From: Pecten maximus
Taxonomy: Eukaryota
Direction: 5' to 3'
Assembly (NCBI RefSeq): GCF_902652985.1
Contig: NC_047031.1
Span: 26,164,001-26,228,000, forward strand
Length of the DNA stretch: 64,000 nt
Shown here: positions 1 to 64,000 of the stretch, in pieces
Position numbering within the stretch: position 1 is the stretch's first letter
Layout of the letters: each line of letters starts with the position of its first letter
Program-made: the position numbers and the translations under genes
The notes under the pieces: generated by a model
Told to the model about the DNA's origin: nothing
Seen by the model: only the letters and a program-made list of their open reading frames with translations
The model's database searches: none

Positions 1-1028
1 ACATCTATTTATTTGAACTAAGGGGAGATAACTCTACAATGTATATGCTAGTATATCATGTATATGGAATTTTATATCAATATGAATTTATATAAAGGGG
101 AACAACTCTGTATTGTATATTAATGAACAAATATACAGCAAAGTATTACACAGGTAAATTAGGATCATAATGGAAAGTAAAATTTAATAATGCTTGCAGC
201 CCTTAAAAGTTCCTTAGTGGATCTTTATATTGTATGTAGAATATACGGAGAATGTTATTAAATATTTAATAAGAATTGTTGTTATGTTGCCATGGTGACA
301 CGGGTATCCTGTGTTTTAGTATAGGATAATTATCAATAAATGACTCATTCTTGAAGGATAAATCTTTAAATTATAAATGGTGAAAGTATCCTTTATGTCC
401 GTTATCTGAAACATTTATGATGCACATTGATGGGAACCTGAGATCATGTTTCCGGAAACAAAAGTGTATTAAGATCTCACGTCAATGTTGGGAAGGTATC
501 CTAGTAACCTGCTGTGAAATTTGATATACGATTTTCTGTACTTTTAGGGACAGGGCGTAATAAAATGTTCTGATTTTGTTAAAAAGCTGTGAAGACTTCG
601 ATAAATATCTGCCTGATAAAACAATCTATTTAGTGTGAGTTATGTGTGATAATCAGGAGGATGAGGTACTATCATTTACCTACTAACTACCTTGTCAGTA
701 AATTTATCGTTCTATCATCAGACTGTGAGATAAAGCTGTAGCTCTGAATGATAACAATTATACAGTTCAGTACCCTAGACTACTACAACAGAGATGTGGA
801 TTCTCTTCAGCACAACAGAAACTTCTGAAAAAGATTTTAAAAAATGTTTTCAAATATTATGAAAAATTTTGGGTAAAAACTTCAGTGACAGGAAAATATA
901 ATCATCCACAGCAAGACTTCTCCTAATAAAGAAGTGTAATATTTTCCTGTTTTTATTCCTCGACTGTTAAAAGGGCCTCGTGACGTTTTCCTCTCCGTCC
1001 CTCCTGAGATATTTTTGGCTATATTTTT

Positions 1029-1123
1029 TGTCATGCAACATAGTACTGATATCATAAAGCTGTGTAAAAATGAATTGTCATGCAACATAGTACTGATATC
1101 ATAAGGCTGTGTGAAAATGAATT
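1029..1123. repeat. 47-bp tandem duplication (2 copies)
   Basis: TGTCATGCAACATAGTACTGATATCATAA(A/G)GCTGTGT(A/G)AAAATGAAT starts at 1029 and 1076. Confidence 0.9.
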
Positions 1124-1825
1124 ATCAGTTTTAACTTCACTTTGTCATCTCCTTTTTTGAGCTACTTTGCCTTGGATGTAACATGATATTTGCCTGAAAG
1201 CTATGTCATTTATAACCACTGTAAATTCTGTAGCAAGGATGTTCAAAGTTTATATCTACATGATCAATACACATTTTGCTGTCTTTTATAGATTCTCATT
1301 TGATTAATCAGAACTCCAAAAAAATATTCATTACAAGCATTACGACAGTTCCCATGGATACAATTATGATATCATAACCGACAAACACACAAAATGGCAT
1401 ATATAGTCTTTAAATCACACTTCTCTCTAGTTATACAGTTTGTATGGTGGTATGTTGTCATAAATATTGGTTGGTGACTGACCGTTGTGGTCAGATCATC
1501 TTCTCTAGTGTCGGCCCACAGGTGAACATCGCTTGTCATTCATCATGCTTCGGAATATATTTGGAATGCATAACAGGAGTTACGTGTTTTTTCTGGTATT
1601 TTTTTCCAGTATTTTTTCCGGTGTCACATTGTAGCATTCCTGGACTATTATGAGGGATTTCTTGAGCTGTTAATTATCCACATTCCAGAATTCTGTTCCA
1701 ATTTGAAATTATTTCATATTTATATTTTAAGACATTAATCCAAAAATGTGCAGTTTACATCTGAATTAATCTATTTTCTTCCCAAAATGACAAAAAACGT
1801 TTCCAGAGTATTGAAAAAAGCCTTG

Positions 1826-1878
1826 CAGTCTGAGGTTGTCCAATCTGAGGTTGTCCAATCTGAGGGTTGTCCAGTCTA
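1826..1878. repeat. 15-bp tandem repeat (~3 copies)
   Basis: TCTGAGGTTGTCCAA is repeated. Confidence 0.85.
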
Positions 1879-4223
1879 AGTGAAAATTGAAGTTTTACCA
1901 AAAATTATAAAAACCATTCCTCATACCACAAATGTAGCCGTTTCTTCAACAAAATAAATCATATCAAATAACTTTTCCTATCTTAATATATGCACTATTG
2001 TAGATCCTTGTAAAGATAAATACCTCTTTAAAATGTTTGGAAAACTCATCAATATCAGGTAAATGCTTGTCACATTATTCTATAAATTACAAAATAAAAT
2101 CCTTGAAGTCGTTTTGTTTATTGAAACATTTAATTTAGTACCAGGTTGTAAAGTAAAGTTTGGAATAGAGCTGTTTTGTGATGTCTACTGTTTAGAATAC
2201 ACAAAAACAAATTTAAAACTGTCTATAGTTGTCCAAAAATATGTTATAGAACATTGTGCATACTGTATGAAATTTATTTGAATCTTGAATGACAAAGAAC
2301 TCATTTGATATTATCATATAGTGAAGGAAAAAAATTGCTTAAACTGCAATGATTTAGTTGATGATTAAAATTCATTCCAATGTTTAACAAATAAAGTGTT
2401 AACAGGAAAGGGATGTTTATACGGTTCACACATCAATTGCAGATTAAAAAGAAAATTAAAATGTTTTCAGTCTTTTATCGGCAGTGTAATATGTAAGGGA
2501 GATAATTGAGTTTGTATTGCCGGTGTATGTATTAAATGAGTTTTTGTAATGTTCCTGCAATACAGACACTAATCTTCTGTCAATTTTCATGTTCATTTCA
2601 ACAAGGATGTCAGTTATATCTTATCGAACCCAGCCCTTTTACAGATAAGTGACATAATGAAATTTTAAAGTGTTGAGAGTGTTTTTAGATATATGTGATG
2701 TCTGTCAAAACATACCTATGATAATTACCCCTCTTCTTCATAGTAGCAGGATCCAAATACATCTAATGGGCTGGTCTATTGTCAATTTATAGGAATGCAT
2801 ACACATTATGGAATAGATTAGATTTGTCGGTTTAAATTCTGTTATCTCTGTAATTGAGCCTTAAGGTTAAAGGTCAAATGATACCTATTGTATCGGTCAC
2901 ATGATCAGTCTGCAGGCGAGCATGACATTGGAGAATGATCTGTTATGAGATATGTGGAAGGGTTTATTTTGTCATGATTTTTAAATGTCTGTACAGAGAA
3001 AGTGTCACATGTGATTACCAGATTATTGGGCTATATCATATGTCCTTATTTAGTATCGCGTGTCAGATGTAATAAGATACCAAATTAAATTGTCATTAAC
3101 ATACACATCTCAATTTTACTCCGAAATCCTCATTCATGTAACATTATTTTTATCTGGGTAACACAGAACCACACAGAACTTTTTACACGGACGTTGGACC
3201 TCCCGCATCCCGTATATCGTTTTTATTTGTTTTGTTTTGAATTTAGTAATGTTTGCAGTTTAGTCACATAGGCTGCACTAAATCATTTTATAAACTTCAA
3301 AAACTATTAATTCTACAGCAATTAAAAAAACATGGCCACACCCTCTATATCAACTCAGATCTTATGTGTTGGTTCCCTTACAACAGGACAATATCAATAT
3401 GTTGTATATAGAGTCTATAGTGGCCAGGTGTGGATGTTGTCAATTTCGAGCATAAAAATGAATTAAAATCATCAAAATAAAACATTTCATAAAATAAATT
3501 TTACTATTTCAATGAAATGCAAGATATTAAAAGCTACCAATAATATTGTTTAGAAATTAAAAAAAACATATTTTCTAAAATAAAAAAAAAAAAAGATCTA
3601 AAAATATGTTGACTCTGTTATGGTATTGTTGGTAGTAGTCAGCTGCATGGGACACATGTTTGTCGGGAATCACAATGAATGTTTTATTTTGAAGCTAAAT
3701 TCTATTATACTCATGTTTTCATGTTTGAGTTGCATAATCTCCTGAACCTTGTGTGAAAAACTACAAATTGTGGTATGGGTTGTAAAGTTACACAATCTAC
3801 CATATTGTACATAATAAAAGGGCACCTGTTTTGGGAGGGAATATTTAATGTAAAATTCAAATGATTCTGATAAAATATTCCAGGTTTATTCTATTTCTGG
3901 TTTGATAATGTCCCAGTTGTCCAGTTTGCTTCTTAAATATATTAATTCTGTGAAAACAGTTCCATCAGAATATTTTGAATAAAATAAGGTTCTATAAAGC
4001 GTTAAATTCAGCTGATACATTTGTCATTGTAAGTCTTATATTTCAAAATCTTAGAAACTGTTGGAAATATTATGGAAATTACAACTTTATATACCTGTTT
4101 GGATCAGCAGATTTTTGGTTATGCTATTTAAAAAATAAAATCTTCACTTAAGCCAAAAAAATTGGTACTGCAGATTGCAAAATGTGCTTGAAAATAAACT
4201 AGAGGTTACAGCTCATAACTGGT

Positions 4224-4259
4224 TGTTTAGTGAGGTAGCCACCAGCTACTACAAGGAGA
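4224..4259 (+). repeat. Dispersed ~36-bp motif, copy 1
   Basis: The sequence is TGTTTAGTGAGGTAGCCACCAGCTACTACAAGGAGA, with near-identical copies at 6312 and 29398. Confidence 0.85.
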
Positions 4260-6311
4260 TTCCACCTCAAAACAATTATGGCTTTCAAGGGTGAAAATCA
4301 AGAAAACAAACAAACACAGCATTCCTCATATGTGTTTTGAAAATTAAGATTTCTTTGTAACATCTTAAATTCTTCTTAAGAAGAATGGTTTGTTTAAAAA
4401 CAACAACTTGTCCTTGATCTGAAAAAAAGGAAGGAAAAGTAGAGCCTGATGTACCAGTGTAATCGCCATGGTAATGCATGACTAAGTTCCTGATGAGGCT
4501 GTACTCCACAAACCAGACCCCAACATTAAGTATATCTTACCATCCACCACAGACCCAGGCCAAACTGCCATACAGTTAATGATGCAGAAAGAAAATGACA
4601 AGCTTTTTATGGCCCCTGATTCAGGGTCTCCTGCATGCTTGACAGTGTTATTATCTTTGTGCCTCATTTAAGACTGATCACTTCATTCAAAAATCTGGAG
4701 TCCTACTGTCTCCTGGGGAAAATAAGAAAAAAAATATGTAAAAAATCTCACAACATGACAGTAGTTATCAAACTGGCTAGTAGTTAAGGGTGTATGCTAC
4801 CATACTGTAACGAGAGTCTGCCTGATAAAAGAGTTTCACACAACGACTCTTGTACTGGAATATGTAACTTGATGTAATTCATTCATGGGTGATTATTAAT
4901 TAAAGCTGATTAGATTTCTAAATGAGAAAATCATTTTAGTGTGTAATTTCATAAGTGACATAATCATGCTGTCAAGTTAAGAGGTAACATATTTTACCAT
5001 CAGAGATGTAGAATGTCTATGATATACCTACTGTTCTTATATAAAAAAAACATATTGGCTATCATATTTGCAGGATATCTACTTCATCAACATATATAAG
5101 ATTTACAGGAGATTTACTAAACAAAGCATCAATTTTAGCCGTCAGTGTTTTAGGATTTCTACCATACAAACAATACATCTACCAAACTGACTATCAGAAT
5201 GGTAGGTTATCTGTTAGCAGCTATGGCTAAACAATTTTAATGTTGTGTTGGGGATCTACATAGATATTGAGTAATACATACATGTATGCTATTGTGTTTG
5301 ATAGATAATATTCTGATATGTCGAGACAATCCCTCACTTTTGATCGTCAAAATTCCATCTCACAGTTATAATCTTTAACTGTAGATTTTCTCCTCCAGTA
5401 ATACAACAGAGTTATAATTTGTAATCCTGGTTCCTTTTTACGGGGTTGAATTTTTACATTAAATTTGACGTTTGGTTGTGTAAGCTTGGTGAAATGAGTT
5501 GGTTTATACTAGATGTCGGACAGATTTTAAATCCGAATTCCTTCTGTGTCAGTCAAAAATTCACCTGTCATTGCTTTCTCATAAATATGAGTAAATTAAA
5601 ATTTTACAATTGTGTCAGTGAATTATACAATGTATAAAGGCTTGTGACATCACAATTTGTTATTACATTGACACTCTCATACAATCGTCTTTACGTAGGA
5701 TTTCATTTTTTTTTTACGACAAATGGTTGATTTAGTTTACTTGTCTGAAATTATCATTATTTATAAATTCTGATACAGACATGTCACAGTGTTTCTACTT
5801 TAAGCTGTTTATTGAACTTTCATGTTCAATTATCATTGAATCAACTTTTTAATATCAAATTTTTCGGATATTAAATTTTGATTTCATGAGCTCATATTAT
5901 CCTGTCCAATTTTCCCAAAACAGCTAAAGAAAAAAAGCGGTTGTTTGATGTCTTTTCTCTTGATTAATTCTTTATCTGGCAGAGTTTATGACTTTTTATA
6001 ATCCCAAAATACCGTAATTAAATGTCTGACGGCTGAAAATATTGATCAGCTCAATAGTACAAAATTCCAAAGCTTCTGTGTTAAGATTGATCTGACTTCA
6101 AAATCCAGATCAGTTTTGTCTATCAAGGTGATGAGACAAAGTTCTGCAGATAGGAACCTGTTTAAGTTCGATTTCAAGGTCATTCATTAATCTGTGTAGT
6201 AAATAAAAGATATGTCATTCAATTAAAAAATACAGACATGTTCACAGATATTTCCTTTTTTAGTGTAAATCTCAGTTGCTCTTGATAGAATGCTACATAC
6301 CTCCTGTATAA

Positions 6312-6349
6312 TGTTCAGTGAGGTAGCCACCAGCTACTACAATCAGAGA
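6312..6349 (+). repeat. Dispersed ~36-bp motif, copy 2
   Basis: The sequence is TGTTCAGTGAGGTAGCCACCAGCTACTACAATCAGAGA. Confidence 0.85.
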
Positions 6350-9300
6350 TTGGTTGTTCATGAGGCAATAAACCCAGCCAGCCAACAAATGTTCTTGTGT
6401 GATGATGTATCGACTGTTTCCTGTATCGTCACAGCTGTTCCTCACTGACACTTCAACATCATCAATAATTCTTTTTTATTCTTTCAAGGTCAAGGTTATT
6501 TAAGAATTGAGAAATTGAGTTATTTTAACAGGACAGTTGAGATACACTTATGGTACTATGTAGTATATGTCCAGTTTCCTTCCAAGATAGAAATAGAGAA
6601 ATTAAATTCTAGACTTTTGTATTTTACAAAATATTCTTTACTTTGTGAACCTTGTGTCAAATTTGACTTCACACTGGATATGAGTAAGCTGACAACCTCC
6701 TCATTTACAATTATATACATTTTATTTGTATAAATAGATTATATACATACTGGTATACCTATTGTGAGACCATGGTTAAAGATTCACTATATAAACCTGA
6801 AGGTCACCATGCCAACATTCTTTGCCAATGAATAGCAGATATTATACAAATCTCTCTTCCTTGATACCAGAAAAAGATTAAGTTCATCGGGATTATTTCT
6901 CATGGGCTGTGGAATTATTTCTTGGAAAATGTGAAGCACCACAAACTAATTTGTAACTCCACATAGAAAGAAGATAATACATTTTTTTGTGATGCACTCA
7001 AACGCAATTGATCAAATTACAGTTAATGATAAACTAGTAAGTAATTTCTAATTATTTTGCACGGAACGACAGATAAGAACTAGAGCCTTAATGATCTGCT
7101 ACATCAGGAAAACAGGAAGGATTTCAGCCTTATGTAACACCTGTCTGACAGTTGTTGTTGTTCCTCTTTCATGTTAAAGCTTATCTTCACAGAGACGATG
7201 CAAACATTTCAAGGAGTCAGATGTCACAAGTATATTGAGGGTCATGGTATACTTTCAATCATTTAACTTGAATGTTTTAACAATTCGTCAAGGATTAAAG
7301 GATAAAAAGTGAATGATAAAATCATAATCAAACGATCAAAACAATTAAAATTGAAAAAAAAAAAGTTCACCCAAAATTAGGGCAGTTGAAATTGATGTTA
7401 TATGGCTGATGATTAAGTAATTTCGCAATATATTAGTAAATATAAAATTAGATAAGAAATAAAAACTTCTGGAATTATTTAAATTGGATGTAATATAATG
7501 TGGCTGACAAAGTAGTGGAGACTGACATACAGTATTGTTTTATAACAGTACATCATGGTATGATTCACCATTCGCCCAGTCTTAGAACCTTGTACTGTCG
7601 ATCTGGCAGTCTGTACATATGCTCTCATATAAAATTCTCTATTTCGCAATGTGGTCTGTGCCGAAAGTTTTGGCAAGTAGCAACAAGCCAGAACTGGATC
7701 AATGCATGTATCCCTGACAAATCTGACTCTTCTTCCTTCATGCAAAGTCAATGGGTGGAACCAGATTCAGATAAACACTTGAAAGACCCAGGGCAGGTTG
7801 AAGGTCAAGGTTAAAGGTCATGTGCTGCGTCTGCATTTTGGATTAGGGTGTTTTTTGAGGGTCTGGTATCTGAGTTGAGATATGGCTTATTAAACCCACC
7901 CACTCCTTGGTCCTATATGACAGAGATGATTTCTAAATCTGTTTGTTTTATAATTGACGGCCAACTCATGCGATGCTTGTCTGTCAAACTGTGTTTGCTT
8001 GTTATATTTTAATGTAGATCTTGATGTCTTGTTTTAAGATGGAAAGTGACGTCTGGCATTAGCAACTCTCAACATTTAAATTGATTTGAATATGAGTTTT
8101 ACTCCATACACACATGGAAAGTGTTGGTAAAGAGGTTTATAATCAGATATTTAAATCGTGTACGATTAAGTTAAATAGGCCTTGAGTGATATGAATTTAT
8201 ACCGTAATGGTGAACCTGAAATAGATCGCCTGACCTAACACTATACTGTGACCCTACATATTTTTGCGTACTAAAATTTTAGTGCATCATCAAATTCTTA
8301 CAGCATATTATCATGTGAAATGTTAGCTGTGTATTGCTCATATGTTGTATTCAAAATCTTGAAAAATACCAGAAAAAAGTTCTTACTGAATTCATAGTTG
8401 CAAAACTGTTTAAAACTTCCATCGGGGAGATTTTGGTTGAAGCCTCAGATTAAAGTACATTTATAGTACCAAGAAGTAGAGTATACTGTGTATATCCGAC
8501 TCCTTTAAATGTTTGTATGTAATTAACTATCATCACTATGACGATAAGCTTTAACATTAAAGAGCAACTATTTTCAAGCCTCAGAAAAGTACATTCATCT
8601 GAATCCTTTAAATGTTTGTATACAGTATACTTTAACATTAAAGTCAGCAGCAAGATTTCAAACCTCATGATGAAAAGTACATTTATAGACCTACCCATGA
8701 CAAACTGATATCTTAAAACAACAACAGTAAACTTCAATCTGCTCTTTCTGCTGGAGTAATTGGATTTTGGAAGTTTAAGTGTTATAAAGAAATTCTACTG
8801 TTAATTTATGTCTTAATATTAAAGTAAAAAACAGAGTTTTTCTCCTAAATTGGAAGGGCTGGCAGCTCTGTAGATTAGTACAGTATTGAACTGGCTCACC
8901 CACATGGAATGTTAAATGAGTTGATGCAGTCATGTAGTATGTCAGATATCCTCCGTAACTCATGTTCGGGGATACAGCAGTAACATTATATGGACACAAG
9001 TGTTAGATTCTATTTATCATATAATTCCATCAACTTGATAACAAATGCTTCCCCTCGATATAGTAACCAGTTTGGTGGAAGAACACCAGAATCTTACTTG
9101 GGTCTGGAGACGGGGATATCTAACCAAGTGGTAGAGTCTATGTTTGTCACCCAAACTCTTACATGATCATTTAAATGTCTTTGTCCGCTGAACAGGCCCA
9201 TGTTTGATTATTTTTCTCACATGCTTAAAAAAGTGTTACAAATTGTAAGCTGTGAAACCTGTTCATCGCCTCAACTTCAACATCCCATGAAATGTATGAC

Positions 9301-9519
9301 AAAATTGATGATTTTATCAATTTGTGAAGTGGTTACTTTATAAAAAAGGAAGATGTTATGCTTTTGTGAGTGGCATCATAGTGTGTGCCAGATATCTTTT
9401 CCCTTCCTTAGCAACCACGATTCCAATAACGAGATTTATATTCATTACATGACACATGTTTTTACATGTGCATTAATTTCATATTAAACTATAAAAATGT
9501 ATGTATATCAAAGATAATA

Positions 9520-9554
9520 GCTAATATGTTTTCTTTTTATCTTTTCAGGTAAGT
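9520..9554 (+). promoter_or_regulatory. Candidate recursive splice site 1 (zero-length exon, AG|GTAAGT at 9548/9549)
   Basis: The sequence is gCTAATatgttttctttttatcttttcAG|GTAAGT. It has a branchpoint-like CTAAT (9521-9525), a ~20-nt pyrimidine tract and a CAG acceptor directly abutting a perfect GTAAGT donor. Confidence 0.7.
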
Positions 9555-11459
9555 GTCTTTTATCAACAGTATTGGATGGTATGGTGGATAGAGTGAAAAG
9601 TAGGTTACTGTGACAGTATACTGATGACTTCCTGTGTGTAAAGTAGGTCACTGTGGTAATACTTTTGAGGCTTTCATGGTAAAATACTTGGTTTAAATAG
9701 GTTACTGTTTCCAGGTTACAGTTGAAGTTGCAGCAGAATTTTTCATCATGAAAATAAAGGCCCTGGGCAGTGATAGCACATCTTAAATTTACTGTAGGCT
9801 TTGTGTAAAGGAGCATTTCTCAAAAGATTATTGCTCAGGAATCTGATGTTTGTCAAGAAGGTCTTTTGGGGGTCTATCATTGATGATGTGGAGTTCAATA
9901 TTAATTACCTTGAATTTCTGAGGTGTTTTGAACCGTACCATATTGTCCTGCTTGAAGCTTGCCCTCGACTCAAAGTTTATGTTTTGGACCAGACTTGAGA
10001 TTATTACTGATTAAATAAGATATGACACATTATAACAGATATAAGATGTGGTTAACCGATGATGTGACAAGTGTTTGACCCAGTTACAATGTACTACCTG
10101 TACTGATAAGTCGGAGAATCAAATCACAACCTGTTTAAAATTGTCAATCTTAACGCCAAGACAGAGTTCCTTAGTCGGAGATTAGAACAGTATCCTCTAT
10201 CTTAGTAATGTTGACACTATACTTAATATACTTCTGGATAAGGTCAGAGGTCAGCTTGATTGTTAAGTTGTAGTAGTGTTCGTGTAGAGTCAGTCAAATG
10301 ACATTAGAGTTTTCTCCCCTGGTTCAATACTAACTCAGGTAAATTTCGGTATAAAAACATTTGATGATGGTTTAATGGTTTATTTTTTCTTGATTTTATG
10401 ATATACAAATGAACAATTTCAACAGACTGATTTGGACATAGATTTCAATTTTTATGCGTTCAATTAACAAAATCCTCTTAGATTTTTCGTTCTGGTAGAA
10501 TCGTTCAACATAGACGTTCGCCAATTAGAAAGATAAGTGAAATGTTTAAATAATGTTAATTCAGACTTTGACTTAAAACACTATTAAAATGACAGCACCT
10601 TAAACCCAGTGCTTTTTACAATTTGTAATAAAAAATATTTGTAAAATAAATGAAAATATTTGTAAAAATAAGCTATTTTATAACTTTTGTATAACTACGT
10701 CCCTGTCAATAAACTCGTACTCAAACTTGTCAGCCGTAGTGGAGGTACAGTGGGTCTTTAAAGACTGTAAACGGTATTTCACAACAGTTGGGAATCGAGA
10801 TGTTATATCGGCTCATATTGATCACACTATCTCCGATGGAAAGTGTGGGAGGTCTCTTTGTAATTACTTCGGTAGAAAACTGAGTTCTGTGGGTGGTGTG
10901 TTCTCTATTTCGTCACCTGACCACCAATTTATATATTTCACAATGCTTCCAATACAGCATATTAACATTTATATGTTTGGGTTTATATATGAAAAATGCC
11001 CATGTTTAGTTTTAAAATCTGGGCAACAGTTTCTGCTTGTAGTTGACTATTCATGTACAGGAACTGTTGTGATATGTTTGGAGCTTGGCGCTCATTCTTG
11101 GTCAGCAGTCTTCCGGATCTATAGACTGTGTAAGCCTCTTTGCGACCCAGAAGTCTGTTGATACCGGATTAACGGCACTTTCCAAAACAGCCTTCTTTAA
11201 CCGTTACATCTGTGCCATTGTTTGAGGAAATCATAATTCGCCACCCCGGGATACAAAACCACCCTCACTTGACCTGGGTTAGTACGGGAGTAAATCGGCT
11301 CTCTTTTAACAATCCTTCTAAACGTTTGTATTTAGTTGAGGATCAAGGCATAAGACAGACTATTTAAGATTTACTTAGAGAAGGTGCTGAAAATTAAAGG
11401 TGCCCGCTTACCTGTGTAATCTGGCTTTAGGGTACAGCTGAGTCAGCACGTATGCTATG

Positions 11460-11753
11460 GACTTGTCATAGTAATACAAAACATATCTCACTTTTGTCTC
11501 ATAAAGTTTGTAGAATGTCAGGTATAATATTATAGACCTGTCGTAGTAATACAGGTACAAAGCTCGCTGTTGTCTCACAAAGTTTGTAGAATGTCAGGTA
11601 TAATATTATAGACTTGTCGTAGTAATATAAAACATATCTCGCTGTTGTCTCAAAGTTTGTAGAATGTCAGGTAAAATATTATAGACTTGTCGTAGTAATA
11701 TAAAACATATCTCGCTGTTGTCTCACAAAGTTTGTAGAATGTCAGGTAAAATA
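11460..11753. repeat. ~74-bp tandem repeat (4 copies)
   Basis: The unit GACTTGTCGTAGTAATATAAAACATATCTCGCTGTTGTCTCACAAAGTTTGTAGAATGTCAGGTATAATATTATA starts at about 11460, 11535, 11611 and 11684. Confidence 0.9.
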
Positions 11754-12097
11754 CTGAGCAATATTTGTCGACTTTATGCAGAAAAAAGGAAATTTTCTAA
11801 AGATCTTTGTCATTAATGAAAAGACTTTTGAGGATTTAAAAGATATATCGTGTGGAGGTCGACATTTACATCCTAGGGTGATAGTCCTGTATGATGTAAT
11901 TGTGTTGTACAATCGTAGTTTTATTCAAAACGAGTTCGTTGTAATTAATGCCCTGGAGAAATACATAGCATTATGAAGTTCATTGTGATGAAGGTTTTAT
12001 ACTGATAAAACATCTTTTCCTCCATTTAAATCCCCCAAGGTGAATATAATAAAAATGGCATGAAAAAGATTGTTGGAGAGGTCCTTTTGAAATGCTA

Positions 12098-12283
12098 TAC
12101 AGTCAAATCTGTCATATATGATCTTCTAAGGGAAGCGATGAAAAAGGTCACATATGACAGGTGGTCTCTTAATCCAGGTTCTGGTAACTATAGTAAAACT
12201 AAAAAACATTGGGAGGGACAAAAATGGTCATATATGAGAGAAAGTCGCTTATTCAGGTTGTCTCTGAGGCAGGTTAGACTGTA
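12098..12283. mobile_element. MITE (Tc1/mariner-type, TA-flanked)
   Basis: TA-CAGTCAAATCTG at the left end and CAGGTTAGACTG-TA at the right end form imperfect 12-bp TIRs with TA dinucleotides on both sides. It is about 185 bp and non-coding. Confidence 0.7.
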
Positions 12284-12424
12284 TTTGTATGATGATAATA
12301 GCTGTTTTCACAGTACTGTTACTTAGTAGTATTAGTCCTTGTTGTAGGCAGTAACACAGAGGACTAGATAGCATTAAGCAATATCTTGACAAGATGAAAA
12401 TCAGATTAATTTATTTACTGGGGT

Positions 12425-12648
12425 TAATATTTCACGGGACTCACTTCAGATATTTCACATGGCTCATATTTCACAGGGGTGATATTTAATGAGACCAATA
12501 TTTCATGGGGCCGATATTTCACACGGCTAATATTTCACAGGGCTGATATTTCATATGGCTATAATATTTCAAAAGGGTAATATTTAATGGGACTAATATT
12601 TCACGGGGCTGATATTTCATGAGATCAATATTTCACGGGGCTAATATT
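12425..12648. repeat. Degenerate ~16-18-bp tandem repeat
   Basis: ATATTTCAC/TGGGGCT-like units recur through the interval. Confidence 0.8.
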
Positions 12649-13388
12649 TTAAGAATGTCCTTGTTGGAGCTATTTCACATTTATTTAATTTAGGCAACCT
12701 TACGTTAATTTTGTATGTCAACTATAGTTACAGGCCTACAATATGTATTTATAATGTATGGTTTCAATATTCAATAAGTAGTTACGGTTGTGCTTTATTT
12801 CATGACCTCCAAAATATAATAACCAAATATTACCTTTTATACGGTAACTATCTTATCAGCTTTTCTAATACCTTATATAAAAAAAGGATTGCTTTGTTAA
12901 ATTTGTCTCGTATTCTTAATAAAAATGTCTTTTCAATAAAAGGTTGCCATGCCGTTGACTATCACAAATCACCAGGTTTTATGTTTAGTGCCCTTTACCA
13001 GATTGTGTTACACTGTTTATTAATCAACTGAGGCCATTAATACATATAAAAGATAAAAAAAAAAGACGTTCTTTATCAAATCATTTGTCTTTGATAGTTC
13101 GTGTGTACTCATAGCATTAACTTCTACATTCATATCCATTTGGACGGGAAAATGTGCCGTCTTGAATTGAAAATGTTCTGTTTTATGGAGGATTAATGTA
13201 TTTAAAAGCTCCAAAGGAAATTAAAACAATCGCTATTTTATTTAATATTTGACATTTAAATACCAGTTGTTTTTTTCTTGTGTAAATTTTCTGTGTAAAA
13301 GGGAGACAACTCTGGTTTTTTGAAAAGGGAAATGAAGATGCAAAGACTTGACTCCTGACTGAGCTAATCTGTGTAGACACAGGGAAAC

Positions 13389-13596
13389 TTTGGTTTATTT
13401 TTTGTTTAACGTCCTATTAACAGTCAGGGTCATTTAAAGATGTGCCAGGTTTTGGAGGTGGAGGAAAGTACCTGGAGAAAAAACCCACCGGCCTACGGTC
13501 AGTACCTGGCAACTGCCCCACGTAGGTTTCAAGCTCGCAACCCAGTGGTGGAGGGCTAGTGATAAAGTGTCGGGACACCTTAACCACTCAGCCACC
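13389..13596 (-). mobile_element. tRNA-derived SINE, V-domain-like core, degenerate
   Basis: On the minus strand there is an A box TGGCTGAGTGG (13584-13594), a degenerate B box GCTTGAAACC, a core GTGGGTTTTTTCTCCAGGTACTTTCCTCCAC resembling the V-SINE domain, and a tail ending GCTGTTAATAGGACGTTAAACAAAAAATAAACCAAA-like. Confidence 0.8.
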
Positions 13597-13686
13597 GTCC
13601 TCATCAGACCCTGGCGGTTGGTGTCTGCCCGACACCTGTTCCGTCCTAATATAACACTTTGATGTTGTGAGGACATCGGACCCTGT
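13597..13686. mobile_element. Short inverted-repeat-bounded element abutting the SINE 5' end
   Basis: It carries an inverted repeat GTCCTCA (13597) / TGAGGAC (13668-13674), an internal hairpin GGTGTC-TGCCC-GACACC and a direct repeat CATC(A/G)GACCCTG. It is homologous to the 51.5-kb minisatellite unit. Confidence 0.45.
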
Positions 13687-14891
13687 ACTAACAAAGCGTA
13701 CCTGTTACCTATTGCAATTGAATTTGATTTTATGCAGTGTTGTATTCCTATTAACTCTAAATTTTATTTGAATCTAAAAGAATTAATGTTAATGATAGAA
13801 AAGATAGTTTCATTCGATTTATTTTAGAAAACATCTCGCACAATTATCTAACTAAAAATCAGATTGAAGGTTGATGTGGTTTTCGTGAAGGTCTTATTTA
13901 CACCATGTGACAGAAATGTGTCCTCAAGCAACTTTATATGGCAGATCGCACATCATGATTGGGCAATTTTCTTTTTCATTTTACATTTTAGATTTCATTT
14001 TCACAAGTCTGAGTCAGTAAATAATTTGTATTGGTAGCAAATAGAGGTACTGGTTTTCTAATTGATAATTAAAACTTACTCAAACGTCCAGAAATGTATA
14101 TTAAATTGTTTAGTTAGAAGTTTTCCTGTGTGAACTTCAAAATCTTGATGAATCACAGACAATCTTTTTTTAACAAAAATTTATTTCACCTTACAAAGTG
14201 TGTATTTTCTCACGTTACGAGAGGAATTTGTTTTTTTTATCTCTACATGCTTGATGCACATACCAGGTTCTGTACATTTAACATGATACACAATTTTAGC
14301 TCGGTGAACAGGTTTTATGATAAAGGTACAAGTCGTGGAAGAGTAATTTAAAAATAAATTTGGATTTATTGATAAAGTTTGAAGACCTGAGATGAATAAA
14401 TATGTTTCCAATTGAGACTTAAACCTGTTTTATTAACTAGAACCCGAGGAAATGTTCCCGTCTTCAAAGTAAGCAATAAATTTCCTAGCAGGGAAATGTA
14501 ACTTTATTAAAGATTTTTTTTGTTAAGGTATACAGTACTGTAGACTGGCCATCAGACCTAAGTTGTTTTTTTAGGAATTGTCAAGCTAAATTCTATTACT
14601 AGGTTATCTGCCCCTAGTTTGAAACAACTGAAGCTGAAGCTTTTACATTATAAAGGTGAGAACATAAATGGATGATAATGTTCTGTAACTCTGTCTTCCT
14701 CACTCAATGTCAATATTACTGCGGTGACATTAGACGTTTTTATGATGTCACTGTGAAGGTAACAACAGCAATGAAATTAGAGATATCACTTTTTTGATAT
14801 CATACTTTGGTTTTTGATGTTGCTGCATAAAGGCAACAAGAGTAAAAAAGATTTCATATAATTTTCTGAATGCCTCCTAATATGAACTATG

Positions 14892-16396
14892 ACTAGTTGA
14901 CTCCTGGCCCAGTAAAAGTGTCATTGACTCCTAGTTGACTTCCGGCCCAGTAAAAGTTTCATTATCTCCTAGTTCACTCCCAGCCAAGTAGAAGTGTCAT
15001 TGACTCCTAGTTGACTCGCGGCCAAGTAGAAGTGTCATTGACTCCTAGTTGACTCGCGGCCAAGTAGAAGTGTCATAGACTCCTAGTTGACTCCCAGTAG
15101 AAGTGTCATTAACTCCTAGTTGACTCCCGGCCCAGTAGAAGTGTCATTGACTCCTAGTTGACTCCCGGCCCAGTAGAAGTGTCATTGACTCCTAGTTGAC
15201 TCCCGGCCCAGTAGAAGTGTCATAGACTCCTAGTTGACTCCCAGTAGAAGTGTCATTGACTCCTAGTTCACTCCCAGCCAAGTAGAAGTATCATTATCTC
15301 CTAGTTAACTCCCGGCCAAGTAGAAGTGTCATTGACTCCTAGTTGACTCGCGGCCCAGTAAAAGTTTCATTATCTCCTAGTTGACTCGCGGCCCAGTAAA
15401 AGTTTCATTGACTCCTAGTTGACTCCCAGCCAAGAAGAAGTGTCATTGACTCCTAGTTGACTCCCAGTAGAAGTGTCATTGACTCCTAGTTGACTCGCGG
15501 CCAAGTAGAAGTGTCATTCACTCCTAGTTGACTCCCAGTAGAAGTGTCATTCACTCCTAGTTGACTCGCGGCCAAGTAGAAGTGTCATTCACTCCTAGTT
15601 GACTCCCAGTAGAAGTGTCATTGACTCCTAGTTGACTCGCGGCCAAGTAGAAGTGTCATTCACTCCTAGTTGACTCCCAGTAGAAGTGTCATTCACTCCT
15701 AGTTGACTCGCGGCCAAGTAGAAGTGTCATTGACTCCTAGTTGACTCCCAGTAGAAGTGTCATTCACTCCTAGTTGACTCGCGGCCAAGTAGAAGTGTCA
15801 TTCACTCCTAGTTGACTCCCAGTAGAAGTGTCATTGACTCCTAGTTGACTCGCGGCCAAGTAGAAGTGTCATTCACTCCTAGTTGACTCCCAGTAGAAGT
15901 GTCATTCACTCCTAGTTGACTCGCGGCCAAGTAGAAGTGTCATTGACTCCTAGTTGACTCCCAGTAGAAGTGTCATTCACTCCTAGTTGACTCGCGGCCA
16001 AGTAGAAGTGTCATTGACTCCTAGTTGACTCCAAGTAGAAGTTTCATTGACTCCTAGTTGACTCCCAGTAGAAGTGTCATTGACTCCTAGTTGACTCGTG
16101 GCCAAGTAGAAGTGTCATTGACTCCTAGTTGACTCGCGGCCCAGTAGAAGTGTCATTGACTCCTAGTTGACTCGTGGCCAAGTAGAAGTGTCATTGACTC
16201 CTAGTTAACTCGCGGCCCAGTAGAAGTGTCATTGACTCCTAGTTGACTCGTGGCCAAGTAGAAGTGTCATTGACTCCTAGTTGACTCGTGGCCAAGTAGA
16301 AGTGTCATTGACTCCTAGTTGACTCCCAGTAGTAGTGTCTGACTCCTAGTTGACTCGCGACCAAGTAGAAGTGTCATTGACTCCTAGTTGACTCGC
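14892..16396. repeat. Minisatellite, 38/33-bp units
   Basis: The units are AGTAGAAGTGTCATTGACTCCTAGTTGACTCGCGGCCA (38 bp) and AGTAGAAGTGTCATT(C/G)ACTCCTAGTTGACTCCC (33 bp), about 40 units in total. Confidence 0.97.
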
Positions 16397-17399
16397 ATTA
16401 AAAGTAAAAGTAACATCTCCCACTCAGTGGTTCACGGTGCATATGATGGCACGTAAGATGATCTACCTGTATGTTTCTCACCTCAGCATTGCACTCACCT
16501 GTGTGTGTAGAAAATGACAAGGTGATACCTGTAGAAACAGATGTTCATTTCACAGTATACAACACATTAAAAAACTGTGTCCCATGTGCTATATAACTTT
16601 GGTATCAGGTGTAAAACAGAGACAGAAAAAATATTGTCATCAAATATTTATATTTACATAGGTAACAGAACAGGTTGTACAGAACAGGTTGTACAGGACA
16701 GGGAACCTCATAGGTCAACATCCAAAAACATAAAAATATAAAAAAAATATTATTGTTTATAATTGGTGTCAGAAGAACAAACATAAATGTCATTTTGAAA
16801 CCTGTTAAATGTCACTTGTATTGGGTTTTGTCAACAAATAGAGGAAGGATATTGTTTAAAAGTGTATATATACATGTTCCCTATAATAAATAGAAATACA
16901 ACTGTCTCATGGGTGAGTGAACATCGAGTGTTAAGTGAATACTATGATGTTTAGTGAGTCATATCTGGTTCAACCAGTTTTTAAATATAAATGCATTGTA
17001 ATAAATCTAGTTTCTGATCAATCAAGTATTGCTTAAGCGAAAAAGTTTGAGAAAATAGATATTGGTTTGTTTATGTAATATTAGACTTCAAAACATATTA
17101 TTTTCATTACTGGATTTAAAAACATTGGTTTATAATCAGAATAAAAAGACATATTTATTAGTTTCATACAATGTCCATTTTTATAGCAACAAAAATAATT
17201 TCCACGCTTATTTTTTGTTTTGCATTCCCTAGAAAAAGTTTGTATTCATCAATGCTTGAAGATGTAAAATGACGACTTATAGAAAAATAGATCAAGTTAT
17301 ATTTTTAGTCCGAAGTTCTGGTTCGCCTTGATGTTTGTACATTTGTATTTTGTTTTTAATTTCACGTTGTTTGCAGCATCTGCACAGTAGCCACATGAC

Positions 17400-17770
17400 C
17401 AGGTTTCATCGCAACCAATCCTGAAACGAAAGCATACTCTAGATAAAACCAGTGATTCTGCAGGTGTCTGTCATTATTTGTTAAAAGTTCCGAATTGTCC
17501 CCACGTACATTTCACTTATTTCTAAGAATGTGCATTTCACTTTTGTTTTTTGCCATTACACATCAAAGATGGCTGCCGCAGTTGCTGATTGGTCAAAACT
17601 CAGATACGATTCAATTTTGATAAAATCGGTGCTGTAGTGTAATGAAGAATTTAGCAAAACAAAGCATTCTAAATTATATAGAAAGAATACAAACGGCTGG
17701 TTGGTCTTTTTGAAAGAAAAGCTCTTATTGGTTGATTTGTCTGAACAAGGGCTTTTCATTGGTTGGTAGT
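17400..17770. promoter_or_regulatory. Candidate promoter/enhancer: YY1-like motif plus four CCAAT boxes
   Basis: AAGATGGCTGCC lies at 17566-17577. CCAAT is at 17415, and ATTGG at 17588, 17727 and 17758. Confidence 0.4.
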
Positions 17771-17961
17771 TGAAGCATTTAGTTTATACATATTCTTGTC
17801 TGAACTTCATTTGTAATTAGAAATAAGTATGTATTTGATGATGTATATTGTTGTTGCCCTTAAAATGAAGAATCTTTTATGTCTTCCATATATATAAGTT
17901 TCATATTGTTATTTTCACAGCAAATGTTTGGTGGTGTATATATGAATGGTTACATCTTTAA

Positions 17962-18052
17962 GAGTAGAATTGGTGTATCTATATGATAAATATTGTCATA
18001 GTAGAATTGGTGTATCTAGATGATAAATATTGTCATAGTAGAATTGGTATAT
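17962..18052. repeat. 37-bp tandem repeat (~2.5 copies)
   Basis: The unit is AGTAGAATTGGTGTATCTA(T/G)ATGATAAATATTGTCAT. Confidence 0.9.
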
Positions 18053-20562
18053 CCACATGATTTCTACTGAATCTTCATTAGTATCAGGATGAAACTTGAT
18101 AGAAAATGTGAGAAGCCTTCAATTGTTTAAAGTAAAGCTATAAATTTTGTGTTTCAAAAAAAAATTCTATGTGAGAATTGTAAAAGACTGAGACTTTTAC
18201 ACAAAACAAAGCGTTGATATTATAAAGGAACGCTTCCGATAGGACATGGACGCTTTCCTTCTAAACAAAACTTTTCATATAACTACACAATGTTATATCT
18301 ATAATTCATGTTAACAGAACCCAAACAATAGTATGACATGTCTGCCTACCCGGGATAGACAATCTACATTAAACATTGATGTTTCAGCAGCTCCGTGGAA
18401 ATTTCTATAAAAGTGAGAGTTATATAGCATCGGTTGTCATGTGGAACTATGAAAAAAAAGATAAAATATTCTGTGTGTTTTGAATAGCTAATAGATTGTG
18501 TGGTAGTTATGGGGTGGTTTGTGATGTGTCTTTACCACGTGTAACAGGCTGAGGCATCAGTATACTTTATATATCCATACTAAATTTGCCGTTCACACGT
18601 GTTACTTGATCCTGTTAGAAAATCGATGTCATTTTCTCTCTAATTGAGTCATCAGACTTTGGTAAATAAGGTTCTAAAGATATTTTTCTAGATTGTCTCC
18701 AGAAAATTACATGCTTCAGTGATTATGATAATATCTCGCATTCAATATGGTGTGAACATCATTTAATCGTGAGTCGGCTGTTTGACTGTATTTGTGGGAA
18801 TATCCCTGTGTTATGTGTGTGTTGAAATTCGGATACAGGCTTATATCAATACTACGGACACGCTACGCTGATCAGCCATGAAATCTTCCAACCATGACCT
18901 ACTCGGCAGGTATAGATATCCCTATAATGGTGGTCGGTCATGTGAGACCGTACTGAGCTGACTGGATCCAATTATATTCCATTAACACAAAACATTGTAA
19001 AGATGCAGATGACTTTGAGCACCAGACCATAGAATTCAGCTTGCCGAGGAAACTTGGGAAATATGAAGGGGTGTCATACATTTTTTATAAGTTGTTTGAT
19101 TTGTGGAGTATAACAGGGTAGACGAGGACCGACTCATTTGTAGATCTAGAACGACCAAGGACGACGTGTGACAAGTATTTTGTAGTACTACTTTCTGTCG
19201 ACTAACCTCGTCACTTTCCTTGTCAATGATATACTTCCACCATCCGATTCTACGCCAAAAGTTATCATAGTACATCTATTCCGGACCACGCATATGTTTG
19301 ACTGGATTACTGATTTACAATCTGTAACAAACATTACCATCACCAAGATTCTGGATCTGTCTGAGAAGCATCCATGTGATTATTCTTGTGCAAGTATACA
19401 TAGAAATCCGTGTAGCGAGTGGTATTTATAGAATGGAGAACCTCTAAATTCAGTCGTCAGTACTTAATGAGCACATGTGTGACATTCTGTAGCAAGGATT
19501 AACAACAATTTTCAAAGACAGCTGGGAGTATACATGTTAATTTAAGATTTGTGAAAACCGTCTCGCGAAATTTGCGAGATTACGAGACATTGCCGTTACG
19601 ACTATCCTTGTTACACGATGAGCTTCTGTCCCTACGATCTAAGCACCTTGAAGGTAAGGAAAGAATGACACCGTGATGTCCTAACTACAGAACGAAGCTT
19701 AAATTCAAGGACAGAAAATGTTCTGGATATGTTAGAAGCTTGATTGTTTTTACTCGGAAATTAGGCCGTTGACGATTTTTACTGTAATGGTTTCTCATGG
19801 TAGTTTGTGTTAATTTGTTCACGGTGGCTTGTTCGCATCGTAACACGTTGGCTTTTTTCGTCATGCATGGTTGTACTAATGCCTAGTGCTGTTGGTAATG
19901 GGTCCCTGGTCCAGGAGATATTAATCCCTGATCGTTGACTAAATTATACACGTTACATCTACAAATGTGTGTTCACCATTAGTGAAGGTTTCAGTCGAAA
20001 ATATGTTAGGATTGCTAAGAATTTTATGAAACAGTGAACATATTCATTGTACCTTGGTTTTATATCTGTACATTAGCTTAATGAAGGCAGAACTATAAAT
20101 TTGACTCATTTGAAATGGTGGGTATATTGTAGAGGTTGCCAGTTAAGACAGCATTTCGTATAGAGAAGAAATATTGGGCCCCACTCCACCAAGGATGGAG
20201 TAGACCCTTTGTTCTTACTGAATCTCAAATGTCCATCTTGGAATAGCAGCCAGAATATCTAATCCTTCCCATGAGGGTTTTGGAGAGTGTTTCCCTCTCA
20301 AGAGACTGGACCCAAGAGTCTATAAGTCTGTAGGTCTCTAAGGAGCCCATCTAGCCGAGTCCCCCTCCCTAGAGGCTCTTAGCTCCAAGTATCTTCTGAG
20401 CACAAGTGATTTTAAGCTTCAATAGCCCCAAAACCCCAGGGAGGCTATGAGACCCAGCCTCTATCTTTAGAGTCTGCAAGTCCCAGTCTTGTGAGTGCTA
20501 GACTGTATCTACAGAGCCTGCAAGCCCTTGTCTGCCTTCAAAGACCCAGTTTTTCACAACTT

Positions 20563-20682
20563 GTAAGCTCCAGTGATTCTTTGAGCTCCTTCCAGTCATC
20601 TAAGAGTCCCTGTAAGCTCCAGTGATTCTTTGAGCTCCTTCCAGTCATCTAAGAGTCCCTGTAAGCTCCAGTGATTCTTTGA
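20563..20682. repeat. 49-bp tandem repeat (~2.5 copies), diverged relative of the 21-23 kb array
   Basis: The unit GTAAGCTCCAGTGATTCTTTGAGCTCCTTCCAGTCATCTAAGAGTCCCT shares its period and GATTCT.TGAGCTCCTT.CAG core with the downstream array. Confidence 0.85.
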
Positions 20683-21149
20683 CCTTGTCATTAAAGTCTG
20701 TGAGACATTCAGAAGCCTGTTATGAAGCTAACTATAAATTGGACTCTTTGAAATGTAGTAGAGTGTGCAAGATTTGGCTCATTTCAGCATCTGATCTCTG
20801 TATGACCCAGTCAAAATCACGGTGTACCAACTCCATCCAAGAGGGAACCTTCTGTAATCTTCGAACTAAAGACCATTGAGTGGACAATCAGCCTTAGAAG
20901 TATAAACCCCAGTAGAGGCTAGATCTGTTGAGCTCTTCAGAAGACTAAGACCCAGTTTAGAGCACGTTTGTGAGCTCTCCGACAGAAGCCCATCTAGGGC
21001 CCCAGATTTTGTGAGCTCTTTAAGCTCCAAGTACATCGAGTGCCACAGATTTGTGAGCTCTTTCAGAAGTAAACCCATCGGGAGGAGGCCCAGACTTTGA
21101 GTCTTTCAGACGTATAGCCCCCAAGTCCCAGTCTGTGAATCGCTTCAGA

Positions 21150-22965
21150 AAGACTAGATGCCACAGATTCTGTAAACTCCTTTCAGACAGTATAAGACCC
21201 ACTCAGAGTGCCACAGATTTTGTGAGCTCCTTTCAGACAGTAAGACCCAATCAGAGGGCCTCAGATCCTGTGAGCTCTTTCAGACAGTATAAGACCCAAT
21301 CAGAGTGCCACAGATCTTGTGAGCTCCTTTCAGACAGTAAGACCCAATCAGAGGGCCTCAGATCCTGTGAGCTCTTTCAGACAGTATAAGACCCAGTTAG
21401 AGGGCCACAGATTTTGTGAGCTCCTTTCAGACAGTAAGACCCAATCAGAGGGCCACAGATTTTGTGAGCTCCTTTCAGACAGTAAGACCCAATCAGAGTG
21501 CCACAGATTTTGTGAGCTCCTTTCAGAAAGTAAGACCCAATCAGAGGGCCACAGATTTTGTGAGCTCCTTTCAGACAGTATAAGACCCACTCAGAGTGCC
21601 ACAGATTCTGTGAACTCCTTTCAGAAAGTAAGACCCAATCAGAGTGCCACAGATTCTGTAAGCTCCTTTCAGACAGTTTAAGACCCAGTTAGAGGGCCTC
21701 AGATCCTGTGAGCTCTTTTAGACAGTATAAGACCCAGTTAGAGGGCCTCAGATCCTGTGAGCTCTTTCAGACAGTATAAGACCCACTCAGAGTGCCACAG
21801 ATTCTGTGAGCTCTTTCAGACAGTATAAGACCCAGTCTGAGTGGCACAGATTCTGTGAGCTCTTTCAGACAGTATAAGACCCACTCAGAGTGCCACAGAT
21901 TCTGTGAGCTCTTTCAGACAGAAAGACCCAATCAGAGTGCCACAGATTCTGTGAACTCCTTTCAGACAGTAAGACCCAATCAGAGTGCCACAGATTCTGT
22001 GAGCTCTTTCAGACAGAATAAGACCCACTCTTTCAGACAGTATAAGACCCAGTTTGAGTGCCACAGATTCTGTGAGCTCTTTCAGACAGTAAGACCCAAT
22101 CAGAGGGCCACAGATTTTGTGAGCTCCTTTCAGACAGTATAAGACCCAATCAGAGGGCCTCAGATCCTGTGAGCTCTTTCAGACAGTATAAGACCCACTC
22201 TTTCAGACAGTATAAGACCCAGTTTGAGTGCCACAGATTCTGTGAGCTCTTTCAGACAGTAAGACCCAATCAGAGGGCCACAGATTTTGTGAGCTCCTTT
22301 CAGACAGTATAAGACCCAATCAGAGGGCCTCAGATCCTGTGAGCTCTTTCAGACAGTATAAGACCCACTCAGAGTGCCACAGATTCTGTAAGCTCCTTTC
22401 AGACAGTATAAGACCCAGTTAGAGTGCCACAGATTCTGTGAGCTCTTTCAGACAGTATAAGACCCACTCTTTCAGACAGTATAAGACCCAGTTTGAGTGC
22501 CACAGATTCTGTGAGCTCTTTCAGACAGTATAAGACCCACTCAGAGTGCCACAGATTTTGTGAGCTCCTTTCAGACAGTAAGACCCAATCAGAGTGCCAC
22601 AGATTTTGTGAGCTCCTTTCAGACAGTATAAGACCCACTCAGAGTGCCACAGATTTTGTGAGCTCTTTCAGGCAGTATAAGACCCAGTTAGAGGGCCTCA
22701 GATCCTGTGAGCTCTTTCAGACAGTATAATACCCAGTTAGAGTGCCACAGATTCTGTGAGCTCTTTCAGGCAGTATAAGACCCAGTTAGAGGGCCTCAGA
22801 TCCTGTGAGCTCTTTCAGACAGTATAATACCCAGTTAGAGTGCCACAGGTTCTGTGAGCTCCTTTCAGACAGTATAAGACCCAGTTAGAGGGCCTCAGAT
22901 CCTGTGAGCTCTTTCAGACAGTATAAGACCCACTCAGAGTGCCACAGATTTTGTGAGCTCCTTTG
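21150..22965. repeat. Minisatellite, ~47-50-bp unit
   Basis: The unit is AGACAGTATAAGACCCA(C/A/G)T(C/T)AGAG(T/G)GCCACAGATTCTGTGAGCTC(C)TTTC. Decayed copies extend upstream. Confidence 0.97.
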
Positions 22966-23224
22966 AGAGTAGCCATGTAGACCCTGTTAATCCCAGTCTC
23001 CCATAACACTTGTTGAGGAGATGATTGACATCTATCAGACCAACGTGTTGAGGAAGCTGTGGGCCACAGATACTGGGAGGCATGTCTGGACTTCGTCATC
23101 CAGTCTGATGGCATTCACGGAATCATGGACAGTACAAATTACACATATCTTGTGATTTTCATTTAATTAATTCAGAATGTCTTCATTTAAAAAAACCATT
23201 TCCCTTGACTAGGAACAAAGGCGG

Positions 23225-24162
23225 CAGTACCAAAATCTTATCCAGTATACCAGACAATAGGGAAGGGAGTACCCAAAACCTTGTCCACTATACTAGACAA
23301 CAGGGAAGGGATTACCCAAAACCTTGTCCACTATACTAGACAACAGGGAAGGGATCACCCAAACCTTGTCCAGTATACTAGACAACAAGGAAGGGAGTAC
23401 CCAAAACATTGTCTGGTATACTAGACAACAGGGAAGGGAGTACCCAAAACCTTGTCCAGTATACTAGACAACAGGGAAGGGAGTACCCAAACCTTGTCCA
23501 GTATACTAGACAACAGGGAAGGGATTACCCAAAACCTTGTCCAGTATACTAGACAACAGGGAAGGGATTACCCAAACTGTGTCCAGTATACTAGACAACA
23601 GGGAGTACCAAAACCTTGTACAGTATACTAGACAACAGGGAAGGGAGTACCCAAACCTTGTCCAGTATACTAGACAACAGGGAGTACCCAAACCTTGTCC
23701 AGTATACTAGACAACAGGGAAGGGAGTACCCAAAAACTTGTCCAGTATACTAGACAACAGGGAAGGGAGTACCCAAAACCTTGTCTAGTATACTAGACAA
23801 CAGGGAAGGGAGTACCCAAACCGTGTCCAGTATACTAGACAACAGGGAAGGGAGTACCCAAAACCTTGTCCAGTATACTAGACAACAGGGAAGGGAGTAC
23901 CCAAACCTTGTCCAGTATACTAGACAACAGGGAAGGGATTACCCAAAACCTTGTCCAGTATACTAGACAACAGGGAAGGGAGTACCCAAAACCTTGTACA
24001 GTATACTAGACAACAGGGAAGGAAGTACCCAAAACCGTGTCCAGTATACTAGACAACAGAGAAGGGAGTACCCAAACCTTGTCCAGTATACTAGACAACA
24101 GGGAAGGGAGTACCAAAAACCTTGTCCAGTATACTAGACAACAGGGAAGGGAGTACCCAAAA
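23225..24162. repeat. Minisatellite, ~43-bp unit with near-palindromic core
   Basis: The unit is CCTTGTCCAGTATACTAGACAACAGGGAAGGGAGTACCCAAAA, about 22 copies. Confidence 0.97.
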
Positions 24163-25799
24163 AGAGTCTTAATCATTTGTAAAAAGTTGACTTACATCAT
24201 AAAATACAAGAAACTTCATCATGATACAAAATTTACAAAAGTCACACTAGTAAAACTGTTCCCACCTGAGTAGAATACCTGTACTACAGGTGTATAATAC
24301 AGGTGAGATGAACTACCATTTGTATTTGGTCTGCCAGCCATACAACATCTGGTTCAGACAAAACTTAATTTTGCCAATAACAAGTGCTAACAGATGTCAC
24401 AGTAAAATTATGATTCATGCGACCAGAAATTAAATTTAAATATAGATGTCGTGTACACACATGTAAACAGATTTTGCTACAGAATATTTAAATATTTTAG
24501 CGTGGAAGTACGGCTGGAGTAATCTCCCAATCAAGCCTGCTAAAATCATTAGAACACTTTGTTCCCCTAAGGGTACAAGATCATCATTGACTAATTACAA
24601 AAAAATAAAGTATCGCAAGACGAGCGTAATGTACAACTGAAATTGACGTTGATTATAAAATTGTTGATGCGACCTGTTTCGCCCCCATAGGGAACTATTC
24701 ATGTAAGGGTGTGACTGACTGCCGCACTACCATCATACATGGCTTTGTAGAAATTTGTAATTTAACTTCTTTAGCAACCTGCAAAGTGCAAATGTCTTGT
24801 TTCCAAATGATTTCCTATTAAATAAGTGGATTTCATAGTTACAGTGTGGAATTTGTCACAGATTTTGTGTCATATGTCATACTGTATTTATCCTGCACTA
24901 AGCCTACGGGGCAAATCAATTAACTAAGAGTTTCGTAGTAAAGGGGCGGGCTTATTGGAGGACTTTTACACAACCCATAAACTCTGTCTTATGGTAAAGG
25001 GGTGGGCTTATTGGAGGACTTTATGGTAAAGGGACAGGCCACTACTGCACTGTAGTGAATATTGCTGGATGAATACACAAAACCATGATTGCTAGTAAAG
25101 ATGGACTTCCTGTATTTCAGCTGGGTCAAATCCTTGTTACTCTTACCTGTTAAAATTGGATGACACCTAAACAGATATTTAAACAATTATTATGTTCAAT
25201 GAACTGGAGAATTCCCATCAAGGAAGGACAAAAACATTGTCAAAATAGTTTTGTTCAACAAAACAAAACAATATCATTAAAAAAATAATTGTAACAGGAG
25301 AGTCCAACAGGATATTGTACCGAAGTAAAACAGTTACGACAGAAAACTACCCAACAGATACATGTTTCCATGGCGACCATTGATGTGGAAAGTCTTTGTG
25401 TTAACCTGCGGACATGATGATGGTTGCTCATTAGGAAAGCAGTCTGTCTCGTTTCAACACATATGTAGGGACAGAAATCCATGACAAGGATGATGTGGAG
25501 ATTGTTCTGTCGTGCTTACAACAGATACCCGATATAACTTAATGGATTTGTCTGGACATTTTCTGTTTCAGAAAGTCGGTACACAATCTTCAACTGATGA
25601 TGTGAATTGTTACTACAATTACAATAAATTGAAGCTGGCACACAAATTTCTGATGGCTTACTCACATCTCATCTATATATTCAGACAGATATTTTTTTCT
25701 GAGTTTACCGAGATGCATTTGAATGTTAAATTGTTGTTGATTTTCAATAGTATGAGTTAGGAAGTAATGGCATAAGAAAAAATAAAATTCCAAAACATA

Positions 25800-26680
25800 A
25801 ATGTCATAGTTAGGTTGCAAACATCCTTAGGTCTCTGTGTCACAGTAAAGTAGAATAAACCATTAAGTCACCATGTCACAGTTAGGTAGCATACATCCTT
25901 AAGTCTCCATGTCACAGTTAGGTAGCATACATCCTTAAGTCTCCATGTTACAGTAAGGTAGCATAAACCCATTAAGTCACCATGTCACAGTAAGGTAGCA
26001 TACATCCTTAAGTCTCCATGTTACAGTAAGGTAGCATACATCCTTAAGTCTCCATGTTACAGTAGCATAAACCCATTAAGTCACCATGTCACAGTTAGGT
26101 AGCATACATCCTTAAGTCTCCATGTTACAGTAAGGTAGCATACATCCTTAAGTCTCCTTGTCAGAGTAAGGTAGCATACATCTTTAAGTCTCCATGTCAG
26201 AGTAAGGTAGCATACATCCTTAAGTCTCCATGTCACAGTAAGGTAGCATACATCCTTAAGTCTCCATGTTACATATTAAGGTAATATATAGCCTTTAGTT
26301 ACCGATGTCACACAGAAAGGTAACATACACCCTTAAGTCTCCATGTCACACAGTAAGGCAACATACACCCTTAAGTCTCCATGTCACAGTAAGGTAGCAT
26401 ACATCCTTAAGTCTCCATGTTACATATTAAGGTAATATATAGCCTTTAGTTACCGATGTCACACAGAAAGGTAACATACACCCTTAAGTCTCCATGTCAC
26501 ACAGTAAGGCAACATACACCCTTAAGTCTCCATGTCACAGTAAGGTAGCATACATCCTTAAGTCTCCATGTTACATATTAAGGTAATATATAGCCTTTAG
26601 TTACCGATGTCACACAGTAAGGTAACATACACTCTTAAGTCTCCATGTCACTGTAAGGTAACATACACCTTAAGTCTCAA
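25800..26680. repeat. Minisatellite, 36-39-bp unit with 151-bp higher-order repeat
   Basis: The unit is GTCACAGTAAGGTAGCATACATCCTTAAGTCTCCAT. The variant ACATATTAAG recurs at 26271, 26422 and 26573. Confidence 0.95.
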
Positions 26681-27549
26681 TGTCTGTGTAATATATCATG
26701 CAGCTAAAGTAAAAGCTGCCCGGACTATTGCTCATTTTCTCACTTCTAATTTTATTTTGTTTTATTGTCCATATTTCCCTATAATCTGCCATAGATACAT
26801 GTTCATCTAAGAATATCGCTACATCAGTCTTGGAGCTAGTTCTGAGTCCATGTTTGACATGATGCCCTGTGATGAAGATGTTTTACAGAGGTGGGGGTGA
26901 AATAAAGATATGTTACAGGTTTCAAGTATAAAAAACATGGTTAAACAGGATCCCTGATGTTGGACAGATAACCATCAGGCTAAAAGGGTAGAACTTTTAA
27001 ACATGTACCCAGTAATTAAATAGGCATAGCTGGTGATGGAGCCGATAGTGTCAAGAGCTCTGTATGTGCTTCTGCCCTTTTAACAGTGAAGGTCGGAGAA
27101 GGCAGATAAGGAAGCAGACCTAATGGTAAGGTCAGAGGTCACTAGGGTCATTGTAGTTTCCTCAAGGTCAGCATTGTTGTAGGTTGTGTAGGGTCATAGT
27201 AATCTAGATTAGACAGAATAGGGAGTGGGTGGGAGGGAACGTGGAGCAGGAAAACTGATGATAAGAATAAATGAAGGGAAAACAGGAAGAGCGAGAGATA
27301 AGAGGGGGGAATACAGAACAAGGAGAGTGAAAGATAGTAGGAGGGAGAGAAGGGAAAACAGGAAGTGTGGGAGATAATAGAGGGCAGGTAGAACAGGGAG
27401 AGAGGATCGAAGAATAGTAGGAGGGACATAAGAGATGAGAAGAAAATTAAATTTGAAATTTAAGTGTGAGAGGAAGATGGAGATATGTTTTGGAAAGCAT
27501 CAAAATGAAAATAGGAGCTGATGGAAAGGGTGAGACAGAGAGAAGAAAA

Positions 27550-28763
27550 ACAGAAAATGGAATGCTATAGTAGAGGGAGGGAGAACAGGAAATGGAATAC
27601 TAAAGTAGAGGGAGGCAGAACAGGAAATGGAATGCTATAGTAGAGGGAGGCTGAACAGGGAATGGAATGCTATAGTAGAGGGAGGGAGAACAGGAAATGG
27701 AATGCTATAGTAGAGGGAGGTAGAACAGGAAATGGAATTCTATAGTAGAGGGAGGGAGAACAGGAAATGGAATACTATAGTAGAGGGAGGGAGAACAGGA
27801 AATGGAATGCTATAGTAGAGGGAGGGAGAACAGGAAATGGAATGCTATAGTAGAGGGAGGCAGAACAGGAAATGGAATACTGTAGTAGAGGGAGGCAGAA
27901 CAGGAAATGGAATACTATAGTAGAGGGAGGGAGAACAGGAAATGGAATACTATAGTAGAGGGAGGCTGAACAGGGAATGGAATACTATAGTAGAGGGAGG
28001 CTGAACAGGAAATGGAATACTGAAGTAGAGGGAGGCAGAACAGGAAATGGAATGCTATAGTAGAGGGAGGCAGAACAGGGAATGGAATGCTATAGTAGAG
28101 GGAGGGAGAACAGGAAATGGAATGCTATAGTAGAGGGAGGTAGAACAGGAAATGGAATACTATAGTAGAGGGAGGCAGAACAGGAAATGGAATGCTATAG
28201 TAGAGGGAGGGAGAACAGGAAATGGAATGCTATAGTAGAGGGAGGTAGAACAGGAAATGGAATTTATAGTAGAGGGAGGGAGAACAGGAAATGGAATACT
28301 ATAGTAGAGGGAGGCTGAACAGGAAATGGAATGCTATAGTAGAGGGAGGGAGAACAGGAAATGGAATGCTATAGTAGAGGGAGGCTGAACAGGAAATGGA
28401 ATATTATAGTAGAGGGAGGCTGAACAGGAAATGGAATGCTATAGTAATGGGAGGGAGAACAGGAAATGGAATACTATAGTAGAGGGAGGCAGAACAGGAA
28501 ATGGAATATTATAGTAGAGGGAGGCTAAACAGGAAATGGAATACTATAGTAGAGGGAGGCTGAACAGGAAATGGAATGCTATAGTAGAGGGAGGCAGACC
28601 AGGAAATAGAATGCTATAGTAGAGGGAGGGAGAACAGGAAATGGAATGCTATAGTAGAGGGAGAGAGAACAGGAAATGGAATGCTATAGTAGAGGGAGGC
28701 AGAACAGGAAATGGAATACTATAGTCGAGGGAGGGAGAACAGGAAATGGAATGCTATAGTAGA
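27550..28763. repeat. Purine-rich minisatellite, 35-bp unit
   Basis: The unit is GGAAATGGAAT(G/A)CTATAGTAGAGGGAGG(GA/CA/CT)GAACA, about 34 copies, with purine-rich decayed flanks. Confidence 0.97.
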
Positions 28764-29397
28764 TTTAGTGTAGAAGATTGGAGGACAGAAATCAAAAGGA
28801 GAGAAGTTAAAAGTGCTGAGGAATGGAAAACACAGGATTGAGAAGATAATTGAGGAGTTTGATGATCGTGTTGAATATGAAAGTTAAAATGTTCTTATTT
28901 TGTTAATATGGAAGTTATCTCATGAAATTAACACATTTAATGTTAGAATGGTAGACATTGTTTATTTTTTTACCAATCCAGTAAGGTTTAGCTAGCGAGG
29001 CTCTCCAGTTCATTATACAATATGTACTGAATTACCACTCATAATTCATAAATACTCCATTACGTCACAACATCTGCAACATTTTAACATTCATTAGATT
29101 CATTAAAATTGAAACAGTATATTTTGTTAGTGTATTGATGTTTAATGCATGCATACTTTTAATTTCTATACAACTTTCCCCCCAGCTGTTGCAGTCTGGG
29201 TGGGACATCTACATAAAAGGGCTCCAGTAACATTTCATACTACAGTTATTTCTTACTCGTTTATATTCTTACATTCACACGGCTTCTTTAGTGTGTCACA
29301 TACAGTGAAACCTGACTTTACTGACAGCTCAGTCAGTTGTTGTACCGACAGTTGTACATATGGCATGCAACATGTCTCCCATATGTCTCCCATATGC

Positions 29398-29433
29398 TGT
29401 TCAGTGAGGTAGCCACCACCTACTACAAGGAGA
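29398..29433 (+). repeat. Dispersed ~36-bp motif, copy 3
   Basis: The sequence is TGTTCAGTGAGGTAGCCACCACCTACTACAAGGAGA. Confidence 0.85.
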
Positions 29434-31104
29434 CTGACTAATATGCACACGTTAATTTTCTTCAAACTTACTCAATGCCATAACTAGCATGTTTTACCAA
29501 GTAATATGGCCATGTCATAGATATCGTAATACGGAAAGTGTGTTGTCATCAATTAATGATGTCTTCGTAGCGAAAAACATTCTGTTGGAGTCAAAATTTA
29601 TCTGTGTCCTGGGGAATTTAGAGTTTCCCCTTATCGCGCATGATAAATAGAATCTCATACTTGTGTCAACGTAATATGTTTAAAAATTTGTTAGATATTT
29701 TGATATTTCACTCAGCGCAACACTTTTAAGACATATCAAATTATTGAACTTGTTAAATAAATTCTGTGTTACATTTTATACATGTGCAAGATCTTCTATG
29801 TCTAACTATCGTCACTGCTGTTAGCCATGTGGTCCTGAAACTGTCCATCTTTCTTGTCCATCATACACTGATACAGTTACAGTTACTGGCAATGGGACAA
29901 CGATTATTCAAATTTTGTTATAGCGAGATTCAGCCGTTTCTCTACATCTGACAGAATTTATAATTCATACAACTGGAGTCGGAGAATTTATTGCGAATTT
30001 CTCCTCACACGTTTTCCCGTGTGTTTACAATGTAACCATAGAAACATAATAGTCGGGAACTCGTGCATGAAAACATTGGACCATAAATAAGAAGGAGCTG
30101 ACACAAGTGAGCCCTACTTAGTTATATAGGGGTAACTCAGGTTTCAATTTTTTTTATTAAGTTGTTGTAAAATTTGAACTTATATGAATATCAACCAGAT
30201 TTTTATCAAAGTTTTTCATTTATTCTTGGCTCAGATTTTGTAACTTGGCTACATTCAAATGAATATGATAACTAGGTACGATAAATTTTCTTGAATTATG
30301 AAGACCTTTTACCAAATTTTTATTTGAAAATTTTATGAGAATTATATTTAAGTTTAGATAGATGGTTGTTTTTGGAGAGATATTTTCTTCTTTACCGTAT
30401 TATAATTGAACTTCAAAACCTCTAACACAAACTCTACTTATCTTAATTGTATAGCCTCATAATCCTGCCACATACTAAACCACATGATAGTAATGTAAGT
30501 GTTTCAACTGTTTGACTCTTGAAGTTTTGGATTATGTAGTTTGAATTTTTAATTTATAATAGAATTTCGTCTAGAATTTCATCTATTTAAAAACAAAATG
30601 TATAGTTTGCTGAAGTGCTGATTTTTAATATAATTTCGTCAAATTGAGAACAAATAAGATTTTCTGAATTTTTAATTTATATTAGAATTTTATCAAGTTT
30701 AGAAAAAATAAAGTTTACCATCAACTTGTTATAATAATCACATCAACATATATACACCCTGGTAAATAGCAATATGTTTTTGTCATTTACCGTGCCATCA
30801 TAAAGAATTAACCGACATCAAAATTTTGTGACCTCTATCGTAACACCAGTGTGTATTTCAGTAAGGTATATCGTAATTTGAAGTGAAATGTTTGTAGAAT
30901 AAAGAATCCACGTTTGATGTGGATAATGTAAATGTTGAAATGATTAGTGTTTTAAGTGAGAAGCAGATGTGGGCTGTAAACGGCCGGTATTGTGATCATG
31001 CTTTGTTCTATAACTATTGTTATATGTATTGTTAACAGTTGGAATTAGCTGTTGTTCTTTAGGGAGAATATCTCTCGGGTTAGATTCCGTTTTTTTGGGT
31101 GGTT

Positions 31105-31243
31105 TTGGTACAGTATTTATCCAGCAATAAGCCCAAGTCTGATAATAAGCCCATCCATCTATTGCTGTATTGCATGGTAAGATTTCAGTGTTTTGAGAGG
31201 TGTTGGTACAGTATTTATCCAGCAATAAGCCCAAGTCTGATAG
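31105..31243. repeat. 40-bp direct repeat pair, 98 bp apart
   Basis: TTGGTACAGTATTTATCCAGCAATAAGCCCAAGTCTGATA starts at 31105 and 31203. Confidence 0.9.
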
Positions 31244-31408
31244 TATGCCCCACATGTCTGATGGTGTGGCCAATTGGTTAGTTAAGTTTGGTGACTAATA
31301 TATCATACTTTTTATTTAATTTCCAGAAATGGGTTTATTGAATCATGAATACAATATGTAGATGTTTGGTATTTCATTGAATGAGTAATTGAATAAAATG
31401 TCCCAAAA

Positions 31409-32726
31409 TGTTGATACGATGAAGTACAAGGTCCCATGGTGTTGATACGATGAAGTACAAGATCCCATAGTGTTGATACGATGAAGTACAAGGTCCCATG
31501 GTGTTGATACGATGAAGTATAAGGTCCCATGGTGTTGATACGATGAAGTACAAGGTCCCATGGTGTTGATACGATGAAGTACAAGGTCCCATGGTGTTGA
31601 TACGATGAAGTACAAGGTCCCATGATGTTGATACGATGAAGTACAAGGTCCCATGGTGTTGATACGATGAATGAATTACAAGGTCCCATGGTGTTGATAC
31701 GATGAAGTACAAGGTCCCATGGTGTTGATACGATGAAGTATAAGGTCCCATGGTGTTGATACGATGAAGTATAAGGTCCCATGGTGTTGATACGATGAAG
31801 TACAAGGTCCCATGGTGTTGATAAGATGAAAGAATTACAAGGTCCGATGGTGTTGATACGATGAAGTACAAGGTCCCATGGTGTTGATACGATGAATGAA
31901 TTACAAGGTCCCATGGTGTTGATAAGATGAAAGAATTACAAGGTCCCGTGGTGTTGATACGATGAAGTACAAGGTCCCATGGTGTTGATACGATGAAGTA
32001 CAAGGTCCCATGGTGTTGATACGATGAAGTACACGGTCCCATGGGGTTGATACGATGAAGTACAAGGTCCCATGGTGTTGATACGATGAAGTACACGGTC
32101 CCATGGTGTTGATACGATGAAGTACAAGGTCCCATGGTGTTGATACAATGAAGTACAAGGTCCCATGGTGTTGATACGATGAAGTACAAGGTCCGATGGT
32201 GTTAATATGATGAAGTACAAGGTCCCATGGTGTTGATATGATGAAGTACAAGGTCCCGTGGTGTTGATATGATGAAGTACAAGGTCCCATAGTGTTGATA
32301 CAATGAAGTACAAGGTCCCATGGTGTTGATACGATGAATTACAAGGTCCCATGGTGTTGATACAATGAAGTACAAGGTCCCAAGGTGTTGATACGATGAA
32401 GTACAAGGTCCCATGGTGTTGATACGATGAAGTACTAGGTCCCATGGTGTTGATACGATGAAGTACTAGGTCCCATGGTGTTGATACAATGAAGTACAAG
32501 GTCCCATGGTGTTAATACGATGAAGTACAAGGTCCCATGGTGTTAATACGATAAAACACAAGGTCCCATGGTGTTGATATGATGAAGTACAAGGTCCCAT
32601 GGTGTTGATACAATGAAGTACAAGGTCCCATAGTGTTGATATGATGAAGTACAAGGTCCGATGGTGTTGATATGATGAAGTACAAGGTCCCATGGTGTTG
32701 ATAAGATGAAGTACAAGGTCCCATGG
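31409..32726. repeat. Minisatellite, 31-bp unit (occasional 35-bp variants)
   Basis: The unit is GTGTTGATACGATGAAGTACAAGGTCCCATG, about 42 copies. Confidence 0.97.
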
Positions 32727-33237
32727 AGTGGATGTGGTGAAGAATCAAGCGAAGGATCCCAAAGAGCTTGTTGAATGATGCAAGGTGTCAGTTTGTAAAC
32801 AAAGTGATAGCTGTACATTATGCTGTATCAACGTCATCTTCACGGTATAATAGCTACTTTATCAAGCGTTGACATATAATATACAAACAAACAGCTCTCT
32901 ATCCGATTTCTCATTCAAAACAAAGTAGTAGATTTCAACAAGCCATACCTATTAAATGTTAAGTTAGAACATTTAATTTTCTCCTTTATCATGTATCATC
33001 CTTTTTTAATTGGCAATGTCAATGTTTGTTTCTTAATTAATCTAAATACTTAAAAAACTACTGGTGTTGTAGATCAAATTACCATCTGTTGTATTTCAAA
33101 CCAGATCATTGTAGGAGAGAGTAGTACATACTGGGCGATTTGTCTGTCCCTGTCAAGCTGTTTTCCTGGATTGTTTTATCAAGCAAATAGACAATGAGCT
33201 GAAATTTAATACCTGGCTTTGTAATAATGTTACCTTT

Positions 33238-34298
33238 CCAGTTTAATACCTAGTTTTAGTTTGTTGTTGTCCACATTGACAGAGTTATGTCCCTTTGAAC
33301 TTTAGTTGTTTTGAGGGAGTAGAAGGGGCTGTAGAATATTCTTCACCAGTTTAATACATAGTTTTAGTTTGTTGTCGCCCACATTGACAGAGTTATGTCC
33401 CTTTGAACTTTAGATGTTTTGAGGGAGTAGAAGGGGCAGTAGAATATTCTTCACCAGTTTAATACGTAGTTTTAGTTTGTTGTTGTCCACATTGACAGAG
33501 TTATGTCCCTTTGAACTTTAGTTGTTTTGAGGGAGTAGAAGGGGCTGTAGAATATTCTTCACCAGTTTAATACATAGTTTTAGTTTGTTGTCCACATTGA
33601 CAGAGTTATGTCCCTTTGAACTTTAGTTGTTTTGAGGGAGTAGAAGGGGCTGTAGAATATTCTTCACCAGTTTAATACATAGTTTTAGTTTGTTGTTGTC
33701 CACATTGACAGAGTTATGTCCCTTTGAACTTTAGTTGTTTTGAGGGAGTAGAAGGGGCTGTAGAATATTCTTCACCAGTTTAATACATAGTTTTAGTTTG
33801 TTGTCGCCCACATTGACAGAGTTATGTCCCTTTGAACTTTAGATGTTTTGAGGGAGTAGAAGGGGCAGTAGAATATTCTTCACCAGTTTAATACGTAGTT
33901 TTAGTTTGTTGTTGTCCACATTGACAGAGTTATGTCCCTTTGAACTTTAGTTGTTTTGAGGGAGTAGAAGGGGCTGTAGAATATTCTTCACCAGTTTAAT
34001 ACATAGTTTTAGTTTGTTGTCCACATTGACAGAGTTATGTCCCTTTGAACTTTAGTTGTTTTGAGGGAGTAGAAGGGGCTGTAGAATATTCTTCACCAGT
34101 TTAATACATAGTTTTAGTTTGTTGTTGTCCACATTGACAGAGTTATGTCCCTTTGAACTTTAGATGTTTTGAGGGAGTAGAAGGGGCAGTAGAATATTCT
34201 TCACCAGTTTAATACGTAGTTTTAGTTTGTTGTCGCCCACATTGACAGAGTTATGTCCCTTTGAACTTTAGATGTTTAGAGGGAGTAGAAGGGGCAGT
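33238..34298. repeat. Satellite, 108-bp unit (~10 copies) with 4-mer higher-order structure
   Basis: The unit is CCAGTTTAATACATAGTTTTAGTTTGTTGTTGTCCACATTGACAGAGTTATGTCCCTTTGAACTTTAGTTGTTTTGAGGGAGTAGAAGGGGCTGTAGAATATTCTTCA. Confidence 0.97.
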
Positions 34299-36757
34299 AT
34301 GGTTTCATGTTTCATTTGCTGACATTTAATCCGATACATTGTCTGACAGTTAATCCGATGCATTGTCTGCTTAACTGAGGACAACTTGCTGCTAATAAAG
34401 TTAATAGTCGTGTTTTGTTAATCTAAAAAATCTCAAGTCACGTAGGCTGTTTACGATAAAGCTGTCTACCGGGGTCATGCAACTATACTAACATTAAGAT
34501 TCTGTGCTGTGGAAACATACATCTTTAAATTTTATAAAGGTACACAAGATTCCAAGGGATCAAATTAATTTCTACATTGCTAGTGGTAGAGAGCACTTAT
34601 CAGTTAATATTGGTGGTGGGTCTATAACAAGTACATGCACACCTTATTTGATGTCCATAATTGTACTTCTATACAAATTATACAAAAAGTTGAAAATGTC
34701 TGTATGTCCATTTAGGGAAATTTAAGATTTAAGTAAGATGATTAAATTGACATTAAACTTTTAAAGTAGGTAATTAAAACCCATTGCATGGACTAGGTTA
34801 TTTAATAAAATGTCACTGATTTTTGATTCTGTTGTGCTTTCTGTAATAAAAAAAAACCCAGCCACAGCTTCATGAAGCAACATATATAAAATGACAAGCA
34901 GAGCAACTTTTACAAAACCTAATTATACATACATGTCATATTTTGATATAAAAATTCTCTGAATAATTGAATTAGAGTTTGCAGTAACCATTAAAAGTAT
35001 AATAGTACAATGATGTGGTATCTCATGATAATGGCCATTGTGCTATATCATAGTCTTGTAGGTGCTTGATTGGCTCCTCTGATTACAAAGGTGTTTTAAG
35101 ACTATTCATGAAACTGATTTTGTCATTTGACTCTCCCATCAAATGTTTTTTTTTTTACCTATTTTACCTTCACTTAAGATTAGTTATAATAATCAGAGAA
35201 AAAATTGTTTTGAAAATTTTGTATGACAATTATGATTTTATGAACTAGTTAATGTAAAACGATAAGGAGCTTATTGCTTTTGGCTTTGAATTTTAGACTT
35301 ATTTTAAAATAAAATGTGAACCATTTGTAATCAAATCATATTTCTTAGAAATGATCCCATAAGTTAGCTTACATACTTTCAGATTTCAAATTTCCAGCTG
35401 GTAGATTGTGGTCAAAATTTATACAGCTACTTTCAAATTAATTCTTAAAACTACATCTTTCAAGCTATGATGCATTTTACAATATGATTGATTGATAGGA
35501 TTTTAAAAATTCCAAAAAAAAAAAAAAAGCTTTTCTGATCATTTTCGTCTGAATTTGGGGTAAAAATTTGGAGTCTCTTAGGTAAAAGTTTTAAAGTGTG
35601 TTATTTTCCAAAACAAGGAAAATGGAGGAATATTTTACAATTTAAGTTTAAATTATTGCTTTCCCAAATTTATACAAGCACGGGTTGCTAGAAAATTAGA
35701 TCGAAAACAAAACTTTTTATAAGAACCAGAATTGTTGTATTTAAGAACCTGTTAAAATATAAAAGTATGCTTTAGTAATTAATGAAGTTGACATAGTGGT
35801 GGGCAGACACAGACACCCCAGGATGTGACATATCAAACCCATTAATGTTGGTAGTAGCTTTAGATCTGTCGTCAAAGGTTACAACGGTTTAATACCTCTG
35901 AGTAACTACACTTAATTTACATACTTAATTATGCTACATATGAATAAAAAGTCAGATTAAAAGACTAGAGGACGGCTTTCAAAGAGAATTGACGTTCATT
36001 TGACATTCTATATGATAGCTTGTCAAAAACTTGCATATATCTCCATTTATAAAAAAGACTTGTAATGAAAATAACAAAAAACATACACATATAGATATAT
36101 AGGCAAATTATTGGTGCATTTAGGATATTTGGTCTGTCACTGAAACATCAACAGCTATTTCACCTCATCTTTACATGTTAACATAGGACCACCATTTTAC
36201 ACTACCATCCTGTAGATGTGAAGTTCATATATACAGAACAAAGGATGTGGAAATGATGAATTGTGTTAATTCTGGTGTGGGTTTCAAATGGGGAACAATA
36301 GTTGAAAACTTGCCACAGTAACTAAGTGACAAGCTGACAACCTTTGTCTGAAGTTTGCCATTCGGTCCTCTAGGCCATTGGTCCCAAGTGTTCTGCATCA
36401 AATTTAATGAAAGCACTGATTCTAATCTCAAAGATGTTTGCATTGAATGCACAATGATGGCCACCACAAACTGAATCAATTCGTAATAAAAAGTTTTCTG
36501 TTTTCTCATGATCTGCTCTTGTGACCTTGACCATGATGATGCAACCCCTCATTACCTCCCTTTGATTTAATTTTCGACCATCTCCAGGGGGTGCTGTTGA
36601 CACTGCGAGCTTGTCTGGTCACTGAAACAGCAATGTAAATGTTACAGTGCATGACAGCTTCAGGATGCAAGTCTGCGATGGAGGATACATGAAAGTGTAC
36701 GCCTTGTTTGTTGCTGCCTTCCATTGGCATTGATGTATTTTTGTTATGTTGACAGTT

Positions 36758-36901
36758 AGCCTATGTGGAAAATAATTGTGTGTTAAAAAACTGTTAATAA
36801 TGACCAGCCTATGTGGAAAATAATTGTGTGTTAAAAAACTGTTAATAATGACCAGCCTATGTGGAAAATAATTGTGTATTAAAAAACTGTTAATAATGAC
36901 C
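36758..36901. repeat. 48-bp tandem repeat (3 copies)
   Basis: The unit is AGCCTATGTGGAAAATAATTGTGTGTTAAAAAACTGTTAATAATGACC. Confidence 0.92.
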
Positions 36902-36984
36902 GCTTACAAATGTATATAGAAAGTTCACGAAATATTCTCTTAGAGAGTATAAATGCACTTTGTTTAGAGAGTATGCAGCAGGGA

Positions 36985-36997
36985 TGCCATCTAGTGG
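36985..36997 (-). promoter_or_regulatory. CTCF-like motif
   Basis: The minus strand reads CCACTAGATGGCA, matching the CTCF core CCASYAGRKGGCR. Confidence 0.4.
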
Positions 36998-38712
36998 CTG
37001 TAATGGTATTAACTGGTCTGTGTTTTTTCTCAATGACACGTTTGCATGTTCAGCTAGATACATCGTACTCCAAGCTTCCGACTGATCACAGACGAGCATA
37101 CTTCAGTTGATGAAACCGTTCCCTTGGAAACATTACATTAACTGATATAAAAAGGGAAGAAAAACAATGCGTGAAAAGAAATTGACACGCTCAAATACAT
37201 TTCCTCCCATTTTGAATAGGAAACAGCAGTTTTGTGTTCTGTTCATATACGCGATTGTTCTCGATATCAGATCAACTCTGATGTTCATGCCTATAGCTAA
37301 TACATGAAGGTATTAAACGGAGACTAATATGTCTGAAAGAAAACAATGGTTTCTTCTAATAGAAAACATGTCAAAGTGAAGACTGTTATTCCATGACCAC
37401 AGTACACAACAAACTTAGGTCCCGGAGGTTTCATGAATAGGTCAAAACATTTCTCTGTACTTTAAACACTTGGAGAGCAAAGATGTACAAACATTTTTTG
37501 GAGTTTTATTAATAAGTCGCGCATTCCCAGTACTCTCCACCTATGTACAAGGAAGGTCATCCAGAGTTTTATAAATAGATCACCAACTCCTGGTACTTTC
37601 TACACTCAAAGACCAGGAACAGAACTTCACAATGTAATATGAATGATTCATTCATTCCTCGTACTTCTGTGCTCCGAGACGACCGATGGACAAGGAAGCA
37701 AGTCCGGAGTTTTATAAATAGGTCATAAATTCCAAGTACATCTGTACTTGTAAGAAGTATGTACTTGTTAGAAATATTGGTTTTTGAGGAGCTAGACATA
37801 TCGTAAGCCATATTTGGGTGTTCACAGTAACATATATAGGAATTCCATTAGAAAACCCCTAAACAACGTGTTTATGTAGCTTCCTCGTCCTTTCTACTAT
37901 GTATCATATACAACATGCATCTCATTTTGTATCACAATGAATTCGGTATTGATTTATTTGTGAAATTCTAATGTTTGTGTTCATAAAGTGGTCTTTCAGA
38001 GATGAGGAAGCTGCGATACTAAACCGCAGGAATTTCTCCGCGTTATAAATTTATAGATTTTTTTAGTGCCCCAATTTTTGTTTCCGTAAAAGTGCTGGGA
38101 TGCTTTATCGTAGGAAATTTGAATATATTTGATATGACAGAGGTTTTGTGGGAGAGGTTGGTGAGACAACTGTCTGGTATTGTAATAGACAGCTTGGCTG
38201 TTGACTGAGGCTGATTACAATTGGCGAATCATTTTAGTACAATAACACCAAACCGTCCATCACATATAGGAGGACTATTCAGAATATAGATCACATTTCT
38301 TATCGGTTTCCTTAACTTGGTATCGCCATTATATGTCCATTAATTGTATTGAATATCATTCTCAATTGTAAACACCCTGGGAGATATGGACCAAGTGTAC
38401 TGTTGTTCAACAATGGAATCTTCCAAATAATTTTATCTGTCTCCCCTATGAAATATGGTTTCTTCCGCCTGTGTTCTTTATGATGTAATGTGTTTTGTGA
38501 TGAGAGAGAAGGTTACATGATGGATGACCCCAGTTATGTAATGAGGCTGGAATTTCTTAATAACTCTTCTCAGTTTTCTCTTATTTTACCAGAAAGACTA
38601 TATCTTTCATAATTGAATCTCCAACTTTCTGAGAATATTTTTGATTTGTGGGTAAACAATACACCTGATTACATAAGAGCTTTGAAATGTACAAGGAATT
38701 TACCGTCCTATC

Positions 38713-39560
38713 ACCTGTTGTCGTGGTGATACATGTTACCTGTTGTCGTGGTGATACATTTGACCTGTTGTCGTGGTGATACATTTGACCTGTTGTCGTG
38801 GTGATACATGTTACCTGTTGTCCTGGTGATACATTTGACCTGTTGTCGTGGTGATACATTTGACCTGTTGTCGTGGTGATACATTTGACCTGTTGTCGTG
38901 GTGATACATGTTACCTGTTGTCGTGGTGATACATTTGACCTGTTGTCATGGTGATACATGTTACCTGTTGTCGTGGTGATACATGTTACCTGTTGTCGTG
39001 GTGATACATGTTACCTGTTGTCATGGTGATACATTTGACCTGTTGTCGTGGTGATACATGTTACCTGTTGTCGTGGTGATACATGTTACCTGTTGTCGTG
39101 GTGATACATTTGACCTGTTGTCATGGTGATACATGTTACCTGTTGTCGTGGTGATACATGTTACCTGTTGTCATGGTGATACATGTTACCTGTTGTCATG
39201 GTGATACATTTGACCTGTTGTCGTGGTGATACATTTGACCTGTTGTCATAGTGATACATGTTACCTGTTGTCGTGGTGATACATGTTACCTGTTGTCGTG
39301 GTGATACATGTTACCTGTTGTCATGGTGATACATTTGACCTGTTGTCATGGTGATACATGTTACCTGTTGTCATGGTGATACATTTTACCTGTTGTCATG
39401 GTGATACATGTTACCTGTTGTCGTGGTGATACATGTTACCTGTTGTCATGGTGATACATTTGACCTGTTGTCATGGTGATACATTTGACCTGTTGTCATG
39501 GTGATGTATTTTACCTGTTGTTATAGTGATGCATTTTACCGGTTGCTGTAGTGATACATT
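38713..39560. repeat. Minisatellite, 25-bp unit
   Basis: The unit is ACCTGTTGTC(G/A)TGGTGATACAT(GTT/TTG), about 34 copies. Confidence 0.97.
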
Positions 39561-41207
39561 TCCAAGATTAATTTTGTTCTAAAATAATTAGTTTTACCAA
39601 ATACTTGACCTGACTTAATGAAGGGAACATGGGTTTCCTGTGGTTGAGATTTTTCTGCCTGGCTTCTGATAAAGTTGGAGACAATTAGGGACTTTCTGTC
39701 AGAGTTTGAAATGTCCGGGCACCATTATCAGGGCACCATTATCGGACAGCAATTAATCTGTAGTGTTAAGAAATACCAGAAAAAATTCTGAGCATGGAAC
39801 CTATCATTTAGAGTTGGTAGACGTTTGTTTGTAGACTGTGTATGGTAGGCAGACATTATAACACTAATTTCAGTCCTAAGCTAACTCTCTTATCAGTTCC
39901 GATGTTATGTTTCTGTGTTAATTTTGATGAAATTGGCCAAATTGTGGCAAGCAATGACTGTCAATAGAAATGTACAACATGATTTTTACAAGCCAGCTGA
40001 TATTGACGGGATCATAAGAGATATACTTGTCAGAGAACGACCAGACATCTGTTTATGTTATCTGTGTATTTAAATACTGTGGATCTGTATTGGTATACAG
40101 CATCATTCTAACACGACTATTTACCTGTGTGCCTGTAGTAGTATTACAGAGAAGTCGGGGACATGCTCAGTTTATTACCAGGCGTTGGATGCATTGCCTG
40201 TGTCTAGTTATCAAATGATTAATTTATCTCGCCACGAAGCATGCACGGTGATGTGGTTCACATGGTACGGAGGCTGGAGACGGGCTTCGCCTGCGAGATC
40301 ACACGCTGGTGACCATGTCAACCCTCCTGGGGCTGCAGTCACTTGGTGCAAACATAGCCCCTCCTAGCGGTCTCATTATGAGAAGGAAATATATCGAAAA
40401 ATCATCACTTAATAAAGCAGACTGGATATATTTACATTTCCACTCGATGGCATTATACACACACTACCAGAATCGGTGTTCATTGAGATATTAAATACAA
40501 TCAGATCTGAGTCATTTGAATGCTTCTACCATTTTGTATAATTGTCCGACTACAAAAAAAACATTTCTGCTTCATGATGCTATTCTTAGAATATTGTTGA
40601 CCTCAAGCAATTCATTAATGCAAATAGTATTTGGTTCAAAAGATTGAAAATTATATTTGATATTTTTTTTAGGTTTTTAATTTTTTAATAATCCATTGAT
40701 ATTGCATGTAAAATTTAAATTCAAATGTAAATTCTAAAACTTTCATTAAAGAAATATTGGCATTGTACTTGTATTTAATGAGACAAATATGGAACATGTT
40801 GATAGATTTGTTCTAAATTGATTGATGCTTGGATAAATAATGTGATTGGGTATCTGATGTAAACTTGTTAAGTATGTTTGCTTTTAATTGAATATCAACA
40901 ATACAGATGATTAGGCCTTAATTATATATACATAGTAACACCTACTAGGATTGGTTGATTACATCCTGAATGATTGCAACAGCTAATTTGATTGGATACT
41001 CTGATATAAAAAACACTCCATACATTCAATATGATTGGTGGACTAATTATTACCGGAATTATAGTAACAACTAATTTGATTGGCTACTCAGCTAAAAACC
41101 ATACAATTGGTCAGGATGCCTTTATCTTTTACGCAATTATCTGATTGATTTTCGTACAAGCTGATTATTGATGGACTCTCTAGAGCAGGGAATTTCCTCC
41201 TTTACAA

Positions 41208-41220
41208 TGCCACCTGGTGG
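41208..41220 (-). promoter_or_regulatory. CTCF-like motif
   Basis: The minus strand reads CCACCAGGTGGCA, matching the CTCF core. Confidence 0.4.
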
Positions 41221-41571
41221 GCTTTTTTGTATTTACTGATGATTATGAGGCTGGGTCAAGGTTGTCATATTCACTCAAGTCTCAATGACAAAAAAATCTA
41301 ATTAAAAATCCATCAGATTGGACCTATAGATTGAAGCCTTGCTGTAATTGTTGGTGAAGAAGCAGATAGAATTGTAGCCGATGTCTGTAATGGAATAAAT
41401 ACCTTATAGAGACAACGGGATCATCTTCTGGTTTTAGTAGATTCCGGCTATTTTTGTTCTAGGGTGATAAGTGGTCAGAAAAACGTGGATTGGTGACATT
41501 TCAGATTTAACTGTGAGTCAGTTAAGGTCATACACAGTGTATCTAGTCGAATTTATAGAGACTTAAATATA

Positions 41572-44500
41572 GACAGGGTTTGTAATACAGGTGTCCAGTT
41601 TATACAGACTTAGACAGGGTTTATAATACAGGTGTCCAGTTTATACAGACTTAGACAGGATTTATAATACAGGTGTCCAGTTTATACAGACTTAGACAGG
41701 GTTTATAATACAGGTGTCCAGTTTATACAGACTTAGACAGGGTTTGTAATACAGGTGTCCAGTTTATACAGACTTAGACAGGCTTTATAATACAGGTGTC
41801 TAGTTTATACAGACTTAGACAGGGTTTATAATACAGGTGTCCAGTTTATACAGATTTAGACAGGGTTTATAATACAGGTGTCCAGTTTATACAGACTTAG
41901 ACAGGATTTATAATACAGGTGTCCAGTTTATACAGACTTAGACGGGGTTTATAATACAGGTGTCCAGTTTATACAGACTTAGACAGGGTTTATAATACAG
42001 GTGTCCAGTTTATACAGACTTAGACAGGATTTATAATACAGGTGTCCAGTTTATACAGACTTAGACGGGGTTTATAATACAGGTGTCTAGTTTATACAGA
42101 CTTAGACAGGGTTTATAATACAGGTGTCTAGTTTATACAGGGTTTATAATACAGGTGTCTAGTTTATACAGACTTAGACAGGGTTTATAATACAGGTGTC
42201 CAGTTTATACAGGGTTTATAATACAGGTGTCCAGTTTATACAGACTTAGACAGGGTTTATACTACAGGTGTCTAGTTTATACAGGGTTTATAATACAGGT
42301 GTCCAGTTTATACAGACTTAGACAGGGTTTATAATACAGGTGTCCAGTTTATACAGACCTAGACAGGGTTTATAATACAGGTGTCTAGTTTATACAGACT
42401 TAGACAGGGTTTATAATACAGGTGTCCAGTTTATACAGACCTAGACAGGGTTTATAATACAGGTGTCCAGTTTATACAGACTTAGACAGGGTTTATAATA
42501 CAGGTGTCCAGTTTATACAGACTTAGACAGGGTTTATAATACAGGTGTCCAGTTTATACAGACGACTTAGACAGGGTTTATAATACAGGTGTCTAGTTTA
42601 TACAGACGACTTAGACAGGGTTTATAATACAGGTGTCTAGTTTATACAGACTTAGACAGGGTTTATAATACAGGTGTCCAGTTTATACAGACTTAGACAG
42701 GGTTTATAATACAGGTGTCCAGTTTATACAGGGTTTATAATACAGGTGTCCAGTTTATACAGACTTAGACAGGGTTTATAATACAGGTGTCCAGTTTATA
42801 CAGACTTAGACAGGGTTTATAATACAGGTGTCCAGTTTATACAGACTTAGACAGGGTTTATAATACAGGTGTCCAGTTTATACAGACTTAGACAGGGTTT
42901 ATAATACAGGTGTCTAGTTTATACCGACTTAGACAGGGTTTATAATACAGGTGTCTAGTTTATACAGACCTAGACAGGGTTTATAATACAGGTGTCCAGT
43001 TTATACAGACTTAGACAGGGTTTATAATACAGGTGTCCAGTATATACAGACTTAGACAGGGTTTATAATACAGGTGTCCAGTTTATACAGACTTAGACAG
43101 GGTTTATAATACAGGTGTCCAGTTTATACAGACCTAGACAGGGTTTATAATACAGGTGTCCAGTTTAGACAGGATTTATAATACAGGTGTCCAGTTTATA
43201 CAGACTTAGACAGGGTTTATAATACAGGTGTCCAGTTTATACAGGGTTTATAATACAGGTGTCCAGTTTATACAGACTTAGACAGGGTTTATAATACAGG
43301 TGTCTAGTTTATACAGACTTAGACAGGGTTTATAATACAGGTGTCCAGTTTATACAGACTTAGACAGGGTTTATAATACAGGTGTCCAGTTTATACAGAT
43401 TTAGACAGGGTTTATAATACAGGTGTCCAGTTTATACAGACTTAGACAGGGTTTATAATACAGGTGTCCAGTTTATACAGACTTAGACAGGGTTTATAAT
43501 ACAGGTGTCCAGTTTATACAGGGTTTATAATACAGGTGTCCAGTTTATACAGGGTTTATAATACAGGTGTCCAGTTTATATAGACTTAGACAGGGTTTAT
43601 AATACAGGTGTCCAGTTTATACAGACTTAGACAGGGTTTATAATACAGGTGTCCAGTTTATACAGACTTAGACAGGGTTTATAATACAGGTGTCCAGTTT
43701 ATATAGACTTAGACAGTGTTTATAATACAGGTGTCCAGTTTATACAGACTTAGACAGGATTTATAATACAGGTGTCCAGTTTATACAGACTTAGACAGGG
43801 TTTATAATACAGGTGTCCAGTTTATACAGACTTAGACAGGGTTTATAATACAGGTGTCCAGTTTATACAGATTTAGACAGGGTTTATAATACAGGTGTCC
43901 AGTTTATACAGACTTAGACAGGGTTTATAATACAGGTGTCCAGTTTATACAGACTTAGACAGGATTTATAATACAGGTGTCCAGTTTATACAGACTTAGA
44001 CAGGGTTTATAATACAGGTGTCCAGTTTATACAGACTTAGACAGGGTTTATAATACAGGTGTCCAGTTTATATAGACTTAGACAGTGTTTATAATACAGG
44101 TGTCCAGTTTATACAGACTTAGACAGGGTTTATAATACAGGTGTCCAGTTTATACAGACTTAGACGGGGTTTATAATACAGGTGTCCAGTTTATACAGAC
44201 TTAGACAGGGTTTATACTACAGGTGTCCAGTTTATACAGACTTAGACGGGGTTTATAATACAGGTGTCCAGTTTATACAGACTTAGACAGGGTTTATACT
44301 ACAGGTGTCCAGTTTATACAGACTTAGACGGGGTTTATAATACAGGTGTCCAGTTTATACAGACTTAGACAGGATTTATAATACAGGTGTCCAGTTTATA
44401 CAGACTAAGACAGGGTTTATAATACAGGTGTCTAGTTTATACAGACTTAGACAGGGTTTATAATACAGGTGTCCAGTTTATACAGACTTAGACAGGGTTT

Positions 44501-47018
44501 ATAATACAGGTGTCCAGTTTATACAGACATAGACAGGGTTTATAATACAGGTGTCCAGTTTATATAGACTTAGACAGGGTTTATAATACAGGTGTCCAGT
44601 TTATACAGACTTAGACAGGGTTTGTAATACAGGTGTCCAGTTTATACAGACTTAGACAGGGTTTATAATACAGGTGTCCAGTTTATACAGACTTAGACAG
44701 GGTTTATAATACAGGTGTCCAGTTTATACAGGGTTTATAATACAGGTGTCCAGTTTATACAGACTTAGACAGGGTTTATAATACAGGTGTCCAGTTTATA
44801 CAGACTTAGACAGGGTTTATAATACAGGTGTCCAGTTTATACAGACTTAGACGGGGTTTATAATACAGGTGTCCAGTTTATACAGACGACTTAGACAGTG
44901 TTTATAATACAGGTGTCCAGTTTATACAGACTTAGACAGGGTTTATAATACAGGTGTCCAGTTTATACAGACTTAGACAGGGTTTATAATACAGGTGTCC
45001 AGTTTATACAGACTTAGACAGGGTTTATAATACAGGTGTCCAGTTTATACAGACTTAGACGGGGTTTATAATACAGGTGTCCAGTTTATACAGACTTAGA
45101 CAGGGTTTATACTACAGGTGTCCAGTTTATACAGACTTAGACGGGGTTTATAATACAGGTGTCCAGTTTATACAGACTTAGACAGGGTTTATAATACAGG
45201 TGTCCAGTTTATACAGGATTTATAATACAGGTGTCTAGTTTATACAGACTTAGACAGTATTTATAATACAGGTGTCCAGTTTATACAGACTTAGACAGGG
45301 TTTATAATACAGGTGTCCAGTTTATACAGACTTAGACAGGGTTTGTAATACAGGTGTCTAGTTTATACAGACTTAGACAGGATTTATAATACAGGTGTCC
45401 AGTTTATACAGGGTTTATAATACAGGTGTCCAGTTTATACAGGGTTTATAATACAGGTGTCCAGTTTATACAGACTTGGACAGGGTTTATAATACAGGTG
45501 TCCAGTTTATACAGGGTTTATAATACAGGTGTCCAGTTTATACAGACTTAGACAGGATTTATAATACAGGTGTCTAGTTTATACAGACTTAGACAGGGTT
45601 TATAATACAGGTGTCCAGTTTATACAGACAGACAGGATTTATAATACAGGTGTCCAGTTTATACAGACAGACAGGATTTATAATACAGGTGTCCAGTTTA
45701 TACAGACTTAGACAGGGTTTATAATACAGGTGTCCAGTTTATACAGACTTAAACAGGATTTATAATACAGGTGTCCAGTTTATACAGGGTTTATAATACA
45801 GGTGTCCAGTTTATACAGACTTAGACAGGGTTTATAATACAGGTGTCCAGTTTATACAGACTTAGACAGGATTTATAATACAGGTGTCTAGTTTATACAG
45901 ACTTAGACAGGGTTTATAATACAGGTGTCCAGTTTATACAGACTTAGACAGGGTTTATAATACAGGTGTCCAGTTTATACAGACTTAGACAGGATTTATA
46001 ATACAGGTGTCCAGTTTATACAGGGTTTATAATACAGGTGTCCAGTTTATACAGACTTAGACAGGATTTATAATACAGGTGTCCAGTTTATACAGACTTA
46101 GACAGGGTTTATAATACAGGTGTCCAGTTTATACAGACTTAGACAGGATTTATAATACAGGTGTCCAGTTTATACAGACTTAGACAGGATTTATAATACA
46201 GGTGTCCAGTTTATACAGACTTAGACAGGGTTTATAATACAGGTGTCCAGTTTATACAGACTTAGACGGGGTTTATAATACAGGTGTCCAGTTTATACAG
46301 ACTTAGACAGGGTTTATAATACAGGTGTCCAGTTTATACAGGGTTTATAATACAGGTGTCTAGTTTATACAGACTAAGACAGGGTTTATAATACAGGTGT
46401 CCAGTTTATACAGGATTTATAATACAGGTGTCCAGTTTATACAGACTTAGACGGGGTTTATAATACAGGTGTCCAGTTTATACAGACTTAGACAGGGTTT
46501 ATAATACAGGTGTCCAGTTTATACAGGGTTTATAATACAGGTGTCTAGTTTATACAGACTAAGACAGGGTTTATAATACAGGTGTCCAGTTTATACAGAC
46601 TTAGACAGGGTTTATAATACAGGTGTCCAGTTTATACAGACTTAGACAGGATTTATAATACAGGTGTCCAGTTTATACAGACTTAGACAGGATTTATAAT
46701 ACAGGTGTCCAGTTTATACAGGGTTTATAATACAGGTGTCTAGTTTATACAGACTAAGACAGGGTTTATAATACAGGTGTCCAGTTTATACAGATTTAGA
46801 CAGGGTTTATAATACAGGTGTCCAGTTTATACAGACTTAGACAGGGTTTATAATACAGGTGTCCAGTTTATACAGACTTAGACAGGATTTATAATACAGG
46901 TGTCCAGTTTATACAGACTTAGACAGGGTTTGTAATACAGGTGTCCAGTTTATACAGACTTAGACAGGGTTTATAATACAGGTGTCCAGTTTATACAGAC
47001 TTAAACAGGATTTATAAT
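41572..47018. repeat. Large minisatellite, 41-bp unit with 31-bp deletion variants (~5.4 kb)
   Basis: The unit is ACAGGTGTCCAGTTTATACAGACTTAGACAGGGTTTATAAT, roughly 135 units. Short units lack a 10-bp segment between the two ACAG copies. Confidence 0.98.
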
Positions 47019-48085
47019 GATATTCAGATCATCCCAAGGTTATGTACCTTTTAAAATGGTTTTTACTCTAAGTATTTGAAGTATTATTGTCAAAGCCAAA
47101 AAATTTAAATTTTAAATTTATCCTGTGAAACATATGTATTGATCAGACACAGGCAATGCAGTTGTGTTACAAAAGCTAAGGGAACATTTTCTGGAGTTTA
47201 AGTGAATTTAAAAAACGTAAAAACCAAATAGTTTGTGTTTAAAGCATTGTATATAGCTGTGCGGAATATTCTAAAGTATGAAAAGTATGTAATGTTATGG
47301 GGACGGAAAATAACTACCACATACACGTAAATCTATGACGATCCCGTGTAACATTTACATGTCAAAACTGTACAGCATGGAATTAGCTTTTATTTGCATG
47401 TCAAAATACTGCAATGCTAAAACAAAATACCAACATACCGTGAAGCACAAAGGTCTCAAAGTTCCCAAACATCAAATAAAAGCACATTCAAAACCTGGAA
47501 AAGACTGCTAGACAGCCCGGTTCTATAGACTTTTATATATGCAAGTCTTTTTAGAATGTATTTGTTTTTTTGTTTCCTGTCAGAAGACTGAAATAATTCC
47601 CCAGAAAATACTGTTGCATGTTGAGACATATAAGGAATATCCAGGCATCTGTTTTTATATGGACCCACAGTCTTATTAGTAAAATATATATCTTGTTCTT
47701 TTTTTATGCATCATTTATTCTTGTGTAAATATCCAGAAAGTAAACATAATATTATGATATGTTTGAAAAAGAATAGATTAGATATCTCAAAAGATCAAAT
47801 ATATATACCCAGGTCTGGTTCCAGACACAAAGGTCTGGCGATCTTTCATTGGGCCTTCGTGTTTGTTTGTAGCCGAGTGAGGGATATGTAACTCTAAAAA
47901 AAAAATCTGAAAGCTTGTTAAGCTGAGGATCTGCACTCAATGTATATCATGGTTTTTCTTTGAATTGAGAGGTTTTTGAGGAGAATTGGGCTATTTGTGT
48001 CTGTAGTCTATCATGATACACGAACCTGACGTTTCCAAGTTGATTAATATTGTATTCTTTGATCTTCTTCAGTCATAGTTTCATA

Positions 48086-48304
48086 TAGGCGAGTAAAAAT
48101 ACCTAGAGAGCCGTTCTTTATATCAAAATAGGCAAGTAAAAATTCCTAGAGTGAAGTTCTTTATATCAAAATAGGAGAGTAAAAATACCTAGAGAGCGGT
48201 TCTTTATATAAAAATAGGCGAGTAAAAATTCCTAGAGAGAGAGGTTCTTTATATCAAAATAGGCGAGAAACATTCCCAGAGAGCGGTTTTTTGTATATCA
48301 AAAT
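48086..48304. repeat. ~43-bp tandem repeat (5 copies)
   Basis: The unit is ATAGGCGAGTAAAAAT(A/T)CCTAGAGAGCGGTTCTTTATATCAAA. Confidence 0.9.
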
Positions 48305-48603
48305 ATTCTAGGAAAAATTTCAAAGCTAAATGACATCTTTGTTTAGTCTTTGAAGTAATTGGGATTTTTATAGAGGTTAAATTGCTACATTTCATGAAAT
48401 TGTATTTTACATATAATTTTTGACCCCATTAGAAAGAATCATGAAATATAAATCTCTCTTGATACAGAGTTAATTAGTAAGGAATTTAACTGGTGTGTGT
48501 GAAATATAGAGAAATTTGTTCTATTTGAACAAAACGTTTATATTTGTCCCACAAAATGTTACCAAGTAGAGTTCAATCAGAAACTGTGTATGTAATGTTA
48601 TTG

Positions 48604-48643
48604 TGACTAATGTTGTTTTCTCTTTTTGTCTTTTTAGGTAAGT
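48604..48643 (+). promoter_or_regulatory. Candidate recursive splice site 2 (zero-length exon, AG|GTAAGT at 48637/48638)
   Basis: The sequence is tGACTAATgttgttttctctttttgtctttttAG|GTAAGT. It has a near-consensus branchpoint, a long pyrimidine tract and a TAG acceptor abutting a perfect GTAAGT donor. Confidence 0.7.
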
Positions 48644-48773
48644 GAACTTAAATGCCATGATGGGACTCGCTGATTGGTACTGTACAATGGCTGTCTTAAA
48701 TGTGGTACAGAGAAAGTTTACTCTGGGCTGGAAATGACCTGACACAATGGAGGTTGACATAGAACCAATAACA

Positions 48774-49369
48774 ATGGATACTGATACAAAGTACTAGGTC
48801 ACTGCTGTCGGTTACCATGGATATTGGTATAAAGTAGGTCACTGTTGTCAGTTGCCATGGATATTGGTACAAAGTAGGTCACTGCTGTTGGTTACCATGG
48901 ATATTGGTACAAAGTAGGTCACTGTTGTCAGTTACCATGGATATTGGTACAAACTAGGTCACTACTGTCGGTTACCATGGATATTGGTACAAAGTAGGTC
49001 ACTGTTGTCGGTTACCATGGATATTGGTACAAAGTAGATACTGCTGTCAGTTACCATGGATATTGGTACTAAGTAGGTCATCACTGTTGGTTATCATATA
49101 TATTTGTACAAATAAGGTCACTGCTGCCAGTTTTTATGGATATTGGTACAAAGAAGGTCATCACCATTGGTTGTCATAGATATTTGTACAAAGAAGATAA
49201 CTTTTTATTGTCACTTGCCATTGATATTGGTACAAAATAGGTCACTGCTGTCGGTTACCATGGATATTGGTACAAAGTAGGTCACTACTGTCAGTTACCA
49301 TGGATATTGGTACAAAGTAGGTCACTGCTGTCAGTTACCATGGATTTTGGTACAAAATAGGTCACTGCT
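48774..49369. repeat. Minisatellite, 40-bp unit, immediately downstream of candidate recursive site 2
   Basis: The unit is AAAGTAGGTCACTG(C/T)TGTC(A/G)GTTACCATGGATATTGGTAC, about 15 copies. Confidence 0.95.
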
Positions 49370-50479
49370 ATTGAGAACTCTTAAGTCCTGTTAGATTTTA
49401 AGTCAATTTTTTTTTTATATTAAACCACTGTAACTTTGGAAAATTACCGTGTAGAATTGATTCCCAAAGAACCTTGACATCCACATAACAACACTAAATT
49501 ATTGATACTCCATGGTGATGTGGTACATTATAAACCTCTTATACATTACTACTGAACTCGACAGACAATAGACCTGTGGTCGAGATCATATCACTGTGAT
49601 AGACATCTTCATTTTTTATGGGTATCAATTTTTGAACTCCAACTGTCCATTGTGAGGTATACAATAAGAGAAATATTGTGATAAAGATTTGCTTTGGCAG
49701 ACAATGGGAACTTATATCAAAGAAACCTATAAAACAATTCTACTACAAAGAAAGTGAGACTGGATTATCAAAACCTCGTGGGAACTCTTTTGTTTTGAAG
49801 TTCAAAAAGTATCTGACAGATAGGCACAATATATGAACATCAGATTGGTTTAGAGTCGTATAAACGTTCTCGTATGTTAGTTAATCATAATGAAACTGAA
49901 CAGAATTTTTATTTAGTTGCGTAACTTATCTCTAGTTAGTTTGAATATGTATGTAATATGTTATGCTGTGTATCTATTATAATGACACTCCATCTCAGTT
50001 CTAGTAAACAAGAACAAAATAGCGGTATTCTGTATACCTATCTGTTTCAGAACAATTTCAAACATGCTATATATTTAGTTTAAAATCCTTTAGGCTTGCA
50101 GTCATTAGCTGTATAAGTAGATATGTAATTGTTACCAGCGATGTTCTGTACAACAAATCAACAATATTTATATCGTAGACACATATGTAAGCATACAAAA
50201 TCTACTGTTGCCTAGTTACGGAACCAGACAACACTAGAGAGTTCTGATAAAATGCTTCATTAGCTAAATTCAGTGAACTAGTACATACTATTTCAATATA
50301 ACCAGCAAGATGGGAGTAGAAAGTGAAATGTTGTCTTCGTGCAAAAATCATTTTGTCATACTTGGCATCTAAAAGGCATTCATTTGAATACATTGTTTAG
50401 ATACTGATGAATGATATTAGTGATCGTTTGGTTAGAAATGGATAATTATAGATGTTATTTATGTATTGCATTTGCCTTA

Positions 50480-50775
50480 GTCATGTCCCTGCCATGAAAT
50501 AGGGAAGGGGGCCCCATGTAGTGCTACCCATGTCCTGTCCCGTCACATCTGATTAGGGGTGACCTTGACCTTGAGGTGAAGCTAGGAGGCTTAAATTTAG
50601 GTAGATGTTAGGGGTGACCTTGACCTTCAGGTGAAGCTAGGAGGCTACAATGTAGGTAGGTGTTAAGGGTTACCTTGACTTTGGGGTGAAGTGCGGAGGC
50701 TACAAAATAGGTAGATTTTATGAGTGACCTTGACCTTTGAATGGGGATGTATAAAGTATGATATATGCTACAGTT
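50480..50775 (+). mobile_element. Possible Helentron-associated non-autonomous element (HINE-like) with internal ~55-bp tandem repeats
   Basis: A C-rich/G-rich inverted head (ATGTCCCTGCC...AGGGAAGGGGG) is followed by a short GTCC-type microsatellite. Then come ~3.5 copies of a 55-bp unit containing GTGACCTTGACCTT (50554-50737) and a GGGGATGTAT tail. The family assignment is inference only. Confidence 0.35.
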
Positions 50776-51511
50776 TATGTTTTGCTAAACACTACCTGTA
50801 TTCATATCAACATCAGCACAGATTGCATTTCCCTTAATTCATATCCTTGGAATATTCCATAATATACCTGGTTATTGAATCGGAAGCAACCATTGCATAA
50901 TATAGGGATGCCAACTTGTTAATGAATGATAATGACACTAAGTGGTGAAGAATTGGATCCATTGACGAAAAAGCAAGAGTGGAAAATGACTGTATAATGG
51001 GTGTACCTTGTTAAACATTAGTAATCTTCACTTAGCTACATTAGAAATAACGATGACGTATCGGAACTACTTCAGCTGAGTTTAGTGTTTATTTTAGAGT
51101 TTTTTCGCTGCAGGTTATATCATGGAGTATTTAGATTTTAGGTGTCTATGTGTTTAACGGTCTAAATTAAAGGTTTCTTATTGATTGAAGGCCATCTACC
51201 AACTGTTGTTTCTCTTCAGGAGAGTTCTCAATATGAGTGAAGAGCTCTTCTTAATTGAAAACCACATAAAAGGATTGCGTAATCCTCCATACTGTTTACC
51301 ATGGGAGAGCTTTTATAATACAAGCCGTTAATGTAAATAGTTCAGTTATCAGAAATAGACACTTGTATAATTCTAACAGCTAAGATAATTTGTAAATATA
51401 ATGATGATAATTTGTAATTAGTTGTTAAATATAAGTGTACGGAAATAAGTCGGGAATTATTGTATTTTTTACTGATATGGTTTGTTTCTATGACACTAAA
51501 TGTCCTTCCAT

Positions 51512-51985
51512 CAGCCAGGGTCAGATGAGGACAGGTGTCAAGGAGACACCAACAGCTAGGGTCAGATGAGGACAGGTGTCAAGGAGACACCAACAGCTAG
51601 GGTCAGATGAGGACAGGTGTCAAGGAGACACCAACAGCTAGGGTCAGATGAGGACAGGTGTCAAGGAGACACCAACAGCTAGGGTCAGATGAGGACAGGT
51701 GTCAAGGAGACACCAACAGCTCGAGCCATATGAGGATAAATGTGTAGGGGGACACAGCTACATGGGGTCATATGAGGAGGGGTGTCTAGGGGACACAAAC
51801 AGCCAGGGACATACGAGGAGGGGTGTCTAGGGGACACAAACAGCCAGGGACATATGAGGAGGGGTGTCTAGGGGACACAAACAGCCAGGGACATATGAGG
51901 AGGGGTGTCTAGGGGACACAAACAGCCAGGGACATACGAGGAGGGATGTCTTGGGAGACACCAACAACTGGGGTCTTATGACAAC
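51512..51985. repeat. Bipartite 41-bp minisatellite (two related unit types)
   Basis: 51512-51720 has the unit CAGCTAGGGTCAGATGAGGACAGGTGTCAAGGAGACACCAA. About 51760-51950 has CAGCCAGGGACATA(T/C)GAGGAGGGGTGTCTAGGGGACACAAA. Confidence 0.95.
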
Positions 51986-52656
51986 TAGTTTCAAGGGGAA
52001 AGAAAAGCAAAACAAAACAAGAAAAAGAGCAGATAGGACAGATACAGAAGGTCAAAGTATGGTAGTGGGAACAGCTCACATTAGATATGCTAATTTTAGC
52101 AGCATTCTTATTTTACCCCAAATTTACGATTCTCCTAATTATAGCTTTCATTAATTTTTTTTAAGCAAATGTTGTGGGTATGCTAATTCACCAATGCTTC
52201 AATCTGTTAAATTGTGATTGCTTACTATACAAACCAACTGACCATGGCAAAACCTGCATTTACTGGTCAAGTGGTCAAATGTCATATGCCAAGCCAATAG
52301 AACTCCATGAGGTCAAAATTGGTCAACCGAGGTCAAGTCTGGTCAAGTGAGTAATATCTTAATGGCCAAGTGACAACTATCCTTAATAGTCAGACAATGA
52401 TACCTCCCTAGTAGTCGTATAATGATGCCTCCCTAATGGGACCCATGTGACACTTGTGTCTCAATCCAATGGTACAGTGATTTCTGATCACATGCCTTAC
52501 ATGTATCCTAGAGAAACGAAGGAAAACCTATAATTATAGTCACTGGGACATAGACAAGCATAGAGAGGAGTTTATAATGAAACATATGTTCAGTTAATTA
52601 GGAAAGTAGGATTTAGGTTTTATAAATCGAAATGTCATATTTAGGCATTCTGATTT

Positions 52657-52921
52657 ATTGATACAAGGGGCCTTATAATGTTGCTGTTGATTTTGAACGC
52701 GATTCATTGATACAAGGGGCCTTATAATGTTGCTGTTGATTTTGAACGCGATTCATTGATACAAGGGGCCTTATAATGTTGCTGTTGATTTTGAATGCGA
52801 TTCATTGATACAAGGGGCCTTATAATGTTGCTGTTGAATTTGAATGCGATTCATTGATACAAGGGGCCTTATAATGTTGCTGTTGATTTGGAATTTGATT
52901 CATTGATACAAGGGGCCTTAT
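52657..52921. repeat. 49-bp tandem repeat (~5.4 copies)
   Basis: The unit is ATTGATACAAGGGGCCTTATAATGTTGCTGTTGATTTTGAA(C/T)GCGATTC. Confidence 0.93.
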
Positions 52922-53736
52922 GACGTTTCACAACCTCACAATAACAACAAATATTTCACATCATACAAGAGTTTTCTGATGATGTTGAGTTCCTGAGAAT
53001 TACCACTTGAGCCCTTTTGTACCTGGTCGTTGCCTCAAAGCCACTAACAATTGATTTTGTTCCTATACAGTCTACGGCTTCATGTTATGTGCGTGCAGTT
53101 GTTGTTATTAGTTCGTATTGTACAAAATATCTAGTAGAGGTTAATTTAATTAAAAGTGAACCATCTGACTTGCAGATAGAAATAAAAATGGCCGTTTTAT
53201 GTCCCACTGAAACCCAACAATGGAGTGAACATATTGTTGTATGTATTTTATTGCGAAGGACCATTCAGATTATTGATGGCCCTCTAGTGCTACTTCGCTT
53301 TGTTACAGCTCTACATCATAAGAGGAGTCGAGCTCTCCTGCCCCCTCTGTCCATTTTTTCAAATTAAACCCGTAGGATATGTATTGTCTGTCTATTGCTC
53401 TTACTCCTGACTGCCACCTCCGAGCAACCATTTCTGTGTGGTAGACGATTAATGGCGTAGTCTAAAAAAATATTCCCAACTGCATGATGGGAAGGTTTTT
53501 TGTGACGCTATAATAATTAGTGCCAATTGAGGGAAATTAATGTAGGAAGGAACCCTGTTGTATTCCTTTACTTCCTCGTTAAAGTACAGGACATGGTTGT
53601 ACTTTAGCGTAAGTACAGACATGACAACACGTCAGTCCAATTAAAAGGACATGTCTTCTCCAGTTTGTTTAGTACTACCGTATTTTACCTCAAATAAGAT
53701 CCTAGCCTGCATGCACTTTTGTGAAAAACCAGGAAC

Positions 53737-53811
53737 GGGGTTGGGGGTGGGAGGGGTGGGAGGAGTTGGATGAAAGGGTGGGGTGGGGGGGTTGGGGGTT
53801 GGGGGTGGGGG
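53737..53811 (+). other. G-tract cluster, potential G-quadruplex
   Basis: There are about ten runs of 3 or more G with 1-2-nt loops (e.g. GGGGTTGGGGGTGGGAGGGGTGGG). Confidence 0.75.
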
Positions 53812-53921
53812 AGTTGCTTGCAATAAAGCCCCCCTTCTTACATTTCATTTGTGAAAAGTTAAAGATTATTAAGCTTCAAACATTGGCCGAAGCTTCACTG
53901 AATGTTGTGTCGCTGCCTTGA

Positions 53922-53983
53922 ATTGTTTTTTTGATCTTGTATTGTTTTTTTGATCTTGTATTGTTTTTTTGATCTTGTATTGT
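53922..53983. repeat. 19-bp tandem repeat (3 copies)
   Basis: The unit is ATTGTTTTTTTGATCTTGT. Confidence 0.85.
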
Positions 53984-54632
53984 TGAATAAACTTGTTTTT
54001 GATCATGACTTGCAGTCAAGTGAGACTTCACTGTTTCTGAGAATGTTAAAAGTTAATTGAAACTATATTTTAAAATTTCAAGAAGCAGGTGAGATACTGA
54101 TGACTACCGAATATAAAAGCTTTCTGGTTGTTGGTTTTATGGCCACCTCATATGAAGTCCTTTATTGTACGTAATTTGAATAAAATTCGGAAAAGCTCAA
54201 ATATGTTTACACTTTTCATGTTACTATTTATACTTGATATCTGAAATATCCCAAGGAGGTAGATCGGAAGACATCATTCTTGGAGTCGATTACTGTAATC
54301 AGACTTGCTTGATTCTCAGAAGTGTTGAAATAATAGGTTCCTCTGAAGATTTGTGAGATTTTGTAGAGAAGATTTACTGCCTGTCAACCCTATATCTCCC
54401 CTGTCAACCGTCCCAAGCTATTGATCCAGGCCAGCCTATCCAGATCAGTGGGGGTATTGAGTTAAATGGTGTTCGCACAGACATTGGAAGAGCTGAGGAG
54501 GCAAATGAAATTACCACCTAGTGTTGTAAATTCTAAGTGAAGCTGGTTTCAGGGAATCGCACCAATAGTGAACAAAATATTGGATTTACACAACCAGGAG
54601 ATTTATCAATAATTTAGGATAGCACTCGATCC

Positions 54633-56058
54633 TCATGTAGGCTTGTCAGCTACGGTGTGTAGGACGAAGATAGAACTCGTCATGTAGGCTTGTTGGTTAT
54701 TGGTGTATAGGACGATGATAGAACTCGTCATGTAGGCTTGTTGGTTATTGGTGTATAGGACGAAGATAGAATTCGTCATGTAGGCTTGTTGGTTATTGGT
54801 GTATAGGACGAAGATAGAACTCGTCATGTAGGCTTGTTGGCTATTGGTGTGTGGGACGAAGATAGAACTCGTCATGTAGGCTTGTTGGCTATTGGTGTAT
54901 AGGACGAAGATAGAACTCGTCATGTAGGCTTGTTGGCTATTGGTGTATAGGACAATGATAGAACTTGTCATGTAGGCTTGTTGGCTATTGGTGTGTGGGA
55001 CAAAGATAGAACTCGTCATGTAGGCTTGTTGGTTATTGGTGTATAGGACGGAGATAGAACTCGTCATGTAGGCTTGTTGTCTATTGGTGTATAGGACGAA
55101 GATGGAACTCGTCATGTAGGCTTGTTGGTTATTGGTGTGTGGGACAAAGATAGAACTCGTCATGTAGGCTTGTTGGTTATTGGTGTATAGGACGATGATA
55201 GAACTCGTCATGTAGGCTTGTTGGTTATTGGTGTATAGGACGATGATAGAACTCGTCATGTAGGCTTGTTGGTTATTGGTGTATAGGACAAAGATAGAAC
55301 TCGTCATGTAGGCTTGTTGGTTATTGGTGTATAGGACAAAGATAGAACTCGTCATGTAGGCTTGTTGGTTATTGGTGTATAGGACGATGATAGAACTCGT
55401 CATGTAGGCTTGTTGGTTATTGGTGTATAGGACGATGATAGAACTCGTCATGTAGGCTTGTTGGTTATTGGTGTATAGGACGATGATAGAGCTCGTCATG
55501 TAGGCTTGTTGGTTATTGGTGTATAGGACGATGATAGAACTCGTCATGTAGGCTTGTTGGTTATTGGTGTATAGGACAAAGATAGAACTCGTCATGTAGG
55601 CTTGTTGGTTATTGGTGTATAGGACAAAGATAGAACTCGTCATGTAGGCTTGTTGGTTATTGGTGTATAGGACGGAGATAGAACTCGTCATGTAGGCTTG
55701 TTGGTTATTGGTGTATAGGACGTAGATAGAACTCGTCATGTAGGCTTGTTGGTTATTGGTGTATAGGACGAAGATAGAACTCGTCATGAAGGCTTGTTGG
55801 CTATTGGTGTGTGGGACAAAGATAGAACTCGTCATGTAGGCTTGTTGGTTATTGGTGTGTGGGACGAAGATAGAATTCGTCATGTAGGCTTGTTGGTTAT
55901 TGGTATGTGGGACGAAGATAGAATTCGTCATGTAGGCTTGTTGGCTATTGGTGTATAGGACGATGATAGAACTTGTCATGTAGGCTTGTTGGCTATTGGT
56001 GTATAGGACGAAGATAGAACTCGTCGTGTAGGCTTGTTGGTTATTGGTGTATAGGACG
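54633..56058. repeat. Minisatellite, 48-bp unit (~30 copies)
   Basis: The unit is GTCATGTAGGCTTGTTGG(T/C)TATTGGTGTATAGGACGA(A/T)GATAGAACTC. It produces the spurious 491-aa ORF. Confidence 0.97.
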
Positions 56059-56739
56059 AGGATCATCATGTCGGTAGTCGAGTTGGTAGTCTGCCCACAT
56101 AACATCACAAGGTTAATGATGTTCAGGTAGTCGACTGAGGTAGGTTGGCTGTAACATCATGAGGATTAATGAATCTTAGTCGGCCAGACATTTGATTCCT
56201 TTACAGTATTGGTACTACAGTTTTGGGTTTAGGTCTGGGTCTGTAGTTGTAACAAGCCAGCCTTGTAAGGACAATCCTTAATATTGTTGGTTGAAATAAA
56301 ATATTTTGCACCAAAAAATAAATTCAATTTAAAATTTACCTATATGACTGTCAAACTTTTGATAAGATATTGTTGAAATAAGATGGAATATTTAATAAAA
56401 TTAATTTCATCAATTTTGTATCAAGCTGACGTTTTTTTAGACATGCATTTCTGGACTAGGATACTGTACTAAGTCATGCTATGTTAGGGTTTTAACAGTG
56501 ATAAAACTCGTCCTTTTGTCTGCAGAACCACAGACTTAAGCCATAGAAATTATATCATATACTCTCTTACGGCATAGTAACATGCAAGTATTCTCTCTGT
56601 TGCCTTGGGAACAGAAATCATGGTAAAATGATGAAAAGTAAGCCTGTGTATTCTCATTCAACTAATTTCTGTTTTTACCGAGCACTATACACGATGTAAA
56701 AATCACGGATTCATACGGCCAACTTCAGGCACATGTAAT

Positions 56740-56890
56740 CTCTCACTGACGTCATGGCGACCGTTTTAGGACTTGCAATATTAATGAATATACAGAGTCA
56801 AGTAGCAAATTTCGATTTAGATCCTAAATTGATCGGAAGTGAAGCAGTTCAAGGTGGAAGTCTGCTGTGGAGCTGTCGACGAGTACCAAT
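56740..56890. promoter_or_regulatory. Candidate promoter/enhancer: CRE + YY1-like + ETS motifs
   Basis: TGACGTCA (56747-56754) overlaps CATGGCG, and CGGAAGTG lies at 56834-56841. CpGs are locally retained. Confidence 0.35.
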
Positions 56891-57316
56891 TGTATTCTAG
56901 ATGTTAATTTGTTATTTTAAGTTTTTTTAAGACAATTAACAAAAATTAGACAATGTTTATTTTTGGTTATGGTAAAACATAGCTAGTTCACACCTGCATT
57001 AACTGGTTTATTTAGACGAATGTTTCAGAATGTAAATTCTAGATAAAATGAAAATTGGGATCTGATGGGTTTTTAATCAAATGTATATTCTAATCTTTAC
57101 ATTAAATCTATTATTAATTTATAAAATATCATTGATCATAATACAATGTTGATCTGGTAAATATGATAAGTCAATTTTATAATAGTATATATATCACACT
57201 TACTAACCTCTGTATTTAGAAGGTCTACTATTATTTACTAATATATTCATTTCTACTCTAAATTTAAACAAAAATTATCTTAAGCTTCGATTACATTGTT
57301 CATAATTTCAGAGAGT

Positions 57317-57578
57317 TACTGTAAATGACTTAGATTTTGTGGATACATGATTTCGTGAACGCTGATCTGGAAATTACTTTTTAATTCGTAAATGATGAGC
57401 TGTTAAAGTCATTGACATGCAAGACTCCTATATCGGTAACTGCATGGTAGCTTGGCCATCATCCAGAATTGTTTACTTTCATGCAAATAATCGCGAGGTA
57501 TTTGAATTTGCTTATTTACTTTCCTCCCATATTAACGCCAAAATAAATCCTTTCGCGAAATTTAAGTGAGTTACAGTA
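57317..57578. mobile_element. MITE (TA-flanked, ~25-bp imperfect TIRs)
   Basis: The left end TACTGTAAATGACTTAGATTTTGTGG matches, imperfectly, the reverse complement of the right end (...CTTTCGCGAATTTAAGTGAGTTACAGTA, rc TACTGTAACTCACTTAAATTCGCG...). Confidence 0.7.
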
Positions 57579-58472
57579 GTTTGTATTTAAGGGAAGTTCA
57601 TGAATTTATTTTTCTTAGACTTAAAAACCAATTTCCCCCAATCCATGGAGATCTCAAAACATTGACATGTTTATGTTTTGCAATACTGATCAGGTTAAAA
57701 CCTACATTTTACAGTAACAGAAAAAATGTCAATGTGATATTATGATAAAAAATGTTATTTTGAAACCTGAAAACATGCATGAACTGGGAAATAGGAAGTG
57801 AGGGCCATCACATTAAAGCTACCGAGTACAAATAACTGATTAATATCGTGATATATCGTGGTATTGTCCTATGATTAATATTTAGGAGGTTCGTTAATAC
57901 ACGATGCTGGATCACAATATACCTATACACGGAGAGTAATTTATGACAAATGTTTATTGCAGTTGTGATTGACATTTAGTCTTAAATGCTGACGTTTTGT
58001 TATACATAACAAATGTATTGGTATGTGTTAGAATTGTCTGAGCTTGTATGTTCCAGTAATTCTAACAAACATCTATATCATTTTGTGTTTTTAACATGTC
58101 ATCACACTGCCTCTTTCACTTTCTCTGAACTGTTGTCTTTACTTTTATTATTCGTTATTTGATCCGCCACCAGCCTCAGGCTCTCACACCTTCCCTTCTA
58201 TCGTCATCGCTAAGTCTCAGCCCACATTTTCCACTTTTCCTATCCTACTGTCCTCAATGCCATCAAACTCCTGCAGGGCAGGTCGTCGCCTGCTCCTTCT
58301 TTAATCAATTACATGTATACAGTTATAAAATATTGATGTAGAGTTTGGTCACACACTGGGAAAACACACATCCACACTGTTGTTGATACCAGCTCTCTTA
58401 AAAGTATTCTTCAAGAATTGGGGGAAAAGTCCTTATCATCTTGAAAGAGGAGATAGGAAAAATTAATTATTT

Positions 58473-58660
58473 ATCAAAAGACAATCGGACCAAGGGAGAA
58501 TTCATTACTTGTCAAAGACAATAAGTACCAGGGGAGAATTCATTACTTGTCAAAGACAATCGGTACCAGGGGAGAATTCATTACTTGTCAAAGACAATCA
58601 GTACCGGGGAGAATTCATTACTTGTCAAAGACAGTCAGTACCAGGGGAGAATTCATTACT
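58473..58660. repeat. 38-bp tandem repeat (5 copies)
   Basis: The unit is GTCAAAGACAATCAGTACCAGGGGAGAATTCATTACTT. Confidence 0.92.
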
Positions 58661-60737
58661 TATATTTTATCACAGACAGGTAATTTCCTTATATGATGAG
58701 AAATCAAACATGAAGTCTTCATAACTCCGGAAATTTATTATGACATTATATGATCTTCATGTCATAAAATATGTCACTGTAGGTGGTTAAATCCAGACAA
58801 TCAAATGTTTTACAAAAAAAGTAATGTTTTCAAATTTCATCATATTAGTGTAAATTTGATTAATATCCTGTAGGCTCTTTAAAAAAAATATTGAATTTTA
58901 TTCACTTAAAATTTCAGCATTAAACACCAAAACCTCCCTTATAACAGTATAGGAATTTCAGAGCCATGAAATTGATTTGTACCCCTTTGTCGTGTAAAAT
59001 GGACATTATTTGGTTCTGTCGACACAAACATTTATAGCAAGTTGGGTGATAAAGCAATAATTGTAGTCGAGAAAACGGACATATATTTTTATCAATGTTT
59101 ACCTATCAGATATAATGGAACAGTCCATCTCAATGAATGGATGAGTTGTGTAGGCACTTTCAGGGTTGTCAGGATTAAATTGAAAACGATTATCTGCATA
59201 AAAATCCAATACAGTGTTAATAATTGTTTTATATGGAGATTTATATTCGTCTAGGCTTGGCCAGGCCACTGGGTTGTTATTTTCTTTTGTCTTGTCTAAT
59301 GGTAATATTATGGTGAACATTTGGTGATCACTATATCATCATAATTGAAACAATGTTATTGTTTATTGAACAAAAAACATTATATAAAGCTGCATGATTT
59401 GGCCCAGACAAACTTTTATAATCAAAAATAATAAATTTTGTGAAAAAGATATATCGAAATTGGAGCTGACTACGTGTCCATGGGATCGAGGACAGCATCA
59501 TGGTTAAGTTGTGAAATATACTGATCTTAATATCATCAACAATATTGATAGCTATAAATGGGACATAAACATTTCAATGACTTAGATTTGTGTTGTGATC
59601 TATATTAAAGAGAGTCTTGAAGATCTGTGTTGTTCCTCCATTGGGGCTATACATCTCGCTGATCTAGATAGGAACACATAATCCTGTGTAGCCGACCTTA
59701 TTATGCATCTCTAACGATCAAATCTAAATTTTTCTTACTTTAGTTCCTCCCTAATGGATTGATAATGAATTGCTTTTAGAACTTACTCCTTCATAGCATA
59801 CTAAAAAGTCCCATCGGTATATTTTTCTCAAAACTTTGTACTATTGAATCAATACAAGCTATAGTAAGTGGAAAAATTGAAAACAAAATAATTAAGTTAT
59901 TGAATCTAGGTCAGAAAAAGATGTCTTGCAGAATACTGTAGGGGATTTGTGCGGATGATGGAACATTTTTAGAAATTAAACTGAGTTTTGTGTATGTTAG
60001 TTTGAAATTTTATTAAAAAAATGAAACGTATGTGATCCAGTTATATTATACATGTATAGACACAATTGAGTGAAATTTCTAGGTTTGACTTTCAAAAATG
60101 ACCTTTGCGCTTCTAACCAGCTTAGGGGTTTGAAAGGCTTCCTTGATTATGTTTTACAGGAAGTCACTTTAATGGATTAACATGTGTTTTATTGGAAAAT
60201 TCAATAAGTTTCTGATGCCTGCATGCTGCTGAATGTTAAATTTGGGATATTTCTACTTCATACTAAAAATCTAAGGAATCTACCGGTAGATAGAGTTTTT
60301 CCAGAGGTCACAGGGTTCATTAAGTGTACTTAGTCACCTGTACATGTATATAGAAAAGTCAAATCCGGCAATGATATAGAAAACTATACCAGCAAAATCA
60401 ATTGTTCACAATTGAAATGTCAAAAAATAGCTGTTCCCATGGAACAAATGTATCAAAAACCTTGGAAATCCGATTTTGATATGTGTGGAAGTTTAACGGA
60501 AGCATGACTGGATACAGAGGATCTTTATATAGAATCACACGGGTGTAAAGCCATTAATAACACACTGAACATTTCCTGTAAATGATCGGGCGATATTTTT
60601 CATTTCGAAAATATTTCTTTATATAGACATGTGCTTTATTTTTAAAAGATAAAAAATTAGAATATGTTTCTTTTGATTTATGTGTAGAGTAAACCTTGTC
60701 TAAACTGATGGTCATCAACACCAGTCTCTCAGGGGAG

Positions 60738-60890
60738 CACAAATTAGGGGAGATAATCACGCAAGTTAGTCACACAAGTTAGGGGAGATTATCATGCAAG
60801 TTAGTCACACAAGTTAGGGGAGATAATCACGCAAGTTAGTCACACAAATTAGGGGAGATAATCACGCAAGTTAGTCACACAAGTTAGGGG
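60738..60890. repeat. 35-bp tandem repeat (~4 copies)
   Basis: The unit is AGTTAGGGGAGATAATCACGCAAGTTAGTCACACA. Confidence 0.92.
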
Positions 60891-61992
60891 GCGAGCGTGG
60901 AATAGACCCTGCATATGCTTTTGGGGGCGAGGGCAAATTAGTTACAGTGCATGTTTTAGGGCTGTGATATTAATTATTTCCCTTATCAACTGTTCCTGTG
61001 GTCAGTACTGAGAAATCTATGAAATGTAGAACATAGTCATCCAATCCACTTTTCCATTGTCTGCTATACACTCACTCTACCCAGCTGGGACGGGCTTTGT
61101 TATAATTGAACACCTTCCCAGGTACGTCCTGTCCAGACCCGAATTGCTTTGAGTCATATTTGGTGCGAAAGGAAACGGGGCGTCTGTGTCTGAGGTATAA
61201 AAACAATGAGTAATTATAGGGCCGGGCCGGCCACCATTCGGTCGTAATAGAGGCAGGGAGGCGCAATTTACGCTTATTCAATAACCATGGTCCATGAATA
61301 ATTTAGCAAAGTACGAAGTACAAGTCTTCTTATTGATTTGTATACTTTGGAATATCAATGGTAAACGTCTGGTTGAATTAAAAAAAATAATCATGATAAA
61401 GAAAACCTTCAATTAAATTACAAAAAAAAAATGGCAATGGGAATTCTATTTTCCAAATATTTTATTACTTTCAGGATAATGTTTTTAAACATTGTCCATC
61501 AAATAAAAATATTGACAAAGTATGTAGTAATTTCATCAAATCTCTTTATAAATTAAACTTAATTTGTAATCATTTTTGATAAATTTCATTGACTTTGTTA
61601 AAAAAACAATGGACATGTGTCAGGTCTTTATTATTACAAAATAATAAAGATGGAATTATGGGTTTTATTACATCATTCCCAACTTGTTGGTTTATATACA
61701 TCATTTGTACAATACCCTGATGCTTTATATTTTTGTGTGGCTTGAAATCCGGTTTAGGAGGTTTGAGACACGTAATAAATCAAACTCTATACTTGTACCA
61801 GGTTGTCATGGGAACCAATATACAAATATTTCCTTCTAGCCCTCGTCCCAGAAACATGTATTGGGACTTCATTTGGTTCGTCTCCCCTGTGAGAAATGTG
61901 TACATTACAATCCTCCCTCACCCCCAAAAGCATGTACAGTGACTATTTTGCCCTTGTCCCCAAAAGTAGGTACTTGTAAAAATATAAACTGT

Positions 61993-62218
61993 ATTTATTT
62001 TAATTGCGAAACAAGTTATATCAACTTATATTAATCACGCTTGTTGGCCCGGATAGAAGCATGCGAGGGGTCTTATTGTGGGAGGAAACCGGAGTACCCA
62101 GGGTAAACCCACATGGTCGGGCAGGTGACCCCATACCTTATCACATCCGATCGGGGAATCAAACCCTGGCCGCCCAGGTGAAAGGCAAATGTGTTACCAC
62201 TGTGCTATCTGACCATCC
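61993..62218 (-). mobile_element. tRNA-derived V-domain SINE
   Basis: On the minus strand there is an A box TAGCACAGTGG (62197-62207), a B box GGTTTGATTCC (62155-62165), a V-type core GTGGGTTTACCCTGGGTACTCCGGTTTCCTCCCAC (62078-62112) and an AT-rich tail. Confidence 0.85.
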
Positions 62219-64000
62219 AGGTACTTCAGATTCAGTGGTCATCCTTTGTACAGGACATCTCCTCCTTATTGTCTCATGTTTGGACCTTAAACTAAGAACT
62301 TCATTGATCAACATTCTATATATAGCTTCTCTCACTTATCCAAAATTGTAGTGATGGTTAGAGAACTTTATAACAGTTTAGCTGTGTTCTATAATTTTCA
62401 TCATATTGAAGATTCCCTTCCCCCCCCCCCCCCCCTGACAGAATATAATGTAATCAGGCTACAAAAATAGTGTGATCACTTTCTTATGTCATTCAAATAC
62501 AAAAAAAAAGCCTATTGTGAAACCCAGACAGTTATTCCTCATTGTCAAGGACATGTGGACCATTTACCATATGAATCAAACACTTGAAGGATTCAGATCT
62601 GTCTCGAAATCTTTGACGGCACCAGACCACTCCAACTTATCATTAGAACAAAGTTAAGCTCATTGTCATTGTCTCCCAGACGTATGATCAGCCGGATCGA
62701 TATTTAGGTCATCGCTGTTATTATTTTTTCACAGCCGTTGATTTGTGTGATTTATAATTCTTGTCTCTAGACTACAGGTAGATGAATTTTCCTTCTTTTC
62801 TAAAAGTGTGTTTTGTACTGGTTCTCCCTGATCTCTTTCTTAATTTCATAAAGTAGGAACAGAAAAGTTAATCTGAATCAATGATGTGTCTCCTTGCTAT
62901 TAATGCTGGTATTTTGACAGCTCTTATCATGTCTTTCTTTATGTCGCCCTCTTCTTTGATTTTGGAATCACCTTTTGTATTGTTTTGGTCTATTCCATTT
63001 GTAAAACTGGTGGGATGTCAGGTTACAAACATGCTACCAAAAAATAACCAATATTGACATTGGTAATAAAATTTAGCACTTTTGTATATATCAGACAAAT
63101 ATGTGTACAAATTTAACCTATCTCCCCTTGTCTAGACCAGTGGACTTATCTGTCTATATTTGTGGACCATTCTATGTGATCGTTTTAGGGTAGAAGCCAT
63201 CCAAGCCCTTGAGACATATCTTTTTAAACAGGATTTCAATTGAGGTGTCAGACATAAAATGATAGCTATTATAAGCAGAGACAAAAATGGCATTTAATTT
63301 AAAGTTGTTTTTTACTTTCATTTAAGAGATATTACAGTGTTTATTTTTGAACATTACAGACATTTAAATGTTTTGTGTGCTTAAGGTGTTATCCTTTCAT
63401 TTAATCTGCGTTGATGATCTTCTTGTCCTTTTATCAGAGTAGTCCCCCTTGTTTTTACAGCTAAATAATTTAACGGAAGTTATATCTATAGTTGATTGAA
63501 ATTTTCTATTATTGTTGGTTTTAATACAGATCTGATGTTAAGTCAATATTGTAACTGATTCACAAAATACATTTATAGTATTTAATGGGAATTTCCTTAC
63601 CCAGAATGAACGTAATGTAAATATTTGATTTAAGGTCTACTGACGGCTAAACCCATATGTAACCAGAACGACATGCCATTACTTTAGCCAACGTGCCATT
63701 CTGAAGATGGAAAAACTACAAATAATTTAAAACCCTAGTGTGGAACAGCATTGTCAAATATCACTAGTCGTATAATGGAGCACTGCATCTCCGAGTTCGT
63801 TTTCACTTTTTCCCCCATTTTTCACCATTTTGTCCCCTCCTCTTTCGACATTTACTAATAAATTTTCTTCAATTATAGCCCGTTGATGTCGAGAAAGTCC
63901 CATAGATAATAGTAATAATTACGCGTTACGTTGTAACTACCCTCATCTTGTGCTCAGGCGTTCCGATAAAGTCTTCCTACCGTAAATTCCGCTGATCGAT

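Follow-up and report, generated by a model that had tools for sequence, protein, structure and literature searches.

Putative zero-length recursive splice sites in a 130.6-kb intron of a couch potato-type gene of the scallop Pecten maximus

Two places in the 64,000-nt stretch of Pecten maximus DNA analysed here (the window) carry a 3' splice site that runs directly into a 5' splice site, raising the question of whether a very long molluscan intron could be removed in steps. Recursive splicing has been demonstrated in insects and in vertebrates. The two sites, at 9548/9549 and 48637/48638 of the + strand, read ...gctaatatgttttctttttatcttttcag|GTAAGTG and ...gactaatgttgttttctctttttgtctttttag|GTAAGTG, respectively. 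Each consists of a branch-point-like CTAAT, a pyrimidine tract of ~20 nt and a YAG, followed without a gap by GTAAGT. The original prediction had claimed two such fused sites ~39 kb apart on one strand; the letters agree, and the distance between them is 39.1 kb. The window and the parts of its two sites, which are the second and third of three in the host intron, are as follows.

1..64000, + strand: the window, interior of the LOC117315584 intron (130,644 nt)
9521..9525, + strand: branch-point-like CTAAT, branch A at 9524 (-25)
9529..9548, + strand: pyrimidine tract and CAG, with TT at -6/-5; 3' splice site half of putative recursive site 2 of 3
9549..9555, + strand: GTAAGTG, 5' splice site half of site 2; joined to an exon end ...GAG it would give GAG|GTAAGT
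48607..48611, + strand: branch-point-like CTAAT, branch A at 48610 (-28)
48618..48637, + strand: pyrimidine tract and TAG, 3' splice site half of putative recursive site 3 of 3
48638..48644, + strand: GTAAGTG, 5' splice site half of site 3

The sequence AGGTAAGT occurs only twice in the 64 kb on either strand, at these two sites. The bare 8-mer shows no excess over chance in the window (2 found, 3.5 expected). The composite motif, defined as 16 pyrimidines followed by NYAG|GTAAGT with at most one mismatch, is found twice in the window, against 0.00 occurrences in 100 dinucleotide-preserving shuffles. The window does not appear to contain any coding exon, as originally claimed: its long ORFs fall in minisatellites. 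Hidden genes were considered and rejected, with no Pfam match for ten non-repeat ORFs and no Rfam match in the window. ORFs overlapping the sites gave nothing when searched as proteins.

Mapping places the window wholly within a 130.6-kb intron of an annotated spliced gene on the + strand, LOC117315584, with the sites on the sense strand. The host is thus the giant + strand intron that had been supposed, and not the minus-strand gene that the original prediction had named as the contrary case. The intron runs from window position -53473 (C17:26110527) to 77170 (C17:26241170). The upstream exon has the end sequence ...GCGGAGGAAGAG, with its junction GAAGAG|GTAAGA at -53474, and the downstream exon starts at 77171 (ttag|GTGCGG). 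These flanks are the first coding exon (SMDSVN...AAAEEE) and an RRM exon (VRTLF...), which are joined at the junction EEE|VRTLF in the RefSeq proteins (isoforms of LOC117315584). The gene encodes a protein of the couch potato/RBPMS/MEC-8 type with two RRMs, one with the ...RLEFAK signature of the family and a second, C-terminal one as in MEC-8. This assignment is based on exon translations, PF00076 and source names; the exons were searched singly, and the full-length comparison was made with database proteins. Assembled contigs of four runs, placed on 46000-51900, contain no joints, leave 48167-48757 without a contig and are uninformative. They comprise scattered low-depth X1 contigs, which are probably DNA, and, at 51.5-51.9 kb, pile-ups that stem from repeats.

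A third site of equal strength, absent from the original prediction, lies outside the window, 16.5 kb upstream of it (window coordinate -16526, C17:26147474). In all three scallop sites a 16-nt stretch with no more than one purine precedes NYAG|GTAAGTG, and a full 3' splice site is joined to a GTRAGT donor in the arrangement of a zero-nucleotide ratchet point. All three are also on the sense strand of a very long intron, as is typical of ratchet points. They fall at 28.3, 48.2 and 78.2% of its length and divide it into pieces of 36.9, 26.1, 39.1 and 28.5 kb; the chance of so small a largest segment from three random points is 0.008. As an argument from sequence, joining the upstream GAAGAG to a site would recreate a consensus donor, GAG|GTAAGTG.

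Such sites are rare. A uniform rule (YAG|GTRAG with at least 14 of 18 pyrimidines) gives exactly three matches in 264 kb around the window, all on the + strand and all in the host intron, with no match elsewhere in the 264 kb and none on the - strand. Only ~25 sites of this kind exist in the 918-Mb genome (at most one mismatch, core intact), and three of these fall within 65 kb on one strand. Genome-wide, the 15-mer core TCTTTTYAGGTAAGT shows no excess (27 occurrences, 33 for the reversed control), so that it is the clustering and context of the sites that carry the case and not an excess in the genome as a whole. The three sites have in common a ~35-nt splice signal and a downstream AAA|GTAGGT motif and nothing else, which indicates that they did not arise by recent duplication. 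The sequences flanking them are single-copy and unrelated between sites, and the C2 module is also unique. An origin from a repeat or transposon was considered and rejected, since genome BLAST of both site regions matched nothing beyond the local minisatellite and, at 9300-9408, an unrelated repeat. Sites on different scallop chromosomes have the unexpectedly specific TGTCTTTTCAG|GTAAGTG in common, a likeness that could reflect common origin instead of selection. Simple search rules also give further candidate arrays in the scallop genome:

C15, 25.06-25.20 Mb, - strand: further array
C17, 30.35-30.41 Mb, - strand: further array
C5, 26.97-27.12 Mb, - strand: further array

The orthologous intron of the clam Mercenaria mercenaria (68,881 nt) also contains exactly three matches to the uniform rule, all on the + strand, and there is no match elsewhere in 99 kb. 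They lie at 29.0, 53.6 and 78.6% of the intron; the chance of the clam fractions matching those of the scallop that closely is 0.002-0.007. The clam upstream exon ends in GATGAG, and joining it to a site would likewise recreate a donor. All six sites in the two species show TT at -6/-5, a strong pyrimidine tract and branch points at -25 to -35, as fly ratchet points do. The match between scallop and clam is positional, with no alignable conserved block, and the orthologous intron of Patella vulgata (49.5 kb) has no such site, so that the feature is not universal in molluscs. Of the conservation at the sites that the original prediction had proposed looking for in related species, number and relative position are thus kept in Mercenaria, an alignable block is not, and Patella shows none of it. 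The gene ranges over 173 kb in Mizuhopecten, 142 kb in Ylistrum, 120 kb in Solemya, 122 kb in Liolophura and 415 kb in Babylonia.

Each scallop site is followed within 50-200 nt (+49 to +196) by a weaker donor-like sequence, AAA|GTAGGT. Within the window these sequences are found at the following positions.

9597..9605, + strand: AAAGTAGGT, weaker donor-like sequence (AAA|GTAGGT), putative end of a 51-nt recursive exon containing an in-frame TGA
9640..9653, + strand: second copy, AAAGTAGGTCACTG, alternative end of a putative 94-nt recursive exon
48774..49369, + strand: 40-bp minisatellite of ~15 copies, each unit with a donor-like AAA|GTAGGTCACTG

In the minisatellite an exact donor-like copy first occurs at 48831 (+194). 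Over the 264 kb, AAAGTAGGT is present 13 times on the + strand, nine of them 49-700 nt after the three sites, and not at all on the - strand. The 99 kb of the clam contain only two copies, one of them 44 nt after the first site; the second clam site is followed by CAG|GTAAGTG at +64. More generally, a strong donor motif at +20 to +130 follows 7 of 12 GTAAGTG-class sites of the scallop genome (the three described here and L035, L039, L040, L043, L046, L047, L049, L052 and L069), against ~11% expected. L069 was found via the AAAGTAGGTCACTG motif itself, and leaving it out gives 6 of 11. Among sites resembling ordinary exon ends, coding exons or repeats, none of nine has the strong donor motif. 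A downstream donor that could define a cryptic exon, as at an RS-exon, is present in the sequence, and the candidate short exons, read by eye, contain in-frame stops for every scallop site and for two of the three clam sites. The recurrent AAA|GTAGGT is a concrete candidate for an exon-definition partner. AAAGTAGGTCACTG is also found within a dispersed repeat, with 225 copies, and most of the 20 sampled are embedded in similar repeated sequence. The 11-mer GGATATTGGTA, which the scallop minisatellite unit has in common with the third clam site, is not significant alone (E = 0.22) and was not counted.

These observations may be read in several ways. The donor-like motif after each site and the stops in the candidate exons (3/3 scallop, 2/3 clam, by eye) would suit acceptors of conserved cryptic or 'poison' cassette exons of 51-196 nt ending in AAA|GTAGGT instead of zero-length ratchets, with inclusion in some transcripts triggering decay or tuning expression of the RNA-binding protein. 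Vertebrate recursive splicing itself operates via such RS-exons (PMC6224609). However, a plain cassette exon needs no initial GTAAG, yet all six sites in two species have it, and the RefSeq isoforms examined carry no insert at the EEE|VRTLF junction. We regard poison exons as improbable, and they would overlap with ratchet points, not exclude them. Alternatively, the sites could have another role in splicing, as acceptors serving alternative promoters or first exons within the intron, or as decoys occupying the upstream donor, with no ordered stepwise removal. Genes of the cpo type are annotated with many isoforms, and some gastropod proteins have different first exons, but the Pecten isoforms examined all begin with the same exon. 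Such a role, to which we give little credence, also leaves the obligatory GTAAGT and the even spacing unexplained.

Finally, the sites could be non-functional, whether they resemble splice sites by chance or are remnants of duplicated or mobile sequence, in a genome very rich in repeats. The failure of TCTTTTYAGGTAAGT to exceed its reversed control, the abundance of minisatellites, some of which copy splice junctions, and the specific TGTCTTTTCAG common to scallop sites are all compatible with this. However, shuffles predict 0.00 such motifs in the window, and the three sites all share one intron and its sense strand, at even intervals. The flanking sequences are single-copy and unrelated to one another, and the clam has three sites at the same relative positions. 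It is very improbable that the sites lack a function.

We consider it likely that the sites are zero-length recursive splice sites (ratchet points) of the 130.6-kb intron of LOC117315584, and infer that the spliceosome would use them to remove this intron stepwise. During transcription of the intron, the exon end ...GAAGAG would be spliced to the first site (window -16526), using a branch point near -30, a pyrimidine tract of ~20 nt and CAG. This first ligation would recreate the consensus donor GAG|GTAAGTG, which would then be spliced to site 9548, from there to site 48637 and, in the last step, to the true acceptor at 77170. As a result of this succession the intron would be released in four lariats (36.9, 26.1, 39.1 and 28.5 kb), and none of the steps would leave a mark on the mRNA. 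Exon definition probably provides the first recognition of each site, aided by the AAA|GTAGGT 50-200 nt downstream, which would mark a cryptic 'recursive exon'. The recreated GTAAGT would then outcompete this weaker donor. If the weaker donor were used instead, a short exon would be inserted, with an in-frame stop at all three scallop sites.

The original prediction was unaware of any work on recursive splicing in molluscs, and the literature searched likewise yields nothing relevant on this phylum: it contains no report of recursive splicing in molluscs or any other lophotrochozoan. The sites would be the first indication that molluscs remove introns stepwise, in the form of a textbook-quality array in the homologue of a recursively spliced fly gene with a matching array in a bivalve of a different order. 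This combination makes two questions directly testable: whether stepwise removal of very long introns is ancestral in bilaterians or is reinvented where introns grow, and what defines a ratchet point. One tentative answer, which we hold to be possible though doubtful, is that recursive removal of the EEE|VRTLF intron is of ancient origin in the couch potato genes of protostomes, common to flies and bivalves and lost in the limpet. The bivalve ratchet points would then be defined by a dedicated weak donor just downstream, AAA|GTAGGT, kept since the split of scallop and clam, amplified into a minisatellite in the scallop and recurring at other recursive arrays (e.g. C15).

The closest known systems are the zero-nucleotide ratchet points of Drosophila, described in Ubx, kuz, osp and cpo (Duff et al., 10.1101/006163; Pai et al., PMC6110457). 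The scallop sites show the same juxtaposition of 3' and 5' splice sites around AG|GT, a very prominent pyrimidine tract, a branch point near -30 and TT at -6/-5, the last found in 99.5% of fly ratchet points (10.1101/006163; PMC6110457). In both cases the sites occur in very long introns that they split evenly (in fly introns with three sites, the first is near 25%; PMC6110457), resemble one another and have donor motifs downstream. The scallop host is moreover homologous to fly cpo, for which recursive splicing with two ratchet points has been published (10.1101/006163; PMC6110457), although this likeness is at the level of the gene, and cpo is absent from the supplements of PMC6110457. Unlike the fly sites, those described here belong to the phylum Mollusca (Bivalvia), number three where fly cpo has two, are predicted from sequence and lie in an intron that, at 131 kb, exceeds the recursive introns of Ubx (73 kb) and Tet (~55 kb) (10.1101/006163; PMC6110457). 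They also differ in their lineage-specific extended consensus, TGTCTTTTCAG|GTAAGTG.

Recursive splicing via RS-exons in vertebrates was reportedly described by Sibley et al. in 2015. As in the vertebrate RS-exons described by Blazquez et al. (PMC6224609), a weaker donor 50-200 nt downstream of the scallop sites could define a cryptic recursive exon. In both systems the predicted exon would be skipped in favour of the stronger recreated donor, and including it would introduce a premature stop. We know of no fixed donor sequence at vertebrate sites comparable to that seen here, where the downstream donor is a recurrent 9-mer, AAAGTAGGT, common to scallop and clam sites.

The predicted splice signals at window positions 9548/9549 and 48637/48638 (+ strand) are present as originally described, each consisting of a CTAAT, a pyrimidine tract and CAG or TAG fused to GTAAGTG. 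The branch A of the branch-point-like CTAAT lies at -25 and -28 respectively (distances are in nucleotides from the AG|GT border, negative upstream), and at both sites the tract is ~20 nt long with a single purine. These two sites hold the only copies of the octamer AGGTAAGT on either strand of the window. By itself the octamer is not above chance there (2 found, 3.5 expected); the composite motif is (2 found versus 0.00 in 100 dinucleotide-preserving shuffles). A third site occurs upstream at window -16526 (C17:26147474, + strand), reading ...ccctcttttgtcttttcag|GTAAGTG. When a uniform rule (YAG|GTRAG with at least 14 of the 18 preceding positions pyrimidine) is applied to 264 kb, comprising the window at C17:26164001-26228000 and 100 kb on either side, exactly three matches are obtained. 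All are on the + strand and correspond to the three sites, with no match on the - strand.

The three sites fall within a single intron. Downstream of the window, + strand open reading frames code for a protein of the RBPMS/couch potato type, the product of LOC117315584. Exons were searched singly and the full length was taken from database proteins, using a profile-free search with one exon as query to collect full-length relatives. The N-termini of these relatives share a conserved peptide ending ..EEE, which locates an exon upstream of the window, and the remaining exons were confirmed by mapping a relative onto the genome.

Exons of the host gene (window coordinates)
~-53.5 kb, ending at -53474, + strand: upstream exon coding the ..EEE peptide of relatives, end GAAGAG|GTAAGA
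77171, + strand: exon with a 23-residue start, preceded by a good acceptor
86779, + strand: exon starting PVGFVTFNTRKAAEAAKADLQ, open frame
87608, + strand: exon with a 22-residue start, open frame
~97.4, 102.7 and 106.0 kb, + strand: coding parts of the second RRM, open frames

RefSeq isoforms of LOC117315584 read straight across the exons ending at -53474 and starting at 77171, indicating that the mature mRNA joins them. The intervening intron is 130,644 nt long and contains the entire window together with all three sites, which bears out the expectation that the window is intronic in a + strand gene. They fall 28.3, 48.2 and 78.2% of the way along this intron and divide it into segments of 36,948, 26,074, 39,089 and 28,533 nt, a spacing more even than expected of three random points (P = 0.008 for a largest segment this small). 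Further downstream, the RefSeq isoforms carry two alternative short exons after VRTLF...RTYE, GYENSLLKVTNKNGKNTS and GYENALLKVMGKPGKNNAVSN (window 83661-83732), apparently mutually exclusive and common to bivalves.

The 264 kb is ~21% tandem repeat (periods 25-110 bp); one array, at window 41570-47018, extends over 5.4 kb and has a 41-bp unit. All long ORFs (e.g. 54633-56108) were rejected as genes, since they arise where a repeat period is a multiple of three. Sense-strand GC skew within the intron is positive and sustained (0.09-0.25) across window 24000-56000; it is driven in part by minisatellites and may include a transcription-linked bias.

A search of the genome assembly (918.3 Mb, 3,983 contigs) for 16 pyrimidines followed by NYAGGTAAGT, allowing no more than one mismatch, lists only ~25 places where the core is intact, all three sites among them. 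By our own arithmetic this is ~1.4e-8 sites per strand position, so that ~0.001 would be expected per 65-kb stretch. Duplication of one site to give the others is ruled out, as the flanks are single-copy in the genome; pairwise comparison finds in common a ~35-nt splice signal and a short downstream motif, and nothing else. An exact pattern fitting all three sites occurs at 17 places genome-wide, and its reversed control at 8. Of the 17, ten have [CT]T[GA]TCTTTTYAG|GTAAGT, with TGTC in nine of the ten. The 15-mer TCTTTTYAGGTAAGT is not enriched genome-wide (27 copies versus 33 for the reversed control). Its copies cluster, with three at this intron, three on the - strand of contig C15, two on the - strand of C17 (30.35-30.41 Mb) and none on C1-C6 among the matches listed, an odd gap that may stem from the search itself. 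C15 also has a fourth variant (locus L047). Pairs on the same strand no more than 150 kb apart number seven, where our arithmetic predicts ~0.06. We consider it very probable that the three are genuine recursive splice sites, at which the intron would be spliced stepwise. Contigs assembled from sequencing runs and aligned to window 46000-51900 show no junctions, and none covers the site at 48637/48638, so that stepwise splicing is inferred here.

Similar arrangements were seen elsewhere in the scallop genome. Four same-strand sites with this signature (L047, L077, L078 and 25096358-72) form a second array at C15:25063065-25203866 (- strand), spaced 48.0, 59.5 and 33.3 kb apart. The flanks of two C15 loci are unrelated to each other, and L047 is followed by the 14-mer AAAGTAGGTCACTG at +80 and +140. 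Sequence surrounding one of the ratchet-like sites, L078 (C15:25202343-25205366), is near-identical to L052 (C3898:2828-4053), on an unplaced 18-kb scaffold that is probably an uncollapsed haplotype. Same-strand ratchet-like pairs also occur on the - strand at C17:30353371 and 30411301 (58 kb apart) and at C5:26974125 and 27118939 (L035 and L040, 145 kb apart), the latter two each with a GTAAGT donor 39-65 nt downstream.

The short downstream motif resembles a donor. A companion note claimed AAAGTAGGT(C/T)ACTG repeats after both window sites, and AAAGTAGGT copies are indeed found there. All 13 copies in the 264 kb are on the + strand, and nine of them lie 49-700 nt downstream of the three sites.

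Copies of AAAGTAGGT after the three sites
Site -16526, + strand: +77
Site 9548/9549, + strand: +49 and +92
Site 48637/48638, + strand: +194 onward, inside a 40-bp minisatellite

This minisatellite (48774-49369, ~15 copies) directly follows its site, and each 40-bp unit carries a donor-like AAA|GTAGGTCACTG. Judged by sequence, AAAGTAGGT as AAA|GTAGGT is a weaker donor than the GAG|GTAAGTG that would be recreated on ligation. A cryptic recursive exon would be expected to have a weaker downstream donor of this sort (PMC6224609). If included, the predicted exons would be 79, 51 and 196 nt long, all with in-frame stops (read by eye). Seven of 12 GTAAGTG-class genome sites are followed by a strong donor motif between +20 and +130 (~11% expected), or six of 11 without L069, which was found through the motif itself; none of nine sites that resemble the ends of ordinary exons, coding exons or repeats is so followed. 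As a caveat, the longer 14-mer AAAGTAGGTCACTG occurs 225 times in the genome and its reversed control 11 times. Most of 20 sampled copies sit within similar repeated sequence, and one (C2:16651579, - strand) lies 57 nt downstream of another textbook site. A dispersed repeat family with AAAGTAGGTCACTGTGACCTAC was also observed (L055, L056, L063, L065, L067, L074), the motif being present at window 9640-9653 as well. AAAGTAGGTCACTGTGACCTAC contains a perfect palindrome, AGGTCA-nnn-TGACCT, an inverted repeat built like a consensus oestrogen-response element.

Orthologous-gene DNA was compared in two molluscs, Mercenaria mercenaria and Patella vulgata. Mercenaria is a clam and belongs to a different bivalve order; its orthologous intron, after ...TTPEDE, is 68,881 nt long. 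The uniform rule gives exactly three matches in it, all on the + strand, and none on either strand in the rest of the 99-kb locus.

Sites in the Mercenaria intron
Site 1, 29.0% of intron, + strand: tttcag|GTAAGG, with AAA|GTAGGTG at +44
Site 2, 53.6% of intron, + strand: ttttcag|GTAAGTG, with CAG|GTAAGTG at +64
Site 3, 78.6% of intron, + strand: ttttcag|GTAAGA, with TTG|GTAAAGT at ~+42

These sites are also evenly spaced (P = 0.004), and their fractional positions agree with those in scallop (P = 0.002-0.007). All three have TT at -6/-5, and one of only two AAAGTAGGT copies in the 99-kb locus is that following the first site. Scallop and clam sites correspond by position, and alignment finds nothing outside the signals. 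The 49.5-kb orthologous intron of the limpet Patella contains no site, its best AG|GTRAG having just 56% pyrimidines upstream. The array is therefore common to two distant bivalves without being a general feature of molluscs. In other scallops, Solemya, a chiton and a whelk, the orthologous genes span 120-415 kb.

Among the papers searched, none joins recursive splicing with a mollusc or bivalve, and matches for oyster, cephalopod and RBPMS are incidental mentions. In flies, ratchet points have TT at -5/-6 in 196 of 197 cases, branch points at -36 to -21 and strong mutual similarity (Duff et al., 10.1101/006163), a description that all three scallop sites match. Fly recursive sites are present in most introns >40 kb (Pai et al., PMC6110457); where an intron has three of them, the first lies at ~25% of its length, and donor motifs are enriched in the segments after the sites, as an exon-definition model needs (PMC6110457). 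The fly homologue of the host gene, couch potato (cpo), itself has two ratchet points, with three lariats observed (10.1101/006163). The scallop sites would represent a known mechanism, kept in two bivalve orders, in a phylum for which the papers searched hold no earlier description of it; the host gene is homologous to one known to use it in the fly.
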